In this document: positions 1 to 64,000 of the stretch, piece after piece
How positions within the stretch are numbered: the stretch's first letter is position 1
Layout: every line of letters begins with the position of its first letter
From: Bacteroidota bacterium
Lineage (GTDB): Bacteria; Bacteroidota; Bacteroidia; NS11-12g; UBA9320
Length of the DNA stretch: 64,000 nucleotides
NCBI GenBank assembly: GCA_947468275.1
Contig: CANIKO010000002.1
Coordinates: 105,363-169,362 of the forward strand
Direction of reading: 5' to 3'
Made by a program: the position numbers and the translations under genes
The notes under the pieces: generated by a model
Seen by the model: the letters and a program-made list of their open reading frames with translations, nothing else
What the model was told of the DNA's origin: nothing
The model's database searches: none

Positions 1-492
1 ATTTTTTTTGCCTGCTGAAACACTGTCGGAACAAACAACAACTGCCGCTTTTAAATCACTTCGGTAATGATCTTTAAAATCGGATTTTCCTCCTTTTTTT
101 TCTAATAATTTAATGGAATGAATTTCAATTCCTTTATCAATCGGTTTTAGCATATCATACATTGTAAGGGCTATAACCGATGCTCCGTGCATAGCCTCCA
201 CCTCTACTCCCGTTTTATAAACTGTTTGCACTTCTATTTCGATTTTAATTTCCAACCCATCAATATGGTACCTAACTGCCGTATATTCAATAGGCAAAGG
301 ATGGCAATCCGGAATCATATCACTCGTCCGCTTTACGGCAAAAAGCCCAGCAGTTTTTGCCATTTCAAAAACATCTCCTTTAGGAACAGTTTTATTTACC
401 AAAGCTTCTATAGTTTCACTTTTGCTCAACTTGACAATAGCTTGGGCTATTGCTATGCGATGTGTATTGGATTTAAATGTAATATCTACCAT
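1..492 (-). CDS. moaC: Cyclic pyranopterin monophosphate synthase MoaC fused to a MogA/MoaB-like molybdopterin-binding domain (C-terminal part runs off the window)
   Basis: Reverse-strand translation from ATG at 490-492: MVDITFKSNTHRIAIAQAIV...GVEVEAMHGASVIALTMYDMLKPIDKG...KGGKSDFK (MoaC core). It is followed by AVVVCSDSVSAGKK, which is like the start of a MogA/MoaB domain. It lies downstream of moaE in the same operon. Confidence 0.7.
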   Translation of the reverse strand, partial: MVDITFKSNTHRIAIAQAIVKLSKSETIEALVNKTVPKGDVFEMAKTAGLFAVKRTSDMIPDCHPLPIEYTAVRYHIDGLEIKIEIEVQTVYKTGVEVEAMHGASVIALTMYDMLKPIDKGIEIHSIKLLEKKGGKSDFKDHYRSDLKAAVVVCSDSVSAGKKN

Positions 493-501
493 TTTTTAAA
501 T

Positions 502-945
502 TCATTTATTCTCCTTCCAAACGGAAGATTCATCTTCAAAAATTTCTTTTCCCCAAATTGGTACCTGCAATTTCACTTGTTCAACTATCTCTTGGCAGGC
601 ATCGAAGGCATCCTTGCGATGTGTGGAAGAAACAAAAACAAACAAACATATTTCACCTACTTTCACTATTCCAAGACTATGATAAATGTGCAAACACACT
701 AAATTATACTTAGCAAAAGCAGCTTCACGTATTTCATAAAATTTTTGTTCAGCCATTTCTTGATAAGCCGAATATTCTATAGCCATAACGAATTTATCCT
801 CAATTAAATCACTTCGTACTTGTCCTAAAAAAATATCATGGGCTCCAATATTAGTTTTTCGGCTATGCGCAGCAATACTGTCAGCAATAAAGTTTGCAGT
901 TATCGCACCTACTTTAAAAACCGTTCGTTTCTTTTTATCAATCAT
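502..945 (-). CDS. moaE: Molybdopterin synthase catalytic subunit MoaE
   Basis: 147 aa with MoaE-like motifs (FLGQVRSD..., HRKDAFDACQEIVEQVKLQVPIWGKE); sits in the Moco operon. Confidence 0.8.
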   Translation of the reverse strand: MIDKKKRTVFKVGAITANFIADSIAAHSRKTNIGAHDIFLGQVRSDLIEDKFVMAIEYSAYQEMAEQKFYEIREAAFAKYNLVCLHIYHSLGIVKVGEICLFVFVSSTHRKDAFDACQEIVEQVKLQVPIWGKEIFEDESSVWKENK

Positions 946-947
946 AA

Positions 948-2069
948 TCAGTTAATTTTTCGTGTATTCTTCTTTTTCCATTCTTCAATTCCGCCTTTTA
1001 AACTATATGAAATACAATTTGGCCTTATTTTATTTATTGTATTTAAAGCTTTAAAACTTCGAGCACCAGAGTTACAAAAAACGACAATTTTATTTTCAAA
1101 TGAAATTTGTGAAATGCAGGTTTCAATTTCACTTAGTGGTATATTTATATGTGAAAATTCATCAATGTAAGGCAATTCATCTTTCTCTCGAATATCAATA
1201 ATGGTAACCTTTTCATTGGTTCTTAAGGTATCAAATTCATCTATAGAAATTTGAATACCAATTGAATTACAAAACCAATCATAATTAAAGTTTAAAATTT
1301 CTAATTCAGTTGTTGGAAATAGTTTTGTCGAAATATTCGAAGGCATTACTTCAAAATCATAAAACAAATTATTTAAAGCATTATATGAAATAATTTTATT
1401 GCACAGTGGTTGGCCGATACCGGTTATAATTTTAATCGCCTCTAAGGCTTGCATTGTTCCGATAATACCTGGTAATACCCCAATTACTCCAATTTCATTA
1501 CAAGAAATAGTTAACGAAGAATTCGGTGGTTCGGGAAATAAATCCCTATAATTAGTTTTATATTTAGTTAAATTATCTTCCATATTAAATACCCCCACTT
1601 GACCTTCAAAACGCAACACGGCTCCATATACCAATGGTTTATCAAGTAGGACGCAAGTATCATTTACGAGGTATCGTGTGGCAAAATTATCGGAACCATC
1701 TAATACTAAATCATACCCTGAAATTAATTCCAAAGCATTTTTATTCGTGAGCTGTAAATTGAATGAATGAATTTGAATTTCAGGATTTAAAGCATTTAGT
1801 TTTTGGGCCGCTGCCAAAGCCTTAAATTCACCAATATCCTCCATTGAATAAATAACCTGGCGATGCAGATTTGTTAAATCTACCACATCAAAATCAACAA
1901 TTCCAATATTACCAACCCCTGCTGCTACAAGGTATTGAAGGGCTGGGCACCCCAAACCGCCAGCACCAATTACCAAAACTTTAGCGCTTAACAATTTTTC
2001 TTGGGCAGCTTCACCAAATTCATCTAACAAAATTTGTCTAGCGTATCGTTCCTTATTTCCCATTATCAA
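948..2069 (-). CDS. moeB: Molybdopterin-synthase adenylyltransferase MoeB/MoeZ (ThiF domain plus C-terminal rhodanese)
   Basis: VLVIGAGGLGCPALQYLVAAGVGNIGIVDFDVVDLTNLHRQ is the canonical E1/ThiF nucleotide-binding motif. The C-terminal ~100 aa carry a rhodanese-like Cys (VVFCNSGARS). Confidence 0.8.
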   Translation of the reverse strand: MIMGNKERYARQILLDEFGEAAQEKLLSAKVLVIGAGGLGCPALQYLVAAGVGNIGIVDFDVVDLTNLHRQVIYSMEDIGEFKALAAAQKLNALNPEIQIHSFNLQLTNKNALELISGYDLVLDGSDNFATRYLVNDTCVLLDKPLVYGAVLRFEGQVGVFNMEDNLTKYKTNYRDLFPEPPNSSLTISCNEIGVIGVLPGIIGTMQALEAIKIITGIGQPLCNKIISYNALNNLFYDFEVMPSNISTKLFPTTELEILNFNYDWFCNSIGIQISIDEFDTLRTNEKVTIIDIREKDELPYIDEFSHINIPLSEIETCISQISFENKIVVFCNSGARSFKALNTINKIRPNCISYSLKGGIEEWKKKNTRKIN

Positions 2070-2080
2070 ATCATCTTTTA

Positions 2081-2320
2081 TTATCCGCCAGAAAACGCTG
2101 GCAGTAAAGCCACTATATCCTCATTATTCAAAATTGTATTTCCATGCACAATCTTTTTATTTACTGCCATTGAAAATTTAAATTCACTTAATAGAGGAAA
2201 CCGTTCCATAATTTTTTGAGTTAATTGCTCCGTGTTATCCACTTCATTTATTGTAAACTGAGCTACTTTAGTCATATCATAAAGTTGTCCAAAGACGATT
2301 ATATTAATTTTCATTTTCAA
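2081..2320 (-). CDS. moaD: Molybdopterin synthase sulfur-carrier subunit MoaD (beta-grasp, C-terminal GG)
   Basis: 79 aa ending ...LLPAFSGG; lies between moeB and moeA. Confidence 0.7.
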   Translation of the reverse strand: MKMKINIIVFGQLYDMTKVAQFTINEVDNTEQLTQKIMERFPLLSEFKFSMAVNKKIVHGNTILNNEDIVALLPAFSGG

Positions 2321-2324
2321 ATTT

Positions 2325-3059
2325 TTAAGTAAAAAATAACTTACATGATGCCATAATTAAAACCACTGCTAATATTTTATTTAATAATGTATTTTCAAAT
2401 TTTCTTGCCCCGTAATAAGAGCCAGCGAGACCTCCAATAAAAGCAATCACTACCATTATACCCATTTCGTTTTTATATTCAAATCCTTTGACTAAAAGTC
2501 CGGCAAGACCTGAAACTGAATTAACAAAAATAAACAAAGCTGAAAGAGCAGCGGTTTGTTTCATATTAGCCCAATGTAATATTAAAACCAATGGACTTAG
2601 AATGATTCCACCTCCTATTCCAATCATACCCGAAAACAAGCCAATAATGGCTCCGATTAGCAACGACAACAGGGTATTTTGTTCTTTTAATGATTCTTTA
2701 GTTTTAAATCTCATTCCAAGAAGTTTTACAACCGAAAAAAGCAATAAAATTGCCAATACTTTTTTATAAATACCTGCATCCACGGTTATCAATCCTCCCA
2801 AAAAAGCTGCAGGTATGGAGGTTACGGCAAAAGGCCAAAACATATTCCATTTAAAATAGCCTGAGCGTTGATATTGAAAAAAAGCAATGAATGAAACAAA
2901 AAGATTTAATAATAATGCAGTGGGTCGCATTGTTTCTGCAGCAAATGAAAATAAAGCCATCAATGCCAGATAACCACTTGCACCGCCATGACCAACGGCT
3001 GAATATAAAAAAGCGACCATTAGGAGTAAAAAATAAAATAAAATTAGGGGAGCTTCCAT
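2325..3059 (-). CDS. TauE/SafE (DUF81) family anion-exporter-like permease
   Basis: 244 aa polytopic membrane protein with two similar halves and Gly-rich helices (GGASGYLALMALF...; IGIGGGIILSPLVLIL), typical of TauE/SafE. Confidence 0.65.
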   Translation of the reverse strand: MEAPLILFYFLLLMVAFLYSAVGHGGASGYLALMALFSFAAETMRPTALLLNLFVSFIAFFQYQRSGYFKWNMFWPFAVTSIPAAFLGGLITVDAGIYKKVLAILLLFSVVKLLGMRFKTKESLKEQNTLLSLLIGAIIGLFSGMIGIGGGIILSPLVLILHWANMKQTAALSALFIFVNSVSGLAGLLVKGFEYKNEMGIMVVIAFIGGLAGSYYGARKFENTLLNKILAVVLIMASCKLFFT

Positions 3060-3063
3060 GTTT

Positions 3064-4251
3064 TTATTTTTTTAATAAATGAACCTCGACTAAATCACCT
3101 TGTCTAAAATCCATTCTATCTTCATCCAATTGAATAATACAATCTGCAAAAGCAAAAGAACTCATTTGGTAGGATTCCTGAGCATTTAAAGGTGTTACAC
3201 CGTTTCCCTCTATTTTCCCTTTAATAAAAAAAGTTAAGCCTGCCTTTTTAACAAATGGAGTTTCCAATGGAAGGAAAATTTTTATTGTAGAATCCACATC
3301 AAATCCCATCATTTTCATTATTGAAGGAACAACGTACTCGTAATAACAAGTTAAGGTTGCCGCCGGGTTTCCAGGCAAGCCAAAAATTAAAGTAGAGTTA
3401 ACCTTTCCAAAATAAAGTGGTTTTCCTGGCTTTTGCTTTACTTTGTGAAAAAGACATCGTGCACCGGAATTATTAAGTGCTTTAGCCACAAAATCATAAT
3501 CACCTACCGACACACCTCCTGAAATAAGGAGTATATCACATTTAGAAAGATTGCTTTTAATAGAATCCGTTATTCCTTGTTCGTCATCGTCAATACAGAT
3601 GATGTTTTGTGGCTCAATATTCAATTCACTTAAGGCAGCATTTAAACTGTAGGAGTTACTTTCATATACTTTTCCTGGCACCAATGATTGGCCGGGTTTT
3701 ATTAATTCTTTTCCTGTATTAATAATACAAACTTTTGGAACATTAAATACCTTCACTTTATCAAAACCCAAACCAGCTAAAAATCCGGAGGCTCCAGGTC
3801 TAATTATAGTCCCCGCCTTTAAAGCCAAACCCCCTTTAGCAGTTTGAGAACCTTTTAGTCGAATATTCAAACCCTTTTTTAGATGTTCATCATTTATATA
3901 AAGTTGATTTGAATTCACTGTGACTTTTTCCTGTATTACCACCGTATCGCATCCTTCAGGAATTTGAGAACCAGTAAAAATCCTAATTGCAGAATTTGGT
4001 AAAAGTTGGTGGGGAGGAAAAACACCTGCAGGAATTTCACCAACAATTGAAAGACTTTTATTTTCATTTAAATCTTCAAATCTTAAACCATAACCATCCA
4101 TGGCAGACTGATTAAAGGATGGAACATCTATCGTTGCAAACACATCTTCAGCTATCACCAAACCCGTTGCATCATATAATGGTATTATATGTGTACCTAA
4201 CAAATCTGTATTTTCTAATACTATTTTTTTTGCCTCTGAAACTGAAATCAT
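3064..4251 (-). CDS. moeA: Molybdopterin molybdenumtransferase MoeA
   Basis: 395 aa with the MoeA/gephyrin-E domain pattern (GDYDFV, SGGVSVGDYD, LPGNPAA). Confidence 0.85.
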   Translation of the reverse strand: MISVSEAKKIVLENTDLLGTHIIPLYDATGLVIAEDVFATIDVPSFNQSAMDGYGLRFEDLNENKSLSIVGEIPAGVFPPHQLLPNSAIRIFTGSQIPEGCDTVVIQEKVTVNSNQLYINDEHLKKGLNIRLKGSQTAKGGLALKAGTIIRPGASGFLAGLGFDKVKVFNVPKVCIINTGKELIKPGQSLVPGKVYESNSYSLNAALSELNIEPQNIICIDDDEQGITDSIKSNLSKCDILLISGGVSVGDYDFVAKALNNSGARCLFHKVKQKPGKPLYFGKVNSTLIFGLPGNPAATLTCYYEYVVPSIMKMMGFDVDSTIKIFLPLETPFVKKAGLTFFIKGKIEGNGVTPLNAQESYQMSSFAFADCIIQLDEDRMDFRQGDLVEVHLLKK

Positions 4252-4395
4252 CTAGTTAGTTTAGAAATGATGTATTGCCAAGATATGATAGTCTCTTTGA
4301 GTTGGATAAGTTCATTTTTACGATGCAAAGTACACTATTATTCATGTTCTTTTTTTGTAAAATTGAAAAATATTTTTGAAAAGGATATTAAAATA

Positions 4396-4428
4396 AAAAG
4401 GCCTTTTGCTAATGCAAAAGGCCTTTTT
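4396..4428. terminator. Bidirectional rho-independent terminator
   Basis: ggccttttgc-taat-gcaaaaggcc perfect hairpin flanked by A-run and T-run on both strands; sits just downstream of the minus-strand gene 4446..6149. Confidence 0.6.
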
Positions 4429-4445
4429 AAAATTTGAGAATTAAA

Positions 4446-6149
4446 TTATTTTATTATCAATTTTTCTACAGCAATACCTTGATCTGTTGCAACACTCATA
4501 ATATATAAGCCTTGTTTTAGATTTAAGGATGAAATGGTATAGTTTGAATTATTAACAAGTGATTGAAAAACTACTTTACCGGAAATATCAGTTATTGAAA
4601 CTGAATTTATCATTTCTTTATAGCTAATAGTTACACTATTTGCAGCAGGGTTAGGATAAATACTTACACCAGTTACTTTCGCTGATTTTACAGCTAAGTC
4701 ACTCGCAGAAATAAGTCCCATAGCAAGCGCTATACGTGGAGTCATATAACCATGAATGGTATCCTGATATAATTTTGATTTAGCCTTGCTCATATCTGTA
4801 TTGCTCGTTAATGAATTCTTGTGTGCAGTAAATCCAGCAGGTGCTCCTAATGGTTGGGCAAGTGCTTCTTTAGAATTTGGATCCCACCATTGGTAAGGTG
4901 AAGCTTGGTTATCATATTCTTTAGCGGCAACAGGTAATAAAAATGGGTACATACCTTCTCCATTTCGTATTGTAATCTTATCCGTAGCAAGTGGAATATA
5001 ATCAACTGTTCTGTTATATAAAGAACGCGCTTTTATAGTATAAGGATCTTTACTAGGTATAGCAGCAAAAAGTGCATTATTTCCAAGACGCTGAGCTCTA
5101 GCAATGGCATTATTAGCACCATCCACATCCACCACAGTTTGCAGAGATGAAGGCACAACGACTAATCCGTAACCAAATGGAGCAAATGGATCACGTACAC
5201 ACTGCATGGAAATAACAGGTGCATCACCGGCCTCTAACCATGTGGTATCGGCTAATGCGCCACCTAAAGTACCTACTGCTTTAATTTTTGTACCTTGTGC
5301 TCTTTTGCCCAAGTAGCCATATAAATTAAATTTCCCTCTTGAACCATCTATCCATCCAAAATTAGCAGTATCTATATAACCTTTAAATTTTGGTAAATCC
5401 ATAAACTCAGGATATTTATCGCATGAATTATAGGCCTGTGCAATGTATGAGCCAGTACCTTCACCCACTAGGGCAATATTTGAACTATCCAAATTATAAG
5501 TATTAGCCATACTTTTAACTACTCTTACGGCTTCTTTTACATCATGCATTGAACGGTATACAGCATTAAGCAAAGTGCCTCTTCTTCCATCAAGTGTAGT
5601 AGCAACTGGATTCCAACCTAAGCGATAATCAATTGCTATTGCTACAAACCCACGTCTGGCAAATCCTCTACATAAATCTCTAACTATACTATCCGATTTA
5701 TCACCGCAAGGACTACCGTTATAGGCTCCTGGAGGTAAAAAATTACCAGTATGTAAATAAATTATAACGGGTCTTTTAGGTCCTCCCGTTTCATCAGGCA
5801 TATAGGCATCCATTGTCAAGGTTGTTACCTTTAAATAAGTTGAATCTCCTGACCCAACACCTCTAGGATATCTATATTTCATTGGAATTTCAGATGTTTT
5901 ACCCGTCTTAACTTTAGCAATTAGAAATGGTAATTCAACACCGAACATAATAGGAGCTTTTGCAGGGTCAGTTGCATCCGTTGCAAAAGTTGTCATATAA
6001 AGCCAGTTTAAATTAGTAGCATAAGGAATCCCCTTAGCTTCGACAAGTTTGGTAAATACTTCGTTTTTGTAACGAAGCGGCGTTTGTGCTGAAGCATTAT
6101 ATGCCAAGCATCCTGCCAAGAAAATTAATGTAAGTGTAATTTTTTTCAT
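4446..6149 (-). CDS. Secreted alpha/beta-hydrolase-fold (esterase/lipase-like) protein with T9SS C-terminal sorting domain
   Basis: Signal peptide ...NASAQ; VIIYLHTGNF (HGG-like oxyanion motif); C-terminal ~80 aa beta-sandwich tail (SIYPNPAANSVTISY...GLYIMSV) typical of T9SS cargo. The nucleophile elbow is atypical (VGEGTGSY). Confidence 0.5.
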   Translation of the reverse strand: MKKITLTLIFLAGCLAYNASAQTPLRYKNEVFTKLVEAKGIPYATNLNWLYMTTFATDATDPAKAPIMFGVELPFLIAKVKTGKTSEIPMKYRYPRGVGSGDSTYLKVTTLTMDAYMPDETGGPKRPVIIYLHTGNFLPPGAYNGSPCGDKSDSIVRDLCRGFARRGFVAIAIDYRLGWNPVATTLDGRRGTLLNAVYRSMHDVKEAVRVVKSMANTYNLDSSNIALVGEGTGSYIAQAYNSCDKYPEFMDLPKFKGYIDTANFGWIDGSRGKFNLYGYLGKRAQGTKIKAVGTLGGALADTTWLEAGDAPVISMQCVRDPFAPFGYGLVVVPSSLQTVVDVDGANNAIARAQRLGNNALFAAIPSKDPYTIKARSLYNRTVDYIPLATDKITIRNGEGMYPFLLPVAAKEYDNQASPYQWWDPNSKEALAQPLGAPAGFTAHKNSLTSNTDMSKAKSKLYQDTIHGYMTPRIALAMGLISASDLAVKSAKVTGVSIYPNPAANSVTISYKEMINSVSITDISGKVVFQSLVNNSNYTISSLNLKQGLYIMSVATDQGIAVEKLIIK

Positions 6150-6439
6150 TTTTATTTATTTATTATTTGGACAAAAATAGGTTTTAATTAAACATTTCAT
6201 AATAATTTTTAAATTTTTCATTCTCAATTTTTTTCATAATAATTAACCAATAATCATAACAATCGGAATTTATGGGAAATTCTTTAAAAAAAAAGAATTC
6301 GAATTCAATAAAAACTAAACTCAGAAAGGAGAAATCATTACTTTAATCTTTAATTTATTATCATAAAAATATAGCCAATTCTTATATTTCCGATTAAAAG
6401 ATGGCAATTAAAATAAAAATTCAGAAAGTAATAACTGTA

Positions 6440-9238
6440 TTATTTTTCAGGTATCTCAAAAAGCAAAGAAATATAGGCCAATCTTCCAACATTTGGCCCA
6501 CCGTATACCTGTGAATTTCGATTGTTAAACATCGTTTTTAGCTTATTTTCATCGTTGTTTCTAAATAATGGGGCAAATCCCATTAGGTTAGAACCTCCGA
6601 TTTTAACTGTTAAATATTGTTTAGGAAATACATAATTTACTTGCGCATCCAACATATCATAACTTGGTATAAATCCTGTAAATTGAGGCGATCCAGTAAA
6701 CTGAAAACTTTGAATCCATTTATAACTTATTCCAAAACCTAATCGTTTTTTATCAGTAAATGGCAAACGGCATTCCCTTCCTGAAAACCCTATATTGAAT
6801 TTATGTTTTGGGGTATTAAACGCTGGAACAATGGGGTCGTCAGTACTGCGAAGATTGATGGTATTAAAAGAATAATTACCAGTAAAACTGTATTTTTTAA
6901 AAAAATAACTGTAGCCGATGTTCATACCAGTAGTATTTACCTTATCCTTTGAATTTGCTGCTATTCGATAGGCTTGGATTGGACCACTGGGGAATCCGGT
7001 ACCTAGGTCAAATCTTCCTACTAACCCAACATTGTAGCCAATAAAACTAGTATATATACTATAGTAATATCCAAAATCAATAAATAATGATTTACTTAAT
7101 TCTGCTTTATATCCACAATCAATTGTTAAAACTTTTTCTGGCTCAATGGGTGCCACTTTTTGATAAACCAACAATCGAGGATCTAAGGTATTACGCCATT
7201 TATCAAATGACGCTAGTGTAATAAGTGAATCAAATCCTTGTAAATTTCCAACAAGAATTGCTCTTCCTACATTATAATAAAGATATTGATCCGCTAAAGT
7301 TGGATTTCTAATAGCACGAGATACAGTAACTCTGAATGTATTTTCCTTGTTTGGCAAATACAATACTGAGGCGGCTGGTGATAATAAAAATTTAAAATTC
7401 TGATTTTTATCTAATCGTGCAGTAAAATTAAATTTCCAATGATTATTATCAGATTTTTTATCATACCCTGAATATATTCCAAATTCATAATTTTTTATAA
7501 CAACCCCACCTGTATCTTTAAAAATTGTCCCTCGTGTTTCAGGTCTATAAAGCCGTCCACTGGCTCCTGTTATTATGTCGCCCCATTTATGGGTAAACTT
7601 ATATTGAGCCTGCATATTATAAAGAGCCGACTTATCATAAAAACGGGTTCCTTGGTCTGTAAAATTTCTAGAAGTAATATCCTTTTTCAAAGAGTCAAAC
7701 CGATTGGTGCCCACTTCATAGTTCCCATTTAGATAATTTGTAATACCAAGATTAGCAGCATGCCATCGCGATATAGAGTCATTATGTAAATTGAGGAAAT
7801 AATCTAAACTGTCTTTTACCCAAGTGGTGTCAAACCCACGATAGCCTGGAAGGCTAGCAGCTTTACCCATAAATTTTTGTCTCCAATTTTTTGCATAGGA
7901 TTTATACCAAAAACCTTCATCTTGGGCATTATTATTTAAACGCATGGCCGTAAATACAGCATCATACGAATCACCGGCATCTTCTTTGGTTGAATAAACC
8001 CTTATATAAAATTTATCCTTTTGGCGCCATTCCAATTTGTTTTGCCAAAATCGTATATTTTTCAAACTATACCTATTATCCCCTTGATAAACTGTGGAAC
8101 CTCCTCCCATGTTAAACGCATAAATCAACTCGGTTTTAGGAGTTATTTTATAATGAACCGCTGCATTAAATTTATTATTATTGGTATGGTAATCTACAAT
8201 GTCTTTCTCTTTGTATCCGCCTCTATAAAAATTACCCAATCCCAAGTATTCTGTCTTTAATTTTCCAACTGAATATTGGTCATTTCCTGGGGCCAGAACC
8301 TCATCACCATAAATATTTATGGCATCATACCGTCCTGGGTTGCCCAATCCTTGTTTCGAATCACTGGAAGGGTTATAGTTGGTGGCTTCCCAATCATAAG
8401 CACTCATTGAAAATAAACAAACTTTATAGGCCAAATATTCCTTTCCTTTTTTATTTTTAATTACCTGAGCTAATCTAAAACTAACTTCTCTTAATTGGCG
8501 TTCTCCCATTTTGGTGGATACTGTAAGTCCGCGGCTATCAAAAGGATTTTTAGACTCCATGCTTATTACCCCGTTAAAAGCATTCGGTCCAAAAAAGGCA
8601 GAACTTGCCCCTGAAACTATATCAACCTTGGAAAGGTCAAGTTCATTGGCACCTAAAAAATTCCCTAATGAAAAATTCAATCCCGGCGATTGATTGTCAA
8701 CGCCATCAATCAGTTGTAAACTGCGTACGGGACTGGTACTATTAAATCCTCGGGTATTTACAACTCTAAACCCTAAGCTGGCAGCTGTTATATCTACACC
8801 TTTCATATTTCCCAAGCCCTCATAAAAGGTGCTTTGGGCCGTTTCCTTAATTTGCTTACTGCCCATTGATTCCACCGTTATAGGTGATTCCTTTTCCTTT
8901 TCAGTTATACGGCTCGATTTTACTTCTATTTCGGTAAAATCCATTTCCTTCTCCTTCAATCCAATTTTTAAAGGTTTCTCAGGAACCTTTGTCAAACGAA
9001 CATCCTTTGTTTCATAACCAATATAAAAGAATTGAAGCGTTAACGGAAAAGATTTAACATTTAACGTAAAAGTGCCATCACCTTCAGAGGCAGTGGCTAA
9101 ATTAGTCCCCTTTACTTTTACTGTGGCGCCTGGCAACCCTTCACCACTAATTACATCAGTAATTTTACCAATAACTATCTGCGAAAAACAGAATGAACTA
9201 TAAAAAAATAATATGGAATAGATTAAAAGTCTTTTCAT
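6440..9238 (-). CDS. TonB-dependent outer-membrane receptor with N-terminal carboxypeptidase-regulatory-like domain
   Basis: 932 aa; N-terminal VIGKITDVISGEGLPGATVKVKG (CarbopepD_reg-like), a plug region, a long beta-barrel and a terminal aromatic residue. No SusD partner is adjacent. Confidence 0.8.
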   Translation of the reverse strand: MKRLLIYSILFFYSSFCFSQIVIGKITDVISGEGLPGATVKVKGTNLATASEGDGTFTLNVKSFPLTLQFFYIGYETKDVRLTKVPEKPLKIGLKEKEMDFTEIEVKSSRITEKEKESPITVESMGSKQIKETAQSTFYEGLGNMKGVDITAASLGFRVVNTRGFNSTSPVRSLQLIDGVDNQSPGLNFSLGNFLGANELDLSKVDIVSGASSAFFGPNAFNGVISMESKNPFDSRGLTVSTKMGERQLREVSFRLAQVIKNKKGKEYLAYKVCLFSMSAYDWEATNYNPSSDSKQGLGNPGRYDAINIYGDEVLAPGNDQYSVGKLKTEYLGLGNFYRGGYKEKDIVDYHTNNNKFNAAVHYKITPKTELIYAFNMGGGSTVYQGDNRYSLKNIRFWQNKLEWRQKDKFYIRVYSTKEDAGDSYDAVFTAMRLNNNAQDEGFWYKSYAKNWRQKFMGKAASLPGYRGFDTTWVKDSLDYFLNLHNDSISRWHAANLGITNYLNGNYEVGTNRFDSLKKDITSRNFTDQGTRFYDKSALYNMQAQYKFTHKWGDIITGASGRLYRPETRGTIFKDTGGVVIKNYEFGIYSGYDKKSDNNHWKFNFTARLDKNQNFKFLLSPAASVLYLPNKENTFRVTVSRAIRNPTLADQYLYYNVGRAILVGNLQGFDSLITLASFDKWRNTLDPRLLVYQKVAPIEPEKVLTIDCGYKAELSKSLFIDFGYYYSIYTSFIGYNVGLVGRFDLGTGFPSGPIQAYRIAANSKDKVNTTGMNIGYSYFFKKYSFTGNYSFNTINLRSTDDPIVPAFNTPKHKFNIGFSGRECRLPFTDKKRLGFGISYKWIQSFQFTGSPQFTGFIPSYDMLDAQVNYVFPKQYLTVKIGGSNLMGFAPLFRNNDENKLKTMFNNRNSQVYGGPNVGRLAYISLLFEIPEK

Positions 9239-9456
9239 CGGTTAAAATGAGTTTCCAAACGTAAGCATTAAAAATTATTAGACAATAGAATTGGTTTTTA
9301 TTTTATAAAAAGGTTTACTCAATTAAATTATTTCAAAAAAATAAAATTAAAAATTGAATTTTCAAAAGATGGATAAAGCCTTTTTATTTCAATCAAAATA
9401 GAAATTGAAATATCTTGAATTATCGAGAGGTCTTTTTATTCCAAATTTTTGAAGTT

Positions 9457-11343
9457 ATGTTTGAACCTGTGAAAAATAAAGCAATTCTAATATTCTTAAT
9501 TTTATCGAGTGGGGCTATAGTAAAGGCTCAAAACGATTATACTTATGAAACTAAATTACTTACAATTCCATTATTACAAACTGGAAACTATGGCAAAAAT
9601 GCTTCAGAAATAATTCAGTTTAGTGAAGGATTTGAAGCTCCAGAGCCAGGCAATGATTGTAATTCTACAAAAGCTACCGTTAACAAATTAAGAGAAAATT
9701 ACTCTAAAAATTTATTAAAAACGGAAGGTTACATTAATACACCTTCAGAAATAACCCCGCAAATAGATACTTCTTTCAATGGCCAATCTACAAATACTAG
9801 CGGAATACCTTGTGATAATCATATTGCAATTTCTAACGGTGGCAAAATCATCAGCGTTCAAAATTCTACAATTCGGGTGTTAGATGAAAATGGCAAAACT
9901 TTGCTTTACAAATCCCTTTATGGTTTTGCCAATGGCAAAATAGTTGGGCTCACAAATTATTGCTACGACCCAAAAGTAGTTTATGACCCACTAACAGATC
10001 GGTTTATTTTATTCTTTTTGCACGAAAGTAAAGTGGTCACTAATTTTGGAATTATTGCATTTTCGAAAACCAACGACCCAATTGGTGAATGGAATTTTTA
10101 TAAGATACCGGGCAATGCTCTTAAAAACAATAAGTGGAGTGATTACCCCATTATGGCGATTTCAAAAGAAGATGTTTTTATAACGCTCAATTTATTGACT
10201 GAAAACACCGATTGGCGGGTAGGTTTTAATCAAAGTATTATTTGGCAAATAAATAAATCATCAGGTTATAACGGCGATTCATTAAAGCAAAAGGTATATT
10301 ATGATATTCGCTATAAAACAAAAGCTATTTGGAGTATTTGCCCCGTTCAAGGAAGTTTTGTGCCTACCCATCCTAATATGTATTTCCTGTCTGTAAGACC
10401 TGGTGACCTAAGCAATGACACTCTTTTTGTGCACGAAATTTCGAACACTTTATCAAGTGGAAAGGCTCAATTAACTTTAAAAATCCTCCAAACGGATAAG
10501 CCATACGGAGTGCCACCGGCTGCCCCTCAGCCGATCGGAGGGGATACTTTGCAAACCAATGATACTCGGATATTAGGAGGAATATTTCATAACGGAAAAA
10601 TTCAATATGTTCAAACTTCGGTCATTAAGCCCTACTACCATTCTGGTGTTTTTCATGGCATGTTTACGGCAAACCTAAATCACAAAGTGGCCGTAAACTA
10701 TATTACTGCCGACTCAGTTGATTATGCTTATCCATCGATAGCTTATGTTGGTAAAGGTGCACCAACTGATCAATCGTCTGTTATTACTTTTTCGCATGTT
10801 TCACCTAAATCATTCCCCGGAACTTCAGCTGTGTTTCATACGCAGTTAGCCAATTTACCGTCTTATTTTTCAAACGTTGTAAGAGTAAAAAACGGGTTAA
10901 AGGTTATTGAAATGCTTCAAAAACAGCAACAATCTCAAGAGCGTTGGGGAGACTATACGGGCATTCAACGCAAATTCAACGAATCAGGGATGGTTTGGCT
11001 AGTTGGTTCATTTGGAAATTCAAATAATGTAAATGGCACTTGGATTGGCAAATTAAAAGTAACAGATAAAATAGAAATTATTAATAATAATTCATTGATA
11101 GTATACCCTAATCCGTTACAAACAAATACTACCATTGGTTTTACAATAGATAATACGGAAACACTAAAAGTTGAAATGACCAACACTACGGGGCAAATCA
11201 TTAAAGAAATTTTTACGGGTGAATTACCTGAAGGCTATAATGAACTTTATATGGATAACGATAATTTAGCGCACGGCACTTATTTTATTTATGTTAAAGG
11301 CCAGAATAATAAAATCAAATTTGCCGGCAAAATAATTAAATGA
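9457..11343 (+). CDS. Secreted hypothetical protein with T9SS C-terminal sorting domain
   Basis: Likely start at MFEPVKNKAILIFLILSSGAIVKAQ (signal peptide); C-terminal LIVYPNPLQTNTTIGF...GTYFIYVKG tail. Function unknown. Confidence 0.5.
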   Translation: MFEPVKNKAILIFLILSSGAIVKAQNDYTYETKLLTIPLLQTGNYGKNASEIIQFSEGFEAPEPGNDCNSTKATVNKLRENYSKNLLKTEGYINTPSEITPQIDTSFNGQSTNTSGIPCDNHIAISNGGKIISVQNSTIRVLDENGKTLLYKSLYGFANGKIVGLTNYCYDPKVVYDPLTDRFILFFLHESKVVTNFGIIAFSKTNDPIGEWNFYKIPGNALKNNKWSDYPIMAISKEDVFITLNLLTENTDWRVGFNQSIIWQINKSSGYNGDSLKQKVYYDIRYKTKAIWSICPVQGSFVPTHPNMYFLSVRPGDLSNDTLFVHEISNTLSSGKAQLTLKILQTDKPYGVPPAAPQPIGGDTLQTNDTRILGGIFHNGKIQYVQTSVIKPYYHSGVFHGMFTANLNHKVAVNYITADSVDYAYPSIAYVGKGAPTDQSSVITFSHVSPKSFPGTSAVFHTQLANLPSYFSNVVRVKNGLKVIEMLQKQQQSQERWGDYTGIQRKFNESGMVWLVGSFGNSNNVNGTWIGKLKVTDKIEIINNNSLIVYPNPLQTNTTIGFTIDNTETLKVEMTNTTGQIIKEIFTGELPEGYNELYMDNDNLAHGTYFIYVKGQNNKIKFAGKIIK

Positions 11344-12011
11344 TAGATTACAATGAAGGTCAGTTAATACTGATAGATAAGCCCTATGGCAAAACCTCAT
11401 TTCAGGCCGTAAAACACGTGAAATATGTTGCAAAAGTTAAAAAAGTTGGCCATGCTGGTACGCTTGACCCTTTAGCTACAGGACTATTAATAATTTGCAC
11501 AGGTAAATGGACAAAAAAAATAACTCACCTGCAGCTTCAGGAAAAAGAATATACGGGGACTTTTGTTTTAGGTGCCACACGACCTTCCTTTGATATGGAA
11601 ACTGAAATTGATCAAACATTTGACATTTCAAAAATTAAAGAAACTGAAATTAAGGATGCAACCCTTATATTTACTGGAAATATTACTCAAACCCCTCCTA
11701 TTTACTCAGCTGTAAAAGTTGATGGAAAAAGGGCTTACGAAAGTGCAAGAAAAGGGGAAGAAATTATAATTAAATCAAAACAAGTAGAGGTTACTGTATT
11801 TGAAATTACAGGAATACGATTACCTGAGATTGATTTCAGAATTGTTTGCAGCAAAGGAACCTATATCCGTTCCATAGCTAATGATTTTGGCAAAGAACTT
11901 GGGAACGGAGCCTATCTTTCAGCCCTTCGCCGAACCCGAATCGGTGATTATAAAATTGAAGATGCTTTAGATTTTGAAGGTTTCAAAAATTTTGTTGCTC
12001 AGACTATTTAA
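11340..12011 (+). CDS. truB: tRNA pseudouridine(55) synthase TruB
   Basis: LILIDKPYGKTSFQAV...GHAGTLDPLATGLLIICTG is the TruB catalytic Asp motif. The ATG overlaps the stop of the upstream gene. Confidence 0.9.
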   Translation: MIDYNEGQLILIDKPYGKTSFQAVKHVKYVAKVKKVGHAGTLDPLATGLLIICTGKWTKKITHLQLQEKEYTGTFVLGATRPSFDMETEIDQTFDISKIKETEIKDATLIFTGNITQTPPIYSAVKVDGKRAYESARKGEEIIIKSKQVEVTVFEITGIRLPEIDFRIVCSKGTYIRSIANDFGKELGNGAYLSALRRTRIGDYKIEDALDFEGFKNFVAQTI

Positions 12012-12088
12012 GTTTTATATCTAACAATGAAGTAGGTTATCACCTTGAATTGAAAACTTAATTATCTACCTTTGCACCCCCAAAACCG

Positions 12089-13030
12089 ATGCAGGTAGTT
12101 ACCAATCTTGATTTATTCACAAAGCCCGAAAATGCAATAGTTACCCAAGGAACTTTTGACGGTGTGCATGTTGGTCATAAGCAAATATTAGGAAATATTG
12201 TTCAGTTAGCTAAGGAACAAAATGGCAAATCTATTTTGGTAACGTTTCATCCTCATCCTCGACAGGTCTTATTTCATGATGTAAATAATATAAAATTACT
12301 CACGACATTAAATGAAAAAATTGATTTGTTTACTGAAATTGGTTTAGATTATCTAATCATTTTACCATTTGATGAAATATTGTCTAAAGTGACAGCTGCC
12401 AACTTTGTAAGAGATATATTGGTAGAAAAAATTGGGGTCAAAACTATGGTGGTTGGCTATGATCATCGTTTTGGAAGAAACCGTGAAGGTTCATTTGAAG
12501 ATTTAAAAGAGTTTGCTGAAATATATGGTTTTAAGGTAAAAGAAATTGCCGCTCATGATATTAACCAAGCCGTTGTAAGTTCTACCAAGATCAGAACAAG
12601 CCTTATAAATGGAGATATAACAACGGCCACTTTATTTTTGAATCGGGATTATACAGTAACTGGAAAAGTAATTGACGGGAAGAAGCTTGGAAAAACTATT
12701 GGCTATCCTACAGCGAATATAGTATTAGATGATCACGATAAATTAATTCCTGCCAACGGAATATATGCAGTTAGGGTAATGCATCTTAATACTATTTATA
12801 ATGGTATGTTAAATATTGGAAACAACCCTACCATTGAAAATGCAAAATGGAGCATAGAAGTTAATATTTTTGATTTTGATAAAACTATTTACGGGGATGA
12901 ATTAACCATTTACTTTATCGCCCGAATGAGAGATGAAGTAAAATTTGGTAACTTGGCCGAATTAAAAACCCAACTTAAAGTGGACGAATCCGTAGCCAAA
13001 AGAATTTTAAGTGAAAATGAAATTGTTTAA
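12089..13030 (+). CDS. ribF: Bifunctional riboflavin kinase / FAD synthetase RibF
   Basis: N-terminal nucleotidyltransferase (GTFDGVHVGHK) and C-terminal riboflavin kinase (GYPTANI...) signatures. Confidence 0.9.
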   Translation: MQVVTNLDLFTKPENAIVTQGTFDGVHVGHKQILGNIVQLAKEQNGKSILVTFHPHPRQVLFHDVNNIKLLTTLNEKIDLFTEIGLDYLIILPFDEILSKVTAANFVRDILVEKIGVKTMVVGYDHRFGRNREGSFEDLKEFAEIYGFKVKEIAAHDINQAVVSSTKIRTSLINGDITTATLFLNRDYTVTGKVIDGKKLGKTIGYPTANIVLDDHDKLIPANGIYAVRVMHLNTIYNGMLNIGNNPTIENAKWSIEVNIFDFDKTIYGDELTIYFIARMRDEVKFGNLAELKTQLKVDESVAKRILSENEIV

Positions 13031-14042
13031 AGCCCGCCCCCTTTTTTTATTAAACAGTTTACTACTAATTGCTGTTCTGCTTTGCTCAGCATTTTCAGTT
13101 CAGGCTCAAGTAATAGAGACGGATTCAACCGACTCAGATTCGGCAATCTTCGATGAACTAACATATGATCATTCAATAAGCGAAATAACCAAATTGTGGG
13201 ATACATCTAAAATTGGAATTATAGCATTACCTGGTTCCGAAAGGCAAACATTGTGCTTGTATTTAACCGATGATATTCACTGTTGTTTTGAAGCCCCATG
13301 CAGGGGAAAGATAACGAGTAATTTTGGGTGGCGAGGTGGAAGAATACATGCAGGAATTGATATTGATTTAGAAACAGGAGACCCAGTTTACGCAGCCTTT
13401 GATGGAATTGTGAGGCAAGCTGGGTGGAACCGCGGGTATGGATATTTTGTAATTATTAGCCATTTTAATGGTTTAGAAACTTTGTATGGACATTTATCAT
13501 TATTAAAAATGTCAATTTTTCAACCTGTAAAATCGGGTCAAATTATCGGCTTAGGTGGCAATACAGGGCATAGCCGTGGATCACATTTACACTTCGAGAT
13601 ACGGTATTTTGGGAAAGCTCTTAATCCAAAGGTATTAATAAATTTCGAAGATTTCAGTTTGCACACAGATAGTTTGATGGTGGGTAATTCCTCAACTTTT
13701 TCAAAATCAAATTATTTAAATGAAATATCAAGTATGGTAGAGGTTATAAACGATTCAACATATGCAAAAAAGGAAGCCAATTATGAAGCCAATCGGATTA
13801 AATCTTATAAAGAAAGTGAAAAGAAAAGAAGGGAAATCGAAAGAAAAAAGAAGGAATTAACGGATAAGAAAGAAAAGGAAAGGATAAAAAAAACCAAAAC
13901 ATTATCGTATGTTATTAAACAAGGGGATACATTATATTCATTAGCTAAAAAATATGGAACTACAGTAGATAAGTTATGTAAACTTAATAAAATGCAGCCC
14001 ACCGATATTTTAGATTTGGGGAGAAAACTTAAAGTCAAATAG
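13011..14042 (+). CDS. M23 family metallopeptidase with Lys/Glu-rich linker and C-terminal LysM domain
   Basis: HAGIDIDLETGDPVYAAFDGIV and GHLS...GNTGHSRGSHLHFEI (M23 HxxxD / HxH motifs); KKRREIERKKKELTDKKEKERIKK linker; LysM (YVIKQGDTLYSLAKKYGTTVDKLCKLN). Confidence 0.8.
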   Translation: MKMKLFKARPLFLLNSLLLIAVLLCSAFSVQAQVIETDSTDSDSAIFDELTYDHSISEITKLWDTSKIGIIALPGSERQTLCLYLTDDIHCCFEAPCRGKITSNFGWRGGRIHAGIDIDLETGDPVYAAFDGIVRQAGWNRGYGYFVIISHFNGLETLYGHLSLLKMSIFQPVKSGQIIGLGGNTGHSRGSHLHFEIRYFGKALNPKVLINFEDFSLHTDSLMVGNSSTFSKSNYLNEISSMVEVINDSTYAKKEANYEANRIKSYKESEKKRREIERKKKELTDKKEKERIKKTKTLSYVIKQGDTLYSLAKKYGTTVDKLCKLNKMQPTDILDLGRKLKVK

Positions 14043-14089
14043 TGGTTTTGTATTTTGTAATTAAATAGTATTTTCGCATTCCTTTAAAC

Positions 14090-14166
<77 letters not shown>

Positions 14167-14176
14167 AACAATTAAA

Positions 14177-14210
14177 ACCCTTGAAAAACCCAGTGTTTAC
14201 AAGGGTTTTT
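14177..14210 (+). terminator. Putative rho-independent terminator after tRNA-Ala
   Basis: acccttg...caagggt 7-bp stem followed by TTTTT; the loop is rather long (16 nt). Confidence 0.45.
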
Positions 14211-14325
14211 TAGTTCGAACTTTTTTGAACTTTATTTAATAAAAATACAATCGCTTAAAATACAGCTAGTTAAAGGTTTGACAATTACTAATAGTAAAAA
14301 TAAAATATGGATTATTAAAGTTTGG

Positions 14326-14637
14326 TTAAACTGAAAATTCTAGTGTCAATTTTCCGCCAAGGCCTTCGCGAATAATTCGCATTAAGGTTCTTAATCGAAT
14401 ATCACTGGCATCATTTTCAATTCTTGAAATATAATTCTTTGTTGTACCAATTCGTAAAGCAAGTTCCTCTTGGGTTAAATGCTGCTTTTTTCGCGCCTCT
14501 TGTATGAGCACTCCAATTTTAAATGCTTCAAATTCTTCAGCATATTTTTCACGAGTTGGTGTACCTTTCTTTCCATATTTAATGTCAAGATGATCATCCC
14601 AATTCACTAGTTTATTTTGTTCATTTACCTTAATCAT
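14326..14637 (-). CDS. higA: HigA-like XRE-family HTH antitoxin
   Basis: 103 aa; HTH LTQEELALRIGTTKNYISRIEN; immediately downstream of the toxin-like gene. Confidence 0.7.
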   Translation of the reverse strand: MIKVNEQNKLVNWDDHLDIKYGKKGTPTREKYAEEFEAFKIGVLIQEARKKQHLTQEELALRIGTTKNYISRIENDASDIRLRTLMRIIREGLGGKLTLEFSV

Positions 14638-14648
14638 AATCTTATTAT

Positions 14649-14999
14649 TTATAGTCCTTTTGTTTCAAAATACAGTTGTTTTAATTTTTCAGCTCTATCA
14701 ATTTCTTGTTTGGGAGTTTTGTTTGACTTCTTTTGAAATCCATTAAAAAGTATAACCAAATTTCCCTTATCAAAACAGCAAAAAACTCTAAAGATATCGC
14801 TACCTACTTTTATTCTAATCTCATAAAGTCCATCGGTTCCTTCAATGTGTTTGAAAAATTTTTCAGGAATAATTTGCAATGTTCTTACTAGTCCGATGAC
14901 CCAATCTATTTTCCCCTGAACTTCGCTAGTCTGCTTATGGTAGAATTCCCAAAAATAATTTCCAAAGACAATAGTGCCTCGCAGATAATTTTCATTCAC
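14649..14999 (-). CDS. higB: HigB-like (RelE/ParE superfamily) toxin
   Basis: 116 aa; Gp49/HigB-like pattern (GLYEIRIKVGSDIFRVFCCFDKGNLVILFNGFQKK...); toxin-first order with an 11-bp gap to the antitoxin. Confidence 0.65.
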   Translation of the reverse strand: MNENYLRGTIVFGNYFWEFYHKQTSEVQGKIDWVIGLVRTLQIIPEKFFKHIEGTDGLYEIRIKVGSDIFRVFCCFDKGNLVILFNGFQKKSNKTPKQEIDRAEKLKQLYFETKGL

Positions 15000-15346
15000 A
15001 GTTCAAAGTTATCTAAACAGGCAACAATATGCAAGTTATTTTTTTAAAAAACAATTCAAATTGCATTGGGCTATAATGATGACTAACAAATTATAGACTA
15101 AAACGAAGTTATTTTGATTAGCCTATTATAGGCTTAAACAAAACTCAACAATTCCCTCTAAATCATTGATAAAAAAGTTCGACGTCTGTCGGCTTGAGTC
15201 CACAATTAATCACAAAAAGGGTTTTCATAAATGGAAGCCTTTTTTATTTTAAGATATCTCTGAAAAGGATAAATTAAATTTTTATAAATATGATTTTTGA
15301 AAGTAATACACATAAATCATAATTCGCACATTATATTTGTTTTTGA

Positions 15347-16387
15347 ATGATTCTACGAGCTTATTTAGTAACCTTATGTTTGTTTTTTTGTATTACAGCA
15401 TCACCCCAGGTGGTAAAACTTACACAAAAATTTGATAGTTCAAAAACCCCACCCCGGCCTGATTATAGCAAAAATGCATCTTGGGCCGCACTTCCGTTTA
15501 TAAAAGATGAGGCGGATACTACACCGGGCTTAGGAATTTATAAAGACTTGCAAAGCAACGCAATTGCAGATATTTTTTTTATTCATCCTACAACGTATAC
15601 TTATAAACCTTTATCACCCAACCAATGGAATGGGGATATTAATGATGTACAATTGAACCAAAAAACAAATTCAGGAACGATTCGTTATCAAGCCTCCTTG
15701 TTTAATGGTGCGGGAAAAATCTATGCCCCATATTACAGACAAGCTCATTATTATTCTTATGTAACGAGTGATACACTTAGTGCAAGATTAGCTTTGGATG
15801 TGGCTTATTCCGATGTAAAAAAAGCATTTGAATTTTATTTAAAAAACTATAATAATGGCCGGCCAATAATAATTGCATCTCATAGTCAAGGTACTACACA
15901 TGCCATAAGATTGATGAAAGATTATTTTGATACAACTTACTTAATAAACCAACTTGTTTGCGCATATTTGGTTGGTATGCCAGTATATGATTCTGTTTTC
16001 ATCAAACTTAAACCTTGCCAAAATGATAATCAAACAGGATGTTATTGCAGCTGGAGAACTTATGCAGTGGGCTATTACCCAAAAAAATACATTAAACCTG
16101 GAAAATTTTCTGTGTGTACGAATCCTCTTACTTGGAAAACCAACGAGACTTATGCCTCAGCTGAACTAAATAGTGGTGGAATATTGCGCAATATGAATAC
16201 GGTTATACCTAAATTGTGTGATGCACAAATAGCTGATGGGGTATTAAGGATACATAAACCCAATTTTAAAGGCAATATATTTTTGAATATTAAAAATTAT
16301 CACATAGCCGATTATAATCTTTTCTATTCCAACGTTAGAGAAAATGCTATATTAAGAAAAGACACTTTCATTAAAAATAAAAGTTAA
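15347..16387 (+). CDS. Secreted DUF3089-like alpha/beta-hydrolase (lipase-like) protein
   Basis: Signal peptide; IIIASHSQGTTH resembles the lipase nucleophile elbow (xHSQG). Confidence 0.45.
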   Translation: MILRAYLVTLCLFFCITASPQVVKLTQKFDSSKTPPRPDYSKNASWAALPFIKDEADTTPGLGIYKDLQSNAIADIFFIHPTTYTYKPLSPNQWNGDINDVQLNQKTNSGTIRYQASLFNGAGKIYAPYYRQAHYYSYVTSDTLSARLALDVAYSDVKKAFEFYLKNYNNGRPIIIASHSQGTTHAIRLMKDYFDTTYLINQLVCAYLVGMPVYDSVFIKLKPCQNDNQTGCYCSWRTYAVGYYPKKYIKPGKFSVCTNPLTWKTNETYASAELNSGGILRNMNTVIPKLCDAQIADGVLRIHKPNFKGNIFLNIKNYHIADYNLFYSNVRENAILRKDTFIKNKS

Positions 16388-16396
16388 TCGTAAATC

Positions 16397-16804
16397 CTAC
16401 GGTTTAATAATTCCTTTATCCTTCAAAAGTTGAACCAATTCCGTAATATTTAGTGGTTTTGTCAAAAAAGCTATTACGGAAGGATATTTTAAGACTTTTT
16501 CATTATCACTCATTAGTATACTAGAGGAAAGCATAATAATATTAGTTTTTTCACGATTTTCAATTGGAAGTGTATTATATAGTTCCAAAAACTCAAAACC
16601 ATCCATTATCGGCATATGGATGTCAAGTAATATTAAATTAGGCCAATCTGCAGCACTTGCACTATGAAGATATTGGAATGCTTCATGAGAATCTTCAAAT
16701 TTTGTTGTTTTATTGGCAAGCTTATGAGCCTCAATAAATTTTTTATTAAGAAATAAATCTATAACATTATCATCAATCAACATTATAGAAAGATTATTTA
16801 TCAT
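16397..16804 (-). CDS. Stand-alone response-regulator receiver (REC) protein
   Basis: 135 aa; LMIDDNVID...LLDIHMPIMDG...; no output domain. Confidence 0.8.
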   Translation of the reverse strand: MINNLSIMLIDDNVIDLFLNKKFIEAHKLANKTTKFEDSHEAFQYLHSASAADWPNLILLDIHMPIMDGFEFLELYNTLPIENREKTNIIMLSSSILMSDNEKVLKYPSVIAFLTKPLNITELVQLLKDKGIIKP

Positions 16805-17886
16805 GGATTAATTTTATTTGGAATTATTATTTCAAAAGTAGTACCAACATGAGGAGTTGAGGTCACGGATATCGTACCTCCTATTTTATCTAATGATTCT
16901 TTTACAATATATAAACCGATACCTGACCCTTGCTTATTATTTGAAATTTGTGCACGATAGAACATTTTAAATATATTAGGCAGATGTTCAGGATTAATAC
17001 CTATTCCGCTATCTATAATTTGCAAATTAACCGATTCATTTTCGCTAACTATTTTAACCGTTACGGTATGTTGCTCCGAACTAGGCTTTCGATACTTAAT
17101 GGCATTTGATATAATATTTATCAAGATAACTCTTAATCGAAATGAATCACCAATAAATTCGCCTTTTTGTTTAACATCAGTCACAAACTTTATGGAATGA
17201 TCCTGATTTTTAAGCATATCAATTATTTCATGCAAAAGTTCATTAAAATTTAAATTTTCCAGTGATTCATCTGACCTGGAATTCTGATAATAATCAATAA
17301 TATTCCGAATATATTTATCTAATTTAAGAACACTATTTTCAATAATATCAAAGTATTCCTGATCTAAACTATCATCCATTTTGGCAAGTTGTACTACACC
17401 TAATATTGACATAAGTGGAGAACGGAGGTCATGCGAAGCACTATAAATAAAACGATTTAGTTCATCGTTAGTTTTCAGTAATTCTGTATTTTTCAATTTC
17501 AATTCTACACGACTTTTATAAATGTCGCTGCAGTTTTCCATTATCAAATTCAACTTTTCCCAATCCCAAGGTTTTTGAACATATTTGTTTACTTGCCCTC
17601 TATTTATAGCATCTATAACAGAATCTAAGTCGGCATGACCAGTAATTAATAATCGAACCGCGTCAGGATATATATCAATTGTTTTTTCTAAAAACTCAAT
17701 ACCAGTCATTACCGGCATTTTCTGATCGGTAATAATTATATTAATTTCAATATCCTTAAGCAAGCCAAAGGCTTCTAGAGCACCTTTGGCTGTATAAATC
17801 TGATACTGTCTTTTAAAATAAGCCTGAAATGATATCAGATTATTTTCTTCATCATCTACGTATAATACTTTTAGTTTTTCTAACAT
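16801..17886 (-). CDS. Hybrid REC-histidine kinase (N-terminal receiver, then HisKA and HATPase_c)
   Basis: VLYVDDEENNLISF...ITDQKMPVMTG (REC); H-box SHDLRSPL; N/G boxes ...NAIKY..., DSGIGI, GSGIGL. Confidence 0.8.
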   Translation of the reverse strand: MLEKLKVLYVDDEENNLISFQAYFKRQYQIYTAKGALEAFGLLKDIEINIIITDQKMPVMTGIEFLEKTIDIYPDAVRLLITGHADLDSVIDAINRGQVNKYVQKPWDWEKLNLIMENCSDIYKSRVELKLKNTELLKTNDELNRFIYSASHDLRSPLMSILGVVQLAKMDDSLDQEYFDIIENSVLKLDKYIRNIIDYYQNSRSDESLENLNFNELLHEIIDMLKNQDHSIKFVTDVKQKGEFIGDSFRLRVILINIISNAIKYRKPSSEQHTVTVKIVSENESVNLQIIDSGIGINPEHLPNIFKMFYRAQISNNKQGSGIGLYIVKESLDKIGGTISVTSTPHVGTTFEIIIPNKINP

Positions 17887-17897
17887 CTATTTTAATT

Positions 17898-20063
17898 TTA
17901 AGACAGAATAATATGAAGATTCATTGGCAATATTATTGTGATTTTAGTGCCAATTCCTGGTTCACTCATTATATCAATTTTTCCATGATGACTTTCCATT
18001 ATTCCAAATACAATCGACATTCCTAATCCTGTTCCTTCTCCAACATCTTTTGTAGTAAAAAATGGTTCAAATATCTTAGCCTGCACTTCTAGTGTCATCC
18101 CAGGTCCAGTATCTTCTACCGACACGCAAATAGTTTCATCTTTTACAAAACTAGAGATCGTAAGCCTGTGTTTTTCTTTTGTAGTGTCTTTATCCATGGC
18201 TTGAATTGCATTATTTATGATATTCATAAATACCTGATTTAACTTACCAGGATAGCATTCAATTTTAGGAATTTCTCCAAAGTGTTTAACAATCTCAATA
18301 TTAGGAGGTGTTATGCTTTTTAATAACACCATAGTAGACTCAATTCCTTGGTTTATATCAGCGAGTTTAATATCACTTGCATCCAAATGTGCAAAATTCT
18401 TTAGTCCTTTTACTATTTCGGCTGTTCTTTTAGCCCCATCTTCAATACCTGCGAGTAATGAATTAATTTCTTTTTTAACATAATCGATATCGATCTCTTT
18501 TTTGAATGATTCAATAGAAGTTAATTTTTCAGCTAAATTATCTTCAATGTTGATAGCTTCATATTTAGATAGAACTTCAAAAATATCAGCGATATCTAAT
18601 TGAAGTGGCTTAACATTGGCACTAACAAAGTTAATAGGATTATTAATTTCGTGCGCAATACCAGCCGTTAGCTGACCAAGAGATGCCATTTTCTCAACAG
18701 ACACTAATTGAGACTGTGCTTCCTTTAAATCAGTGATAGCTACTCCTAATTCATTGTTTTTAACTTCTAATTCCTCGGTTCGAACTAATACTTTTTGTTC
18801 TAATACAATATTTTGTTCTTTAATTAGTTTTTCATTTTCTTCTAAAGCCATTACTACCTCTGCCTGAGATAACTCTTTATCTTTTTTCAAGATATTAATA
18901 CGATCAGCAAGGGCAAATGACAGCAAAATAACCTCAATACCAGAACCAAACTGCATGGTATAGCGTGTTATATTATTATATGGCAAAATATGAAGATCTT
19001 TTAAAACAAATATTATAACTCCCGCCAAAAAAACAGACCATCCAATTAAAAAGAATCGTGCTTCTTGATTTCCTTGCCTGTATATTACTATACCAACAAT
19101 TAACATGAAGATGGAAACAGAAGAAGCTGTTATTGACATCAGTTTATAACTTAAACCATATTGCCCAGTGAAACTCATAAATATGGCAATTAGATATAAA
19201 ATTGTAAACAGAAAGGAGGAGTTGTAAACTTTTAAATTTCGGTTTTTTAGTTTTAAAAAATCTTTAAAAAACTCTAAACCGGCAATGCCTGCCAAAGAAG
19301 GAAAAAGAAATTGACTATGTATTTGTAACCAAGGTAAATTGGGCCAAATAAACTGAAATGGCAGCCCCATATTACTCGTTTGGGCTAACAATACGAATAC
19401 AATGTAAAATGAGTATACCAAATAGCTTTTTTCTCTAACGGCCCCGAAAATGAATAGGTTATACAGCAACATCACAATCATGATACCTATATAAATCCCC
19501 ACCGCAATATTTTTATATCCTGAAAATTCAAAAGTTGACTTGCTAGAGCCCATAAAAATTGGGAGCTGTAATATTTCCTTGGAAGTAATTTTTAAATAAT
19601 ATGTTTTCTCAGAACCATTTTCAATATTTATATCAAATAAATAATCAGGGGTAGAATATTGCCGCAATTTGAAAGACTGATATTCTCCCATTGAACTTGC
19701 GCAGTATTTATTAGTTTTTAAATCATTAAAATAAAATGTAACCTTATCTAAAATTGGCTGATTAACTTGTATAATAAGGTTATTTTCAGTCGAAATATTC
19801 TTAATTGTAATTCGAACCCAAAACGTAGAGGTTGACATTCCTAAATCTGGTACATCCTTTTCACTTCTCTTGAAATTTTTTGATTTTAAAATTTCGTCTA
19901 TGGTTAAATTATTGGTTTTATCTTCTAACAGATAAATATTTTTACCAATTTGTAAATTTCGAGTTGCATCGGAATAAATAACTTGTGCAAATAAGTTATT
20001 TGAAAGTCCAACTAATATCAATAAAACGACTAAAATACTTGAATATTTATTTTTTTCAATCAT
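17898..20063 (-). CDS. 7TMR-DISM sensor histidine kinase (periplasmic DISMED2-like domain, 7TM, HisKA, HATPase_c)
   Basis: Signal peptide, ~170-aa extracytoplasmic domain, seven predicted TM helices, coiled coil, H-box AHEINNPINF, ATPase motifs NAIQAM, DTGPGM, GTGLGM. Confidence 0.85.
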   Translation of the reverse strand: MIEKNKYSSILVVLLILVGLSNNLFAQVIYSDATRNLQIGKNIYLLEDKTNNLTIDEILKSKNFKRSEKDVPDLGMSTSTFWVRITIKNISTENNLIIQVNQPILDKVTFYFNDLKTNKYCASSMGEYQSFKLRQYSTPDYLFDINIENGSEKTYYLKITSKEILQLPIFMGSSKSTFEFSGYKNIAVGIYIGIMIVMLLYNLFIFGAVREKSYLVYSFYIVFVLLAQTSNMGLPFQFIWPNLPWLQIHSQFLFPSLAGIAGLEFFKDFLKLKNRNLKVYNSSFLFTILYLIAIFMSFTGQYGLSYKLMSITASSVSIFMLIVGIVIYRQGNQEARFFLIGWSVFLAGVIIFVLKDLHILPYNNITRYTMQFGSGIEVILLSFALADRINILKKDKELSQAEVVMALEENEKLIKEQNIVLEQKVLVRTEELEVKNNELGVAITDLKEAQSQLVSVEKMASLGQLTAGIAHEINNPINFVSANVKPLQLDIADIFEVLSKYEAINIEDNLAEKLTSIESFKKEIDIDYVKKEINSLLAGIEDGAKRTAEIVKGLKNFAHLDASDIKLADINQGIESTMVLLKSITPPNIEIVKHFGEIPKIECYPGKLNQVFMNIINNAIQAMDKDTTKEKHRLTISSFVKDETICVSVEDTGPGMTLEVQAKIFEPFFTTKDVGEGTGLGMSIVFGIMESHHGKIDIMSEPGIGTKITIILPMNLHIILS

Positions 20064-20766
20064 TCGATTTTATTTTATAAATCAAGTCATATTCAACCTC
20101 TACCTCGGTTTCTAAATAGATTTCAGTGGTTGTCTGAACTGGAATATCCCTCAATGACAACATCCGATTTTTATCATATTCATTTGCACTGGCAAGCGTT
20201 TCTGCATTCATTATACCTAATACTCTGGTAATATAATTATCATTAGGATAAGGGTATTCCCCCTTTAGCCCAAGATTAGGATTGACAATAAAACCTACCC
20301 GTTTAAACATCTCCATGGTGTATTCGGCACAAATGCCCATAAGGGTTTCAAACTTTAATTGATTGGTAGTTGATATCCCAGCCCTTGTCAACAATACACT
20401 TATTCCTATACCCGCTACTTTCTTAGAATTCCATAATCCACAAAGTTCGCCAATGCCACCATTTACTCTAAAATTTTTCACAATATCAAAAATAATGGGA
20501 TCCATCTTACCAATAGCTTTCTCTATTGGTAGATAGTTGTTTTCATCAGATATTTGAGCTCTAATGCCACCCACTATTTCACCAGTAGATTTAACTTCAG
20601 CTACAACACCATAGATGTTAGGATTTATCATCCATTCATTGTTATTGGTAGAGATATTAGTAACATTATAATCTTTCAAAACAGACACATGTCCTTCGAT
20701 ATACCTCATACAGGTATCTGGCTCATCCACAGCCCTAAAGGCCCTAAAAATTAATTTTTCATTCAT
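20056..20766 (-). CDS. Hypothetical protein with GNAT-acyltransferase-like motifs
   Basis: 236 aa; KKVAGIGISVLLTRAGI (motif-A-like) and YTMEMFKRVGFIV (motif-B-like Y..F.K.GF). Translationally coupled to both neighbours. Fold assignment is by eye only. Confidence 0.35.
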   Translation of the reverse strand: MNEKLIFRAFRAVDEPDTCMRYIEGHVSVLKDYNVTNISTNNNEWMINPNIYGVVAEVKSTGEIVGGIRAQISDENNYLPIEKAIGKMDPIIFDIVKNFRVNGGIGELCGLWNSKKVAGIGISVLLTRAGISTTNQLKFETLMGICAEYTMEMFKRVGFIVNPNLGLKGEYPYPNDNYITRVLGIMNAETLASANEYDKNRMLSLRDIPVQTTTEIYLETEVEVEYDLIYKIKSND

Positions 20767-23068
20767 TATTCCACTTGTAAAATGCCGCCTCCAATGGTCT
20801 TCTTACCGACTTTATTTTGGGAGTATCAGCCTTAGTTAATCTAAAAATCATTATATCACCGTTTCCAGGTGTTAATTTTAATATTTCTTCAAATTTAGGC
20901 CTTATGGCCCATAATTTTTTTTGCCCTTTCTCACTTATATTTTCTCCTTTTCCAAGCATTAATCGATTGTAAACAAACAACGATGCCGTAATCGGTTGAA
21001 ATGCCAAATCAATTAAATTTGCTTTTAACCAAACGCGTTCAATAATCCGACCTCCATTAAAATAATCGGTAAGACTTTGACCTGACATAGAAAGGATACC
21101 TACAGCGCCAGCAGAATCAACTAACTTTTTCGTTAATTTATTAAACGCTGCCCCGCCATTCCATTCATTTAATAATTCTATGACTCCAGCATTTTGAGCT
21201 ATTTTCAATCCCGCTTTTTCTGGATTGGTTAATTCCACAGTCCGAATATCCACACCATCTCGTCGCTGGTCATTTTCCTCTTTCGTCCATCTCATTTCAT
21301 CTGAAAAATCTGCTTGCCCTGCTTTTTCCAAAAGTCTAATAATTTCAAGTTCTCCAAGAATTTCACCAATATTAAATAAGTCTTCATCACTCGTAAAAAA
21401 ACGAAGATTGGCACCTTCCATCTCGTTGGCCACACTTATTAATTCTTGTAATTTTTCACTTTCTATATTTGGCCGCTTTACTATATTTCTATTTGTATGT
21501 CGAATCTCAATGGCCTCGGCTAAATTAAGAAGTTTAGGATCGGTTGCTTTTTCGGGAAAAAACTTCACTTGGGCAACCAATTGTTTAATATTTTTATCTG
21601 GAAATACTTCGATTTTTGAATCCAAATGCAATTGTTTGGCCTTAAGTACAGCATTTTCAATAGCCGAACCAAGTGCAAGGCAAGCTGAAACATTTCCGTA
21701 ACCTAAAAACACCTCACTTCCTTCTAGAGCATAATAAGCCAATAATGTATTATTCTTCAATGCAAATTTCCAAGGCTGATAATTGCCTCCTGAAGGCGCA
21801 AGAATTGCGGCCTTAACAATTTGACTAACTTCTGAATCACTCAATGAGGCCTGTCCACTTTCTAATTCAATATTAATATTGTTTGTAATGCCTACAACAT
21901 CGGTATACTCATAAGGATCAACCCAAACATAAGGTTCCATTTCAGGCTTTTTATCCCCAATTAGCTCTTCTATATCAATATGGTAACGTCCTGATTCAGA
22001 GAATTGTTTCAATAAAATTCGCCGACTAACATCGGCTGTAATGCCCCCTCCCATTGCTACTGAACTGGCTAATTGTGGCCATGTATTAATGGATTGCTCA
22101 ATTTCCAACATCGATGCCTTAATTCGCAGCGAAGAGGTTTCTAAACCTAAGATATCTAAAATATATGGAAACTTTTCTTCATTAGTTTTTAAATTTTTAA
22201 GGGTATCCAAATCAAGATGATCAACCAATCCGTGCAATACACTGCGATTAGGCTCTAAATCAAATCGTTCAACATCTACCATACAACGATCACTGGTCTC
22301 CATAATTACAGCTATTCCAAGCTCTCTTGCCTTATAACGACTTAATATTTTTATTTCAAAACCATCCGATTCCTCAATCAGTAAATCAAGCTTTCCTCCA
22401 TCGAGAAAAAAGGATTCCATATTTGACTCTTGAAGTCCTTCTAAAAAACAACTCACCTTTATAAAAGGATCAATTTCGGCAATTTCTCTTGCCACAACAT
22501 TTACCTTATAGGTACCTAGGTTATGAATGCCTGTTCGTATTCTATTATAATTAGTGAGCTCTAAAATATCAAAATCGGCTAATCTAATTTCGCTGCAACT
22601 TCTTTCCATTGCAATGGTTATCGCTACCGATTGGCCAACAGAAAGGCCCACGACCCCTATTATTTTTTTTCTTAGTATTTCGCGTTCTTCTTTGGTTATT
22701 TTATATTGGTTTCTGTTGGTTCTAATCTCAATAAATTCCTCTTCATCTGGTATATGAACCAATCTGTTGGACCAAGGATAATACACCCACACCCCGTATT
22801 CTTCTATTGATAATGGTTCAATATGTTTATAGGTTGCTTCAATTAATTCGTCATCAGTGAATTTTTTAGATGGATATTTTATTTTAATTAATTGCTTAAC
22901 TTGATCAAATAAAAAATCACAAACAATTATTCCAGGAGTCAATAATAATTGCTCAAGGTTTTCCTTTTGTTTTAAATCTCCAATTCGGTAAAACAAAGGT
23001 TTTACCAATAAATCGTTTTTAATCTGTTCTTGTCTGTTCTTTAATAGTATATCGCTCAATCGTGTCAT
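20759..23068 (-). CDS. E1-like (ThiF/MoeB-family) domain fused to tandem nitroreductase-family domains
   Basis: 769 aa; IIGVVGLSVGQSVAITIA...IRLADFDILELTNYNRI aligns to the MoeB motif in this same window (GAGGLGCP...VDFDVVDLTNLHRQ). Downstream is ILAPSGGNYQPWKF, a nitroreductase FMN motif, plus a second nitroreductase-like half. Confidence 0.7.
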   Translation of the reverse strand: MTRLSDILLKNRQEQIKNDLLVKPLFYRIGDLKQKENLEQLLLTPGIIVCDFLFDQVKQLIKIKYPSKKFTDDELIEATYKHIEPLSIEEYGVWVYYPWSNRLVHIPDEEEFIEIRTNRNQYKITKEEREILRKKIIGVVGLSVGQSVAITIAMERSCSEIRLADFDILELTNYNRIRTGIHNLGTYKVNVVAREIAEIDPFIKVSCFLEGLQESNMESFFLDGGKLDLLIEESDGFEIKILSRYKARELGIAVIMETSDRCMVDVERFDLEPNRSVLHGLVDHLDLDTLKNLKTNEEKFPYILDILGLETSSLRIKASMLEIEQSINTWPQLASSVAMGGGITADVSRRILLKQFSESGRYHIDIEELIGDKKPEMEPYVWVDPYEYTDVVGITNNINIELESGQASLSDSEVSQIVKAAILAPSGGNYQPWKFALKNNTLLAYYALEGSEVFLGYGNVSACLALGSAIENAVLKAKQLHLDSKIEVFPDKNIKQLVAQVKFFPEKATDPKLLNLAEAIEIRHTNRNIVKRPNIESEKLQELISVANEMEGANLRFFTSDEDLFNIGEILGELEIIRLLEKAGQADFSDEMRWTKEENDQRRDGVDIRTVELTNPEKAGLKIAQNAGVIELLNEWNGGAAFNKLTKKLVDSAGAVGILSMSGQSLTDYFNGGRIIERVWLKANLIDLAFQPITASLFVYNRLMLGKGENISEKGQKKLWAIRPKFEEILKLTPGNGDIMIFRLTKADTPKIKSVRRPLEAAFYKWNNE

Positions 23069-23322
23069 AAACCTAATTAATTATAGTAGAATTTCGGGCA
23101 AATAAAATACCTATAATCCACATTTAATCAACCATTAATATGAGTGTGACCAATAAAATTGAAAATAACTTTTTAATACATTTTTGTAACATTTTTTTGT
23201 TGCAAAACATTTTTTATAATTATATTTGAATTATGATATTTGTTTTTAAATAGAAATATCAATATAAACATTATATAAAATGATACTATTGGTAAAATTT
23301 TATATAAATAAAAAAAGAAAAA

Positions 23323-23790
23323 TTGGAAGAAAATCAGAAAATTCACGTCTTATATGTAGATGACGAAGAAAACAATTTAATTGCTTTCAAGGCATCATTT
23401 AGACGTGATTTTACAATATTTACTGCTATTTCTGCATTGGAAGCTAAAGAAATATTGGCCAAAAATGAGATCCATATTCTTATTACCGATCAAAGAATGC
23501 CTGTAACCACTGGTTCGGAACTTTTGGCGCAAGCCGTTAAAGATTACCCTGATCAGATAAGAATACTTCTTACCGGTTTTTCAGACATGGAAGCATTAAA
23601 GGATGCCATTAACTTAGGACAAATTTATTGCTATTTACAAAAACCATGGAATGACGAGGAGCTTAAAACTACAATAAACAAAGCCTTTGAAATTTACCGC
23701 ACAAAACGCGAAAAAGATGAATTAACAGGGACATTAAAAACTTCGAATGAACAACTTGAATTTTATTTAAGGCAAAAACTTTTGTCTTAA
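23323..23790 (+). CDS. Stand-alone REC protein, paralog of the REC domain in the hybrid kinase
   Basis: 155 aa; HVLYVDDEENNLIAF...ITDQRMPVTTG...YLQKPW, about half identical to the N-terminus of 16801..17886. Confidence 0.8.
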   Translation: MEENQKIHVLYVDDEENNLIAFKASFRRDFTIFTAISALEAKEILAKNEIHILITDQRMPVTTGSELLAQAVKDYPDQIRILLTGFSDMEALKDAINLGQIYCYLQKPWNDEELKTTINKAFEIYRTKREKDELTGTLKTSNEQLEFYLRQKLLS

Positions 23791-23791
23791 T

Positions 23792-25087
23792 TTATCTCGA
23801 ATTTCGATAAAATTCATTAATCAATATAACCGACTCATTTAGCTCTTCTTTATTAGTATCAGGCAAAGATTGCATCTTGGTATAGTTGAATAATATCTTA
23901 TCTATTTTTTCTAATGAAACCTTGCTTAAGTAAGCTAATTTCGTTTTATCTTCGGTATTATTATTCTTTAAATTAATACCAAATTTTGTTCTTATAAAAT
24001 TGAAAAAATAACGAAATTTTTGCTCTGCTATGTTTTTGTGATTACCATCGGCCAAGTATAACTTTGTGATGGTTTGAGCAAATTCAATTGAAGTATTCTT
24101 GTTTTTTCCAATAACCAAAATTGACCTTTGTTTTCGTTTAAAACTAAATATACTGAACAAAATAATAGCTCCTAAAAAACTATACCATGCATACTGGAAT
24201 GAACGAAACGAAAGCAAAACCTCAAATGGACTTTCATTAGTTTTTGCTTCATTATCTATTACCCCTTCACTTGCAAAAGTATTGACATGCCAGTAGATAT
24301 TTCCAGGTTCAAGATGTAAAAACACCTTTTGAGCATATATAAAAACATCTTTTTTGCGAAGATAATAATTAGTAAAAACTAATGGTGAGGCATATAAATG
24401 CAACCACCCTTCGCCCACCTTTATTTTGATATAATTGGTATATTTTTCATGATCTGATAATTCAAGATTGCCAATTTTATAATAATCATAGTCTAAATTA
24501 TTCAATGATTGGTTTTCAAAAAATTCTTCAGAAAAATAACCCGCTTGCATTGGAATATAAGTTTGAAGATACTTAAGTTTAATAATAGGCGTGTCATTAA
24601 GTTTAAGTCCAGGATGCAACAATTGCAATTTGTATTGCATGCATTGAATTTGTGATAAAGCATTAGCCGAACTATTTACCGATTTTAATTCAGGCCGAAG
24701 CATACTATCCAAAAAATACTCAGATACTTCGTTTGATGCGATAAAAACCTGATTACCTTTTCTAATGAAATCATATAATGACGAAACGGTTGATTGATCA
24801 GGGACAAAACTGTATCCACTATAAAAATAGATATTATTCTTGCTCTTAAGAGTATTAAAATCGCTATTGTATCTTAGGGGTTCTTCTATTTTTATAAAGT
24901 CCTTTTCAGGATATAGACTCTTTGTAAGTTTAAATAACAACTCATTTCCATAGGGTGAACCACTGGATTGATTATAATTTTGACTCCAATTATAAGTAGG
25001 ACTTTTACTGTACAGATAATAAAAAAAAGCAGCTAAGCAAATCAATACAGAGAAAGCAATAAGAATGGGCCATTTTTTTTTAAACAT
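23792..25087 (-). CDS. Hypothetical membrane-anchored protein (DUF4350-like architecture)
   Basis: N-terminal TM, large soluble region, C-terminal TM (WYSFLGAIILFSIFSF); family call is from memory of architecture only. Confidence 0.3.
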   Translation of the reverse strand: MFKKKWPILIAFSVLICLAAFFYYLYSKSPTYNWSQNYNQSSGSPYGNELLFKLTKSLYPEKDFIKIEEPLRYNSDFNTLKSKNNIYFYSGYSFVPDQSTVSSLYDFIRKGNQVFIASNEVSEYFLDSMLRPELKSVNSSANALSQIQCMQYKLQLLHPGLKLNDTPIIKLKYLQTYIPMQAGYFSEEFFENQSLNNLDYDYYKIGNLELSDHEKYTNYIKIKVGEGWLHLYASPLVFTNYYLRKKDVFIYAQKVFLHLEPGNIYWHVNTFASEGVIDNEAKTNESPFEVLLSFRSFQYAWYSFLGAIILFSIFSFKRKQRSILVIGKNKNTSIEFAQTITKLYLADGNHKNIAEQKFRYFFNFIRTKFGINLKNNNTEDKTKLAYLSKVSLEKIDKILFNYTKMQSLPDTNKEELNESVILINEFYRNSR

Positions 25088-25790
25088 ACTGATTGGTATC
25101 TAATACTAAAAAAGCTTGTTTAAAAAGTTTATCAATCGACTGATAATGAAACTCATCTATCAAACTATCGCCATACCATACTGATTCATAAATTAGTGCT
25201 AACTGCCTAAAATACCAGTGTATTTCACTCCCCAAAATCTGCTGAGTATAGTCCCTATTCGTACTTTCTCGCTTCCATTTTATATATTTTTTTTGGTTTA
25301 ATAATTGAAGGAACGTTAAAAAATTTAATCGTGTGGCCAATCTATAATCTCCATTTTTTAAAGCTCCAATTAATAATTGGTCAATTTCAAGGTCGTTTAT
25401 ATCTTCAGGTTCATTTAGGATATCAAAGTTTACCGATTTTTTTTGAAGAGACTTATTGCCCAAAAAACCATTGCGAACTAATAAGTAAACAACTAAAGCT
25501 ATTAATAAAAAAATCAGGAGGTATGCCACTAAACTCAAAAATGCAGAACTGCCTGAGAAAAAAGGTTTTCCAAGATTTGGAGTCCTACTTTTTGTTTTAT
25601 TTAATTTTGGCGTTTTATATTTATAATCCTCTTTTAGTTTTTCCCAACGCTTGTTATCCAAGCTATTTCCACCTGGTTTACTTTGCAAATAATCGTTAGT
25701 AACATCGGCTGAATAACCTTGATTGAATGATAAGATAAATATTAAAACAAGGTTCCACCTTAAATTTAAAAGATTATTTAATGCCTGCAT
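25080..25790 (-). CDS. Hypothetical single-pass membrane protein (DUF4129-like architecture)
   Basis: Signal/TM, central TM (LVAYLLIFLLIALVVYLLV), C-terminal soluble domain. Confidence 0.3.
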   Translation of the reverse strand: MQALNNLLNLRWNLVLIFILSFNQGYSADVTNDYLQSKPGGNSLDNKRWEKLKEDYKYKTPKLNKTKSRTPNLGKPFFSGSSAFLSLVAYLLIFLLIALVVYLLVRNGFLGNKSLQKKSVNFDILNEPEDINDLEIDQLLIGALKNGDYRLATRLNFLTFLQLLNQKKYIKWKRESTNRDYTQQILGSEIHWYFRQLALIYESVWYGDSLIDEFHYQSIDKLFKQAFLVLDTNQYV

Positions 25791-25811
25791 TCAGTAATTA
25801 TAATTTAATCC

Positions 25812-27635
25812 TTATTTTGACCATACTTTTTCTAAGCGGGCTTTTAAGCCACTGCCGGTTATTTTTTCTTTTGCACTAAAATAATGCAATGTATTACCAA
25901 ATAAATACAAGGGCAACATTACAAAAAGCAGCGCCATACCAACAATTAAAACAGCCAATTTCTCTAATTCATTTATCATCGGACCTGACAATTTCAATCC
26001 GTTACTTATGGCTTCGATAATAAAATTAAGAATGGGAGATGAAACAGAAAGATAAAAAATAAACAATAGAATGAGTAGGGTTAAATTGAGAACGGCATTT
26101 GCTAAAATTGTTTTAAAGAAATTTTTTATTCCAGGAATAATACCAAATAATCCAGCATTAAATATTCCCGAATTCATAGAAATACAAAGCGGGAAGATTA
26201 CAAAAAAATATAAGATAAAGTAAAAAATTCCATCACAATAAAAATAAGAGCCCAGTGTTAAAAACATGAAATACCAGGAACCTATAAATCGAATTAATTT
26301 ACTCCTGGAGGATAAATAATTCTTACTCTGTTTGAAAAAAAAATAACCTTGAAACAAAACCGGAAACATTGAAAACAGAACCACAAAAACTGGCCAGATC
26401 TTGTAATATCCATCTCTAAACCATACGTTTATTTTTAAAAGTTTTATTATTTCAAAAATATTATCGGGCACCCCAAAAAACTGATATTCCAAATGCCGCG
26501 ATTGAGAAAAATAAAGTGCAATAATCATTACAGTGCTTAGTAATAAAGAGGATTTAATTATTACTCCAATATACCTCTTCCACACTCTAAATGTATCCGC
26601 AACCACTTCCCCGGCAGTTTTAATATCATCCAATACAATTTCATAAGGGGGATTAGGGGGCAACTCATTTTCTTCAATCAGATGCCCGGCTTTGCTAAAC
26701 TTATACCATGGCAGCCAAACAAAATAAAACAATATAAAAAAAAGTGAGCTTATAATTAATAAAGCTTTTAGATAAAGCGGGGCGTTGGATTGACCTGTAA
26801 TAAATGCTTCGATAAATGCGGCAGTAAGGGTTAGCGGGATTACTGTAAAAAGAATTTTGATACCCTTGATGGCTGAAATACGGAAAGCTTGGCCTCGCGA
26901 ATAAGTGCCGGGAAAAAGTAAACCTTTGCCAAATATCAAACCTGCTGTGGCCGATAATATCATGGTAAATATTTCTAATGTGCCATGCAGCCATATCGTT
27001 AATACTGTAAATGTGAAATAACCTGTTCCATAAAAAAAATACTGAAACACTCCTACCATCACTCCGTTGTAGGCCAAAACAAACAAGGTGCCTATGGCAA
27101 AAAACAAACCAGTTACAAAAGTTAGCATATCCACCCGCAGGTTATTGTAGGCAATTCGAAAGAATGAGGAAAGTTTATCCCCTTCGGCATACACATTCAT
27201 AGGTTTTCCTTCTTTAATATTTTGGTTGGTCATTTCTACATATTGGTCGCCCAATATTTGGCGGGCAAACCCCGGCTGATGCCTGCTACTAAACACTCCT
27301 ACTATAAATGTGAGAACAAATACAAAAAAACAAACTAGCAACTCCTTGCGGGCCGAATACATAATGGCGGGAAATTCTTCTTTAAAAAATTTGCTTAAAA
27401 ACGATTGTTTTCGTTTTCTATTGGTATAAAGCTTTAAAAAAACCTGTTGTGCCAATCCGTTTAAATACACCCTTACCGAGCGGTTGGGATAAAAAGACCG
27501 TGAATAAGAAAGGTCATCGGTTACTTGAATAAATAAATCATTGAGTTCATCAGGCTGTGTTGATTTACCTTTCAACACCGTTTCATAATGTTTCCAATTT
27601 TCTTTGTTTTGGTTTATGAAGGATGATTCTTTCAA
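25812..27635 (-). CDS. Stage II sporulation protein M-like (DUF95) polytopic membrane protein with extended C-terminal membrane domain
   Basis: 607 aa; N-terminal half resembles SpoIIM/DUF95 (VLAYNGVMVGVF..., IFTMILSATAGL, AAFIEAF); the C-terminal half adds ~6 more TM helices. Confidence 0.4.
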   Translation of the reverse strand: MKESSFINQNKENWKHYETVLKGKSTQPDELNDLFIQVTDDLSYSRSFYPNRSVRVYLNGLAQQVFLKLYTNRKRKQSFLSKFFKEEFPAIMYSARKELLVCFFVFVLTFIVGVFSSRHQPGFARQILGDQYVEMTNQNIKEGKPMNVYAEGDKLSSFFRIAYNNLRVDMLTFVTGLFFAIGTLFVLAYNGVMVGVFQYFFYGTGYFTFTVLTIWLHGTLEIFTMILSATAGLIFGKGLLFPGTYSRGQAFRISAIKGIKILFTVIPLTLTAAFIEAFITGQSNAPLYLKALLIISSLFFILFYFVWLPWYKFSKAGHLIEENELPPNPPYEIVLDDIKTAGEVVADTFRVWKRYIGVIIKSSLLLSTVMIIALYFSQSRHLEYQFFGVPDNIFEIIKLLKINVWFRDGYYKIWPVFVVLFSMFPVLFQGYFFFKQSKNYLSSRSKLIRFIGSWYFMFLTLGSYFYCDGIFYFILYFFVIFPLCISMNSGIFNAGLFGIIPGIKNFFKTILANAVLNLTLLILLFIFYLSVSSPILNFIIEAISNGLKLSGPMINELEKLAVLIVGMALLFVMLPLYLFGNTLHYFSAKEKITGSGLKARLEKVWSK

Positions 27636-27725
27636 GTTTCGCTTTGCAAAATGCGCTGCAATTTATTAAATTAAAGGTACAATAATTGGTGGAGATTCAA
27701 ATTAAACCTGTTATAGTTAATAAAA

Positions 27726-28880
27726 TTATTTAAGCAAATTTTTCTTGTTTAAAAATAAACGTAATAACGAGAGATTTGGTTCAGAATATCCTATTATCTC
27801 TTTTACAATTTTAAAATTAGTATCTAAAATTAAAACAGTAGGATTACTATTAATTGAAAACTGATGAAAATTAAACTTATTAAGGTCTATTTCAGGAATT
27901 TTTAAGCCTTTCAATTTTGTAAAATTATAAATATCTTCCTTTGAATCCACATTATCAAAACCAAAAAACCTGACTTGGTTAGTATCAATGTCATCATACA
28001 TAGCTTCTAATTTTGGCCTTAATAAATGGCAGGGTTTACAACCTAAATACCAGAAGTCAACTATAAAATATTTTATTTTGGAAGTATCTATTTGCAGAAC
28101 AGTATCATTTACTAATGGCATTTGAAGTTTTTCGTTTTTATATACCACTGGAATTGTATCCATAAACTTCCACTTTTTCTGTGGTTCCCTTGGCTTATAA
28201 GGGCCAAAGTTTAAAGAATCACCTATAGAATTTAAAGTTGTGTTTGGATATATTTTTAACAATACAGTCAATTTTTCCAATAAAAATTCCTTATCAAGGT
28301 AACTAAACTCTATTTTATAAATATGAAAATTACTGTCCAAGAATAACTTTCTTAAACCATTATGTTTTTTTATGTATTGCTCAACTATTGTTGTATCCTT
28401 ATTTTGCGACTGATAAATTAATTTATAATCACTATACTTTTTTTTAGAAAAAAAATTTGTTGAAGCGATTGGCAAATAGTTAAGGAAATACATGTTATTA
28501 GGAATTTGGCCTTTTTTTAGGTTAAACTTCTCGTGTATAGGTTTCCCATTAATATATTTTTTTACAAATTGTATTTTTTTATAGTTTACACTATCTCTTT
28601 GTTTGAAGTAATAATATTTTTTATCTGCTTTTAAGGAGGCTGAAAAGAAGTAATCAAAAAATGTGAGATATTGGTAACTATAATAATTGCCAATATCTAT
28701 TAAATATTTTGCTTCAAATACAGTTGTTTTATATCTTGTCTTAGATATATAATTTATTTGGGTTATTTGACTCCTTTTACTAAAAAACTCATTATTAATA
28801 GTTTCAATTTTATTTATTTGACAAGTGCTACTTAAAGAAAAAGATATAATAAAAAATGATAATATAAATCTTAGTAACAT
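27726..28880 (-). CDS. Secreted protein with C-terminal thioredoxin-fold (TlpA/AhpC-like) domain
   Basis: FIVDFWYLGCKPCHL carries a CxxC redox motif in a thioredoxin-like context. Confidence 0.45.
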   Translation of the reverse strand: MLLRFILSFFIISFSLSSTCQINKIETINNEFFSKRSQITQINYISKTRYKTTVFEAKYLIDIGNYYSYQYLTFFDYFFSASLKADKKYYYFKQRDSVNYKKIQFVKKYINGKPIHEKFNLKKGQIPNNMYFLNYLPIASTNFFSKKKYSDYKLIYQSQNKDTTIVEQYIKKHNGLRKLFLDSNFHIYKIEFSYLDKEFLLEKLTVLLKIYPNTTLNSIGDSLNFGPYKPREPQKKWKFMDTIPVVYKNEKLQMPLVNDTVLQIDTSKIKYFIVDFWYLGCKPCHLLRPKLEAMYDDIDTNQVRFFGFDNVDSKEDIYNFTKLKGLKIPEIDLNKFNFHQFSINSNPTVLILDTNFKIVKEIIGYSEPNLSLLRLFLNKKNLLK

Positions 28881-28897
28881 TAAATCTTAGTAAATCA

Positions 28898-30292
28898 TTA
28901 CCCCAACTTCTTTGATTTTCCGCTCAATCCGGCTTGTTTATCTTTGCGTCTGAAAGTAAAATTAATTCCGGTTCTGAAATCTACAGTATTAGCATTTTTA
29001 TATTTAATCATTCCTAATACATTATCGGCTACCAGATAATATTGAAACGGGCCTCCATTTAAAGTAAGCCCTACTCCCCCATTTACAAACGATTTGTTAA
29101 TCATTGAATAACTTACCGATATTCCTAAAACTTTGGTTAATTTTCCATTATAAGACAGTGTGATAGCTGGGTTTAGCTTCTTTTGAAAATAATTTCCATA
29201 AAACAATACCCCAAAATTATGGCGTTTAGTTATCCAAAAATTACCTCCAAGATAAATTGAGGTTGGCAAGGTGGTGCGGTAACTATTGTGAGTACTTTTT
29301 AATTTTAACTTACTAGTTAATGTATCAACTATAGCTTTAAAAGAAGAATCAGTATTTGGGTTATCATTAAATAAATCTTGCATTTTTAAGCCATAAAATT
29401 CAGCCTTTCTACTAGGATTTTCTGTTTCATAATTCTGAACATTATCCTTCCAGTCAATATATCCTAAATCAACGATACTTGCCGAAAGCACTATTTTAGG
29501 AATTAATTGATAAGTGGCCCCAAAACTCATAGCCATTCCTCTATTTTTATTCTTCAAAACATTAAAATCAATATTTCCGCCAGGTTTAAAACCCGTATTT
29601 AAGGTATCTAAAATACTAGATGTATTTACTTTTATGTTTGACTGCACCGTATAATGAAAATCATCAGGATGTGTATTAAAGATAAGATCGCTCTTTTCAG
29701 TATTTACATTTAAAATTCCATTTAGGTAGGAACCCTTCACTCCTAATCTTAGTTTGTCTTTTAAAAATGATCTTGAATAGGTGGCACTCAAATCATTGTA
29801 GGCCATCATATCAAAACCAAAATTAAAATTCATATCCTTTCCTAAATTTTGACCACCATTGCCTATAATAAACAAACCCATAAAATCTTTTGGAAAACTG
29901 AACTGACTTTTAATTTTTTCGCCAAGACACACAGTAAAATAACTTTTACGCATTTTGAATCCAAAATTCAGGATATCATAACTCACATCCATACCAAGTC
30001 TGTTATCTTTTTTCAAAGCATTATAAAAGGATAGCGGATGAACTACCAATCGGTTTGAATCATCAACAGATACCAAATTCTTGAGTTTAAATCCATCATT
30101 GTTATAAAGCATGTGTATTGAAGCAAACCCTGGCATGCTTATAAAAAACCGGGAATCGGGCACGGATGCTGGATTCACCTGTATACGTTGAGGTAAAGTA
30201 TGCATATTATACATAGTAAGATTATGTTGCGCATTTACGGATAACACAAAACCCAATGCTATTATCTGAAGTGTAAATATTCTTTTTAGCAT
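28898..30292 (-). CDS. Putative outer-membrane beta-barrel protein (PorP/SprF-like N-terminal motif)
   Basis: Signal peptide ...SVNAQ; MYNMHTLPQRIQVNPASV resembles the PorP/SprF N-terminal motif; alternating amphipathic strands. It is longer than typical PorP. Confidence 0.3.
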   Translation of the reverse strand: MLKRIFTLQIIALGFVLSVNAQHNLTMYNMHTLPQRIQVNPASVPDSRFFISMPGFASIHMLYNNDGFKLKNLVSVDDSNRLVVHPLSFYNALKKDNRLGMDVSYDILNFGFKMRKSYFTVCLGEKIKSQFSFPKDFMGLFIIGNGGQNLGKDMNFNFGFDMMAYNDLSATYSRSFLKDKLRLGVKGSYLNGILNVNTEKSDLIFNTHPDDFHYTVQSNIKVNTSSILDTLNTGFKPGGNIDFNVLKNKNRGMAMSFGATYQLIPKIVLSASIVDLGYIDWKDNVQNYETENPSRKAEFYGLKMQDLFNDNPNTDSSFKAIVDTLTSKLKLKSTHNSYRTTLPTSIYLGGNFWITKRHNFGVLFYGNYFQKKLNPAITLSYNGKLTKVLGISVSYSMINKSFVNGGVGLTLNGGPFQYYLVADNVLGMIKYKNANTVDFRTGINFTFRRKDKQAGLSGKSKKLG

Positions 30293-30296
30293 GATG

Positions 30297-31940
30297 TTAT
30301 TTTTTACCTAAACTATCCAATAATTCATTATTCACCTTAAACTTGGCCTTGATACCAATATTAATACCTAACTTATAATTGCTGTAGAGTTTTACACTCG
30401 GGTAGGTGCCTCCTCCGGCAGTGGTCGCTAACTCTGCTCTCAATTTCACTTTCTTAAGATGGTTGAGGCGCTTGGCTCTTTGACTATCAAAAACTATATC
30501 TGTCGTTTTTTTAGTGGCCGATACCACCTTACCATCAGTACCAATGGCCGCAGCCTCCAGAAACTTATAGGATTTATCAGCAAAAATCGAATCAAAGGCA
30601 ACACCGGCCTCATCCAATAAATATACTTGAGTACTCAAATCAATTGGATACCCATTTTCGCCTGTGAAGCGCAAAAGCACATTGTCTATAAAATCCACAT
30701 TGGGTAACGCCACACCTGCAGATTGCTCTCTTTCCAAAACAAAATTTTTGGCACTACCATATAAAGGAAATTCCACATCTACCACAAAATTAATTTGACT
30801 GTTATCGGTTATAAAATTTCGCTGTAGCTTTCCATTAGGGTTCAGGTCCACATAAGTTTGAAATATGACTTGCTTAGGCTTTTGGTTGATTACCGTTTTT
30901 ATATTACTCACCGATTTATCAATCATTACCGAATCATAAAGTATTTGGCCGATTTGAGCTATTGTGGGCAAATTCACAGGCAATGGATTAGGTAATCCTG
31001 TAATATTAGTTTGAAACCCTCCAGGGCCTGAGGTGAACCCTGCGAGCTTTGTAAAACCAGCTTTTATAGGCACACCAAACGAATTGCCGATGATAATTTT
31101 AACTTTTGGATCTTCTACAGTAAAAGTCCCCATAGAAGAATTATCAAAAATTGAAAGGTCAATGGTATCGCCGCCGTTCATCAAATTAACCTGACCTACA
31201 TAGCCATAAAATCTACTAAATTTCATTTCTTTAAAACCGAAATTAATATTCATTTGATTGCCAGCAGATACAGGCTCGACAGTAGCATTAAGGCTTAAAT
31301 CAAATTTAATATTTACCATATTAAATCCAGCCCCGCCTTTGCTCATATTCCATTTATATCCAGCTAGCGTGGTATTACCATTAGCCATTACTGGAGTAGA
31401 GCCTCCATAGCCAAATGGTATATTTACGCTTAAAACAGTTCCCAAATTTTTAGCATCTTCAAATGAAATTTTCAAACTTCCTCCCGTTCGTATTTCACTG
31501 CTAATAGAAGCCACCAATGCACCTGCTTTAAGCCACAGAGAATCAATTTCTTTACTACCCAGTGAAAAGCTTTTATTGGTTTGTAAACTTACAACTATCG
31601 ATTGTCCGTTACTCAAGGCAATGGCTTGAGTTGAATTTAACACGATGGTTTGGTTAAAATCCTGATCGGGAATTGGTATTACCTCACCAGCGGTGGATGA
31701 ATATATTTGCCCTCGATACACTAATGAGATAAAACCATCGTCATATTTTTTAACAAATGAACCTCCTTTTTTCACCAAATCGTCCAAAGTGAGGTCTGAA
31801 CTTATTAAGGGAATAGCATATTCAGGATTTATTTCATCTATCCTCACTTTTCCGTTTGTATTAAATTCTTCGGGCATGCAGCTATGCAAGGCCAAAACAC
31901 TGGCAGTGCCGTATAGCAAAGTTTTAATTTTCTTTAACAT
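30297..31940 (-). CDS. Hypothetical lipoprotein
   Basis: Likely start MLKKIKTLLYGTASVLALHSC (lipobox LHSC); ~547 aa, no recognisable domain. Confidence 0.35.
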   Translation of the reverse strand: MLKKIKTLLYGTASVLALHSCMPEEFNTNGKVRIDEINPEYAIPLISSDLTLDDLVKKGGSFVKKYDDGFISLVYRGQIYSSTAGEVIPIPDQDFNQTIVLNSTQAIALSNGQSIVVSLQTNKSFSLGSKEIDSLWLKAGALVASISSEIRTGGSLKISFEDAKNLGTVLSVNIPFGYGGSTPVMANGNTTLAGYKWNMSKGGAGFNMVNIKFDLSLNATVEPVSAGNQMNINFGFKEMKFSRFYGYVGQVNLMNGGDTIDLSIFDNSSMGTFTVEDPKVKIIIGNSFGVPIKAGFTKLAGFTSGPGGFQTNITGLPNPLPVNLPTIAQIGQILYDSVMIDKSVSNIKTVINQKPKQVIFQTYVDLNPNGKLQRNFITDNSQINFVVDVEFPLYGSAKNFVLEREQSAGVALPNVDFIDNVLLRFTGENGYPIDLSTQVYLLDEAGVAFDSIFADKSYKFLEAAAIGTDGKVVSATKKTTDIVFDSQRAKRLNHLKKVKLRAELATTAGGGTYPSVKLYSNYKLGINIGIKAKFKVNNELLDSLGKK

Positions 31941-31999
31941 AATCGTTTTAAAAAATACCTTTGCAATTTCGTAAATCATTCGCAAAATATCATAACAAA

Positions 32000-32401
32000 A
32001 TGAATAAAATTTCTTCACAAACCATTTACCGCGGAGCCTTTGGGTTAGCGGTAGCCATTATGTTAGGCGCATTTGGTGCTCATTATCTTAAAGAAAAATT
32101 ACCGATTGAAAACCTTCAAATTTTTGAAACTGCCGTTAAGTACCAGTTTTACGGCTGTTTGGGATTATTGGCACTCGGACTTATAAGCCATACCACGGAG
32201 GTAAAACTAAATACTCCAATTTTGCTGATTCGTTTGGGTATTCTTATTTTTTGCGGCACTGTTTATTTTTTAGCCTTGCGGCCGGTATTTGGTATTGATG
32301 GATTTAAATGGGTTGGTGCAATTACCCCTATTGGCGGCTTGTGTATGATGGCTTGCTGGATTTGGGTTGGGGTTTTATTTTTAAAAGCTTCAAAAAAATA
32401 A
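32000..32401 (+). CDS. DUF423 family small membrane protein
   Basis: MNKISSQTIYRGAFGLAVAIMLGAFGAH...; four TM helices. Confidence 0.55.
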   Translation: MNKISSQTIYRGAFGLAVAIMLGAFGAHYLKEKLPIENLQIFETAVKYQFYGCLGLLALGLISHTTEVKLNTPILLIRLGILIFCGTVYFLALRPVFGIDGFKWVGAITPIGGLCMMACWIWVGVLFLKASKK

Positions 32402-32410
32402 AAGCAACAA

Positions 32411-32446
32411 AAAAGCCCAAACCTTTGAATGGATGGGCTTTTTTAG
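32411..32446. terminator. Bidirectional rho-independent terminator between convergent genes
   Basis: agccca...tgggct stem with TTTTTT 3' on the plus strand and a T-run on the minus strand. Confidence 0.5.
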
Positions 32447-32466
32447 AAAGGCTAATATTTTTTTGG

Positions 32467-32817
32467 TTATTTTTTAGTGAAAATTAAATAGGAACCTTGC
32501 TTTCCAGGTTTTGCACTCATTTCATTATCGGTACAGTATTTCACATACCAAATATCTGTCCCTGTACCGTCAACAATTTCCAAGCTATCTGAATTATTTA
32601 ACCATTTCCATGTGCCGAATTCCATTATACCATCAGGCGCACAATATTTACCATCCGAACGGAAATAATGGTCAGTTAAACTGCTTACCCAATATTTATT
32701 GACCATCAAACTTTTATTTAAAGTTTTGGCAGGTTCAGGGTCAGCGGTGCTGTTGTCTTTACAGTTTACTAATGCTAAGGTTAAAGCCAGTAAGGCGATT
32801 GCTAATACTTTTTTCAT
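32467..32817 (-). CDS. Small hypothetical lipoprotein
   Basis: Lipobox LALVNC; 116 aa. Confidence 0.4.
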   Translation of the reverse strand: MKKVLAIALLALTLALVNCKDNSTADPEPAKTLNKSLMVNKYWVSSLTDHYFRSDGKYCAPDGIMEFGTWKWLNNSDSLEIVDGTGTDIWYVKYCTDNEMSAKPGKQGSYLIFTKK

Positions 32818-32965
32818 GATTTATATATTTGTTGGCGAATCACGTTTAAAAAAAGAGTCCATTTTACCCCCCCATTTCGTGACTTAAATATGACATAACA
32901 AAAAATTGAATTATTAAAGAAATTTTAAAGTCACTTTCTGTCAAAGCCTTTAATTTTGCGGTATT

Positions 32966-33454
32966 ATGAAATACCTTCTCCTCATTCGCCATGCCAAAAC
33001 CGAGCAACACGGATTTGACAATGATTTTGAACGAAAACTAACCAACCGGGGCGAAGAGGATTGTGAACTAATGAGCAACCAATTAAAAAAATTAAAGTTT
33101 AAACCTGAACTTATAAAAATTAGCGCAGCCAAGCGAACTCGTCAAACTGCCAAGCAATTAGGCAAACATTTGGATTGGAAAAAAGACTCCATCGTAAAAA
33201 TTGAAAAACTCTATTTGGCTTCGCACAAAGTTATTCTTTATGAAATAGCCAACACCGATTCTAATATTGATTCATTAGTAATTATTGGTCACAACCCGGG
33301 AATGACCGAACTTTTTAATCATATAGGAAACGCTACCATCGATAATTTACCAACTTGCGGCATGGGCCTTTTTAAATTAGATATTAAAAATTGGAATGAA
33401 ATTGCAGCCCATCAAGGTAAATTGGAATGGTATAGTTGGCCTAAGAAAGTTTAA
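32966..33454 (+). CDS. sixA: SixA-type phosphohistidine phosphatase (histidine phosphatase superfamily)
   Basis: LLLIRHAKTE (RH[AG] catalytic motif) and VIIGHNPGM (SixA GHNP motif); 162 aa. Confidence 0.7.
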   Translation: MKYLLLIRHAKTEQHGFDNDFERKLTNRGEEDCELMSNQLKKLKFKPELIKISAAKRTRQTAKQLGKHLDWKKDSIVKIEKLYLASHKVILYEIANTDSNIDSLVIIGHNPGMTELFNHIGNATIDNLPTCGMGLFKLDIKNWNEIAAHQGKLEWYSWPKKV

Positions 33455-33542
33455 TTAATTGTTCGTGGTTAATTGTTAATGATAAACTTTTAAGTAGTTA
33501 TTGAAAATCAATAATTAACCATTTATCATTAACCATTATTTT

Positions 33543-33929
33543 TCATCTGTCTTCATCATTCATCAACTCTTCTTTTTTGTTTTCAAATTCTTCTTTGGTT
33601 AAAAGTCCTTTTTTATACAATTCGCCTAGGCGTTCCAAATCTTTTAGCTCTTCGTGATTTTCTTTATTGATTCGTCCTTTGCCTAATATTACCAAGGCTA
33701 TTAATACTACAAAAACATAGGCAATTGCCAATAAAAAAAGGTTAAAAATATCGCTGCGATAGTTCCAAATATTTTGATACACAGCATTGTTACTAGCTCC
33801 AGTTTCAATTATGGCACCTTTAGACGTTATTAAACCTAAATAAAATCCAGTAGCTAAACTTACCAATATAAAAAAAGTAACTACTGCAAAATTGAGGTTG
33901 CCTCTGTATTTTTCTTTTGGCGTTAACAT
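33543..33929 (-). CDS. Membrane protein with C-terminal SHOCT domain
   Basis: Two TM helices; LGELYKKGLLTKEEFENKKEEL is a SHOCT-like motif. Confidence 0.5.
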   Translation of the reverse strand: MLTPKEKYRGNLNFAVVTFFILVSLATGFYLGLITSKGAIIETGASNNAVYQNIWNYRSDIFNLFLLAIAYVFVVLIALVILGKGRINKENHEELKDLERLGELYKKGLLTKEEFENKKEELMNDEDR

Positions 33930-33984
33930 TGGATAATGGTTATTGGGTTAATGATTTAATTGTTATTCCAGATTCCTAATTGCT

Positions 33985-34731
33985 TTAAATTTCTTCGCAA
34001 TAATTTTGCAATACATAAAACCGCTGTCCGTAGCTGTACTTAAAATAATCACCTCCAGGATAACCAGCAAACCAATCCATATTAAGCCACCAGTTTCCAG
34101 ACTTATCGCGTTTACCGTTCACGGTTTTTAATTTATAGCGTTTTACTAAATAATCAGTAACTATTTCCTGTGGTGTATTTCCTAAATTTATCTCGGTAAA
34201 GGCATGCCCTTTTTTCCCTTTATAGGCATAGCTAATGCGGGCCTCCCCTCCTATTGACATTACCGATGAGCAAACAATAACCGCAAAATCATCACAATCT
34301 CCTGAAAAATTATTTGCTATTGTTTCACTTGCTTTTGCCACATAGTTTTCGCCTTTGGGATCGTTCACATATTTCCAATTCGTAAAACAATTATCAAACA
34401 TATCGCATACCTGTCCCAAATTAAAAGTTCCAGGCGAATTGCCTGCCATGCGTATAGCAAAATCTCTTACTTCAGGACTACTAAAATTACAAGCTTCTAC
34501 CAATTTTTTTTTGTCTCCACTCAGATTACAGTCTTTAAAAAGATCTTTTATAAATGTTTGGCGCTGCCGAGAAACATTATAACTAATTCGTGGCGGAACT
34601 GGCAAATCACTATCCTTTATTAAAATGCTTGTGGAGGGCAGATAATTGCTTTGATTATTATTTATATAAAAACTTCCACCCAATAATATCAATACAAGAA
34701 TCGATGTAAATACAATTTTGAAGCGGTTCAT
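33985..34731 (-). CDS. Secreted transglutaminase-like cysteine-peptidase-fold protein
   Basis: GDCDDFAVIVCS (G.C..FA catalytic Cys motif), GHAFTEI (His), later Asp. Confidence 0.5.
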   Translation of the reverse strand: MNRFKIVFTSILVLILLGGSFYINNNQSNYLPSTSILIKDSDLPVPPRISYNVSRQRQTFIKDLFKDCNLSGDKKKLVEACNFSSPEVRDFAIRMAGNSPGTFNLGQVCDMFDNCFTNWKYVNDPKGENYVAKASETIANNFSGDCDDFAVIVCSSVMSIGGEARISYAYKGKKGHAFTEINLGNTPQEIVTDYLVKRYKLKTVNGKRDKSGNWWLNMDWFAGYPGGDYFKYSYGQRFYVLQNYCEEI

Positions 34732-34822
34732 TTATGCAAAGGTAATCTAATGTTAGAAAATTATTTTTTTGATATTTGTAACGTATTTTTTTAATCTTTG
34801 TCAAATATTTAAATAAAAAATA

Positions 34823-35740
34823 ATGTATACGAAGCAACTCAATAAAATATTTTTAATACTCCTACTAACTTCTACTGCGGGATTATTAAACAGTTGTAAA
34901 AAAAAGGATGACTCAGTTAGCCTAACCGATAGGGAAACTGCAATTGCCGATTATAAAAATAATTACTTAGGATCAGCGGTTTTAAATGTTGGATGGACTG
35001 GCAATACAACTGGTTGCAATGCGGGTATTGCTCCCCAAGCCACCAATGACATGGTAATAAAAAGGATTAATTATTTCCGAAAACTGGTTGGATTAAATGA
35101 TAACATCACTTTGGATGCTTCCAAATTTCCAATGTATCAGGAAGCTGCATTAATGATGAAAGCCAATAATCAGTTAAGTCATACTCCTCCTAATACTTGG
35201 ACCTGTTGGACTCAGAGTGGTTCAGATGGTGCAAAAACCAGCAATCTTAGTTTAGGTAGTCACTCGGTTAACGCGATAACGACATTTATGATGGATTTTG
35301 GCACTGGAAATAACGCATGCGGTCACCGGCGCTGGATTTTACATTCAGCCAAAACCCAATTTAGTTACGGCACAACAGATGTTAGCATGTCGCTAGGTTG
35401 TATTGGTACAGCGGGAGGAAACATCAAAATCCCTCCATTCATTGCCTATCCTCCAAGTGGATATATTCCATCTGCTCTCACTTTTGCCCGATGGACATTT
35501 GGTATTCCCGGAGCGGACTTTTCAAATGCTACAGTAATTATGACAGGACCTTTAGGGGCCATAACATTAGCTGTAATTTCAAAAACAGATAATGGTTATG
35601 GAGACAATACAATAGTTTGGGAACCGACAGGAATTGTAACCAATAGCTCCGCCGATATGGTGTATACAGTTACAGTTAGCGGAATTGTAAATGCTCCAAA
35701 AACTACTTATACATACACAACTACACTCATTAAAGCCTAA
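34823..35740 (+). CDS. Lipoprotein with probable CAP/SCP/PR-1-like domain
   Basis: Lipobox LLNSC; CGHRRWILH resembles the CAP GHYTQ.VW motif; NYFRKLVGL start. Confidence 0.4.
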   Translation: MYTKQLNKIFLILLLTSTAGLLNSCKKKDDSVSLTDRETAIADYKNNYLGSAVLNVGWTGNTTGCNAGIAPQATNDMVIKRINYFRKLVGLNDNITLDASKFPMYQEAALMMKANNQLSHTPPNTWTCWTQSGSDGAKTSNLSLGSHSVNAITTFMMDFGTGNNACGHRRWILHSAKTQFSYGTTDVSMSLGCIGTAGGNIKIPPFIAYPPSGYIPSALTFARWTFGIPGADFSNATVIMTGPLGAITLAVISKTDNGYGDNTIVWEPTGIVTNSSADMVYTVTVSGIVNAPKTTYTYTTTLIKA

Positions 35741-35745
35741 ATAAG

Positions 35746-36240
35746 ATGAACGCCAAGAATCTCATTAAAGACCTATCCGCCTATAATTCATGGGCTAATT
35801 TGCAGGTAATTATTTGGCTACAAAATTCAACTCCAGAAATTTTAACACAAAAAATCCCTTCAAGTTTTTCAACCATTAAATCCACCTTTTTGCATATTTG
35901 GAATGCTGAAAGATTTTGGCTTTCATTTTTACAAAAGAAAGATTTTGAGCCTTTCAGAAAAGATTTTGAAGAAAATTATAAATCCTTTTTTGATGGTATT
36001 CATAAGCAATCCTTCGATTTAGAAATGTTTGTAAATTCATTATCTGAAGTCGAACTAGAAGAAGAATACACCATTAATACCCCATGGCTAAAAGGAACAA
36101 AACCTTGCAATATTTTTATCCAACACGCTATTAATCATAGCACTTATCATCGGGGACAACTAATTACTCTTGGACGAATTGCAGGATTAGAAAATCCGCC
36201 TAATACTGATTTTCTAAAATTCGAAATAAAAGATTTGTAA
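35746..36240 (+). CDS. DinB/YfiT-like (DinB_2) four-helix-bundle metalloprotein
   Basis: HSTYHRGQLITL C-terminal motif; 164 aa. Confidence 0.65.
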   Translation: MNAKNLIKDLSAYNSWANLQVIIWLQNSTPEILTQKIPSSFSTIKSTFLHIWNAERFWLSFLQKKDFEPFRKDFEENYKSFFDGIHKQSFDLEMFVNSLSEVELEEEYTINTPWLKGTKPCNIFIQHAINHSTYHRGQLITLGRIAGLENPPNTDFLKFEIKDL

Positions 36241-36250
36241 TGGAAAATTT

Positions 36251-36272
36251 CTGCAAGCCTCTTGCAGTTTTT
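36251..36272 (+). terminator. Rho-independent terminator
   Basis: ctgcaag-cct-cttgcag hairpin followed by TTTTT. Confidence 0.55.
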
Positions 36273-36346
36273 AACCAATATCCTAATCAAACTAGTTTTA
36301 CATTTATTTTTTATTCAAAAAGTACTATGTTTGACCAAATTATTTT

Positions 36347-37798
36347 ATGACTAAAACTACACATTTCAAAAAAGAATTAGGATTATTTGACAGCAGTATG
36401 CTGGTGGCTGGCTCCATGATTGGGTCGGGTATTTTTATTGTTACCGCAAGTATGTCGCAACAATTGGGTTCACCTGGTTGGATATTAATTGTTTGGCTTA
36501 TAACTGGAGGATTGACTTTAATGGCAGCATTGGGTTATGGCGAATTAGCAGGTATGTTTCCAAAAGCTGGTGGTCAATATGTCTACTTATCAGAAGCCTA
36601 TGGCAAAGGCACCGGATTTGTTTTTGGATTAATTACTTTTTTTGTAGTTCAAACTGGCGTTATTGCGGCAGTTGCTATAGCTTTTGCAAAGTTTTCAGGG
36701 GTTTTATTTCCGTGGATTAGTCCAGATAATGTATTGTTAAATTTAGGCTTTATTAAAATAAACTCACAGCAGATTATTGGAGTTGCATTAATTTGGTTGC
36801 TCTCTGGCAATAATTTATTAGGGGTTAAAAATGCAAAAATTGTTCAGGGAATATTTACTGTTGCCAAAATAGGTTCATTATTATTTTTAATTATTGCAGG
36901 AATTTATGTAGGAATAAATAGCGATGCCTTTGCTCATAATTGGTCGCAATTTTGGGATGCACGCACTACAACTAATTCAGGAACAGGTATTATTAAAGAA
37001 TCATTACAAGGTGGCCAATTGGCTATAGTTTTAGGTATAGCAATGGTAGGTTCATTATTTAGCTGCGATGCTTGGAATAATATAACTTATACAGCAGGTG
37101 AAGTTAAAAATCCTCAGCGAAATATTCCTTATAGTCTGATGATAGGTACTGGAATTGTGGTGTTGCTTTATTTCATGGCTAACGTTGCCTATTTCATGTT
37201 GCTTCCAGTAGATGGCAATCCCGAAGGTGCAAATATTTTAGCTAAAGGAATTATGTGGGCCGATAATGAGCGAGTTGGAGTGGCGGCGGCTGGAGTAATT
37301 TTTGGGAGTGCAGCGGTCATAATGATGGCGGTAATGATAATGGTATCCACCTTTGGTTGCAATAATGGATTGATCATGGCGGGTGCCCGATTGTATTATG
37401 CAATGGCTAAGGATAAGCTTTTTTTCAAACAAGCAGGAAACTTAAATAAACGCAGCGTACCTGGAAATGCAATAGTTATGCAAGCGGTTTGGGCAAGTGT
37501 CCTTTGCATGAGCGGAACCTACGGCAAATTATTAGATTATACCACCTTTGCCTCTTTGCTTTTTTATGTTGTAACCATTGCAGGAATAATTGTATTAAGA
37601 CGCAAACGCCCTGATGCTGAAAGACCTTACAGAACATTATTTTACCCAATATTGCCAATATTATATATTGTGTTAGCTGGACTTATTTCCATTGACTTAT
37701 TAATTTACAAATGGGAAACTAGCCGAATTGCAATTAGCATTATTGGGATAGGAATTCTTTCCTACTTGTTTATTAATAGACGTAAAAATATAGTGTAA
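36347..37798 (+). CDS. APC-superfamily amino acid permease
   Basis: 483 aa, 12 TM; GSGIFIV and other signature amino-acid-permease segments. Confidence 0.8.
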   Translation: MTKTTHFKKELGLFDSSMLVAGSMIGSGIFIVTASMSQQLGSPGWILIVWLITGGLTLMAALGYGELAGMFPKAGGQYVYLSEAYGKGTGFVFGLITFFVVQTGVIAAVAIAFAKFSGVLFPWISPDNVLLNLGFIKINSQQIIGVALIWLLSGNNLLGVKNAKIVQGIFTVAKIGSLLFLIIAGIYVGINSDAFAHNWSQFWDARTTTNSGTGIIKESLQGGQLAIVLGIAMVGSLFSCDAWNNITYTAGEVKNPQRNIPYSLMIGTGIVVLLYFMANVAYFMLLPVDGNPEGANILAKGIMWADNERVGVAAAGVIFGSAAVIMMAVMIMVSTFGCNNGLIMAGARLYYAMAKDKLFFKQAGNLNKRSVPGNAIVMQAVWASVLCMSGTYGKLLDYTTFASLLFYVVTIAGIIVLRRKRPDAERPYRTLFYPILPILYIVLAGLISIDLLIYKWETSRIAISIIGIGILSYLFINRRKNIV

Positions 37799-37808
37799 CT
37801 CAAAATTC

Positions 37809-39281
37809 GTGTTTGCAAATCCATTTATTAAAATTAACCGTCGCAATACTTCCAGATTCTTAATTACATTACTGTTTATTTTTACTGTTTCTGAATGTTT
37901 TGCACAAACTTTGGAATGGAGTAATACTCAAAAACTAAGAGGACATTCCATTTATTCAACCATTGTTGGTGAAGATCAATCAGGAATTTATTTAATTCGT
38001 CACCGCAACAAATTTTTATCAAAATTCATCGTTCTTGAACGCTACCGACCTAATCTTGGGCTAGAAAACAGTAAAAGTTTTATGCTCAAAAATTCGAGGA
38101 TTATCTATTCAGATCTGAATGAAGAAGGTCTTTTGCTATTTAAGCAGGTTTATGACAAAAAAAACAAGACCTATAAAATAATAGCAAGTCTTTTGAATAA
38201 TAGTTTTGAAAATATCCAACCTGAAACGTTTGTAACCTGGCTTGCTCATCCCGCAAGCGGAGATGATCCTTTGGTGATTATTAAACCATCCTATAATCAT
38301 AAACATTATTTTATTCTGAATTACGGATCAACAAAAACCAAACAAAATTTCAATACATATACCATCATCGATCAAAAAATTAATAGTATAGCCTCAGGTG
38401 AATTTAGTTTAGACCAAAATCTGGTGATAGATAAACTTGAAGATGTTGTTTGGGACAAAAGCCTGGTTTTTTCGGCACTATTCAGCCTAAAAAATAGCAA
38501 GGATGGGTTAAGTTATTTAGCTATTTATGAACAAGGTATTGTTAATCAAATCGATGATTCGAACTATACTTACGAAAAACCAATACTCTTTTTTAATACA
38601 ACTACGGGTAACAAAGGAGTCACAGGATTTTATACATCCGATGTTGAAAGTGGGTATGAAGGTAATTTTTCTTTCGATTGGGGAAATTTAAAAACAGATT
38701 CCATCCGAATAAAAAAACAACCCTTTTCTAATTCTATACTTAAAGAAATATCGGGAGAAATAAAGGTTCAAAATGGATTTTTACCACGTTCATATGTGCC
38801 AATAAAATTAATTTGTCGCTCAGATGGAGGGTTTATAAAAGTTACCGAAAACACCTTTATTCAAAAAGAACAAGAAATAACAATGATAAATGGGACCACC
38901 ACATCACACGGAAAAGCTATCTATACTTTTGAAAATATTTTAATTCAAAATTTTGATAGTTCAGGAAAACTTGAATGGGAAAACTGTGTTACCAAAAATC
39001 AGAATACAGTAAACGATGGGGGAATTTTGAGTTCAGCATTGGTATCAGTTACCGAATCAGCAATAAATTTATTATATAACGACCCCATTGCATCAGGTGG
39101 TGACATTTCATTAGCAACATTTTTGCCGAATGGGCAACGAAATATTAAATTAGTTGTGAAAGGCGAAGAAATGAATGCTTTTATAATTCCAGCTGAAGGA
39201 AAGCAGATTTCGAATGACAAAATTATTGTTCCTGTTCTAAAAGACCGTAAGTTTGCCTTATTAAAAATAACCTTTAAATAA
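37809..39281 (+). CDS. Secreted hypothetical protein (GTG start)
   Basis: Signal peptide ...SECFAQ; 490 aa; no recognised domain. Confidence 0.4.
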   Translation: MFANPFIKINRRNTSRFLITLLFIFTVSECFAQTLEWSNTQKLRGHSIYSTIVGEDQSGIYLIRHRNKFLSKFIVLERYRPNLGLENSKSFMLKNSRIIYSDLNEEGLLLFKQVYDKKNKTYKIIASLLNNSFENIQPETFVTWLAHPASGDDPLVIIKPSYNHKHYFILNYGSTKTKQNFNTYTIIDQKINSIASGEFSLDQNLVIDKLEDVVWDKSLVFSALFSLKNSKDGLSYLAIYEQGIVNQIDDSNYTYEKPILFFNTTTGNKGVTGFYTSDVESGYEGNFSFDWGNLKTDSIRIKKQPFSNSILKEISGEIKVQNGFLPRSYVPIKLICRSDGGFIKVTENTFIQKEQEITMINGTTTSHGKAIYTFENILIQNFDSSGKLEWENCVTKNQNTVNDGGILSSALVSVTESAINLLYNDPIASGGDISLATFLPNGQRNIKLVVKGEEMNAFIIPAEGKQISNDKIIVPVLKDRKFALLKITFK

Positions 39282-40258
39282 TGATACAAATCATAAGAAA
39301 CAGAGGCATAGGGGGCATCATTTTAGGATTAATTGTTATCATTATTTCGAAAATTTTCTTTGCCCCGGTTCCCGATTTTCCTCAAGTAACTTATACACCA
39401 CTATTTACCGCATTAAAATCAGCAACTTCATACATTCCTAACCTAGATTTGATTCTTGGTGTTGCGTTTTTAATTTTACAAGCCACCTTACTTACCTATA
39501 TTTTAAACTATCATAATGTAACCAACGAGCGATCTTTTTTTCCGTTTATACTCTATGTATTGTTAGCTTGTATTTATAATGAACAATTTTATTTAAACCC
39601 TGCCTCATTTCTTAATTTTTTCCTTCTAATTATTATAGAAAGACTGCTGCGACTTCAAGATGTTGGCAAAAACCCAGGATCATTATTTCTTGATATTGGA
39701 ACTCTGATAGGAGTTTCTCTATTATTTAGTAAAGAAGCGATATTTTATATTCCCTTTATAATAATTGGAATTATTATAATTTACACCTATAGCATGAATA
39801 ATATTTCAATTTTACTTCTTTCAACATTTATAGTAATATTTATCACAGCGTGCGTTTACTTTATTTTGGGGAAATTTCAAATTTTTGGTTCATTTTTCAG
39901 TTTCACCCCAATTTACATGGGAATAAACTTTAGCCATTGGCAAGATCGTTTTTTCATATTATTCATCTTAATTCTTGTAATTTCGGCAGTTTCCTATTTT
40001 CATTATCAATTTAGCAATAACAAAATCAGCAATAAATCACGACGTTTTGCTATTGTATTTGCCCTAATTTGGACCGCCGGCATATTAGTTATTCTTTTCC
40101 AGGAGCTCAATCTGTGGTGCAATACGGCGTTAAGTGTAATTCCCATAACGGTATTTGCCACTAACTTTTTCCAGGACAGAAAAGGAAGTGATTGGTTTAA
40201 AAACCTCGTATTTATAGTTATTATTTTAGGAGTGATAAGTATTCAACTCAATTACTAA
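39281..40258 (+). CDS. Polytopic hypothetical membrane protein
   Basis: 325 aa, ~8 TM; translationally coupled to the upstream gene. Confidence 0.4.
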   Translation: MIQIIRNRGIGGIILGLIVIIISKIFFAPVPDFPQVTYTPLFTALKSATSYIPNLDLILGVAFLILQATLLTYILNYHNVTNERSFFPFILYVLLACIYNEQFYLNPASFLNFFLLIIIERLLRLQDVGKNPGSLFLDIGTLIGVSLLFSKEAIFYIPFIIIGIIIIYTYSMNNISILLLSTFIVIFITACVYFILGKFQIFGSFFSFTPIYMGINFSHWQDRFFILFILILVISAVSYFHYQFSNNKISNKSRRFAIVFALIWTAGILVILFQELNLWCNTALSVIPITVFATNFFQDRKGSDWFKNLVFIVIILGVISIQLNY

Positions 40259-40375
40259 ATTCTTTTTCACCATTTAAAATTAAAATTTTTACATTAGTAA
40301 TTTATTTGATATTTGGATCTTGAAATTTGAAATTCTTGGCCTGTTTGTCTTTATTTTTGCCAAAAGTTTTTATTT

Positions 40376-40936
40376 ATGAGTTCAATTAAAGAAATCACTA
40401 GCTACACTCGCGAACATATGGAGAAATCCATCGAACATACCCGTATTGAATTTTCAAGATTGAGGGCAGGAAAGGCTATGCCATCTGTACTCGACGGTGT
40501 CATGGTGGAGTATTATGGCTCCCATGTTCCATTAAATCAAATAGCCAACGTAAATACCCCCGATGCCCGTACTATTGTGGTTCAGCCTTGGGAAAAACCA
40601 ATGATACCCATCATTGAAAAAGCTATCATGGCTGCCAATTTAGGTCTAAATCCACAAAATGACGGAGTTATAATAATGATTGCTGTTCCTCCACTTACAG
40701 AAGAAAGAAGATTAGGTTTGGTAAAACAAGTGAAACATGAAGCCGAATTATCAAAAATTGCTATTCGCAACATACGTAAGGATAGTATCGAAAAAATCAA
40801 GAAACTACAAAAAGATGGACTAAGCGAAGATTTGGTAAAAGATGGTGAGGCCGATATTCAAAAATTAGTGGACGGATTTATTAAAAAAGTGGATGAATTG
40901 GTAGTTGAAAAAGAAAAGGATATTATGACTGTATAA
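40376..40936 (+). CDS. frr: Ribosome recycling factor
   Basis: 186 aa; classic RRF sequence (…RAGKAMPSVLDGVMVEYYGSHVPLNQIANV…). Confidence 0.9.
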   Translation: MSSIKEITSYTREHMEKSIEHTRIEFSRLRAGKAMPSVLDGVMVEYYGSHVPLNQIANVNTPDARTIVVQPWEKPMIPIIEKAIMAANLGLNPQNDGVIIMIAVPPLTEERRLGLVKQVKHEAELSKIAIRNIRKDSIEKIKKLQKDGLSEDLVKDGEADIQKLVDGFIKKVDELVVEKEKDIMTV

Positions 40937-40944
40937 TTCGATGA

Positions 40945-41010
40945 TTTGGAAATTTGGAGATTTGGAAATTATTTTTTTGCTCTCATTTCCAAATCTCCAA
41001 ATTTCCAAAT
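40945..41010. repeat. Perfect 25-bp inverted repeat (hairpin with 16-nt loop) between frr and uvrC
   Basis: tttggaaatttggagatttggaaat ...loop tatttttttgctctc... atttccaaatctccaaatttccaaa; the arms themselves contain the tandem unit tttggaaat/ttggagat. Confidence 0.6.
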
Positions 41011-41020
41011 TTCTCAATAA

Positions 41021-42817
41021 TTGAAACCCGAATCCCTTAAAGAAATTATTACCAACTTGCCTGACAAACCAGGCATTTATAAATATTTTGACACCACTGA
41101 TACTCTACTTTATATTGGCAAAGCCAAAAATCTAAAAAAACGAGTTAGCAGTTACTTTACCAAACAACATTTTGAAAACCGCAAAACAGAAGTATTGGTT
41201 TCCAAAATTCATCGCATTGAATTTACAGTTGTAAAAACTGAAATAGATGCACTGTTACTTGAAAGTAGTCTTATTAAGGAATTCAGGCCAAGGTATAATA
41301 TTAGTCTTAAAGACGATAAATCGTTTCCTGTAATTAGGGTAACCAATGAACGGTTTCCAAAAATATACGCCATGCGAAACCCTATAAAGGATGGTTCTGA
41401 ATATTTTGGCCCATACTCCTCACCTTATGTGATGCGAATCGTTTTGGATTTGGTAAAACAACTTTACCCCATTCGAAACTGCAATTATGTGCTAAGCGAA
41501 AAAAACATTGAAGCCAATAAATTTAAAGTGTGTTTGGAATACCAAATTGGCAATTGTCGCGGGGCTTGCGAAGGTTTGGAAACCGAAAATGAATATCTGG
41601 AATCCATACGAAGTATTAAAAATGTGCTTCGCGGAAATCTAACCGAAGTAAAAAATCATTTAAAAGAGCAGATGCTCAAGGCCTCTAACGAAATGCGATT
41701 TGAGCAAGCCGCATTATTCAAAAACAAGCTCGAACGACTTAATAATTACCAAGGTAAATCGACTGTCGTTAGCATTACGATTACCAACGTAGATGTTTTC
41801 AATATCAGTACCTCTCAGCAATTTGCATTCGTAAATTACCTGAAAATTGTGAATGGGATGATTATCCAAACTCAAACCATTGAATACCGTAAAGTACTGG
41901 ATGAAACTGATGCCGAAATTTTGGAATTGGCTATTATTGAAATGCGCGAAAGACATGGCAGTAATGCCAAAGAAATCATTATCCCGATTCCGGTAGATAT
42001 TACTGATGATACTTTAAAATTTACCATTCCTAAAGCGGGAGATAAACTGAGACTTTTGGAAATAAGTATGGCAAATTTGATCCACTTCAAAAAAGAAAAG
42101 TTGGAACAGTATGACAAACTAGACCCCGAACTGAAAGTAAACCGTCTGATGACTCAAATGCAGGAGGATTTAAAACTAAAGGTTCAACCTAAATACATTG
42201 AATGTTTTGACAATTCTAATATCCAGGGAAATTACCCGGTGTCGGCCTGTGTGGTTTTTAGGGATGGAAAACCTTCAAAAAAAGATTACCGTATTTTTAA
42301 CGTAAAAACGGTGATTGGTCCTGATGATTTTGCCACCATGCACGAGGTAATAACTCGCCGTTACAAGCGCCTTGTGGAAGAAAATGAGCCCCTGCCCGAT
42401 TTAGTTATTATTGACGGAGGCAAAGGACAACTGAGCCATGCAGTGCAGGCCATGAAAGAAGTGGGTGTGTATGGCCAATTTGCATTAATAGGCATCGCAA
42501 AACGCTTAGAAGAATTGTATTACCCCGAAGACCCATTGCCACTGTATATCGATAAAAAATCGGAAACTTTAAAAATAATACAACAACTGCGCGATGAAGC
42601 CCATCGTTTTGGAATTACCCAACACCGCAACCGCCGCAGCAAAGGCAGCTTGGGGACTGAACTTACTCAAATAAAAGGAATAGGTGAAGAAACCGCTCGA
42701 CTTTTATTATCGCATTTTAAAAGCATAAAAAATTTAAAATCTCAATCGTTTGAAGCAATTGAAAAAGTGGTAGGAAAAGTGAGAGCCAAAATTTTGATGG
42801 AGTATTTAAAGGACTAA
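41021..42817 (+). CDS. uvrC: Excinuclease ABC subunit C UvrC (TTG start)
   Basis: GIY-YIG N-terminus (PGIYKYFD...LYIGKAKNLKKRVSSYF), UvrBC-interaction region, C-terminal RNase H-like and HhH domains. Confidence 0.9.
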   Translation: MKPESLKEIITNLPDKPGIYKYFDTTDTLLYIGKAKNLKKRVSSYFTKQHFENRKTEVLVSKIHRIEFTVVKTEIDALLLESSLIKEFRPRYNISLKDDKSFPVIRVTNERFPKIYAMRNPIKDGSEYFGPYSSPYVMRIVLDLVKQLYPIRNCNYVLSEKNIEANKFKVCLEYQIGNCRGACEGLETENEYLESIRSIKNVLRGNLTEVKNHLKEQMLKASNEMRFEQAALFKNKLERLNNYQGKSTVVSITITNVDVFNISTSQQFAFVNYLKIVNGMIIQTQTIEYRKVLDETDAEILELAIIEMRERHGSNAKEIIIPIPVDITDDTLKFTIPKAGDKLRLLEISMANLIHFKKEKLEQYDKLDPELKVNRLMTQMQEDLKLKVQPKYIECFDNSNIQGNYPVSACVVFRDGKPSKKDYRIFNVKTVIGPDDFATMHEVITRRYKRLVEENEPLPDLVIIDGGKGQLSHAVQAMKEVGVYGQFALIGIAKRLEELYYPEDPLPLYIDKKSETLKIIQQLRDEAHRFGITQHRNRRSKGSLGTELTQIKGIGEETARLLLSHFKSIKNLKSQSFEAIEKVVGKVRAKILMEYLKD

Positions 42818-43297
42818 ATTGAATTTCCCTCATCATCTAAATTATTACTTTTTTAAATATTTTTATTACCAACTCTGATTTACTTTCCTCTTAGGGTGGT
42901 AATTAAATGAAATTAATTGGTGCGTTTAGGGAAATAGGAGGGCCAATGCCAATTATTGTAGTTGCTGAAATTGTTGGGGGAATACTTATCATTCATAATT
43001 TAATTGCGCCATAAGGACTGCTCCTACCAATTGTAATGGTAAGAATAGAACTTTGGGTAATTATTGAGAACTGCGAAAACTAATTACCGATGATTAAATT
43101 GAGCTAAAAATGGTTACTTCTTATAAAAAAAATCTCCCGACAGTTTTTCATAAAACCACTTTTTCTCGCTGGCAGATTCACAGATGGGCAGTTTACAATT
43201 AAGCAATTAAGCACCTTGAGTTATTTTAGAGGATAATCAGTTGTGATTTTAATCATTGGAGTAATCCTAATACGCCACTGCGCAAATCTGCACCCCT

Positions 43298-44626
43298 TTA
43301 AAACGTATGGGCAAAATTAAAGAAGAACTGATGGTCTTCTTTTGAGATGGCATAATCAAAACGCATCACTGTGTTCACATTCCAGACAATTCTAAATCCC
43401 AAACCTTCGGAAATTCGGTAATTATTGAAGTTTAGGTTTCGCGGCATTTTATCCCAAATTCCTCCAGCATCGAAAAACGGAACGGCACCAAACGCTAAAT
43501 GTTGATTTAATATATTGGTTTGTGCAAATCGGTAGCGCAATTCTAAATTATTAAACGTCATAACACGGCTCATAAACCGCGATTGCTTATACCCCCGCAA
43601 GGTGTGAGCCCCGCCGAGTCCCTCAATACTGCCTTCCGAACTCCATTGGTCTTGATATTCAAAAAATGGGGCATTGCCTGCGGTATATCCCCCCGCTGTT
43701 CTAAATGCTAATACTAATTTTTTGGAGTATTTGGGAAATAGATTTTGGTAAATATTAAAGTGGGCAAACGTTTTATTACAGTTATAGGCCGAGCCAAGTT
43801 TTTTAAGAGAAAGTTCATTGGTTAGCTCTGCAAAAACCCCTTGACCGGGGTCAGTTTCCAAATCGCGGGTATCGTATATCAAACCTAGCTGAAGAAAACT
43901 CACTAAACCTTTCCCCACTCCTAATATTTTCTTTTGAGAAAAATCATTGACTAATAATGAATTTCCAGCAAAAGTTTTGATATTAACCTGAGCCATTTCA
44001 AATCCAACCAAGGCTCTAACTTTTCCTTCCATAAACGACCGTTCGCCACTTACATTTAAAATATATTCCTGTTTTATATAGGTATTAAAAAAAATGTTGG
44101 CTCCTTTAAGAGAGTTTTCGTAGTCTGAATATTTAGCATTATTTACTAAGGCTTTTGAACTGTCGCCATTGGGATAGTAGCTCAATCCTCCTAAGGTTTT
44201 TTCGGTATTTCCAAAATACAATAAATTGGGATTACTTTCATAACCCGCTTCCACTCTTAGGCGCCACTTTGTATTTAAAATATATGGCACGTCCAACCTT
44301 AGCATCATTTCACGCTGGCTTCGAGTGGTATTAAATAATGTAAGATCTATTTTGGCCCTATAGGCGGAATAAGCAAAAAACGGGTCGCTGCGTTTGCCGT
44401 TAAAATACACCGACCCTTCAGCCCCATAACCAAAACCATTTACCGGATCAGAACTTAAGTCGGGGATACCTGTAAAATAAGCGCCTTCCTTTTTATTTTT
44501 CAAATCGTCCTCCGACATTTTTTTTTCATTGGCAATGGCAAATGGCAGTTTAGTAGAATCCCCTATTTGAGCATTAGCCGAAACAAAAGTTATTAATACA
44601 GTCAATAAAAGTAAAGAAAATTTCAT
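43298..44626 (-). CDS. Omp85-family (surface antigen D15-type) outer-membrane beta-barrel protein without POTRA repeats
   Basis: Start at MKFSLLLLTVLITFVSANAQ; GGAHTLRGY, VPFFDAGGIW, GLGFRIVWNVNTVMRFDYAI, C-terminal ...NFAHTF. Confidence 0.55.
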   Translation of the reverse strand: MKFSLLLLTVLITFVSANAQIGDSTKLPFAIANEKKMSEDDLKNKKEGAYFTGIPDLSSDPVNGFGYGAEGSVYFNGKRSDPFFAYSAYRAKIDLTLFNTTRSQREMMLRLDVPYILNTKWRLRVEAGYESNPNLLYFGNTEKTLGGLSYYPNGDSSKALVNNAKYSDYENSLKGANIFFNTYIKQEYILNVSGERSFMEGKVRALVGFEMAQVNIKTFAGNSLLVNDFSQKKILGVGKGLVSFLQLGLIYDTRDLETDPGQGVFAELTNELSLKKLGSAYNCNKTFAHFNIYQNLFPKYSKKLVLAFRTAGGYTAGNAPFFEYQDQWSSEGSIEGLGGAHTLRGYKQSRFMSRVMTFNNLELRYRFAQTNILNQHLAFGAVPFFDAGGIWDKMPRNLNFNNYRISEGLGFRIVWNVNTVMRFDYAISKEDHQFFFNFAHTF

Positions 44627-44778
44627 TTGGGCCAGTGGTGCAGAATTTAAAAAACTATTCAAATTATTAGATTTGCAAAAGTAAGCATAAGCCAACGTCC
44701 TCAATTCATGGAATATTTATTTAATATTGAATTCTAATTTCTGTAATATTGAAACTCAAACAAATTTTAAACCCAATT

Positions 44779-44784
44779 GTTAAC
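44779..44784 (+). promoter_or_regulatory. GTTAAC element 38 nt upstream of the ECF sigma-1 start (candidate -35 of an autoregulated ECF promoter)
   Basis: GTTAAC, then ~5 nt, then TTATT appears 38 and 39 nt upstream of the two paralogous sigma genes. Confidence 0.3.
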
Positions 44785-44816
44785 AACATTATTATCTAAA
44801 CTATAAATACCCGGGT

Positions 44817-45341
44817 TTGAATTTTGAAACACTTTATCACGAGCACAAAAAGCTTGTTTATAACCTAGCCTTGCAGTATGTGCAAAACAGTGAAGATGCT
44901 GAAGAAATAACGCAGGATGTATTTGTGGCAATTCATAAGTCTTTGGATTCCTTCAAGGAACAATCCAAACTTAGTACCTGGATTCACAGAATAACCATCA
45001 ATAAATCACTGGATTTTATAAAAAGCAAACAACGCAAAAAAAGGTATGGTAACTTCATTTCTATATTTACCGAAAACACCAATGAGATAAAATATGAGAA
45101 GCCAGAATTTAATCATCCGGGGGTACAACTTGAGAATAAGGAGGCATTGAAACAACTTTTTAAACGCATCAACGAATTATCCGACAATCAAAAAACCGCG
45201 CTTATTTTAAGTAAAATAGAATACAAACCTCAGGCAGAAATTGCGGAAATAATGAACCTGAGCATAAAGGCAGTCGAATCCTTAATTCAAAGAGCCAAAA
45301 CAAGTTTACAGAAAAAAATAAACATCAACGAAGGAAATTGA
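44817..45341 (+). CDS. ECF-type RNA polymerase sigma-70 factor (module 1)
   Basis: Region 2 (...DAEEITQDVFVAIHKSLDSF...KLSTWIHRITINKSLDFIK) and region 4 HTH (LSDNQKTALILSKIEYKPQAEIAEIMNLSIKAVESL). Confidence 0.8.
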   Translation: MNFETLYHEHKKLVYNLALQYVQNSEDAEEITQDVFVAIHKSLDSFKEQSKLSTWIHRITINKSLDFIKSKQRKKRYGNFISIFTENTNEIKYEKPEFNHPGVQLENKEALKQLFKRINELSDNQKTALILSKIEYKPQAEIAEIMNLSIKAVESLIQRAKTSLQKKININEGN

Positions 45342-45373
45342 AAAAATTAGCGTCAAACTAAGAATAACAAACA

Positions 45374-45649
45374 ATGAACAGCAATAACAAAAAATTATCA
45401 TTGGACCTGTTAGGGCAAATACACAAAGTAGATGCACCGCCATTTTTATTTACCCGCATTAAACAAAGGATTGAGAATACTTGCACCTCAAGGTTTTCAT
45501 TAAAGTTAACCTGGTCAATTGGTCTTTCATTTATTTTAGTTTTGGCATTAAATTTTATGGTGATAAACAAACGTATACATCAAATTAGAAGTGATAATAC
45601 TTTGGTTAATACATTCAATTTAATGCCTGATAATTCATTATATAAATGA
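45374..45649 (+). CDS. Small single-pass membrane protein (candidate anti-sigma factor)
   Basis: 91 aa, one TM (WSIGLSFILVLALNFMVI); position directly after the ECF sigma gene. Confidence 0.35.
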   Translation: MNSNNKKLSLDLLGQIHKVDAPPFLFTRIKQRIENTCTSRFSLKLTWSIGLSFILVLALNFMVINKRIHQIRSDNTLVNTFNLMPDNSLYK

Positions 45650-46104
45650 GCAAAGTAAAAATTTTAAGCCTTCTATCTATTGGATTACTCCTTTCCAATT
45701 TACTCTTAATCGGTTTTATTGTTTTACAAAAACCAATGTATGGAGGTCCTAATGGACCAAGAAGTCTAATTCTGGAAAGGCTGAAGTTTGATAAAGGTCA
45801 GATTGAAAAATATGACGTATTAATAGACGGTCATAGAAAGGAAATACAACACACTGAATTGGAAATCAAAGGTTTAAAAAATACACTTTATGAAAGCCTT
45901 GCCCGGGACTCAAATAATCTTTATAAAGACTCCATCATTAATGCCATTGGACAATGTCAGATAAAAATAGAGTCCATTCATTACAAACATTTCCAGGATG
46001 TTAAGAAACTTTGCAATGAAAATCAGCTACCTGCATTCAACGCACTGACAGAGGAGTTGGCCTCTTTGTTTTCAAGACGGCCTCGAACTATAAACCCAAG
46101 ATGA
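45646..46104 (+). CDS. Membrane-anchored periplasmic helical protein (Spy/CpxP-like?)
   Basis: N-terminal TM then helical region (LERLKFDKGQIEKYDVLIDGHRKEI...); parallels the LTXXQ protein of module 2. Confidence 0.3.
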   Translation: MSKVKILSLLSIGLLLSNLLLIGFIVLQKPMYGGPNGPRSLILERLKFDKGQIEKYDVLIDGHRKEIQHTELEIKGLKNTLYESLARDSNNLYKDSIINAIGQCQIKIESIHYKHFQDVKKLCNENQLPAFNALTEELASLFSRRPRTINPR

Positions 46105-46799
46105 AGAAGCGCTTAGCCTTCTTTCCAATAGTTTTATCATTTTACAGTAATCAACTTCTTGCTCAAAACTTCCGAATACTATCCTTGAATTTTAAACCGA
46201 TGTTCGGCAATTCCGTTCTGCAATTGAATGACTCCGTTTATAAACTGAATAAGAACGACAGCATTCAATTTGAAACCTTGAAATTTTATGTTTCCGCAAT
46301 AGAGTTTTGGAATAATTCAGCACCGGTTTGGATAGAACCAAACAGCTTTCATTTAATGGATGCATCGGACAGCAACACCTTAAAATTGGCCTTTAAAGTT
46401 CCTTCCGATATGATATACGCTGAGATAAAATTTAAACTCGGTATCGACAGTTTAACCAATGTTTCAGGTGCCATAGGGGGCGATTTAGACCCCACAAAAG
46501 GCATGTATTGGACATGGCAAAGTGGGTACGTAAATTTTAAACTGGAAGGGAAAAGCAATCTTTGTCGATCGAGAAAACATGAGTTTCAATTTCATTTGGG
46601 AGGTTATACTCATCCTTACAACGCATTACAAACCATCTCGCTGTTGACTTCCAACCTCCAAGATGTGAGCATTAAATTTGACCTAAAAACGTTTTTAAGC
46701 GATGTGGACTTAGAGAATAAGCCTTCTGTTATGTCACCCAATAAGGATGCATTAATATTATCTAATCAGCTGGGTAAACTCTTTAAAATTAAAGAATGA
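46101..46799 (+). CDS. Periplasmic MbnP-like protein (partner of a di-haem peroxidase)
   Basis: 232 aa, signal peptide; Trp-rich segment GMYWTWQSGYVNFKLEG; 4-nt overlap with the downstream di-haem peroxidase (MbnP/MbnH-type arrangement). Confidence 0.4.
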   Translation: MKKRLAFFPIVLSFYSNQLLAQNFRILSLNFKPMFGNSVLQLNDSVYKLNKNDSIQFETLKFYVSAIEFWNNSAPVWIEPNSFHLMDASDSNTLKLAFKVPSDMIYAEIKFKLGIDSLTNVSGAIGGDLDPTKGMYWTWQSGYVNFKLEGKSNLCRSRKHEFQFHLGGYTHPYNALQTISLLTSNLQDVSIKFDLKTFLSDVDLENKPSVMSPNKDALILSNQLGKLFKIKE

Positions 46800-47833
46800 A
46801 TTGGAGGAGGAATGTTTCGGTTTGCTTATTATTTATATGCGTCTCAGCATTTGTTGCCAGCAAAGATGGACTTTTTAATATTCCTCTAAATTGGCCGAAG
46901 CCGAACTACAATTTTTCAAAAAACCCTTTAACAAAAGACAAAATAGATTTAGGAAGAGCCCTGTTTTATGACCCGATTTTATCCCAAAACAATACCATTT
47001 CTTGTTCAAGTTGCCATTCCCAATTTACCTCATTTGCTCATGTCGATCATGCTTTAAGCCATGGAATTTATGACCGAATTGGAACACGAAATGCACCGGT
47101 GCTGATTAATTTGGCATGGAACAAAACCTTTATGTGGGATGGCGCCATAAACCATTTGGATATGCAAGCACTCGCGCCGATAAGCCATCCCGATGAGATG
47201 GGCGAAAGCATTGAACACGTAATTTATAAACTCAATCAATCTAAAATATATCATCATCTTTTTTTTAAAGCATTTGGCGACAGCATTGCATCAGGTGAAC
47301 ACCTGTTAAAAGCAATTTCTCAATTTATGCTAACTCTGGTGAGTGCCAATTCAAAATACGACAGTATTAAACAAAAGAAATCTGTCCTTACTTTGAAAGA
47401 AAATAATGGTTACCAGTTATTTAAAAAAAACTGTTCGTCCTGCCATACTGAACCTTTGTTTACCAATCAGAAATTTGAAAATAACGGGTTGCCTGTTGAT
47501 TTGGAATTAAAAGATTTTGGAAGAATGAAAGTTACCCAAAACCCAATTGACTCTTTAAAATTCAAGGTACCTACCCTTCGCAATATTGAATTCTCATATC
47601 CCTACATGCACGACGGCCGATTTAAAAATTTAAATGCGGTATTGGATCATTACGTCAGGGGCATTGTAAAAAGTAAAACTTTGGCTTTGCAATTGGAACA
47701 ACCCATTGTATTATCGGCCAATGAAAAGGTAGATTTGATAAGCTTTTTGCTCACCTTAAGTGATAAAAAGTTCTTATTTAATCCCGAATTCGGCTATCCA
47801 AAAAATCTTCTTATATCTTTACCGAAGGATTGA
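46796..47833 (+). CDS. Di-haem cytochrome c peroxidase (MauG/MbnH-like)
   Basis: Two CxxCH haem motifs (CSSCHSQF, CSSCHTEP) with CCP-family spacing; 345 aa. Confidence 0.8.
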   Translation: MNWRRNVSVCLLFICVSAFVASKDGLFNIPLNWPKPNYNFSKNPLTKDKIDLGRALFYDPILSQNNTISCSSCHSQFTSFAHVDHALSHGIYDRIGTRNAPVLINLAWNKTFMWDGAINHLDMQALAPISHPDEMGESIEHVIYKLNQSKIYHHLFFKAFGDSIASGEHLLKAISQFMLTLVSANSKYDSIKQKKSVLTLKENNGYQLFKKNCSSCHTEPLFTNQKFENNGLPVDLELKDFGRMKVTQNPIDSLKFKVPTLRNIEFSYPYMHDGRFKNLNAVLDHYVRGIVKSKTLALQLEQPIVLSANEKVDLISFLLTLSDKKFLFNPEFGYPKNLLISLPKD

Positions 47834-47873
47834 AATTTTAAAATCGTCAAACCATAAGATCAAAAAAAAATAT

Positions 47874-49619
47874 ATGCATAAAACAAAGCACCCGATTTTT
47901 CTTCTGTTTTTTTCTAGTCTTCTTATTTTATTATCAAGCAGTCAAAGCAAGGCACAATACAACACCCTATGGATACCCGACACGCTTTCGGGGACCAATT
48001 TTAACCTGAATATCAAAGATACCTTCGCGCAAATTGTGAGCAAGGGAAACCAAACTATTACCGGAGGTATAAACGGTAAATTCTGGGGTCCGACCTTGTT
48101 CATTAAAAAAGGAGATGTGGTGCATATGAATGTTAAAAATAATCTGAATGATTCCACAACACTTCACTGGCATGGTATGCACCTGCCTGCAGTAATGGAT
48201 GGAGGTCCGCACCAGATCATTCCACCCGGCACTCTTTGGCAACCTTACTGGAAAGTGACGAACAACGCTGCAACCTATTGGTACCATCCCCATTTACACG
48301 AAATGACCATGGATCAGATCACCAAGGGATTAGGAGGATTGATTATTGTGAGAGACAGCATAGAATCTGCTTTGGCCCTGCCAAGAAAGTACGGTGTGGA
48401 CGATATTCCATTGGTATTAACGGATCGTGACTTTAACACTTCCAATCAATTTGTGGCGGTGCCTTATGGCGACAGTATGATGGTAAACGGAACGCTTCGT
48501 CCTGAGTTCTCTATTCCCGCACAGGTGGTGAGATTCAGAATTCTGAATGCCGCTATTGAACGTTCCTATAATCTTGGTTTCAGCGATAACAGGGCCTTTC
48601 TTATCATAACTTCCGACGGTGGACTATTAAATGCTCCGGTTTCTGTGACTAGATATTTATTGCATGCAGGCGAACGCATTGAAATTCTGGTCAATTGCGT
48701 TTCACAATCGGGCACTTCACTGGATTTAAAAGCCTACAATTCCACCTTGGGCAATTTTGTTGCCGGAGGCGAAGCCTTTGTCAATGGCCCCTTTGCCAAT
48801 GCATTAGGCAAAAAAGATTTTAATATTCTGCATTTAAAAATAGGTGCGATAACCGGTTCGCCAATTACAAACATACCAAGCACCCTGACCAATAATAAAA
48901 CCCTTAATGCGGCTGATGCAGTTGTTACAAGAAAAGTGACCATCAGTGACAGCGCAGGTGTTAAAGTCCCTACGATTCTCGGTCCTAATGCATTTATAAT
49001 TAACCATAAACTATTTAAGTTGGATAGAAACGAATATAATGTCCCATTGAACAATACCGAAATTTGGGAAATTACAAGTACATCCGTTTTCGGGCATCCT
49101 TTTCACATTCACGATGTGGAGTTTAATATTTTAACTGTGAACGGTGTAGCTCCGGCAGCAGCCCAAGCAGGATGGAAAGACGTGGTTTTTGTTCCTGGGA
49201 AAACAGGAACAACCCCTTCCGTTGTGAAATTCATCGCAAAATTTGATGACTATGCGGATGCCTCTCACCCGTTTATGTTCCATTGTCATATTTCATTGCA
49301 TGAAGACGAAGGTATGATGGGTCAGTTTTTAGTTACTAATTCCTCCACAGGAGTAAAAGCGCTTCAAAAATCAGAACATGCATTTATTGTTTACCCAAAT
49401 CCGGCGAACAATAAATTATATTTCCAGTTTAATAATCAAGAAATGAAAGCATATTATGTCAGGATTATTAATGAATTAGGTAAAACTATTATAATGCTCC
49501 CAAGTCCTGAGTTGGAAAAAGGAATTGATGTCAGCAGCATTGCGGCAGGTATTTATTTGATTCAGTTAACCGAATTTGGAACCAAAATATTAATAACACA
49601 AAAGTTTATTAAAGAATGA
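47874..49619 (+). CDS. Multicopper oxidase with T9SS C-terminal sorting domain
   Basis: HWHGMHLP, WYHPHLHEMT, HPFHIHDVEF, HCHISLHEDEGMMGQF give the four Cu-binding His motifs; CTD tail IVYPNPANNKLYFQF...GIYLIQL. Confidence 0.8.
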   Translation: MHKTKHPIFLLFFSSLLILLSSSQSKAQYNTLWIPDTLSGTNFNLNIKDTFAQIVSKGNQTITGGINGKFWGPTLFIKKGDVVHMNVKNNLNDSTTLHWHGMHLPAVMDGGPHQIIPPGTLWQPYWKVTNNAATYWYHPHLHEMTMDQITKGLGGLIIVRDSIESALALPRKYGVDDIPLVLTDRDFNTSNQFVAVPYGDSMMVNGTLRPEFSIPAQVVRFRILNAAIERSYNLGFSDNRAFLIITSDGGLLNAPVSVTRYLLHAGERIEILVNCVSQSGTSLDLKAYNSTLGNFVAGGEAFVNGPFANALGKKDFNILHLKIGAITGSPITNIPSTLTNNKTLNAADAVVTRKVTISDSAGVKVPTILGPNAFIINHKLFKLDRNEYNVPLNNTEIWEITSTSVFGHPFHIHDVEFNILTVNGVAPAAAQAGWKDVVFVPGKTGTTPSVVKFIAKFDDYADASHPFMFHCHISLHEDEGMMGQFLVTNSSTGVKALQKSEHAFIVYPNPANNKLYFQFNNQEMKAYYVRIINELGKTIIMLPSPELEKGIDVSSIAAGIYLIQLTEFGTKILITQKFIKE

Positions 49620-51199
49620 GAAAATTCCTAATAGGTTTTGCTTCAGTAATATGTTCCTTAAATTCCTATTCGCAGAGAAATATAGTCCTTATTATCGCTG
49701 ATGATTTAGGTACAGATTATTGTGGTTTTTATGAAGACCACCAAGACACTGTCGACATACCTAATATTAGGGCTTTGCTCAGAAAGGGTGTGCGCTTCAG
49801 CAATGCAATGTCCAATCCGGTTTGTTCTGCCACCCGTGCCGGCATTTTAACAGGGCGATATAGTTTCAGGACTGGAGTTGGTGGAATTGTTGGAGGAGCC
49901 GGCGGTTCCAATCAGTTGGATACTTCCGAAATTACAATACCGCGATTATTAAAAAAGTTTAATCCAATTATTGCAAAGGCTGATATTGGGAAATGGCATC
50001 TTCATCAGGCAATGCCAATTTCCAACCTTTTAAATCCCAATAGATTGGGATACGACCATTACGAAGGTCCTTTTATTGGTCAGTTGCCAAGCTATACCAA
50101 CTGGACAAAATATACTAATGGGGTGGCAAGCACAATAACAACCTATGCCACCACAGAAAATGTGAACAATGCAGTTACCTGGATTAAAATGCAAAATTCA
50201 AAACAATTTTTTCTTTGGTTGGCTTTTAATGCGCCTCATGCCCCTTATCATTTGCCACCTGCAGGTTTACATACCTACACTAATTTGAGTGGTACACCAT
50301 TAGATATTTCTAAAAATCCAAAATCCTATTTTAAAGCCATGCTTCAGGCGCTTGACCATGAGATTGGTCGTTTTTATGATTCATTAAAAAAAATGAATCG
50401 CTTTGACAGCACCGATTTTATTTTTATCGGTGATAATGGAAATACTACCCAAACTGCGCAAATTGCAAATACTGACAAAGCCAAAGGCACAGTTTACCAA
50501 TATGGAGTGCATGTTCCTTTTATTATTTCTGGGCCTTCAGTAGTTAATGGAGGCAGAAAAAGTGATGCTCTAGTTAATACTGCTGATATTTTCGCAACCG
50601 TACTTGATTTATTTGGAGACAAGTCATGGCCGACGCTAATACCATCAAACAAGCCGGTGGACAGCAAAAGTATTTTTCCCATTTTAAAAAACACGAGCAC
50701 AGAAATACGTCCTTGGCAATTTTGTGAAAATTTTAAATTAACACCGGATTCAACAGATGGAAAAGCCATGCGAAACAAGGAATTTAAACTCATCAAATTG
50801 GATTATGGTAAAGAAGAATTCTATAACTTAAATACTGACCCCGATGAATTAAATGATTTGTTAAAAGGAAATTTATCTTCAATAGAACAGACCAATTTCA
50901 ATTATTTGTGCAGTGAAATGACAAAATTGATTGGCAAGGGATCCTTCTGTAACAGTTCATCCGACATAAAAAATATTGTAGATCAGAAATCAGATATTTA
51001 TCCTAATCCTTTCCATGCCTATATTCACAGTGAATCCTTTACGGATCAGGACATTTATGAACTTACCGATTGTATGGGACAAATCAGATTCACCGGAAAA
51101 AACATAGAACTTCAAAATTTCTCAAACCTTCCAACAGGTGTTTATTTCCTTAAAATTTCAAACAATAAAAATCAAACCATAAAATTATTAAAAGAATAA
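49616..51199 (+). CDS. Sulfatase-family (alkaline phosphatase superfamily) enzyme with T9SS CTD; variant CSATR active-site motif
   Basis: IIADDLGTDYCGF...SNPVCSATRAGILTGRY...GKWHL...; C-terminal DIYPNPFHAYIHS...GVYFLKISN. Confidence 0.75.
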   Translation: MRKFLIGFASVICSLNSYSQRNIVLIIADDLGTDYCGFYEDHQDTVDIPNIRALLRKGVRFSNAMSNPVCSATRAGILTGRYSFRTGVGGIVGGAGGSNQLDTSEITIPRLLKKFNPIIAKADIGKWHLHQAMPISNLLNPNRLGYDHYEGPFIGQLPSYTNWTKYTNGVASTITTYATTENVNNAVTWIKMQNSKQFFLWLAFNAPHAPYHLPPAGLHTYTNLSGTPLDISKNPKSYFKAMLQALDHEIGRFYDSLKKMNRFDSTDFIFIGDNGNTTQTAQIANTDKAKGTVYQYGVHVPFIISGPSVVNGGRKSDALVNTADIFATVLDLFGDKSWPTLIPSNKPVDSKSIFPILKNTSTEIRPWQFCENFKLTPDSTDGKAMRNKEFKLIKLDYGKEEFYNLNTDPDELNDLLKGNLSSIEQTNFNYLCSEMTKLIGKGSFCNSSSDIKNIVDQKSDIYPNPFHAYIHSESFTDQDIYELTDCMGQIRFTGKNIELQNFSNLPTGVYFLKISNNKNQTIKLLKE

Positions 51200-51200
51200 C

Positions 51201-52562
51201 ATGTACAATTTAAAGAGAAAATTAATGGTGCTCAGCTTGCTTTTTACAAGCATTGCCTCAAATGCACAAACCAATCCTGCCATTCTGAATTGGCTTCAAA
51301 ACACTACAAACATAACAGGTAGACATTATGTAAAAGGCAATTCCACCGCCATTACCGATGCAACTTTAGCCAATGTTCAAAATGTTAAATACTCTGCAGA
51401 TTGGGTTTACATAAGCACCCAGGGGATTCCTGCCTATGTTACGGGACCATTTTTGGACAATAACCCATCATTGGCAACCGCCCAAAATGCAATTTTTAAA
51501 ATCTCCTTAAAACCTGTTAAAAACCCGGGAGCATTTACTGCCACCACAGGAGGAAATATTGGTATTTTTATCAATGGTGTAGCCTTGTTTGATTACCGCG
51601 ACGGAGTTTCCTGGCAAAACAGTTCAAGTTCTTTAAAAGGCGGTCCTTCAGGCGGAATTGGGGATGGTGTTTGGAACCGCGATGCCGTGGTTGGTGAAAA
51701 GTTAGGTTTTGATTGTTCCAAAGGACACCCAGCCATGGGCAATTATCATCACCACCAAAATCCAAGTGCCTTTAAGCTGGACCTTACTGTGATATCCACT
51801 GTGTGTAATTTATACGATGCTGACGGATTGTATGTCATCGATAGTACAAAACATTCTCCATTATTGGGTTTTGCTTATGATGGATTTCCGATTTATGGAG
51901 CCTATGCCTACAAAAATGCAGATGGTACCGGTGGAATTACCCGCATGAAATCGAGTTATACTTTGAGAAATATTACCAAACGCATTACGTACTATACCGG
52001 AACCAATGTAACTGCAGGTCCTGATGTTGATGCCACTTATAAATTGGGTTATTTCAGAGAGGATTACCAATACAATACCACCTCTGCTGCCACTCCCGAT
52101 TATTTGGATGAACATAACGGACGTTTTTGCAAAACCCCGGAATATCCGGATGGTATTTATTGTTATTACGCCACCGTAGATAAAAATTGGAACTCTGCTT
52201 ACCCATATATAGTTGGTCCTACTTTTTATGGAACAAAAACTGCCGCTAAAGTAACAAGCATTGCCGAAACGGTTCAAACCTTCGCTCCACCGGTGGCTAT
52301 TCAGAAACTTGAGAACAATCAAATCTCTGTTTTTCCAAATCCGAGCAGCGATTTAATTGCCGTGCAACTGAACGGTTTATCGAGAGAAAATACAACCGTT
52401 TCCCTGTATGATTTAAACGGGCGAATGATTCAAAATACTGTCATAAATCAGGGAAGTACCATTGTTTATTTCGATACCAAAACTATATATGCTGGAGAAT
52501 ATATAGTTAAAATTTCTAACGATAAGGGTTCAATTACCAAAAAGGTTGAAGTTTATAAATAA
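51201..52562 (+). CDS. YHYH-family secreted protein with T9SS CTD (paralog of 58704..60326)
   Basis: NGVALFDY, NYHHHQNP, shared motifs with the downstream YHYH protein; CTD ISVFPNPSSDLIAVQL... Confidence 0.5.
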   Translation: MYNLKRKLMVLSLLFTSIASNAQTNPAILNWLQNTTNITGRHYVKGNSTAITDATLANVQNVKYSADWVYISTQGIPAYVTGPFLDNNPSLATAQNAIFKISLKPVKNPGAFTATTGGNIGIFINGVALFDYRDGVSWQNSSSSLKGGPSGGIGDGVWNRDAVVGEKLGFDCSKGHPAMGNYHHHQNPSAFKLDLTVISTVCNLYDADGLYVIDSTKHSPLLGFAYDGFPIYGAYAYKNADGTGGITRMKSSYTLRNITKRITYYTGTNVTAGPDVDATYKLGYFREDYQYNTTSAATPDYLDEHNGRFCKTPEYPDGIYCYYATVDKNWNSAYPYIVGPTFYGTKTAAKVTSIAETVQTFAPPVAIQKLENNQISVFPNPSSDLIAVQLNGLSRENTTVSLYDLNGRMIQNTVINQGSTIVYFDTKTIYAGEYIVKISNDKGSITKKVEVYK

Positions 52563-52587
52563 TTGAATGTAATATTGATAATCAACG

Positions 52588-53070
52588 ATGAATAAAACGG
52601 CTATTAGGATAATGGTTTTTGCTATAAGCCTTTTATTTAACAATGTTGCTTTTTCTCAAAATATTTCTACAATTAGATTTGAGACTCTCCAGCAGCGGAT
52701 TACCTCAAATCCTGATACCGTTTATGTCGTTAATTTCTTTGCATCGTGGTGTGCACCCTGCATTCAAGAAATTCCTGATTTTTTGAAGTATGCTGAAGAT
52801 AATAAGAATGAGAAAGTAAGGGTGATTTTTGTGAGTCTGGATTTTAAAAAAAACATGTATGAGAGTTTGTTACCTCTGATTCAGAAATTAAATATCAATC
52901 AAACGGTTTATTTATTGGATGAACCGGACGCCAATCAATGGATAGACAAAATTGACAATACCTGGAGTGGTGTAATTCCGGCCACCCTGATACTTCATAA
53001 ATCTTCTGATTATAGAAAGTTTATACCGGCCCCCCTTACTTATAGTTTATTAAAGAAGTTTACAAAATGA
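52588..53070 (+). CDS. TlpA/ResA-like thiol-disulfide oxidoreductase
   Basis: FFASWCAPCIQEIP (WCxPC) in a thioredoxin fold; signal peptide. Confidence 0.7.
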   Translation: MNKTAIRIMVFAISLLFNNVAFSQNISTIRFETLQQRITSNPDTVYVVNFFASWCAPCIQEIPDFLKYAEDNKNEKVRVIFVSLDFKKNMYESLLPLIQKLNINQTVYLLDEPDANQWIDKIDNTWSGVIPATLILHKSSDYRKFIPAPLTYSLLKKFTK

Positions 53071-53678
53071 AACGCACCATTTTTAAAATTCAAAGCGGAC
53101 TGATTATGGTCATCTTTGGTTTCACCCTTATTAATTTTACCATCTTGGAACATGATAATGTCAAAGATTTTAAATTAAAAAATGTGGATGGAAGCTATGT
53201 TTCATTAAGCGATTATCCCGATGCCAAAGGGTTCATTATTGTTTTTACCTGCAATCACTGCCCTTTCGCTAAGCTATATCCTGCCAGATTAAACGAGTTA
53301 AATTTAAAATATAAAAAACTGGGGATACCGCTTCTGGCAATCAGCTCTACAGACACCATCGCCTATGAAGAAGATACCTATGTCAAAATGGTTGAAAAAT
53401 CAAAGAACGAATCTTTTAACTTCCCTTATTTATATGATGGGCAGCAAACGGTTGCTAAAAATTTCAAGGCACAAAAAACACCCCATGCCTATGTGATCTG
53501 GAAAGAAAAAGGGCAATGGACAATCAAATACCAGGGGGCTATTGACGATAATGGTGCTGAACCAGAAAAAGTTGAGAACAATTATATCGCACTAGCTATC
53601 GATCAACTCCTAAATAATAAGGAAGTTAAAAGAAAAGAAACTAAATCCATTGGCTGCCAGATACGCTTTAGAAAATAA
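53067..53678 (+). CDS. Thioredoxin-fold (AhpC/TSA/redoxin-like) protein
   Basis: FTCNHCPFAKLY (CxxC); translationally coupled to the preceding gene. Confidence 0.55.
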   Translation: MKRTIFKIQSGLIMVIFGFTLINFTILEHDNVKDFKLKNVDGSYVSLSDYPDAKGFIIVFTCNHCPFAKLYPARLNELNLKYKKLGIPLLAISSTDTIAYEEDTYVKMVEKSKNESFNFPYLYDGQQTVAKNFKAQKTPHAYVIWKEKGQWTIKYQGAIDDNGAEPEKVENNYIALAIDQLLNNKEVKRKETKSIGCQIRFRK

Positions 53679-53749
53679 AAATCGCTTAATTCAGGAATAA
53701 TTAAGAAATTTGTTTTGTCTATGCTTTAAAACAATTCTATTGATATGCA

Positions 53750-53755
53750 GTTAAC
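53750..53755 (+). promoter_or_regulatory. GTTAAC element 39 nt upstream of the ECF sigma-2 start (paired with 44779..44784)
   Basis: Same motif and spacing as upstream of sigma-1. Confidence 0.3.
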
Positions 53756-53788
53756 GGTTTATTCTTATACATTTGGGTTCACTTTCTG

Positions 53789-54361
53789 ATGGAAGAAAAA
53801 GAGTTGTTAAAACTTCTGATTTTAGGTGATAAACATGCATTCAACCAATTGTTAAAACTATATGGAAAAAAGGTATTAAACACTTGTTACCGTTTTCTAT
53901 TAAATGAACACGATGCTGAGGATATTTCACAGGAAGTTTTTATTGAAGTTTTTCAATCCATCCAAGCATTCAGGGGGAATTCAAAACTTTCTACCTGGAT
54001 ATACCGGATTGCCATTGCCAAATGTCTAGATGAAATAAAAAGGAAAAACAGGAAAAAGCGCATCACCTCCATCGGGAAAACATTTCATCTGGACGAAGTG
54101 GTTCACTGGATTGCAGGAGGCTCTTCTCCTGATAAATCTATCAAAGAAAAGGAAAAATTACAGGAAGTAATGCAGGCTTTAAATGCCCTTCCGGATAATC
54201 AAAGAATAGCCTTTACACTGAGTAAGATAGAAGGTTATACAAATTTAGAAATTTCTGAAATTATGAATACCACAACAGTTGCCGTGGAATCTCTGATTTA
54301 CCGCGCAAAAAAGAAAGTCAGCAAAGAATTGGAATTAATTTTAAAAAATACCCATGAATAG
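53789..54361 (+). CDS. ECF-type sigma-70 factor (module 2), paralog of 44817..45341
   Basis: ...DAEDISQEVFIEVFQSIQAF...KLSTWIYRIAIAKCLDEIK...LPDNQRIAFTLSKIEGYTNLEISEIMNTTTVAVESL. Confidence 0.8.
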   Translation: MEEKELLKLLILGDKHAFNQLLKLYGKKVLNTCYRFLLNEHDAEDISQEVFIEVFQSIQAFRGNSKLSTWIYRIAIAKCLDEIKRKNRKKRITSIGKTFHLDEVVHWIAGGSSPDKSIKEKEKLQEVMQALNALPDNQRIAFTLSKIEGYTNLEISEIMNTTTVAVESLIYRAKKKVSKELELILKNTHE

Positions 54362-54701
54362 TGCCAGAAATAAAAATAAGAATCGTCAAATGAAAAGAAC
54401 AAGCATGAATGAATCAGAAATTTTAAAGATTGTTTCTCAAAAACTTGAGGAGTTTGAAGGCTTTAAAGAAATTCAACCTTCTTCTGCCTGGAATAGCTCG
54501 ATGATACAAAAATTGAGTACTTCAAAACAAAAGCCCAAAACTACTTATAAAACAGTCTCCATTGCAGCAGCTTTTGTATTTTTAGTTTTGCTCAACTTTG
54601 GATATCTAAGCAAATTAATGAATCAAAAAGAAGAAAGGGATTTGTCGAGGAATAATGAATTAAGTATTATTTCAAAAGAGTTACTCATTATCAAGCACTA
54701 A
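54354..54701 (+). CDS. Small single-pass membrane protein (candidate anti-sigma factor)
   Basis: 115 aa, one TM (VSIAAAFVFLVLLNFGYL); overlaps the sigma gene stop. Confidence 0.35.
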   Translation: MNSARNKNKNRQMKRTSMNESEILKIVSQKLEEFEGFKEIQPSSAWNSSMIQKLSTSKQKPKTTYKTVSIAAAFVFLVLLNFGYLSKLMNQKEERDLSRNNELSIISKELLIIKH

Positions 54702-54704
54702 ATC

Positions 54705-55202
54705 ATGGACATATTCACCCAAAAAAAAGTATTAACCCGGGTCGTGATTTTTTTGGCTGCGTTAAACATTATTTCTATTGGTTTTTTATGGTATAGTTCC
54801 GGTGGTAAGAAACATGAACCACCCTTGTTTCGTGGAGGTGATTACCGCGATGTTTCGGGTATTCTGAAAAAGGAGTTGGGTTTAACAAAAAGCCAGGAAC
54901 AACAAATCAAGGATTTGCGTGCTGTCTATTTTGAAAAAGAATCGGAATTGGAAAGAACCATTCGAAGTGAAAGAGACTCCATGAATGAAGAGATGTTTAA
55001 CAAGAACACAAATGAGCCATTAATAAAATCTTTAGCCCGCAGGGTTTCTGACAATGAATATAAAATGGAGCTGATGCGATATGAACAGGCAGAAAAATTT
55101 AAATCCATTTGCACGCCTCAACAACTTGAAAAATTTGAAAATCTCGTGAAAGAAATAAGGGATTATTTTAGGCCGGATAATCAACCAAAAAGAAAAAAAT
55201 AA
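54705..55202 (+). CDS. Spy/CpxP-family (LTXXQ-motif) periplasmic protein
   Basis: N-terminal TM; LGLTKSQEQQIKDL (LTXXQ); helical, Lys/Glu-rich. Confidence 0.5.
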   Translation: MDIFTQKKVLTRVVIFLAALNIISIGFLWYSSGGKKHEPPLFRGGDYRDVSGILKKELGLTKSQEQQIKDLRAVYFEKESELERTIRSERDSMNEEMFNKNTNEPLIKSLARRVSDNEYKMELMRYEQAEKFKSICTPQQLEKFENLVKEIRDYFRPDNQPKRKK

Positions 55203-55282
55203 TATTATTAAACAGTGCCAGAAACTAAATTTTTTATCGTCTTTAACATTAAATCATACATTATCAGAATTTTTTAAAAAAT

Positions 55283-56950
55283 ATGATGCCTAAAAACAAA
55301 GCAGCCAAACCATTAATTCTTAGACTGTTCGCAATTTCACTTTTTGTCTTCACCCATGCGTTTCTTTTTGCGCAAACCAAATCCATTATTTTGGGCAGGC
55401 CTACAGATACATCTATTACGGCAAGTATTCTGTTTGATCAAAATGTAAATTATTATCTTGAATATGGCACCCAATCCGGAACTTTTTTAAAAACCACGGC
55501 AGTCTTTGCAAATAAAGCAAACACGCCCGATGAAATAGTCCTGCAAAATCTTTCACCAAATACAAAATATTTTTATAGGATTCAGTATCATCTTTTACCT
55601 ATAAGTTTTTATACTCCAACCCCTGAATACTCTTTCAATACCCAGCGGGCTAAAGGTTCTTCATTTACCTTCACCATTGAGGCTGATGAGCATTTATATG
55701 ACAAGAAAGGGGTAAAAAGCATTTATCAGTTATGTTTAAATAACCAGGCCAAGGACAAACCTGATTTTATGTTGTCTTTGGGGGATATTTTTGGAGATGA
55801 CCACTATCCATTCACCATTACTTCCGCTCAGTTGGATGCCTTGCATAAAGATTACCGGCCATTTTTGGGAAGCATCTGCCACTCTGTTCCGTTTTATGTT
55901 TGTCTCGGAAACCATGAAGGAGAAAATGATTATTACCTTGCGAAAACACCCCCTAACAATTTAGCGGTATGGGGCACGCAGTGGAGAAAGTTCTATTACC
56001 CCAATCCCTACCCAAACGGCTTTTACAGCGGAAATACAGATAATGAACCCTTCGGTATAGGCAATCCTGAAAATTACTATGCCTGGACCTGGGGCGATGC
56101 GTTGTTTGTTGTTCTGGATGTTTACCGGGACGAATGTGACACTTCCGATAAACCCTTAAATTGGGATTGGTCTTTGGGTAAACCACAATATGACTGGCTT
56201 AAAGCAACGCTGGAAGGCAGCACTTCTAAATACAAATTTGTTTTTGCCCATCATATTCGCGGACAGGGCAGAGGCGGTATTACCAATGCCAAATTATATG
56301 AATGGGGAGGTTACGACGGGAAAAACGGAACAACATATAATTTTCCAAACAAACGTCCGGGCTGGGCCAAGCCGATTCACCAGTTGTTTAAAGACAATGG
56401 TGTAAACATATTTTTCCAGGGCCATGACCATTTATTTGCTCATGAAACGATGGACGGTATTACCTACCAGGAAGTCCCCATGCCCAGTGACTCAACTTAC
56501 ATGATTGGCAAATTGGCCAATGCCAATGCTTATGTGTCGGACACTTTAGAGGGGACAGGCCATATCAGGGTGACCGTAAACCCATCTTGTATTAAGGTGG
56601 ATTTTGTTCGGGCCTATTTACCCAAGGATACACTGTCGGGCGTGCATAAAAATGGAGAAGTTGCTTTTTCATACACCATTGGAAACTGCGGTTCATCCGG
56701 AGTTATGCAGCAAACCATAGATGATTTCGTAAAAGTATTTCCAAATCCGGCCAGCAATAAAATTAGCGTTCGGTTTAAAGAAGACCCCAAAAATTATACA
56801 TTAAAACTCACCAATATCCTTGGTGAAACAGTGTTGGAAACCCGAACAAATGAACTTGATGTCAGTGGTTTACAAACCGGGGTTTACTACCTCAATATTG
56901 AGACAGGCAACAATCATTTTGTTAAAAAAGTAATCGTAAATCAAAACTAA
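55283..56950 (+). CDS. Calcineurin-like metallophosphoesterase (purple-acid-phosphatase-like) with T9SS CTD
   Basis: GDIFGDD, CLGNHEG, GHDH metal-binding motifs; CTD KVFPNPASNKISVRF...GVYYLNIE. Confidence 0.7.
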   Translation: MMPKNKAAKPLILRLFAISLFVFTHAFLFAQTKSIILGRPTDTSITASILFDQNVNYYLEYGTQSGTFLKTTAVFANKANTPDEIVLQNLSPNTKYFYRIQYHLLPISFYTPTPEYSFNTQRAKGSSFTFTIEADEHLYDKKGVKSIYQLCLNNQAKDKPDFMLSLGDIFGDDHYPFTITSAQLDALHKDYRPFLGSICHSVPFYVCLGNHEGENDYYLAKTPPNNLAVWGTQWRKFYYPNPYPNGFYSGNTDNEPFGIGNPENYYAWTWGDALFVVLDVYRDECDTSDKPLNWDWSLGKPQYDWLKATLEGSTSKYKFVFAHHIRGQGRGGITNAKLYEWGGYDGKNGTTYNFPNKRPGWAKPIHQLFKDNGVNIFFQGHDHLFAHETMDGITYQEVPMPSDSTYMIGKLANANAYVSDTLEGTGHIRVTVNPSCIKVDFVRAYLPKDTLSGVHKNGEVAFSYTIGNCGSSGVMQQTIDDFVKVFPNPASNKISVRFKEDPKNYTLKLTNILGETVLETRTNELDVSGLQTGVYYLNIETGNNHFVKKVIVNQN

Positions 56951-56959
56951 ATCTCATCG

Positions 56960-58675
56960 ATGAAACAAACGATCATATTTGTCATATTTCTTTTTATCCT
57001 GATGAATGCATCCAATGCCCAAACCCTGAGGCACAAAGAGATTTTAGGAAGACCCACGGATAATAGCATCACAATTCAGGCATTTTTTGATAATCCGGCA
57101 GAAGTATGTGTCCAATATGGCACAACATCCGGAAACTATCCCAATCAAACAGCCTGGCAAACCTTTGCAGCAGGAGAACCTTCTGAAATTTTAATAAGCG
57201 GCCTGCAGCAGGATATGAAATATTATTACAGAATGTGTTACCGTCAGCCGGGAACCATCCCATTTGCCTCAAGACCTGAATACACGTTTCATACGGCCCG
57301 TCCTCAAGGTAAGAGTTTTTCATTTGTGGTGCAGGCTGATCCTCATTTGGATGAGCAAAGTGATACGGCTGTTTATCGCCGTTGCCTGAGAAATCAATTA
57401 GAAGATGCTCCCGATTTTATGATAGATCTGGGTGATTTTTTAATGACTGATAAACTGAGAACCCCTGCCAAAGTAGTTCCCAGAGATACCGTGACTTACC
57501 GCTGTCACTTGTTGCGTTCCTATTACGAAACATCCTGTCATTCGGTGCCTTTGTTCATCGCCTTGGGAAATCACGAGGGAGAATCGGGTTGGAATCTGAA
57601 CGGAACACCCAACAATATTGCAGTTTGGGGCACCAATGATCGCAAAAAATATTTTACCAATCCCATTACCAACAAATTTTATTCAGGGGATACCACCAAT
57701 TATGCTTTTGTCGGTCAACGTGAAGCCTATTATTCCTGGCAATGGGGTGATGCTTTGTTTATCGTTATTGACCCATATTGGTACACCAAACCCAAACCTG
57801 ATTCTTTAAACGGATGGCGATGGACCTTAGGTAAAACACAATACGATTGGTTAAGAAAGACCCTTGAGGGAAGCAACGCGAAGTTCAAATTTGTATTCTC
57901 TCATCAAATTGTTGGAGGTGATCCTGACGGACGCGGTGGGGTGGAATATGCCAACCGCTATGAGTGGGGAGGTGATAACCTGGATGGAACCAAAGGATTT
58001 TCAAGCAATCGCCCGGGTTGGTACAAACCCATCAAAGATTTATTGGAAGAAAACCGGGTGACCATATTCTTTCACGGGCATGATCATTTTTTTGGCAAAC
58101 AGGAAAAAAACTGCCTCGTTTATCAGGAAACCCCTCAACCCAGTCATCCTAATTTTACCAGTGTGACCTATGCAAAAGATTATGGATATTTTGAGGGGCA
58201 AATACTGCCAAATTCGGGTTATATAAGAGTTACCGTCGGTCCTGATGGCGTAAAAACAGAATATGTCAGGGTTTATTTACCTGCCAATGAGACGGCCAAC
58301 CGACACAACAAGGATGTTTCAGCGACTTATTTTATAGGGGCTAAAAATTGTTATGATTCTATAACAGGCGGTATTCCCATGATCTGGAATAGCAGTTATG
58401 CCGATGAGCTCATTTACCCAAATCCATTCAATCAGGAAACAAAAATTGAATTTTCGCTCAACAATCCGGAACGCATTAACCTTTATGTAATGGATAATCA
58501 GGGCAGGAAAGTGAAACAACTTATTGCCGGCAACGAAGTTCAAAATGGGAAATTTCAAATCATTTGGGACGGAAAAGATTCATCCGGAAATTTATTGCCC
58601 AACGGCACTTATTATTATGCCTTAAAAGGCCAGAACAGTGAAGAAAAAACCGGGAAAATTATTCTGCAGCGCTAA
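56960..58675 (+). CDS. Calcineurin-like metallophosphoesterase paralog with T9SS CTD
   Basis: LGDFLMTD, ALGNHEG, HGHDH; CTD LIYPNPFNQETKIEF...GTYYYALKG. Confidence 0.7.
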   Translation: MKQTIIFVIFLFILMNASNAQTLRHKEILGRPTDNSITIQAFFDNPAEVCVQYGTTSGNYPNQTAWQTFAAGEPSEILISGLQQDMKYYYRMCYRQPGTIPFASRPEYTFHTARPQGKSFSFVVQADPHLDEQSDTAVYRRCLRNQLEDAPDFMIDLGDFLMTDKLRTPAKVVPRDTVTYRCHLLRSYYETSCHSVPLFIALGNHEGESGWNLNGTPNNIAVWGTNDRKKYFTNPITNKFYSGDTTNYAFVGQREAYYSWQWGDALFIVIDPYWYTKPKPDSLNGWRWTLGKTQYDWLRKTLEGSNAKFKFVFSHQIVGGDPDGRGGVEYANRYEWGGDNLDGTKGFSSNRPGWYKPIKDLLEENRVTIFFHGHDHFFGKQEKNCLVYQETPQPSHPNFTSVTYAKDYGYFEGQILPNSGYIRVTVGPDGVKTEYVRVYLPANETANRHNKDVSATYFIGAKNCYDSITGGIPMIWNSSYADELIYPNPFNQETKIEFSLNNPERINLYVMDNQGRKVKQLIAGNEVQNGKFQIIWDGKDSSGNLLPNGTYYYALKGQNSEEKTGKIILQR

Positions 58676-58703
58676 ATAATTATTGATAAAATTTGAAATG
58701 CCC

Positions 58704-60326
58704 ATGAAAAAAATAAATAGATACAGTTACCTACTCATGATTTGCCTGATGGGCAATTTATTGTTTGCCCATGACAGCCATTATGACCATTCCAGTCAAA
58801 AACACTGGACGCTTGCGAGGGAGTCAAAGACTTTCGAAGGTTCTTTTTTTATGTATAAAAATGGGAATGTTTACATTGAAACCGATCATGACAAAATCAT
58901 TAACTATCCTTTAACAGCTTTCACAAAAGAAGATCAGGCGTTTGTTTTGGCTAAATATGCCCGGATTGAAAAATTAAACCATCAAATAGCAGAACGGGCA
59001 AAACCAAAGGTTTCTGTTCTAAGCATATTTGATATTAAGTTCTTCGTATTTTTAGCTCTCCTGATATTATCCGGATTTTATATTTTTAAGATTGCACAGA
59101 AACAAAAGATTCAATATTTAGCTCCGGTTTTTTTGATTGCGATTGTACTGTCACTTTACAGTTTCACCACCAAAGTTATTGGTGTTTTAGGAACAACCAC
59201 TGACCCTGCATTTGTTAATTCAGCATTTGCACCCTTCAAACCCAATGTCAATACCCGTTGGGACAATACCTATTTTTATGTTGAGTCCCTTGGCATTCCC
59301 GAACATTTAATGATGTCAGGAATAACAGGATGGCAGCAACAGTTCCCCATTCCTCAGTGTTATATTGGTTCCAATGCCTGGAGTATTCCCTTAAATCCCG
59401 TGAAAGCCGCCACGCCGGTCCCCGTAAATGCCCAGCATTTTTTGCGCGGTGCGGTTGCAATTGCTGCCAATGGGGTAGCCATCTTCAATCCTTACACCAA
59501 TACCGGTGTAGATGCTCTGTTGGATGGTCAGCTTGATAATTACGGAGGCCACTGTGGCCGTGCAGATGATTACCATTATCACATTGCGCCTTTATTTTTA
59601 GATGATAAAACTGCTGATATTTTGCCCATTGCCTTTGCTCTGGATGGATACGCCATTTACGGCAGTCTTGAGCCGGATGGTTCAGCCATGAAAACACTCG
59701 ACGCCAATCACGGGCACGATGGCAGTAACGGGGTTTACCATTATCACGGAACTCCGACTGCCCCTTATATGATTGGTAACATGGTGGGTCAGGTTACCGA
59801 AGATGCTACCCTTCAAATAATTCCGCAGGCTGCAGCCAAAGGGGTTCGCCCTGCCGGAACACCCTTGAAAGGTGCCGTAATTACAAGTTGTATCCCAAAC
59901 AAAGCCGGAAATGGCTACAAACTGACCTACACGCTTTCAGGTGTAACAGATTCAGTGGTTTACAGCTGGACACCTGCCGGATTGTTTACCTTTAATTATT
60001 ATGTTTCAGGGGTAAAAACAACGACCAATTATACGGGTACTGCCATTTGTAAGGTTCCGACGGCGTCAATCAATTCGATATTTCAGGAAAATGAAATTTC
60101 AGTATATCCGAATCCGGTTAAGGAAGTTTTAAATTTAAAGTTGTCCAAACAGATTAAGGAAAATGATGTACAGGAAATTTCTGTATATAACCTAAATGGC
60201 GAATTGGTTTATCATGCCGATAAATATATCTCTGGCATTGATGTCAGGAATTTTTCGAGGGGCATTTATCTGGTTAAAATTCAGGTATCTAACCGGCAGT
60301 TTATTAAAAAAATAAGCATTCAATAA
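58704..60326 (+). CDS. YHYH-family secreted protein with T9SS CTD
   Basis: Start at MKKINRYSYLLMICLMG...; DYHYHIAPLFL and VYHYHGTPTAPY; CTD ISVYPNPVKEVLNLKL...GIYLVKIQV. Confidence 0.5.
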   Translation: MKKINRYSYLLMICLMGNLLFAHDSHYDHSSQKHWTLARESKTFEGSFFMYKNGNVYIETDHDKIINYPLTAFTKEDQAFVLAKYARIEKLNHQIAERAKPKVSVLSIFDIKFFVFLALLILSGFYIFKIAQKQKIQYLAPVFLIAIVLSLYSFTTKVIGVLGTTTDPAFVNSAFAPFKPNVNTRWDNTYFYVESLGIPEHLMMSGITGWQQQFPIPQCYIGSNAWSIPLNPVKAATPVPVNAQHFLRGAVAIAANGVAIFNPYTNTGVDALLDGQLDNYGGHCGRADDYHYHIAPLFLDDKTADILPIAFALDGYAIYGSLEPDGSAMKTLDANHGHDGSNGVYHYHGTPTAPYMIGNMVGQVTEDATLQIIPQAAAKGVRPAGTPLKGAVITSCIPNKAGNGYKLTYTLSGVTDSVVYSWTPAGLFTFNYYVSGVKTTTNYTGTAICKVPTASINSIFQENEISVYPNPVKEVLNLKLSKQIKENDVQEISVYNLNGELVYHADKYISGIDVRNFSRGIYLVKIQVSNRQFIKKISIQ

Positions 60327-60335
60327 TCAAACAAA

Positions 60336-61568
60336 ATGCAAAAAATCGTTTACCTGATAGCGCTGTTTATTTCAATGAATTCTTTTGCTCAGTACAAAGG
60401 AACATGCTCGGTTACCCAGGGACCTGCAAGTACAACAGTTACAAATCTGTATTCATGCAGCGGAGGCCGGGTTTCAGGTGTTGGGACCATAAAAGCAACA
60501 GACAATTTAAACTGGACTGTTCCGGCACTTGTTAATTTTACAAACACTGCTTTCCCGTTTTCATCCGACCTGAACAACGCGTGTAATGGAAACAATTATG
60601 CCAATGTTGCAGCCGCTCTGGCAGCCTTAAACGGGACCGATATTGTTACAGTTGACGCCGACGGAGAACTGATAACAGCTTATATTTTCGCCGATAATTA
60701 TTTTGAAATGTACATCAACGGGACCGCAGTTGGAAAAGACAAGGTTCCTTTCACCCAGTTCAACTCGAGTATTATTCGTTTTAAAGTAAAAAGACCATTT
60801 ACCATCGCCATGCTTCTGGTGGATTGGGAAGAAAATCTGGGACTCGGTTCGGAATTAAACGGCGGTTTTGCTTACCATCCAGGCGACGGGGGTATGGTAG
60901 CTGTTTTTAAAGATGCCTCCAATAAAATAATTGCAACCACTGGCAATGAATGGAAAGCCCAGACTTTTTACACGTCGCCCATAACCGATTTGACCTGTCC
61001 ATCCGAATCCGGTACTTTGCGATTGTCTACCAATTGCAGCACCCAAAATTCGAACGATGGCAGCAAATATTACGGACTTCACTGGAGTCGGCCTGCAAAC
61101 TGGATGAATGCCGCTTTTGACGATTCATCCTGGCCATCGGCTTCCACCTTTACCAATGCTACCATCGGGGTTGACAACAAACCGGCTTATACCAATTTCA
61201 CAGCCATCTTTGATGAAGCTTCTGATGATGCCGAATTTATATGGAGCTCCAATGTCATTTTAGATAATGAGGTGATTGTGAGGCACACAGTGGCAGGTAT
61301 CGCTTCTATTTTTAACAATAACTTACCGGATTTGAAAATTCGGATTTATCCTAACCCGGCAAAAAATAGTTTCCAAATTCAAGGAATAGAAGGTTTGTTA
61401 AAGGATAACAACTTCAAAATCAGAATTTTTAATGCATTAGGTGAAAGAGTTTATGAAGCGGATGATTATAATGAAAAAATAGAACTTCCTTTGATACCCT
61501 CCGGAGTTTACTTTATTAAAATCATGAGCGGCAGTGATCAGGTAATACAGAAATTAATTATCGAATAA
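60336..61568 (+). CDS. Secreted hypothetical protein with T9SS CTD
   Basis: Signal peptide ...SFAQ; CTD IRIYPNPAKNSFQIQG...GVYFIKIMSG. Confidence 0.45.
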   Translation: MQKIVYLIALFISMNSFAQYKGTCSVTQGPASTTVTNLYSCSGGRVSGVGTIKATDNLNWTVPALVNFTNTAFPFSSDLNNACNGNNYANVAAALAALNGTDIVTVDADGELITAYIFADNYFEMYINGTAVGKDKVPFTQFNSSIIRFKVKRPFTIAMLLVDWEENLGLGSELNGGFAYHPGDGGMVAVFKDASNKIIATTGNEWKAQTFYTSPITDLTCPSESGTLRLSTNCSTQNSNDGSKYYGLHWSRPANWMNAAFDDSSWPSASTFTNATIGVDNKPAYTNFTAIFDEASDDAEFIWSSNVILDNEVIVRHTVAGIASIFNNNLPDLKIRIYPNPAKNSFQIQGIEGLLKDNNFKIRIFNALGERVYEADDYNEKIELPLIPSGVYFIKIMSGSDQVIQKLIIE

Positions 61569-61581
61569 TCGGAATGAAATC

Positions 61582-62802
61582 ATGAAGAACACAATTTTAA
61601 CGCTTATTTTCTTAATTTCGGTTTATCTATCACATAGTCAAAGTGCTACCAAAACCATGAAGCGTCTTCCCGATACCGGTCAAAACATAAGTTATACAAC
61701 AACTTTTGGCGAAGACAATGACTACACCATCAATGCACCTTTTTTTAAAAACAATGGCAACGGAACCGTAACGGACACCATAACAGGATTGATGTGGCAA
61801 AAGACCGACGGTGGGGAAATGACAATTGAAAACGCTGTTATTTATTGCGATTCACTCACTTTGGGTGGTTATACAAACTGGCGATTGCCCGATGCACATG
61901 AGTCATTCAGTATATTAAATCACCAAAATAATGGCCCGGCCCTCAATACAACAGTTTTTACCAAAACCCTGGCTGAATACTGGTGGACGGGTGATAAGCA
62001 ATACAATGATGCCACCAGAATTTGGGTAACCAATGCTGGTGGTGGTATAGGAAATCATCCCAAATCTGAAACGGTGAGTGCAGGCGGAACAAAAAAAATC
62101 CATGTCAGGGCGGTGAGGGATATTACCACTCCGACTGTCATTCAAAACAGATTAACCAAAAATGGCGATGGCACTGTTACCGATAATCTTACAGGATTAA
62201 TTTGGGAGCAGATACCCAATCCAAATTCAAATACCTGGGAACAGGCATTAATTTATGCTGAGAATCTTTCACTTGCCGGAAAAACCGACTGGCGATTGCC
62301 TAACATCAAAGAATTACAATCTCTGAGTGATTACAAATTAGGCAGTCCTTCTATTGATCAATTGATTTTTACCGGCATTCTAACAAATAAGTACTGGTCA
62401 TCTACTTCCTTGCCTAATCTAACATCAAAGGCTTGGTATTTATCAACCCAATTTGGAATCACCACCTATGATGATAAAACAAACACCAACTATTTTATAT
62501 GTGTAAGAGGGGGCAATCAGGTAAGCAGCGGTATTGGTAGAACTCCTGATAAAGTTAAATCTGCATATATTTTTCCGAATCCTGCAACTACGGACTTTTA
62601 CCTTACATCAGAGGTTGTTAATGTTTGTCGGTTGCAGTTTAGACTATTTAATAATTTAGGACAAACAGTTTGTATTCAGGAACCTGAATTAACCGATAAT
62701 TATTTTCATTTTAATACAGAAACGCTTACCAATGGATTGTATTTTTTGACGGTAAAAGATAACAAAGCATCATTCACCTATAAATTATCAATTCAAAAAT
62801 GA
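61582..62802 (+). CDS. DUF1566 (Lcl C-terminal-like) repeat protein with T9SS CTD
   Basis: Two YTNWRLP / TDWRLPNIKELQSL repeats typical of DUF1566; CTD YIFPNPATTDFYLTS...GLYFLTVKD. Confidence 0.5.
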   Translation: MKNTILTLIFLISVYLSHSQSATKTMKRLPDTGQNISYTTTFGEDNDYTINAPFFKNNGNGTVTDTITGLMWQKTDGGEMTIENAVIYCDSLTLGGYTNWRLPDAHESFSILNHQNNGPALNTTVFTKTLAEYWWTGDKQYNDATRIWVTNAGGGIGNHPKSETVSAGGTKKIHVRAVRDITTPTVIQNRLTKNGDGTVTDNLTGLIWEQIPNPNSNTWEQALIYAENLSLAGKTDWRLPNIKELQSLSDYKLGSPSIDQLIFTGILTNKYWSSTSLPNLTSKAWYLSTQFGITTYDDKTNTNYFICVRGGNQVSSGIGRTPDKVKSAYIFPNPATTDFYLTSEVVNVCRLQFRLFNNLGQTVCIQEPELTDNYFHFNTETLTNGLYFLTVKDNKASFTYKLSIQK

Positions 62803-64000
62803 TTTTTAAAAAAATCCTGATTTTAGTTCTTTTTTCTGCCACTTCCTATTTGACCCTGGCTCAAAGAAATGTCATTCTGATCATAGCCGATGATTTAGGC
62901 ACTGATTATTGCGGATTTTATGAGAACCATCTAGATACTATAGCCATGCCGAATATCAGAAGGTTATTAAACCGTGGCGTTAGGTTTAATAAAGCCTGGT
63001 CTAATCCGCTGTGCTCCCCAACCCGTGCAGGAATACTCACAGGGCGTTACAGCTTTAGAACAGGTGTGGGAAATGCTGTAGGAGGTGCAACATCGGCCGT
63101 TTTGGATACTGCTGAAATAACCATTCCCAGGATGTTGAATAAGTTTAAACCCGGAGGCTACGACAAAGCCAATATCGGTAAATGGCACCTTCAATTGCCG
63201 ACGCCTATATCCAATTACATTTTTCCAAACAAAATGGGTTATGACCATTATGAAGGAAACTTTACCGGTGTTGTCAGCAGTTATTATAATTGGACAAAAG
63301 TCACAAACGGAGTGGCATCCACCAATACCAACTATGCTACCACCGAAACAGCAGACAATGCAGTTAGCTGGATAAAAAAACAAAACAAACCTTTCTTTTT
63401 GTGGCTTGCCTTTAATGCCCCTCATGTCCCTTTTCATTTGCCACCTAAATGGCTACATTCGGATACAACACTGAGCGGACTGGATGCCGATATAGCCGCA
63501 AATCCAAAACCTTATTTCAAAGCTGCTCTTGAAGCCTTGGACCACGAAATTGGAAGAGTGTTTGATTCATTGAAACGATTTAACAAATGGGATAGTACGG
63601 ATATTATCTTTATCGGTGATAATGGAGATGATGCACAAGTTGCCCAAAATACCGGAGGTGCTAAAGGAAGTGTTTATCAGGAAGGGGTAAGTGTGCCCTT
63701 TATTATTTCAGGACCTTCGGTGTCTGCGCCGGGAAGAACCAGCGATGCCCTTGTCAATACCCATGATTTATTTGCAACCATTTTGGATTTGTTTGGATAC
63801 ACAAATTGGCAAACCCAAATACCGGGCAATAAACCAGTAGACAGTAAAAGCATTTTACCCATACTAAAAAATAAGGCATCTGAAATAAGACCCTGGGTTT
63901 TTACAGAAGTTTTTAAAATTCCTACCGTAGCCGGTGATGGTAAGGCCATGCGAAACAAAGATTACAAATTAATCGACTTTGATAACGGAACTCAAAAGTT
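62799..64000 (+). CDS. Sulfatase-family enzyme, paralog of 49616..51199, canonical CSPTR motif (3' end runs off the window)
   Basis: VILIIADDLGTDYCGF...SNPLCSPTRAGILTGRY...GKWHL...; ATG overlaps the previous stop. Confidence 0.8.
   Translation, partial: MIFKKILILVLFSATSYLTLAQRNVILIIADDLGTDYCGFYENHLDTIAMPNIRRLLNRGVRFNKAWSNPLCSPTRAGILTGRYSFRTGVGNAVGGATSAVLDTAEITIPRMLNKFKPGGYDKANIGKWHLQLPTPISNYIFPNKMGYDHYEGNFTGVVSSYYNWTKVTNGVASTNTNYATTETADNAVSWIKKQNKPFFLWLAFNAPHVPFHLPPKWLHSDTTLSGLDADIAANPKPYFKAALEALDHEIGRVFDSLKRFNKWDSTDIIFIGDNGDDAQVAQNTGGAKGSVYQEGVSVPFIISGPSVSAPGRTSDALVNTHDLFATILDLFGYTNWQTQIPGNKPVDSKSILPILKNKASEIRPWVFTEVFKIPTVAGDGKAMRNKDYKLIDFDNGTQK

Follow-up and report, generated by a model that had tools for sequence, protein, structure and literature searches.

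Two CnrYXH-like ECF sigma factor modules in a Bacteroidota bacterium, with predicted promoters downstream of the sigma genes

The locus described here raises the question of how two gene modules of the same design are controlled, and whether their sigma genes switch themselves on. Each module codes for an ECF sigma factor, a single-pass membrane protein of ~90-100 aa and a membrane-anchored helical periplasmic protein, and both lie in the window, by which we mean the whole 64,000-nucleotide stretch of contig CANIKO010000002.1 that was analysed. We put the probability at roughly two in three that these are units built like CnrH/CnrY/CnrX in which predicted sigma-dependent promoters drive the anti-sigma factor, the sensor and the effectors, and the sigma gene is not among their targets in this window. 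The genes of the two modules are:

44817..45341, + strand: sigma1, ECF sigma factor of 174 aa with a TTG start (Pfam Sigma70_r2 and r4_2; TIGR02937 above cut-off)
45374..45649, + strand: as1, putative anti-sigma factor of 91 aa, single-pass (position, size and topology from sequence; conserved in orthologs)
45646..46104, + strand: per1, membrane-anchored periplasmic sensor candidate of 152 aa with a CnrX fold (AF2 model and Foldseek)
53789..54361, + strand: sigma2, ECF sigma factor of 190 aa (Pfam Sigma70_r2 and Sigma70_r4_2; NCBIfam)
54405..54701, + strand: as2, putative anti-sigma factor of 98 aa from ATG 54405 (ortholog lengths and starts)
54705..55202, + strand: per2, membrane-anchored Spy/CpxP/CnrX-superfamily protein of 165 aa (Pfam Metal_resist 34.2 bits, LTXXQ 31.4 bits)

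The open reading frames, Pfam domains and homology of all three gene pairs agree with an earlier note that had described two paralogous three-gene modules with paralogous sigma factors. Sigma1 and sigma2 are 40% identical (E 2e-38), and both carry Sigma70_r2 and Sigma70_r4_2. The N-terminus and length of sigma1 match those of about 2,800 homologs, with TTG as the aligned start codon in 25 of 52 sigma1 orthologs, and the sigma2 family is likewise large, with members that are 65-92% identical. The suggestion that the modules arose by local duplication is not supported, because both belong to old, separately widespread families with their own conserved neighbourhoods. They are best read as two ancient, separate CnrYXH-like signalling units.

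We infer that the small membrane protein of each module is an anti-sigma factor. As1 has a cytoplasmic part of about 45 aa, a TM helix and a short periplasmic tail that ends in a conserved NLMPxNxLY. The mechanically called as2 reading frame spans 54354-54701; its start is most likely ATG 54405 rather than 54354, as orthologs of 88-102 aa (most 96-102) begin at the equivalent Met and the upstream ATGs fall within or before a predicted promoter (P_as2, below). The as1 and as2 families are remote homologs (hhalign 93.5%, E 2e-7). Neither protein has a known anti-sigma domain in Pfam, and as1 has no sequence match of any kind in Pfam or the PDB. Asn or Asp is common in the anti-sigma TM helices, and the C-terminal tails are conserved.

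Three lines of evidence place the periplasmic proteins in the Spy/CpxP/CnrX superfamily. The per2 family profile matches Spy (1e-6), ZraP (1e-4), NccX (8e-3) and also CpxP; the per1 and per2 families are homologous (hhalign 99.8%); and the AF2 model of per1 (pLDDT 81.5) retrieves only CnrX/NccX among its top 15 Foldseek matches in the PDB (target-normalised TM 0.62-0.80). Per1 itself has no Pfam match, and hhalign relates its family to CnrX alone weakly (E 0.014). Its invariant residues are H63, H115, C123, Q52, Q127 and the TM residue Asn18; of the five residues that bind metal in CnrX, only H119 is kept, aligned with per1 H115. The LTXXQ Spy/CpxP motif that had been noticed in the module 2 protein is present as LTKSQ, and both the LTXXQ and the Metal_resist match exceed the Pfam cut-offs. 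No His or Cys is conserved across the per2 family. In the sensor TM helices, an Asn is invariant in both per1 and per2.

An unlikely alternative is that the per proteins are not sensors, but Spy/CpxP-like chaperones or accessory inhibitors within an envelope-stress regulon, with the anti-sigma factor being inactivated in some other way, such as regulated proteolysis. Spy (E 1e-6) is the best solved relative of the per2 family, which combines LTXXQ with a lack of conserved His or Cys, and the per genes fall within the predicted sigma regulon, much as CpxP and Spy are themselves stress-induced. However, per1 and per2 keep an N-terminal TM anchor with its invariant Asn, unlike the soluble Spy and CpxP, and their genes always lie directly 3' of the anti-sigma gene. 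The per1 model also best matches CnrX and has an invariant His/His/Cys set, and the periplasmic tails of the anti-sigma factors are conserved, like that of CnrY (PMC6851896).

Each module is followed by genes for periplasmic or secreted enzymes:

46101-46799, + strand: MbnP with a WTW motif (Pfam MbnP 148.9 bits)
46796-47833, + strand: MbnH-like di-haem peroxidase (Pfam CCP_MauG 174 bits)
47874-49619, + strand: multicopper oxidase (MCO) with a T9SS C-terminal domain (Pfam), putative sigma1 effector
49616-51199, + strand: sulfatase with a T9SS C-terminal domain (Pfam), putative sigma1 effector
51201-52562, + strand: YHYH protein with a T9SS C-terminal domain (Pfam), putative sigma1 effector
52588-53070 and 53067-53678, + strand: two thioredoxin-fold proteins (Pfam), putative sigma1 effectors
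55283-56950 and 56960-58675, + strand: two metallophosphoesterases with T9SS C-terminal domains (Pfam; the first is mpe1), putative sigma2 effectors
58683-60326, + strand: YHYH protein with a T9SS C-terminal domain (Pfam), putative sigma2 effector
60336-61568, + strand: protein of no assigned family with a T9SS C-terminal domain, putative sigma2 effector
61582-62802, + strand: Lcl_C protein with a T9SS C-terminal domain (Pfam), putative sigma2 effector

The MbnP/MbnH pair, which includes a TIGR04039 match of 214 bits that is below the cut-off of that model, comes after sigma1-as1-per1 in most of 80 loci, and the synteny of module 1 is with the copper-linked genes MbnP-MbnH-YHYH. MbnP is a kynurenine-containing copper-binding protein that is matured by MbnH (PMC11951088). 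The genes at 47874..53678 are tightly spaced or overlapping, and no terminator-like sites occur at their junctions. Module 2 is syntenic with T9SS-secreted phosphoesterases, and sigma2 orthologs elsewhere have genes of the Metallophos, Lcl_C, FGE-sulfatase and arylsulfotransferase types as neighbours.

A generic promoter model was learned by de novo EM, seeded with a consensus drawn by eye, from 158 sigma-ortholog upstream regions; it gave the bipartite motif cCGcAAGtTTTT-N10-CGTCTAA at about 72 sites. This model was used to scan both strands of the window (128,000 positions), and separate PWMs for the sigma1 and sigma2 subfamilies were built from other loci only. The two best generic matches are at 45328 (20.3 bits) and 47822 (18.1 bits), and these are the only two that reach at least 18 bits, compared to 0.15 in simulated windows. 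Subfamily PWMs score these sites at 28.0 and 26.5 bits (sigma1 type) and a third at 36.5 bits (sigma2 type), with next-best sites at 15-18 bits. Four predicted promoters result:

45328..45358, + strand: P_as1, predicted sigma1-dependent promoter (best family-PWM match in the window)
47822..47852, + strand: P_MCO, second predicted sigma1-dependent promoter (second-best match in the window)
54361..54391, + strand: P_as2, predicted sigma2-dependent promoter (generic PWM 13.6 bits, fifth in the window)
55215..55245, + strand: P_mpe1, second, weaker predicted sigma2-type promoter (subfamily PWM 14.1 bits, fifth with its own model)

P_as1 consists of a -35 CGAAGGA (45329-45335), a 15-nt spacer and a -10 CGTC (45351-45354); it overlaps the final sigma1 codons and lies 19 nt 5' of the as1 ATG. 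P_MCO has the same parts (CGAAGGA at 47823-47829, a 15-nt spacer, CGTC at 47845-47848), overlaps the stop codon of MbnH and precedes the ATG at 47874 by 25 nt. Its orthologous sites directly after MbnH precede YHYH in 22 loci and the MCO in four. P_as2 is made up of GTGCCAGAAATA, 10 nt and TCGTCAAAT, with CGTC at 54384-54387. Its 36.5 bits compare with 17.6 bits for the next-best window site under the sigma2-subfamily PWM, and an equivalent was found in every examined sigma2 ortholog of at least 55% identity. P_mpe1 is made up of GTGCCAGAAACT, 10 nt and TCGTCTTTA, about 41 nt 5' of the mpe1 ATG at 55283, and it has exactly the same -35 half as P_as2. This site is kept 5' of the first Metallophos gene in loci L161-L164, and in L002 it lies in the corresponding place 3' of per2. 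Stronger sigma2-type sites occur before a Metallophos gene in L168 and after per2 in L167.

Among related loci, the junction of the sigma and anti-sigma genes carries a site that scores 12 bits or more in 86 of 98 sigma1-type and 60 of 73 sigma2-type loci. Between about one quarter and two fifths of the loci have a site 5' of the sigma gene as well, and only 7 of 171 have a site at neither place. Second sites recur 5' of YHYH, MCO or Metallophos genes. The -10 CGTC is common to both sigma families and the -35 differs; the spacer is AT-rich, unconserved in sequence and of fixed length, being constant in 69/74 and 15/16 sites. From these sequence patterns we infer that the adjacent sigma factor uses the motifs as promoters. 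Their positions support the claim that each module drives its own set of periplasmic and secreted enzymes, with sigma1-type sites before as1 and the multicopper oxidase and sigma2-type sites before as2 and the first metallophosphoesterase. They speak against the claim that the sigma genes of this window are autoregulated: because the conserved ECF-type sites fall 3' of each sigma gene, these genes seem not to activate their own expression. This is not universal in the two families, given the upstream sites of some related loci. Read-through from the sigma-gene promoter may be a further source of downstream expression.

It is improbable that the junction motif is instead a by-product of coding or translational constraints, imposed by the conserved sigma C-terminus (...SEG) and by the beginning of the gene that follows, or another regulator's operator. 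The -35 half of the sigma1 family does overlap conserved C-terminal Glu-Gly codons. However, coding constraint does not account for the -35 of P_MCO, at the MbnH stop codon, because its reading frame is not the one in which the -35 of P_as1 stands, and the bipartite motif with equal spacing also lies outside coding sequence, 3' of the sigma2 stop codon. The offset from the sigma stop codon ranges from -53 to +29, and the motif also occurs upstream of sigma genes elsewhere and before YHYH, MCO and Metallophos genes. The constant length of an unconserved spacer and the classical ECF CGTC of the -10 half likewise fit a promoter, and the motif has no Rfam match and no terminator-like structure.

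The earlier note had placed the promoters upstream of the sigma genes, at a shared pair of short motifs:

44779..44793, + strand: first motif pair (GTTAACAACATTATT), unsupported as a conserved element
53750..53763, + strand: second motif pair (GTTAACGGTTTATT), unsupported as a conserved element

GTTAAC does occur at 44779-44784 and 53750-53755, followed by TTATT and 38 and 39 nt 5' of the sigma1 and sigma2 starts. A window scan for GTTAAC-N3-5-TTATT found no further sites beyond these two (0.41 expected), and at least two occurrences appeared in 6 of 100 shuffles. Of the pairs of 70-nt gene-upstream regions in the window, 13.6% have some common 6-mer at an equal offset (±1), and 0.77% also have a common 5-mer 3-5 nt beyond it. 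The coincidence is nominally unusual, yet the motif was picked post hoc. GTTAAC is at background frequency in the 158 orthologous upstream regions (three occurrences, 3.5 expected by composition; none at -38), and it is replaced in the closest relatives (L001 and L002 for sigma1; L161, L165 and L002 for sigma2), even where the sigma proteins are 83-92% identical. The family promoter model gives these regions 5.9 bits (module 1) and 4.9 bits (module 2), compared to a background of 257 window sites with at least 6 bits, and the subfamily models give -6.9 and -7.5 bits. That GTTAAC (as -35) and TTATT form a shared autoregulated ECF promoter with very short leaders is therefore very improbable, despite the uniqueness of the pair in the window and the overlap of the module 1 TTATT with a weak -10-like TATCTAA (the 5.9-bit match, at 44771-44801), since the motif is unconserved and strong family-type sites fall downstream of the sigma genes.

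The CnrYXH-like reading can be compared with several known systems. In CnrYXH of Cupriavidus metallidurans, the ECF sigma factor CnrH is controlled by the anti-sigma factor CnrY and the sensor CnrX (mechanism in PMC6851896). The modules resemble it in combining an ECF sigma factor with a ~90-aa single-pass anti-sigma factor (~45-aa cytoplasmic part, short periplasmic tail) and a ~150-aa membrane-anchored helical sensor, in the superposition of the per1 model on CnrX (target-normalised TM 0.70-0.80), and in having, here as predictions, one promoter directly 5' of the anti-sigma gene (cnrYp) and a second before the effectors (cnrCp). The gene order is sigma-Y-X here and Y-X-sigma in CnrYXH, so a promoter before the anti-sigma gene leaves out the sigma gene here. 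Further differences are that as1 and as2 have no sequence match to CnrY, that the Ni/Co site of CnrX is conserved at H119 only (per1 has its own invariant His63/His115/Cys123 and per2 no conserved ligands), that MbnPH, MCO, YHYH or secreted phosphoesterases take the place of an RND efflux pump as effectors, and that the phylum is Bacteroidota.

Groups ECF281 and ECF290 encode a 'heavy-metal resistance protein' (PF13801) at position +2, and their promoters were sought upstream of the ECF gene, where autoregulation was expected (PMC7826278). Module 2 is arranged similarly, with the anti-sigma factor at +1 and a PF13801-type protein at +2. As compared by description, ECF281 has a zinc-finger and ECF290 an RskA-like anti-sigma factor, whereas as1 and as2 have no recognisable domain. 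Methylosinus MbnPH is under MbnIRT/FecIRA-type control, with a FecR-like anti-sigma factor and a TonB-dependent transducer (PMC3621798). An ECF sigma factor is encoded beside the MbnP/MbnH pair there as well, but the operon here has a short anti-sigma factor and a CnrX-fold sensor and no TonB-dependent transporter. Spy, CpxP and ZraP, to which per2 is related, are soluble and controlled by two-component systems, whereas per1 and per2 have a membrane anchor and go with an ECF sigma/anti-sigma pair. The rpoE-rseABC operon of E. coli offers a precedent for a sigma-dependent promoter that sits between the sigma and the anti-sigma genes: there, the sigma-E-dependent rseA P3 promoter, which lies within rpoE or at its end, transcribes the anti-sigma genes. 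The rpoE gene also has a strong autoregulated upstream promoter, and neither RseA nor its partner RseB is related to the anti-sigma factors or periplasmic proteins of the two modules.

In the proposed mechanism, the sigma factor would be held at the membrane by its anti-sigma factor in the resting state until a periplasmic signal alters the sensor. In module 1, copper or redox stress linked to copper is the probable signal, which per1 would read with its invariant His63/His115/Cys123; in module 2, it is possibly a non-metal envelope cue, because per2 lacks conserved metal ligands. The sensor would act on the anti-sigma factor through the conserved periplasmic tail and the Asn-containing TM helices, and the sigma factor would be released. 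Free sigma would then use bipartite ECF promoters 3' of its own gene, with sigma1 recognizing CGAAGGA-N15-CGTC at the boundary of sigma1 and as1 and a second time 3' of mbnH, and sigma2 recognizing TGCCAGA-N15-CGTC at the boundary of sigma2 and as2 and a second time 5' of the first phosphoesterase gene. Because these predicted promoters lie downstream of the sigma genes, induction would raise the anti-sigma factor, the sensor and the effector enzymes and, in this window, not the sigma factor. Such a placement would give negative feedback without positive autoregulation.

ORF calls place all six genes of the two modules where the earlier note had put them:

44817-45341, sigma1, an ECF sigma factor gene with a TTG start
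45374-45649, as1, a putative anti-sigma protein of 91 aa
45646-46104, per1, a periplasmic sensor candidate of 152 aa
53789-54361, sigma2, an ECF sigma factor gene
54354-54701, the as2 ORF, a putative anti-sigma protein of 115 aa as called
54705-55202, per2, a periplasmic sensor candidate of 165 aa

By their domain content, sigma1 and sigma2 are ECF (group 4) sigma-70 factors. Both have Sigma70_r2 and Sigma70_r4_2 domains above the Pfam cut-offs, and the ECF superfamily model TIGR02937 scores them at 99 and 103 bits (cut-off 42.9). They are indeed paralogous, as had been proposed (40% identity, E = 2e-38). However, each module belongs to a separate old family with its own putative regulon (more than 2,600 clusters for each sigma factor at E below 1e-10), and the modules are consequently not a local duplication. 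The TTG start of sigma1 (44817-44819) is common to 25 of the 52 orthologs that align to residue 1, with ATG in 23 and GTG in 3. A weak start codon thus seems to be a family trait of sigma1 genes, and it could keep sigma levels low. The divergent neighbor of sigma1 (43298-44704, minus strand) encodes an Omp85-family outer-membrane protein with an N-terminal DUF5982 domain.

An autoregulated ECF promoter had been predicted before each sigma gene at a GTTAAC sequence followed by TTATT. The motif is present with the near-equal spacing described: GTTAAC occurs at 44779 and 53750, which is 38 and 39 nt upstream of the sigma1 and sigma2 starts, and TTATT comes next. A search of the window for further GTTAAC-N3-5-TTATT sites found the pair to be unique to the two sigma genes (0.41 expected; at least two in 6 of 100 shuffles), and GTTAAC alone occurs 10 times versus 16.6 expected. 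Among 1,431 pairs of 70-nt gene-upstream regions in the window, 13.6% share a 6-mer at the same offset (±1), and 0.77% share a 6-mer plus a 5-mer located 3-5 nt further downstream. The coincidence is nominally uncommon, yet it was chosen post hoc, and phylogenetic footprinting is a stronger test of the motif than these window statistics. Footprinting drew on sigma1 orthologs at 80 genomic loci, sigma2 relatives at 80 metagenomic loci and close sigma2 orthologs at 10 loci. Among 158 non-redundant upstream regions, GTTAAC is found 3 times within the final 70 nt versus 3.5 expected by composition, and never at -38, which is a background frequency. Even the closest relatives have lost or lack it: the sigma1 orthologs of loci L001 and L002 (83% protein identity) have GAAATGTATTAATATCGTAG in its place, and the sigma2 orthologs of L165 (86%), L161 (92%) and L002 (88%) have GCAAGTAAGAG, GCAAAACATTG and GCAAAGCATTG, respectively.

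Many orthologous upstream regions contain a bipartite element that ends in CGTCTAA or CATCTAA. EM on the 158 regions converged on cCGcAAG(t/a)TTTT-N10/11-C(G/A)TCTAA (~72 sites), whose -10 position corresponds to the classical ECF CGTC. Scored with this generic PWM (two blocks, 9-11 nt gap), the GTTAAC regions reach 5.9 bits (44771-44801) and 4.9 bits; the window has 257 sites of at least 6 bits. Two subfamily PWMs were trained solely on other loci, with the window excluded. The sigma1-type model is nnAnCGAAGGAaaan-N9-atCGTCtAA (74 sites, 69 with a constant spacer), and the sigma2-type model is aaagtGCCaGAAatn-N9-aTCGTCaAA (16 sites, 15 with a constant spacer). They assign -6.9 and -7.5 bits to the regions upstream of sigma1 and sigma2, and these scores do not support an autoregulated ECF promoter in this position.

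A role for GTTAAC as a -35 element was rejected on its non-conservation in orthologs and the background PWM scores, and its use as a -10 element, paired with an AAC located 17 nt further 5' (CAAAC-N17-GTTAAC and AAAAC-N17-GTTAAC), was abandoned after the PWM located sites elsewhere. Scanning for AAC-N15-18-GTC/CGT found pairs in few orthologs and none in the window, and a sigma-70-type promoter scan, with a consensus type unsuited to Bacteroidota, gave scores at background. The sequence TACATTTG (53770-53777), 21 nt before the sigma2 ATG, exactly matches the Bacteroidetes housekeeping (sigma-A) -7 box TAnnTTTG and may be part of the sigma2 gene promoter. As a conserved sigma-gene promoter, TAnnTTTG was rejected at background among orthologs (18/160 versus ~0.08 expected per region), and it has no equivalent before sigma1. 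Locus L165 has TTCATTTG at the corresponding position.

The PWMs place the candidate promoters of the window downstream of the sigma genes:

45328-45358, plus strand, P_as1, before the as1 gene, ACGAAGGAAATTgaaaaaattaGCGTCAAAC; 20.3 bits with the generic PWM, the best of ~128,000 positions on both strands
47822-47852, plus strand, P_MCO, before the multicopper oxidase (MCO) gene, CCGAAGGATTGAaattttaaaaTCGTCAAAC; 18.1 bits with the generic PWM, second best in the window
54361-54391, plus strand, P_as2, before the as2 gene, GTGCCAGAAATAaaaataagaaTCGTCAAAT; 13.6 bits with the generic PWM, fifth in the window
55212-55248, P_mpe1, between per2 and the first metallophosphoesterase gene (mpe1), ACAGTGCCAGAAACTaaattttttATCGTCTTTAACA; 14.1 bits with the sigma2-type PWM

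First-order Markov simulations of the window (n = 100) reach 16.0 bits on average at their best site and contain a mean of 0.15 sites of at least 18 bits, versus 2 observed. The sigma1-type PWM scores P_as1 at 28.0 bits and P_MCO at 26.5 bits (next best 15.0), and the sigma2-type PWM gives 36.5 bits at 54358 (P_as2). The -35 half of P_mpe1 is identical to that of P_as2. P_as1 overlaps the final sigma1 codons and ends 15 nt from the as1 ATG, P_MCO overlaps the stop codon of an MbnH-like gene upstream of the MCO ATG at 47874, and the first base of P_as2 is the final base of the sigma2 stop codon. Another generic match, at 40360, overlaps the start of frr (ribosome recycling factor; ORF from 40376), has a weak -10 half and was judged to be due to chance.

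The sites at the sigma/anti-sigma junction recur throughout both families. Across 171 loci, counted without de-duplication, a site of at least 12 bits occurs at the junction or the sigma 3' end in 86 of 98 sigma1-type and 60 of 73 sigma2-type loci, but upstream of the sigma gene in just 22/98 and 31/73; 7 of the 171 have neither. The chance rate at this threshold is ~6e-5 per position (8 window sites). In orthologs, sigma1-type sites are found before the anti-sigma gene (~70), a YHYH gene directly after mbnH (22), the MCO gene (4) or the sigma gene (11). Every sigma2-type locus has a site before the anti-sigma gene; additional sigma2-type sites lie before the first Metallophos gene (L161-L164, L168) or after per2 (L002, L167). 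A second copy of the motif lies upstream of sigma in about a quarter of sigma1-type loci and about two fifths of sigma2-type loci and more distant relatives (L081-L170, L001-L080). Given this limited occurrence, autoregulation seems to have been gained and lost within both families around a nearly constant junction site.

Coding constraint does not explain the motif: the -35 half lies in different reading frames at the two sigma1-type window sites (P_as1 and P_MCO), is located past the stop codon in the sigma2 family, and has an offset to the stop codon that varies between -53 and +29. An Rfam search of 43000-57000 found no match, and no terminator-like hairpin was detected in a scan of the gene junctions. 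The -10 block ends a median of 10-12 nt from the anti-sigma start codon, and ~5 nt from it in many Flavobacterium loci, and leaders are therefore predicted to be very short or absent. The very short leaders expected at the GTTAAC sites are thus predicted at the junction promoters and not upstream of the sigma genes. The CGTC of P_as2 (54384-54387) is 3' of the first ATG of the as2 ORF (54354) and 2 nt 5' of the second (54390). Orthologs of as2 have 88-102 aa (most 96-102) and a start Met equivalent to 54405. From these two observations, as2 most likely spans 54405-54701 and encodes 98 aa.

The two anti-sigma candidates have no Pfam or NCBIfam match, and a single-sequence comparison of as1 with as2 detects no similarity. 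At the family level they are remote homologs (hhalign 93.5%, E = 2e-7). Both families have a ~45-aa cytoplasmic segment with a conserved (V/I)xxP(P/S)xx(L/W)xxx(I/L)xx(R/K)(I/L) pattern, followed by a single TM helix that usually has an Asn or Asp within it (as in LALNFMV and VLLNFGY). The periplasmic tails are short and end in segments conserved per family, NLMPxNxLY in as1 (45590-45649) and ISKE(L/F)LI in as2 (54650-54701). CnrY crosses the membrane once, with 45 aa forming its cytoplasmic domain and its C-terminal part docked in a CnrX dimer (PMC6851896). Judged from sequence alone, as1 and as2, as putative class II anti-sigma factors, are like it in size, single-pass topology and the presence of a conserved C-terminal tail. 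By analogy to CnrY and CnrX, the C-terminal tails are candidates for segments that dock into a sensor dimer. The as1 family profile has no significant match to PDB sequences, and no sequence similarity was found between as1 or as2 and CnrY, solved chains or any anti-sigma domain.

The LTXXQ motif reported for per2 is present as LTKSQ (PF07813, 31.4 bits versus a cut-off of 24.3), and per2 also passes the Pfam Metal_resist model (PF13801). No Pfam or NCBIfam model matches per1, which has LKFDKGQ at the position equivalent to LTXXQ. Pairwise comparison of the per1 and per2 sequences shows weak similarity (23% identity, E = 2e-7), and at the family level their homology is clear (hhalign 99.8%, E = 1.4e-29, 147 columns). 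The per2 family profile matches Spy (1e-6), ZraP (1e-4), CpxP (6e-3), NccX (8e-3) and CnrX (0.06). The per1 family profile has no significant match to PDB sequences, and a word-indexed homolog search with per1 returned 5 proteins only. An AlphaFold2 model of per1 built from a 6-sequence alignment (pLDDT 81.5) places a TM helix at the N-terminus (residues 3-27), ahead of long helices. Its best 15 PDB matches are all CnrX or NccX, with a probability of 1.00, a target-normalised TM of 0.62-0.80 and coverage of the full CnrX sensor domain. The four-helix fold of the membrane-anchored sensor CnrX is thereby assigned to per1 from its predicted structure and to per2 from PF13801, its profile and the alignment of the per1 and per2 families. 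Spy and CpxP are soluble, whereas per1 and per2 begin with a long hydrophobic helix that is probably a membrane anchor. This helix contains an Asn that is invariant in each family, N18 in per1 (~45697-45699) and N21 in per2 (~54765-54767). Together with the Asn or Asp in the anti-sigma TM helix, it would be compatible with a polar contact, within the membrane, of the sensor with the anti-sigma protein.

The conserved residues of the two sensor families differ. In the per1 family Q52, H63, H115, F116, C123, Q127 and the TM residue N18 are invariant. In the per2 family L58, Q64, R72, Q140 and the TM residue N21 are invariant, and there is no invariant His, Cys or Met. When the per1 family is aligned by hhalign with the CnrX sequence verified against PDB 3zg1, only H115 corresponds to a Ni/Co ligand (His119); His42, His46, Glu63 and Met123 are unconserved. 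The invariant His/His/Cys set of per1 lies on a fold with solved structures and is a candidate metal site open to direct testing.

Gene content associates module 1 with copper proteins. The 80 genomic loci represent several Bacteroidota orders, and in most of them MbnP, an MbnH-like di-haem peroxidase and a YHYH protein are encoded after sigma1-as1-per1. Cultured carriers of the operon include Chryseobacterium taihuense (L044) and Flavobacterium cheonanense (L062). The window has the MCO and a sulfatase between mbnH and YHYH, and two thioredoxin-fold proteins after YHYH; the MCO, sulfatase and YHYH proteins of this module have T9SS C-terminal domains. MbnP scores 148.9 bits with PF20243 and contains WTW, an instance of the WxW motif. 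The MbnH-like protein scores 174 bits with PF03150 and 214 bits with TIGR04039, which is under the equivalog cut-off of 362.85. By these matches the genes are an MbnP/MbnH pair, with MbnH assigned at the family level only. MbnP binds copper via kynurenine, which MbnH produces from Trp in the WxW motif (PMC11951088). MbnPH pairs in Methylosinus are tied to FecIR-type regulators, a system different from module 1 (PMC3621798). Genes flanking the orthologs of sigma2-as2-per2 encode Metallophos, Lcl_C, FGE-sulfatase and arylsulfotransferase proteins secreted by the T9SS. Downstream of per2, the window encodes two metallophosphoesterases, a second YHYH protein, an unknown protein and an Lcl_C protein.

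In L001 (18780-19020), a close relative, the second thioredoxin-fold gene (trx2) is directly followed by the YHYH gene (window 58683-60326). The whole sigma2-as2-per2-mpe1-mpe2 block of ~4.9 kb (window ~53775-58692) is absent there and is an insertion or deletion relative to L001. The junction is compatible with CAT(G) microhomology (left ...TATACAT/TTGGG, right ...GCCCAT/GAAAAA). L001 retains the ~95 nt that precede sigma2 in the window, including the GTTAAC position, and there they lie upstream of the YHYH gene. Window 44817-46800 and L001:10001-11990 form a mosaic in which protein identity is only 83% for sigma1 but 98% for as1, per1 and MbnP, and the junction promoter does not differ by a single base. 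The pattern suggests that recombination occurred at or close to the sigma1/as1 junction. The mosaic in L002 is different (per1 65%, per2 99%). The MAGs of L001, L002, L012, L022, L025 and others are labeled Chitinophaga pinensis, Bifidobacterium breve, Synechococcus and Comamonadaceae. These organism labels look unreliable for carriers of a typical Bacteroidota operon.

Each unit may operate like CnrYXH: the anti-sigma protein would hold sigma until a signal in the periplasm is detected by the CnrX-fold protein, whereupon sigma would be released. The predicted sigma-dependent promoters would lie before the anti-sigma gene and again before effector genes, like cnrYp and cnrCp in Cupriavidus (PMC6851896). 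Because the sigma gene comes first, it would be outside its own regulon. Induction would then yield more anti-sigma protein, sensor and enzymes without raising sigma, so that feedback would be negative, with no positive autoregulation. In module 1, copper or copper-linked redox stress is the probable signal, judging by the gene content and the invariant His/His/Cys residues.

The gene order differs from that of CnrYXH. The latter is arranged cnrY-cnrX-cnrH, with sigma within the sigma-dependent transcript, whereas both modules here begin with sigma, continue with the anti-sigma and sensor genes, and have their predicted promoter 3' of the sigma gene. In E. coli, a sigma-E-dependent promoter within rpoE drives rseABC, and a promoter at this position is consequently not unprecedented. 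Catalogued ECF systems include ECF281 and ECF290, with a PF13801 protein at +2, and the CnrH-type group ECF291; such surveys usually presuppose that the ECF gene is autoregulated by a promoter located 5' of it (PMC7826278). The apparent novelty lies in how the features combine: the two Bacteroidota families are very large, a CnrX-fold sensor has a different conserved site that includes Cys, a predicted junction promoter is the dominant and conserved arrangement, and there is a link to MbnPH. A bolder reading is that in both families the sigma gene is usually outside its own regulon and the anti-sigma, sensor and effector genes are inside it, an arrangement that would give negative feedback only and that promoter prediction upstream of sigma would have missed, and that per1 is a new periplasmic copper sensor (His2Cys on a CnrX fold) over a partly T9SS-exported MbnP/MbnH/MCO/YHYH pathway. 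This reading is tentative, and we put its probability at roughly 0.3.

To our knowledge, most ECF sigma factors of Bacteroidota have neither an assigned function nor an assigned signal. If the junction motifs are real target promoters, then regulons could be predicted genome-wide with the sigma1-type and sigma2-type models, and the standard assumption of a target promoter upstream of the ECF gene would fail in these groups. Module 1 also offers a tangible entry point to the regulation of MbnP and MbnH in bacteria other than methanotrophs, in which the biological role of the two proteins is not yet settled (PMC11951088, PMC3621798).

Follow-up and report, generated by a model that had tools for sequence, protein, structure and literature searches.

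An MbnP/MbnH-like gene pair in a candidate copper-handling operon of a freshwater Bacteroidota bacterium

Organization of the locus

The window, meaning the whole stretch of DNA analyzed, comprises 64,000 nucleotides of a freshwater Bacteroidota genome (GCA_947468275.1, CANIKO010000002.1:105363-169362). Within it, positions 44817-53678 hold ten co-directional genes that are separated by gaps of at most 40 nt and joined at five junctions by ATGA overlaps (Table 1). A relative with an MbnP of 78% identity has the ten genes in the same order. The cluster includes a known type of gene pair, MbnP/MbnH, in a short version. The initial annotation had delimited a unit of three genes, 46101-49619, encoding MbnP, a di-haem enzyme and an oxidase. 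All three ORFs are present on the + strand, but the unit was drawn too short and omits the gene of the most conserved partner, the YHYH-domain protein. No copper exporter or importer was found among the genes of the operon. A second ECF module and further T9SS cargo genes follow downstream; in two related loci, L004 and L023, YHYH2, T9SS and Lcl_C genes occur within the MbnP/MbnH cluster itself.

Table 1. Genes of the cluster and of the region downstream, in window coordinates.
Product	Coordinates	Strand	Basis
ECF sigma factor, 174 aa, first in cluster	44817..45341	+	Sigma70_r2, r4_2, TIGR02937
Putative anti-sigma factor, 91 aa, one hydrophobic, presumably membrane-spanning segment	45374..45649	+	Position, size
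Spy/CpxP/Metal_resist-like periplasmic protein, membrane-anchored, 152 aa, candidate signal sensor	45646..46104	+	
MbnP-family periplasmic protein, 232 aa	46101..46799	+	PF20243, Foldseek, motif alignment
MbnH/MauG-type di-haem enzyme, 345 aa	46796..47833	+	PF03150, TIGR04039, Y286
CueO-like three-domain multicopper oxidase, T9SS type A sorting domain, 581 aa	47874..49619	+	Cu-oxidase_3/Cu-oxidase/Cu-oxidase_2 + Por_Secre_tail
Cys-type sulfatase, T9SS-exported (predicted), 527 aa, CSATR formylglycine motif	49616..51199	+	PF00884 + Por_Secre_tail
YHYH-domain protein, T9SS-exported (predicted), 453 aa	51201..52562	+	PF14240 + Por_Secre_tail
Thioredoxin-like protein, 160 aa, CAPC	52588..53070	+	Thioredoxin_8, AhpC-TSA, TlpA/ResA-like matches
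AhpC/TSA-Redoxin-like protein, 203 aa, CNHC	53067..53678	+	PF00578, PF08534
Second, paralogous ECF module: sigma 190 aa, putative anti-sigma 115 aa, Metal_resist/LTXXQ protein 165 aa	53789..55202	+	
Five more T9SS cargo genes	55283..62802	+	Two purple-acid-phosphatase-like metallophosphoesterases, second YHYH (58683-60326), 410-aa T9SS protein, Lcl_C protein

Of 64 related loci, 23 have a homologue of the cluster's first gene, the sigma gene, directly 5' of MbnP. In L020, L027 and L070, the module in this position is of the type represented here by the second, paralogous module. The 91-aa protein had no match in a Pfam search. Its place between the sigma and Spy-like genes is kept in relatives, and this position, together with its size, points to a putative anti-sigma factor. 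The 152-aa Spy-like protein, whose gene shares an ATGA overlap with MbnP at 46101-46104, had no Pfam match of its own. Its link to PF13801 (Metal_resist) runs solely through the 165-aa protein of the second module, to which it is 23% identical over the full length (E = 2e-7) and which matches PF13801, LTXXQ and, in the PDB, Spy. Residues H63, H115 and C123 of the 152-aa protein are invariant across 28 orthologues.

The MbnP-like protein and its di-haem partner

The 232-aa protein begins with a Sec-type signal peptide and matched the Pfam MbnP profile, PF20243, with 148.9 bits (E = 2e-43; gathering cut-off, 27 bits) over 186 of the 189 profile positions. Its score against TIGR04052, the 'MbnP_like_WxW' equivalog, was 43.1 bits, below the cut-off of 140. 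By these profiles, the protein belongs to the broad MbnP family and not to the curated equivalog. An AlphaFold model (pLDDT 84, pTM 0.80) was compared with the PDB using Foldseek. At E ≤ 0.001, the sole matches were the six chains of MbnP 7L6G (E = 1e-8, probability 1.0, TM 0.61-0.68). Profile and predicted fold together support the identification of the protein as an MbnP.

Profile alignment using hhalign placed LDPTKGMYWTWQSGY opposite LD-ISGMAWNWQAGR of 7L6G, and FQFHLGG opposite WMVHVGS. The WxW motif, in which the first Trp becomes kynurenine in the characterized MbnP (PMC11951088), corresponds to W137-T-W139, opposite W-N-W of 7L6G, and is unchanged in 80 of 80 species. Among the 80 homologues, one per species, W137, M135 and H165 are invariant, each aligned with the corresponding 7L6G motif. 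A predicted Cu(I) site would comprise M135, W137 (as kynurenine) and H165; M135 and H165 are tentatively assigned as ligands because the two MbnP subfamilies have a single Met and a single His in common, and these two residues fall at those positions. The protein contains a single Cys, C155, and therefore has no four-Cys motif, whereas canonical MbnP sequences have several Cys. Approximately 90 residues of the characterized MbnP are missing.

The 345-aa enzyme matched PF03150 (E = 3e-51) and carries two CxxCH haem motifs, CSSCH at residues 70 and 213, both invariant in 78 of 78 homologues. Its top NCBIfam match was TIGR04039 (MbnH) at 214 bits, below the cut-off of 362.85; the MauG model, TIGR03791, scored 183 bits, also below its cut-off. 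The E haem is ligated by His-Met in canonical bacterial peroxidases and by His-Tyr in MauG-type enzymes (PMC11892367). Tyr286 of the 345-aa enzyme, invariant in 78 of 78, stands opposite Tyr294 of MauG and the Tyr of MbnH 6E1C. This position holds the haem-ligand Tyr in MauG and MbnH but Met in classical peroxidases, and the sequence therefore supports a MauG/MbnH-type di-haem enzyme. An inter-haem Trp, W114, occurs in FMWDG, opposite QFWDG of 1IQC. Only with 6E1C did the alignment span the whole protein, reaching residue 335, and the C-terminal region matched this MbnH alone.

The two genes share an ATGA, an overlap of 4 nt, and the di-haem gene lies directly 3' of MbnP in 79 of the 80 species-level genomes carrying a homologue of the 232-aa protein. 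In the one exception, L060, the contig ends approximately 500 bases past MbnP. The adjacency is not due to chance. Thus, the MbnP-MbnH arrangement proposed in the initial annotation is borne out in its overlap, its haem motifs, its aligned putative copper-site residues and the assignment of the enzyme to the MauG/MbnH type rather than to classical peroxidases. By sequence, the pair represents a divergent subfamily, as both proteins fall below the NCBIfam equivalog cut-offs (43 vs 140 bits for MbnP and 214 vs 363 for MbnH). This subfamily is distributed in Bacteroidota and Ignavibacteriota.

Compared with MbnP/MbnH of Methylosinus trichosporium OB3b (7L6G and 6E1C; the 'metallo-mystery pair' of TIGR04052/TIGR04039), the pair has the same MbnP-to-MbnH order with overlapping genes, the same predicted MbnP fold, the GM-x-W-x-WQ-x-G motif and H-x-G His, and, in the enzyme, the Tyr predicted to ligate the E haem, the inter-haem Trp and the MbnH-like C-terminal region. 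It differs in that the MbnPs are only 14% (Foldseek) to 18% (hhalign) identical and in that the Bacteroidota protein is shorter and without the four-Cys motif, for which 7L6G is named in the PDB ('metallo-mystery pair system four-Cys motif protein'). The locus contains neither a methanobactin operon nor a TonB-dependent transporter. Instead, the pair in Bacteroidota and Ignavibacteriota lies beside T9SS cargo (YHYH and sometimes an oxidase) and is often preceded by an ECF sigma module. MauG of Paracoccus denitrificans, which oxidizes Trp residues of a partner protein in TTQ biosynthesis, belongs to the same di-haem superfamily and has the Tyr ligand and inter-haem Trp, but scored lower than MbnH (183 vs 214 bits by family; ~69 vs 126 bits in the PDB). 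Further, the locus lacks methylamine dehydrogenase genes, and the partner is an MbnP. The MopE/SACCP and CorA/CorB systems of methanotrophs likewise combine a kynurenine copper protein with a di-haem peroxidase in surface or secreted copper handling. MopE and CorA differ in fold from MbnP (PMC11951088). In the Bacteroidota locus, by contrast, MbnP bears a Sec signal as its sole export tag, and the surface-directed proteins are encoded by the neighboring genes.

The multicopper oxidase and the YHYH protein as neighbors

A mechanical ORF call placed the oxidase at 47760-49619, from a GTG. The ATG at 47874 yields a protein of 581 aa that opens with a signal peptide, MHKTKHPIFLLFFSSLLILLSSSQSKAQ; its orthologues have been annotated with the same length, among them a database protein of 100% identity. 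The true start is almost certainly this ATG, so the oxidase gene does not overlap MbnH and a 40-nt gap separates the two. Numbered from 47874, the protein contains the four motifs of three-domain multicopper oxidases (HxH, HxH, HxxHxH and HCHxxxHxxxxM) as HWH98, HPH138, HPFHIH408 and HCHISLHEDEGM470, as well as all three Cu-oxidase Pfam domains. Its C-terminal Por_Secre_tail matched PF18962 (E = 1e-10) and TIGR04183 (39.8 bits; cut-off, 23 bits), against which the sulfatase and YHYH protein scored 37.9 and 47.7 bits, respectively. The best family match was CueO, NF008205, with 375 bits in two stretches, below the equivalog cut-off of 525. The protein is built of three cupredoxin domains, as is Escherichia coli CueO, a periplasmic cuprous oxidase, and like CueO it has the four copper motifs and a Met as axial T1 ligand. 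Unlike CueO, it has no Met-rich insert over the T1 site (at most 3 Met per 40-residue window) and a Sec signal with no twin-Arg (Tat) motif, and its T9SS domain would leave it surface-attached or secreted.

The initial annotation had placed a four-motif, T9SS-tagged oxidase after MbnH, which holds, and had called this routing notable. The sorting domain was found in all 120 of the closest database homologues; T9SS-tagged oxidases are common in Bacteroidota and the routing is not unusual. The three genes had also been read as one set. The MbnP/MbnH pair is conserved, but of 69 loci only 3 have the oxidase gene immediately 3' of MbnH, and among the 30 with full flanks, 4 have it no more than 10 kb from the pair. 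Loci with an oxidase within 10 kb are L016, L020, L023, L031, L032, L037, L041, L042, L046, L052, L055, L067, L081 and L084; in L004, an HMA P-type ATPase, HupE/UreJ and an oxidase are near the pair. The CNHC redoxin gene, whose usual place in other genomes is directly after the oxidase, adjoins it in L016, L020, L023, L037, L046, L081 and L092. The sulfatase gene was seen in few related loci. The oxidase is thus a lineage-specific, occasional neighbor of the pair and not a conserved partner.

Related genomes instead usually have, as the third partner, the YHYH protein, predicted to be exported by T9SS. Of 58 loci, 45 have its gene directly beside the pair, which makes it the most conserved neighbor, and in the reciprocal check from the YHYH side the pair was linked in 3 of 4. 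About a fifth of the loci have no YHYH gene near the pair; conversely, L092 has no pair, and its YHYH gene adjoins a T9SS oxidase. The 453-aa protein matched PF14240 with 190.6 bits (E = 4e-56; gathering cut-off, 25 bits). The YHYH motif reads YHHH here (H183-H185) and is invariant in 25 sequences; His, Asp and Cys residues are invariant among orthologues. The predicted structure had a pLDDT of 44.

Possible functions of the locus

The family assignments, conserved site residues and gene linkage described above are consistent with a single ten-gene copper-handling operon, 44817-53678, that reaches from the periplasm to the cell surface; taken jointly with the whole of the following account, we place this a little above even probability. 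The sigma/anti-sigma/membrane-anchored Spy-like trio probably switches the operon on upon a periplasmic signal, which is probably a metal. In layout, we liken the trio to CnrH/CnrY/CnrX of Cupriavidus metallidurans, an ECF sigma factor, a small single-pass anti-sigma factor and a membrane-anchored helical periplasmic protein, in a different gene order. The family of the helical protein is labelled 'heavy-metal resistance' in Pfam. The PDB search that matched Spy did not recover CnrX.

Using H2O2, MbnH would oxidize Trp137 of the MbnP-like protein to kynurenine, which, with Met135 and His165, would complete a high-affinity Cu(I) site by analogy with Methylosinus MbnP, for which a kynurenine-based Cu(I) site was shown experimentally (PMC11951088). 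MbnP may then buffer periplasmic Cu(I) or pass it on. In this lineage the operon further carries genes for the CueO-like oxidase, the YHYH metalloprotein, the sulfatase and two thioredoxin-like proteins. The oxidase, YHYH protein and sulfatase each have a Sec signal peptide and a T9SS sorting domain and are therefore predicted to transit the periplasm before reaching the surface. We favor copper-stress homeostasis, in which MbnP would capture Cu(I), the surface oxidase would oxidize it and the thioredoxin-like proteins would repair thiols; this would be copper removal rather than supply. Against this explanation stand an oxidase that lacks the CueO insert and is beside the pair in a minority of genomes, the sub-cut-off scores, the absence of a copper exporter or importer from the operon, and an MbnP that is shortened and without the four-Cys motif.

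Alternatively, the pair could be a maturation pathway for secreted metalloproteins, serving T9SS cargo still in the periplasm: MbnP would load Cu(I) into the oxidase and YHYH protein, or MbnH would modify a YHYH residue. This is possible but rather unlikely. It fits the conserved YHYH neighbor, which at approximately 70% identity between orthologues is more conserved than MbnP (~50%) or MbnH (~65%) and which stays beside a T9SS oxidase where the pair is missing. An oxidase with a Sec rather than a Tat signal must, moreover, acquire copper after crossing the inner membrane. The analogous kynurenine proteins of methanotrophs act in copper acquisition and are copper-repressed (PMC3621798), which favors this alternative and runs in the opposite direction from copper stress. 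On the other hand, the sole published prediction makes YHYH a Zn hydrolase that uses three His and one Asp (PMC7824862), the loci with the pair and no nearby YHYH gene do not fit, and the YHYH model is poor.

Somewhat less probable still is that the oxidase gene, and likewise the sulfatase gene, entered the operon of this lineage between MbnH and the YHYH gene as a passenger, co-transcribed with the pair but unrelated to it in function. The rarity of the oxidase near the pair, the position of the YHYH gene directly after MbnH in most genomes and the oxidase's separate conserved partner, the CNHC redoxin, all point this way. Nevertheless, at least 14 independent loci have an oxidase gene close to the pair, in differing gene orders, which is probably more often than an unrelated gene would be; the oxidase is also linked to a YHYH gene in L092; and it makes functional sense for a copper enzyme to be encoded next to a copper-binding protein. 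Finally, raw pairwise PDB scores were highest with canonical peroxidases (Nitrosomonas europaea 1IQC, 143.7 bits; MbnH 6E1C, 126.1; MauG, ~69), but those alignments end at 283-284, just short of the ligand position, and Tyr rather than Met at 286, the full-length alignment with 6E1C, the MbnH model as best NCBIfam match and a partner that is an MbnP by profile and fold make an ordinary H2O2-scavenging cytochrome c peroxidase next to an unrelated periplasmic protein very improbable.

The interesting lead of the locus is the YHYH link. The functional unit in Bacteroidota and Ignavibacteriota might, tentatively, be MbnP, MbnH and the T9SS-exported YHYH protein, with YHYH as a surface protein that depends on copper or is modified by MbnH. 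Kynurenine-bearing MbnP would hand Cu(I) to the YHYH protein while it is still periplasmic, ahead of its export, or else the YHYH protein would capture copper once on the cell surface. If true, such a three-part module would provide the first function for the 'enigmatic' PF14240 and the first client for an MbnP.

Gene models and composition of the cluster

The initial annotation described three genes between positions 46101 and 49619, and the gene models bore this out, with all three on the forward strand. The ORFs of the 232-aa protein (MbnP) and the 345-aa di-haem enzyme (MbnH) overlap by the 4 nt ATGA, and the latter protein contains CSSCH haem motifs at residues 70 and 213. The third protein contains the four expected copper motifs of a multicopper oxidase (HWH98, HPH138, HPFHIH408, and HCHISLHEDEGM470), and its T9SS type A sorting domain scored above both curated cut-offs. 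The mechanically called ORF of this oxidase opens with GTG at 47760. An ATG at 47874 yields a 581-aa protein with a signal peptide at its N-terminus, the length called for oxidase orthologues, including a database entry of 100% identity. Based on this start, MbnH and the oxidase are separated by 40 nt.

The pair lies within a tightly packed, co-directional cluster of ten genes, and the same ten genes occur in identical order in one relative, whose MbnP is 78% identical. Scans for promoters and terminators gave results at the level of shuffled sequence, using promoter models that do not cover Bacteroidota. No copper genes were found when ten of the larger ORFs in the 17.9-39.3 kb region were scanned with Pfam.

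Features of the cluster and its surroundings
Feature	Position	Strand	Length (aa)	Description
Ten-gene cluster	44817-53678	+
Gene 1		+		ECF sigma factor
Gene 2		+	91	Putative anti-sigma factor
Gene 3	45646-46104	+	152	Membrane-anchored, Spy-like protein
Gene 4	46101-46799	+	232	MbnP; Pfam MbnP match
Gene 5	46796-47833	+	345	MbnH; two CxxCH motifs
Gene 6	47874-49619	+	581	Multicopper oxidase, T9SS domain
Gene 7	49616-51199	+		Cys-type sulfatase, T9SS domain
Gene 8	51201-52562	+	453	YHYH-domain protein, T9SS domain
Gene 9		+		Thioredoxin-like protein, CAPC
Gene 10		+		Redoxin-like protein, CNHC
Second ECF module	53789-55202			Sigma, putative anti-sigma, Metal_resist/LTXXQ protein
Omp85/DUF5982 gene	43298-44704	-		Outer-membrane protein
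ThiF-like/nitroreductase-like ORF	20759-23068	-	769	Two regions combined

A homologue of the 152-aa protein is encoded by the third gene of the second ECF module; this homologue matches Pfam Metal_resist and LTXXQ, as well as Spy in the PDB. In the 152-aa protein, H63, H115, and C123 do not vary among 28 orthologues and would fit a metal-binding sensor site. The arrangement of sigma factor, putative anti-sigma factor, and 152-aa protein resembles the CnrH/CnrY/CnrX metal-sensing system, which we take as a lead only.

The second ECF module is paralogous to the first and is followed by five genes for T9SS cargo that extend to 62802. Two of these encode metallophosphoesterases resembling purple acid phosphatases, and the others encode a second YHYH protein, a protein of 410 aa, and an Lcl_C protein. 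The second YHYH and Lcl_C genes are found within the MbnP/MbnH cluster in two related loci (L004 and L023), and a module of the second type lies directly upstream of MbnP in three others (L020, L027, and L070). The exported sulfatase has a CSATR formylglycine motif and thus needs a maturation enzyme, none of which is encoded in the cluster. Divergent from the ECF sigma gene is the Omp85/DUF5982 gene, whose place in the 78%-identical relative is taken by a gene for a 1782-aa CHU_C (T9SS) protein. Elsewhere in the window, the 769-aa ORF contains both a ThiF-like and a nitroreductase-like region, as is known from peptide-modifying enzymes; it neighbors a gene for a 7TMR-DISM histidine kinase and ORFs that lack annotation.

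Assignment of the MbnP and MbnH proteins

The assignment of the 232-aa protein to the MbnP family was upheld by an end-to-end match to Pfam MbnP of 148.9 bits (cut-off, 27). The narrower NCBIfam equivalog, TIGR04052, scored 43 bits, below its cut-off of 140. The structure of MbnP from Methylosinus trichosporium (7L6G) was not recovered from the PDB in sequence or profile searches using the 232-aa protein, a 25-sequence profile, or a divergent paralogue from L061, a related locus. A Foldseek search with an AlphaFold model of the 232-aa protein (pLDDT 84, pTM 0.80) returned six chains of 7L6G only (E 1e-8, probability 1.0, TM 0.61-0.68, 14% identity), the next match having an E value of 0.2.

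Residues were mapped from canonical MbnPs encoded beside MbnH, in methanobactin operons on Methylocystis plasmids, to the 7L6G sequence and then by hhalign profile alignment. In this alignment, LDPTKGMYWTWQSGY lies opposite LD-ISGMAWNWQAGR of 7L6G and FQFHLGG lies opposite WMVHVGS. Thus, W137 corresponds to the Trp that opens the WxW motif; in the characterized MbnP, this Trp is converted to kynurenine-174 and is needed for copper binding (PMC11951088). Residues matching the Trp/His/Met copper site anticipated in the initial annotation are present: M135, W137, W139, and H165 are invariant in 80/80 species-level homologues, the best 80 of at least 487. Across the two MbnP subfamilies, conservation of Met and His is limited to M135 and H165, the predicted copper ligands. 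As compared to 7L6G, the subfamily of the 232-aa protein is approximately 90 residues shorter, and the protein has a single Cys instead of the four-Cys motif from which 7L6G takes its PDB name. In two related loci (L061 1-1482; start of L071), a second, divergent MbnP/MbnH pair lies on the opposite strand, upstream of the main one by approximately 9 kb. Its 259-aa MbnP is lipoprotein-like and 29% identical, and retains M-x-W-x-W and H-x-G.

The type of the di-haem enzyme was decided by its axial ligand. In pairwise comparisons with PDB entries, the enzyme scored highest with the canonical peroxidase of Nitrosomonas europaea (1IQC, 143.7 bits), followed by M. trichosporium MbnH (6E1C, 126.1 bits) and MauG (approximately 69 bits). 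Alignments to canonical peroxidases stop at residues 283-284, and that to 6E1C reaches residue 335. The second axial ligand of the E-haem is Met in canonical enzymes and Tyr in MauG-type enzymes (PMC11892367). Tyr286 lies opposite Tyr294 of MauG and the equivalent Tyr of 6E1C and, together with both haem motifs, is invariant in 78/78 orthologues. The inter-haem Trp is also present, as W114. The best family model was MbnH, at 214 bits versus 183 for MauG, both being below cut-off. As judged by these sequence features, the enzyme is of the MauG/MbnH type, as initially proposed, and the reading as a canonical peroxidase was rejected on the basis of Tyr286. Thus, neither of the two checks named in the initial annotation as able to refute it spoke against it. 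In plasmid records, MbnH homologues encoded beside MbnP carry the label 'methanobactin export MATE transporter MbnM' (hits H4, H7-H10, H15, and H20; e.g. NZ_CP092970.1 96997-98157), in what looks like a systematic naming error.

Conservation of the gene neighborhood

To define the conserved neighborhood, one genome per species was scanned, yielding at least 487 loci, of which the best 80 were examined by tblastn with the proteins of the window. These 80 loci came from Bacteroidota and Ignavibacteriota, the nearest match being a freshwater MAG deposited as Chitinophaga pinensis; cultivable relatives among them are Nemorincola caseinilytica JCM 32105 (L044) and Parasediminibacterium sp. JCM 36343 (L033). 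MbnH directly follows MbnP in 79 of the 80. A YHYH T9SS gene is directly adjacent to the pair in 45 of 58 loci with enough flank (after MbnH in 36, before MbnP in 9), and an ECF module is directly upstream in 23/64. The oxidase directly follows MbnH in 3 of 69 loci and occurs within 10 kb in 4 of 30 that were fully flanked. MbnP, MbnH, and YHYH occur in a row on four independently checked metagenome contigs. When four YHYH orthologues were checked reciprocally, three had the pair directly upstream. In the remaining one, a T9SS oxidase gene takes that place, followed by redoxin and T9SS phosphoesterase genes resembling those of the window. Of the three proteins, YHYH shows the highest conservation, at approximately 70% identity among orthologues versus 65% for MbnH and 50% for MbnP. 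Based on these counts and identities, the conserved core consists of MbnP, MbnH, and YHYH, to which the oxidase has been added recurrently, in a lineage-specific manner. The initial annotation had singled out the oxidase for its T9SS routing. This was rejected: the tag is the norm, present on all 120 of the closest homologues. A literature search on T9SS oxidases found nothing relevant.

The loci with adjacent YHYH/T9SS genes lie among L003-L006, L010-L086, and L089-L091. Over the cluster, similarity to the related loci L007, L001, and L008 is mosaic: in comparison with L007, MbnP is 98-99% identical, the sigma factor 82%, the oxidase 86%, and the gene 9 product 79%. YHYH shares 96% identity with that of L001 but 92% with that of L007, and the second ECF module and phosphoesterases are absent from L007 and present in L008. 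This pattern suggests that related populations have recombined or that the assembly is chimeric. In L009 (10699-12044), truncated MbnH (244 aa) and YHYH (204 aa) ORFs lie back to back, in what looks like a deletion fusing both genes or an assembly error.

The YHYH domain is also found in diatoms and jumbo phages. The domain (PF14240) has been called 'enigmatic' and was predicted to be a Zn hydrolase using three His and an Asp (PMC7824862). Invariant residues in the protein of the window are H42, H176, H183-185, H218, D171, D303, C172, C202, and C310. In the PDB, sequence and profile searches matched only the T9SS tail, and AlphaFold yielded no usable structure (pLDDT 44; 25-sequence alignment of approximately 70% identity). 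A weak match to REP34 (E 0.58) disappeared when a profile was used and was rejected as chance. No paper mentioning YHYH with MbnP or MbnH was found, earlier neighborhood analyses of MbnP/MbnH being beyond the reach of the search.

Proposed mechanism and role

By homology, MbnH would oxidize W137 of MbnP to kynurenine, and a Cu(I) site would form with M135 and H165. This is the best-supported part of the mechanism. For the physiological role, which is less certain, we favor copper-stress homeostasis, based on the metal-resistance-type sensor module, the CueO-like oxidase, the thioredoxin-like proteins, and the copper or metal genes near the pair elsewhere. The leading alternative is that the pair acts on T9SS cargo while this is in the periplasm, either by loading copper or by modifying YHYH. 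The linkage of YHYH to the pair, the Sec routing of the oxidase, and the part that analogous proteins play in copper acquisition by methanotrophs argue for it. Finally, the oxidase may be a passenger functionally unrelated to the pair.

To our knowledge, MbnP/MbnH is one of very few systems that make a metal site from a protein-derived kynurenine. The pair itself is not new, since such pairs occur far outside methanobactin operons (PMC3621798) and some homologues from Bacteroidota are already named 'MbnP family protein' at NCBI. The novelty lies in a short subfamily lacking the four-Cys motif, in its probable control by ECF and Spy-like proteins and, chiefly, in the conserved link to a YHYH protein exported by the T9SS. 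This unstudied subfamily is large (no fewer than 2,448 protein clusters and no fewer than 487 matching species-level genomes), and its Met/Trp/Trp/His motif is invariant despite the shorter length and missing disulfide motif. If the linkage reflects co-regulation only, the locus adds an ordinary new case to a copper-handling family that is already known. The steady linkage to YHYH and the occasional one to a T9SS oxidase provide a concrete hypothesis for what an MbnP serves and a first genomic clue to what the YHYH domain does.

Follow-up and report, generated by a model that had tools for sequence, protein, structure and literature searches.

Two adjacent, sigma factor-headed operons of predicted T9SS cargo genes with links to copper-handling gene families in a Bacteroidota bacterium

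The window, the whole stretch of 64,000 nucleotides that was analysed, carries a block of genes running from 44817 to just past the window end and arranged as two adjacent, tightly packed plus-strand operons. The block starts further 5' than 47874, where the first-pass annotation had placed its start, and ends ~380 nt past the window, near window position 64379 (L001 12798), with a strand switch thereafter. Within the operons, neighbouring genes overlap by up to 8 nt or are separated by up to 40 nt, with 110 nt lying 5' of the second sigma factor gene and 80 nt 5' of the first metallophosphoesterase gene. Scans for sigma-70 promoters and terminators stayed at chance level and defined no operon ends. 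The features of the block, and two genes outside it with a T9SS C-terminal domain (CTD), are listed below.

44817-45341, plus strand: ECF sigma factor 1, head of operon 1 (Sigma70_r2, r4_2, Sigma70_ECF)
45374-45646, plus strand: candidate anti-sigma factor 1, 90 aa, one transmembrane segment (from position)
45646-46104, plus strand: membrane-anchored Spy/CpxP-like protein 1 (BLASTP to Spy-like protein 2)
46101-46799, plus strand: MbnP-family copper-binding protein (PF20243, 148.9 bits against a cut-off of 27)
46796-47833, plus strand: MbnH-family di-haem MauG-like peroxidase (CCP_MauG, 174 bits)
47874-49619, plus strand: CueO-like multicopper oxidase, MCO (Cu-oxidase_3, Cu-oxidase, Cu-oxidase_2, PF18962), CTD ~49389-49613
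49616-51199, plus strand: sulfatase 1 (PF00884, 136.7 bits; TIGR04183, 37.9 bits), CTD ~50996-51193
51201-52562, plus strand: YHYH1, predicted T9SS cargo and MbnP/MbnH partner (PF14240, 190.6 bits; TIGR04183, 47.7 bits), CTD ~52329-52547
52588-53070, plus strand: exported thioredoxin-like protein (Trx), WCAPC motif (Thioredoxin_8, AhpC-TSA, Thioredoxin)
53067-53678, plus strand: Redoxin/ResA-like thiol-disulfide oxidoreductase (Prx), CNHC motif (AhpC-TSA, 62 bits; Redoxin, 45.6 bits)
53789-54361, plus strand: ECF sigma factor 2, head of operon 2 (Sigma70_r2, r4_2, Sigma70_ECF)
54354-54701, plus strand: candidate anti-sigma factor 2, 115 aa, single-pass (from position)
54705-55202, plus strand: membrane-anchored Spy/CpxP/CnrX-superfamily protein, Spy-like protein 2 (PF13801, LTXXQ)
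55217-55242, plus strand: candidate ECF-dependent promoter GCCAG-N16-CGTCT, 40 nt 5' of MPE1
55283-56950, plus strand: metallophosphoesterase 1, MPE1 (PF00149; PF18962, 53 bits; TIGR04183, 44.2 bits), CTD ~56735-56941
56960-58675, plus strand: metallophosphoesterase 2, MPE2 (PF00149; TIGR04183, 30.1 bits), CTD ~58412-58669
58704-60326, plus strand: YHYH2 (PF14240, 58.3 bits; PF18962, 54.4 bits), CTD ~60102-60323
60336-61568, plus strand: 410-aa protein (U410), unnamed conserved domain of ~320 aa, CTD ~61344-61562 (its only Pfam match)
61582-62802, plus strand: DUF1566/Lcl_C protein with two repeats (PF07603, 180 bits in two stretches; TIGR04183, 38.6 bits), CTD ~62569-62796
62799-64000, plus strand: sulfatase 2, cut by the window end (PF00884, 168.5 bits)
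4446-6149, minus strand: CTD protein outside the block (profile from the eight CTD tails)
9415/9457-11343, plus strand: CTD protein outside the block (same profile)

Operon 1 follows the order sigma 1 triad, MbnP, MbnH, (MCO, sulfatase), YHYH1, Trx, Prx, and operon 2 the order sigma 2 triad, (MPE, MPE), YHYH2, 410-aa protein, DUF1566, (sulfatase). Each begins with genes for an ECF sigma factor, a small putative anti-sigma factor with a single membrane pass and a periplasmic, membrane-anchored member of the Spy/CpxP/CnrX superfamily. The sigma factors share 40% identity and score 99 (sigma 1) and 102.8 bits (sigma 2) with TIGR02937 (cut-off 42.9). Neither anti-sigma candidate matches a family in domain-family searches, and their position suggests the putative role: candidate 1, with its sole hydrophobic segment at residues 41-64, has orthologues in the same +1 slot behind sigma 1 in many loci, and candidate 2, with one transmembrane segment at residues 67-85, has a conserved +1 position. 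Spy-like protein 1 has no Pfam match; it carries a hydrophobic anchor at its N-terminus, keeps a conserved +2 position and is 23% identical to Spy-like protein 2 by BLASTP (E = 2e-5). Spy-like protein 2, likewise anchored at its N-terminus, matches PF13801 (34.2 bits, cut-off 29.2), LTXXQ and the CpxP and Spy models, its nearest solved structure being the chaperone Spy (E = 0.003). Because it contains one histidine in its whole sequence, it lacks the CnrX metal site; since that site is missing and its nearest solved relative is a chaperone, the signal could be protein-folding stress and not metal.

In operon 1, the MbnP-family protein carries a WTW (WxW) motif; MbnP, a copper-binding protein, depends on kynurenine formed by MbnH at the WxW motif (PMC11951088). 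The MbnP-family protein (TIGR04052, only 43 against a cut-off of 140), the MbnH-family protein (TIGR04039, 214 bits against 363; two CSSCH haem motifs) and the MCO (CueO model, 375 bits against 525; TIGR04183, 40 bits) all score under the NCBIfam equivalog cut-offs. The MCO contains the copper motifs HWH, HPH, HPFHIH and HCHISLH, sulfatase 1 the active-site motif CSATR, and the thioredoxin-like protein shows weak TlpA/ResA-type matches.

In operon 2, the DEH, GDxxxD, GNHE and GHDH motifs of MPE1 are all intact. YHYH2 comprises a signal peptide, an SHD1-like domain, a hydrophobic hairpin, the YHYH domain and the CTD, a layout found in 24/24 orthologues; its internal transmembrane-like segments are hard to square with secretion. 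A comparison of its predicted model (pLDDT 86) with solved structures gave no PDB relative. The YHYH domain has invariant His and Asp residues in the family alignment. The description of both YHYH proteins as His-rich does not hold, histidine making up 1.5% of YHYH1 and 3.0% of YHYH2; that they are functionally uncharacterised is agreed. Relatives of the 410-aa protein occur in 385 species genomes; the 120 closest clusters share 62-93% identity, and clustering at 50% identity gives 456 clusters. Sulfatase 2, with the active-site motif CSPTR, had been called CTD-less; the window ends at its residue 400, and the full 526-aa protein on the source contig has a CTD (TIGR04183, 31.0 bits; PF18962, 33.1 bits).

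A type A T9SS CTD lies above the curated cut-off in all eight proteins named by the first-pass annotation, as it had claimed: each C-terminal region passes the TIGR04183 profile with 30-48 bits (cut-off 23). PF18962 is matched by all eight, with MPE2 at only 24.9, under the cut-off of 27. A search of the window with a profile of the eight tails found those eight and two others, at 4446-6149 and 9415/9457-11343, and nothing else, where four more had been counted. With full-length sulfatase 2 the block holds nine cargo genes with a type A CTD, or 9/19 genes as against 2/~42 outside (Fisher p = 2e-4). The proposed dense cluster of T9SS cargo genes is thus borne out, and chance is excluded as its source.

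Both operon types are found repeatedly across Bacteroidota and relatives. In the first type, MbnH lies directly 5' of the YHYH1 orthologue in 42/63 loci, and in 3/3 long contigs too, with MbnP at most 4 kb away in 27/40 and an ECF sigma factor within 4.5 kb in 21/40. In the second, the 410-aa gene comes directly after YHYH2 in 62/71 loci and is itself followed by DUF1566 in 56/67; a gene of the nickel/cobalt permease family HupE/UreJ is found downstream in 23/52, the MPE pair is present in 22/53, sulfatase in 14/52, MCO in 10/53, the sigma triad in 13-14/49 (sigma 2 orthologues at the cassette head in 13/49), and a Prx orthologue 5' of YHYH2 in 16/53. The two types also adjoin in other genomes (L006, L040, L056, L082, L084, L095 and L097), and the pair of YHYH and 410-aa domains, without CTDs, occurs in an alphaproteobacterial plasmid. 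One type keeps YHYH2, the 410-aa protein and DUF1566 as its constant genes and the other MbnP, MbnH and YHYH1; phosphoesterases and sulfatases are optional.

The motif GCCAG-N16-CGTCT has one match in the window with both strands scanned (0.02 expected), and related loci contain 21 sense matches and 1 antisense match (shuffle mean 0.68), which stand at corresponding positions before sigma, anti-sigma, MPE1, MCO or YHYH2 genes. The search 5' of sigma 1 and its orthologues gave no motif, nor was there one 5' of sigma 2 in the window. Co-location with metal-stress regulators had been proposed; adjacency and the metal-stress family name stand, and the relationship is closer than co-location, as the regulator genes come first in the operons, with a sigma-type promoter motif directly before cargo genes.

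Domain content, CTDs, the location of the promoter-like motif and a gene order kept in other genomes are direct observations. The secreted-gene run is real and is best read as two neighbouring, widely conserved operons linked to copper-handling genes and not as a one-off phosphate/sulfate scavenging island. The best explanation, which we consider reasonably probable, is a copper- or metal-linked surface programme under sigma control, made up of two sigma-led operons of T9SS cargo; the suggested copper link draws on the names of the families and on the neighbouring genes. An envelope signal, for which copper or another metal is the likeliest candidate, would be sensed by the Spy-like protein with the anti-sigma factor, and the released sigma factor would then transcribe cargo genes from GCCAG-N16-CGTCT-type promoters. 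The predicted products would use Sec to pass the inner membrane and T9SS to pass the outer one, and would work at the cell surface in handling copper or metals, where the YHYH, 410-aa and DUF1566 proteins would have their putative biochemical roles and the hydrolases would be optional add-ons. The block holds no efflux pump, metallochaperone or TonB-dependent transporter, and the window no HupE gene.

An origin of the block by recent local segmental duplication, with module 2 a diverged module 1 and paralogy the main story, is highly improbable. The two halves do share five family pairs: the sigma factors, the Spy-like proteins, the sulfatases (66% identity over 402 aa), YHYH at family level and the tandem MPE pair (41% over 523 aa). 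The sulfatase and MPE pairs proposed earlier stand, whereas YHYH1 and YHYH2 are related at family level only (PF14240 in both, ~26% identity in the family alignment), BLASTP aligning their CTDs alone. Yet divergence ranges from 66% identity to undetectable, and the anti-sigma candidates show no detectable similarity; gene order in the two modules is non-collinear, and the sulfatase genes are just 67% identical as DNA. All the pairs are ancient, each copy having orthologues of its own in other, even distant, genomes: among sulfatase relatives 7 are closer to copy 1, 15 to copy 2 and 3 ambiguous, MPE relatives divide 30 to 29 and YHYH relatives 12 to 66. The separate orthologues therefore argue against the proposed segmental paralogy as local duplication.

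A secretome island obtaining phosphate and sulfate from organic esters, with the phosphoesterases and sulfatases as core and the other genes as passengers, is also improbable, though less so. In its favour, both metallophosphoesterases keep all five catalytic motifs, both sulfatases have C-x-[PA]-x-R motifs, all these hydrolases carry signal peptides and CTDs, and there is weak likeness to purple acid phosphatase, PhoD and the PehA phosphoric/sulfuric ester hydrolase. However, it is the hydrolases that the conserved clusters can do without, and a close relative (L006, 410-aa protein 86% identical) has neither the sigma 2 triad nor either of the MPE genes at all. Pho regulon, Pst, sulfate-transport and sulfatase-maturase genes are absent from the window, the regulators belong to the ECF/Spy-like type, and the recurring neighbours are MbnP, MbnH, MCO, redoxins and HupE. 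Somewhat less unlikely is a general envelope or secretion-stress regulon, not metal-specific, in which Spy/CpxP-like proteins would sense misfolded periplasmic or T9SS cargo and the lectin-like DUF1566, beta-sandwich-like 410-aa and YHYH proteins would act in adhesion, glycan binding or surface maintenance. The Spy-like features of Spy-like protein 2 and its missing CnrX ligands favour it, as do the adhesin-type Lcl_C domain (weak matches to the FimD tip adhesin and Lsa25) and a Vibrio 410-aa homologue weakly matching sugar-binding Glyco_hydro_2_N (21 bits, under cut-off). It leaves unexplained the tight, frequent linkage to MbnP/MbnH, MCO and HupE/UreJ and the invariant His and Asp of the YHYH domain. 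Overall, the first-pass observation is partly confirmed and its interpretation partly supported.

Among known systems, methanobactin operons (PMC11951088, PMC3621798) resemble the block in a WxW MbnP-family protein followed by a di-haem MauG-like MbnH with overlapping start codon. The block differs in lacking methanobactin biosynthesis and MbnT transporter genes, in scoring below the equivalog cut-offs, and in that the pair is preceded by an ECF triad and followed by a predicted T9SS-exported YHYH protein, an arrangement for which no description was found in the literature.

The nickel/cobalt-sensing ECF system CnrYXH of Cupriavidus metallidurans (PMC6851896) shares with the block an ECF sigma factor, a small single-pass anti-sigma factor and a membrane-anchored periplasmic PF13801/LTXXQ protein. 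In the ECF classification, ECF281 and ECF290 are reported with the anti-sigma gene at +1 and a PF13801 protein at +2, a layout related there to heavy-metal stress (PMC7826278); the block triads have the same gene order, the comparison being one of layout. In contrast to CnrYXH, Spy-like protein 2 is nearest Spy and, with one histidine, could not provide the CnrX ligands His42, His46, Glu63 and His119, the anti-sigma candidates match no family, and the genes presumably controlled are T9SS cargo rather than an RND efflux pump.

Like type A T9SS cargo known from Bacteroidota, such as the substrates in Flavobacterium johnsoniae and Porphyromonas gingivalis, the cargo proteins of the block combine an N-terminal signal peptide with a ~70-85-aa CTD matching TIGR04183. 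T9SS cargo genes are usually scattered round the genome, whereas the block gathers nine in two sigma-led operons, and YHYH2 departs from typical cargo in its internal segments. The block CTDs align to solved structures of translocon-bound CTDs (8glj/8glk). The MCO resembles the CueO/CopA-type periplasmic enzymes of copper-resistance loci in having three cupredoxin domains and the full set of four copper-ligand motifs; its best NCBIfam match is CueO, yet under the cut-off. It has no obvious Met-rich segment and no CopB/CopC/CopD or CusCFBA partners, and its Sec signal peptide and T9SS CTD predict a surface or extracellular location in place of a periplasmic one.

All sizeable open reading frames (ORFs) between position 44817 and the window end are plus-strand, with little space between genes. 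The identities listed below come from family (profile) searches of the window ORFs; CTD denotes a type A T9SS C-terminal sorting domain, MCO a multicopper oxidase and MPE a metallophosphoesterase. The block is read as a pair of conserved T9SS cargo operons under sigma control, with a link to copper or metal handling, operon 1 led by sigma 1 and operon 2 by sigma 2. This reading is probable as a whole; its architecture and regulon prediction are held with high confidence, and the copper or metal role, less secure because neighbourhood and family names are its basis, is put forward tentatively.

Genes of the block, with window coordinates, strand and identity
44817-45341, plus, ECF sigma 1 (family search)
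45374-45646, plus, single-pass 90-aa protein, candidate anti-sigma 1
45646-46104, plus, Spy-like protein 1, membrane-anchored (no Pfam match)
46101-46799, plus, MbnP (PF20243)
46796-47833, plus, MbnH (CCP_MauG)
47874-49619, plus, MCO, CueO-like (cupredoxin domains, CTD)
49616-51199, plus, sulfatase 1 (PF00884, CTD)
51201-52562, plus, YHYH1 (PF14240, CTD)
52588-53070, plus, thioredoxin-like protein (family search)
53067-53678, plus, redoxin (family search)
53789-54361, plus, ECF sigma 2 (family search)
54354-54701, plus, single-pass 115-aa protein, candidate anti-sigma 2
54705-55202, plus, Spy-like protein 2 (PF13801/LTXXQ)
55283-56950, plus, MPE1 (PF00149, CTD)
56960-58675, plus, MPE2 (PF00149, CTD)
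58704-60326, plus, YHYH2 (PF14240, CTD)
60336-61568, plus, 410-aa protein (CTD the sole recognised domain)
61582-62802, plus, DUF1566/Lcl_C protein (family search, CTD)
62799 onward, plus, sulfatase 2, cut by the window end (PF00884)

On the source contig, a 280-kb metagenome contig, a strand switch and housekeeping genes directly follow sulfatase 2. G+C content is 0.36-0.42 in the cargo genes, against 0.30-0.36 in the regulatory genes of the block and about 0.30-0.35 in much of the remaining window; the difference is modest, protein composition may explain it, and horizontal transfer is not argued from it. Elsewhere, on the minus strand, a small Gp49 (HigB-like) gene beside an HTH_3/HTH_19 gene at about 14326-15000 looks like a toxin-antitoxin pair. 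The minus-strand segment 16397-23068 encodes a 769-aa ThiF-domain protein with faint nitroreductase matches, adjoining a 236-aa unknown protein, together with a 7TMR-DISM sensor kinase, a hybrid kinase and a response regulator. Six large, nearly unannotated minus-strand genes occupy 23792-32018, with matches to DUF4129 (faint), DUF8413/SpoIIM and DUF5723, and include a 384-aa protein whose C-terminal part matches thioredoxin/ResA models.

Profile search confirms the CTD in all eight proteins to which the first-pass annotation had assigned one (TIGR04183, 30.1-47.7 bits, cut-off 23), and PF18962 scores above 27 in all cargo but MPE2 (24.9 bits). Sulfatase 2 had been described as CTD-less because the window edge cuts its gene; the full protein on the source contig has 526 aa and carries the domain (TIGR04183 31.0, PF18962 33.1 bits), so the block holds nine cargo genes. 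The four further CTD proteins proposed elsewhere in the window reduce to two, at 4446-6149 (an esterase) and 9415-11343, when a profile built from the eight cargo tails is run with filters off against all window ORFs; both are also supported by TIGR04183 and by Pfam annotation precomputed for the contig. Cargo genes account for 9 of the 19 genes in the block versus 2 of about 42 outside it (Fisher p = 2e-4). The N-termini of all nine proteins, read from sequence, are basic, then hydrophobic, ending in A-Q, S-Q or A-H, and by their CTDs the nine products are predicted to be secreted as type A T9SS cargo. No recognisable T9SS component turned up in the window or the contig portions sampled; the source is an uncultured Bacteroidota MAG.

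The constant part of operon 2 emerges from locus comparison, in which window proteins with CTDs removed were mapped onto the best 80 loci with a 410-aa gene. More than 2000 homologues are known for the 410-aa protein; the best 120 clusters align along their whole length at 62-93% identity and are named only as CTD-containing. When one genome per species is scanned, relatives appear in 385 genomes, with carriers in Flavobacterium, Saprospiraceae, Haliscomenobacter and many lake MAGs, and also in Kapaibacterium and Ignavibacteriae. YHYH2 lies directly upstream of the 410-aa gene in 62 of 71 loci and DUF1566 directly downstream in 56 of 67. A HupE/UreJ-family permease occurs within 4 kb downstream in 23/52 loci and a sulfatase downstream in 14/52, while the upstream side carries the MPE pair in 22/53, redoxin in 16/53 and MCO in 10/53; the sigma/Spy-like triad accompanies the 410-aa gene in 13-14 of 49. 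These counts identify YHYH2, the 410-aa protein and DUF1566 as the constant core of operon 2.

A close relative, L006, whose 410-aa protein is 86% identical, lacks exactly sigma 2, anti-sigma 2, Spy-like 2, MPE1 and MPE2. At L006 8565-8660, YHYH2 directly follows the intergenic stretch found ahead of sigma 2 in the window; the two related genomes differ here by a clean indel of roughly 5 kb (window positions ~53745-58690). In one metagenomic lineage (L003/L004, 2072-13839) a cassette of sigma, anti-sigma, Spy-like, MPE, MPE, YHYH, 410-aa, DUF1566 and HupE genes is flanked by a tyrosine integrase on one side and by RteC and an HTH_17 excisionase-like gene on the other, which suggests that an integrative mobile element carries it.

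Operon 1 is centred on MbnP, MbnH and YHYH1. MbnP belongs to its fold family (PF20243, 148.9 bits, cut-off 27) and carries WTW, an instance of the WxW motif whose Trp is converted by MbnH into the kynurenine needed at the copper site of MbnP (PMC11951088). The MbnH gene, overlapping that of MbnP by 4 nt, scores 174 bits with CCP_MauG and encodes two CSSCH (CxxCH) motifs. Both proteins fall below the NCBIfam equivalog cut-offs (MbnP TIGR04052, 43 versus 140 bits; MbnH TIGR04039, 214 versus 363 bits), so membership holds at family level only, and at that level the pair is a predicted copper-binding system. YHYH1 and YHYH2 exceed the gathering score of PF14240 (190.6 and 58.3 bits, cut-off 25). 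MbnP and MbnH precede YHYH1 orthologues in 3/3 contigs picked solely for their length, one of which also has a triad of sigma, 91-aa and 151-aa proteins upstream. A YHYH1-centred metagenome scan yielded 570 relatives; among the 80 analysed, MbnH is directly upstream of YHYH1 in 42/63 loci and within 4 kb in 31/40, MbnP is within 4 kb in 27/40, and an ECF sigma is within 4.5 kb in 21/40. In its canonical form, the operon 1 type consists of sigma, anti-sigma, Spy-like, MbnP, MbnH and YHYH1. In the window, MCO and sulfatase 1 are inserted between MbnH and YHYH1; equivalent insertions involve MCO in three other loci (L097, L112, L114) and sulfatase in two (L109, L110). The two operon types also adjoin in several other genomes (L006, L040, L056, L082, L084, L095, L097).

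Each operon opens with a triad of a sigma factor, a small single-pass protein and a membrane-anchored protein of the Spy/CpxP/CnrX superfamily, although the third protein of triad 1 has no Pfam match and is tied to Spy-like 2 by BLASTP alone (E = 2e-5). Aligned regions upstream of sigma 2 orthologues yield a recurring element, TGCCAGAAA-N-TCGTCTAA. Its strict form, GCCAG-N16-CGTCT, has a single match in the 64-kb window, both strands counted (0.02 expected); this match, at 55217-55242, falls within the 80 nt that separate the Spy-like 2 gene from MPE1. Across 81 related loci, [GA]C[CA]AGA-N15-CGTCT gives 21 gene-sense sites and 1 antisense site, with a shuffle mean of 0.68 per strand. Sites in relatives lie just upstream of sigma, anti-sigma, MPE1, MCO or YHYH2 genes, and the motif is also present in Flavobacterium loci with no sigma gene nearby. 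Such a pattern is what would be expected of an ECF-dependent promoter whose -10 element is of the CGTC type, and it predicts that the sigma factor directly controls the cargo genes as its regulon. For sigma 1, the upstream regions of 19 orthologues gave no common motif, and scans for sigma-70 promoters and intrinsic terminators remained at chance level and were uninformative.

The first-pass annotation interpreted the block as a secretome island for phosphate or sulfate ester scavenging, and both hydrolase families carry their expected motifs. The sulfatases score 136.7 (copy 1) and 168.5 bits (copy 2) with PF00884, and their active-site motifs, CSATR with Ala for the usual Pro in sulfatase 1 and canonical CSPTR in sulfatase 2, both fit C/S-x-P/A-x-R. 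The MPEs score 33.9 and 37.7 bits with PF00149 (cut-off 21.5), and both retain five metal/catalytic motifs (D-x-H, GD-x-x-x-D, GNHE, H and GHDH). A sulfatase maturase, either a formylglycine-generating enzyme or anSME, was not found in the window or the sampled flanks. The hydrolases behind this interpretation are optional in the operon 2 type, and ester scavenging is improbable as the purpose of the block. A general envelope-stress or adhesion programme is also unlikely. Two copper- or metal-associated operons remain our preferred reading.

Formation of the block through recent segmental duplication is very improbable. All-against-all BLASTP of the window proteins upholds two of the three paralogue pairs proposed earlier, the sulfatases (66% over 402 aa) and the MPEs (41% over 523 aa), and detects similarity between sigma 1 and sigma 2 (40% identity) and between the Spy-like proteins (23%, E = 2e-5). 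For the YHYH pair, BLASTP aligns the CTDs only; the two share a Pfam family, with about 26% identity in the family alignment, and their description as His-rich does not hold (His content 1.5% in YHYH1, 3.0% in YHYH2). The anti-sigma candidates show no detectable similarity, and the sulfatase genes are 67% identical at DNA level. When each window copy is compared with the ORFs of 81 related loci, separate orthologue sets appear: 7 sulfatases are nearer copy 1, 15 nearer copy 2 and 3 ambiguous, with corresponding counts of 30 versus 29 for MPEs and 12 versus 66 for YHYH. Where both sulfatases are present (L006, L016), their relative positions are as in the window. The copies are neither collinear, nor similarly diverged, nor one another's nearest relatives, and the segmental paralogy does not represent recent local duplication.

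The unnamed domain of the 410-aa protein, about 320 aa, has no match among Pfam families. Its family is compact, with 456 clusters at the 50% identity level in a set of 1.84 billion representatives, and the domain is sometimes embedded in giant proteins. Structure prediction from 20 close homologues was unusable (pLDDT 48.7), and PDB profile searches with the 410-aa and YHYH2 alignments matched CTDs only. Homologues without a CTD occur on a Vibrio navarrensis conjugative plasmid (L087, 8908-9891; 48% identity) and on a Loktanella salsilacus plasmid (L088, 5326-9278), where the gene for a 215-aa homologue (32% identity, E = 7e-25) is flanked by two YHYH genes and adjoins a true YbhB/YbcL PEBP gene; the homologue is labelled "PEBP family protein", yet it has no match to the Pfam PBP model. 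These proteobacterial homologues imply that the pairing of YHYH with the 410-aa domain crosses phyla, independent of T9SS. The N-terminal 180 residues of YHYH2 (58704-59240) share one layout in 24/24 aligned orthologues: a signal peptide ending in invariant Ala-His, the His of which would be residue 1 of the mature protein, an SHD1-like domain of about 70 aa (PF03983 matches in some orthologues), and hydrophobic segments, a strong one in 24/24 and a weaker one in about 14/24, before the YHYH domain and CTD. Such a membrane hairpin in a T9SS cargo protein suggests processing or a membrane-tethered form.

A more specific and speculative proposal, which we regard as doubtful, is that YHYH and the 410-aa domain constitute an unrecognised extracellular copper-handling system, partnered with MbnP/MbnH, exported by the T9SS in Bacteroidota and induced by three-component ECF sensors dedicated to it. 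YHYH1 would then be a third component of the MbnP/MbnH pathway, possibly a surface copper donor or acceptor, or a second substrate of the tryptophan-modifying enzyme MbnH. YHYH2 would be cut after its hairpin, leaving the N-terminal domain tethered in the membrane and the YHYH domain secreted, and the invariant first-residue His of the tethered domain could form a histidine-brace copper site.

T9SS cargo proteins are usually listed individually; in this block nine of their genes group into two conserved operons under predicted sigma control, which makes part of the T9SS secretome accessible through its regulation. The arrangement also offers a testable context, copper and MbnP/MbnH, for two large uncharacterised families: YHYH (PF14240), common in eukaryotic algae too, and the 410-aa domain, with relatives in at least 385 bacterial species. 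Neither has a solved structural relative. The operon genes are widespread in freshwater Bacteroidota and, if the copper link is true, would bear on cell-surface copper handling in these organisms. The cultured Flavobacterium luteum NBRC 112527 carries a cassette of MPE, MPE, YHYH, 410-aa, DUF1566, sulfatase and HupE genes, making the predictions directly testable.

The individual elements, T9SS cargo, ECF triads, MbnP/MbnH and MCO, are of already known kinds. The two operon types, the promoter motif, the MbnP-MbnH-YHYH triad and the YHYH-410-aa-DUF1566 core were not found in the searchable literature; a paper on a Flavobacterium psychrophilum genomic island mentions an MCO and is not relevant to these clusters. 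The MCO, with three cupredoxin domains (Cu-oxidase_3, Cu-oxidase and Cu-oxidase_2) and four copper-ligand motifs, agrees with CueO in domains and ligands but not in equivalog score (NF008205, 375.4 bits, cut-off 525). The triads mirror the layout of CnrH, CnrY and CnrX, in which the metal site of CnrX consists of His42, His46, Glu63, His119 and Met123 (PMC6851896). Spy-like protein 2 cannot hold this site because it has a single His, and its nearest solved relative is Spy rather than CnrX; with the ligands missing, CnrX-type nickel/cobalt sensing is rejected. The ECF classification paper describes the layout of the triads for groups ECF281 and ECF290 as well and connects it with heavy-metal stress (PMC7826278).
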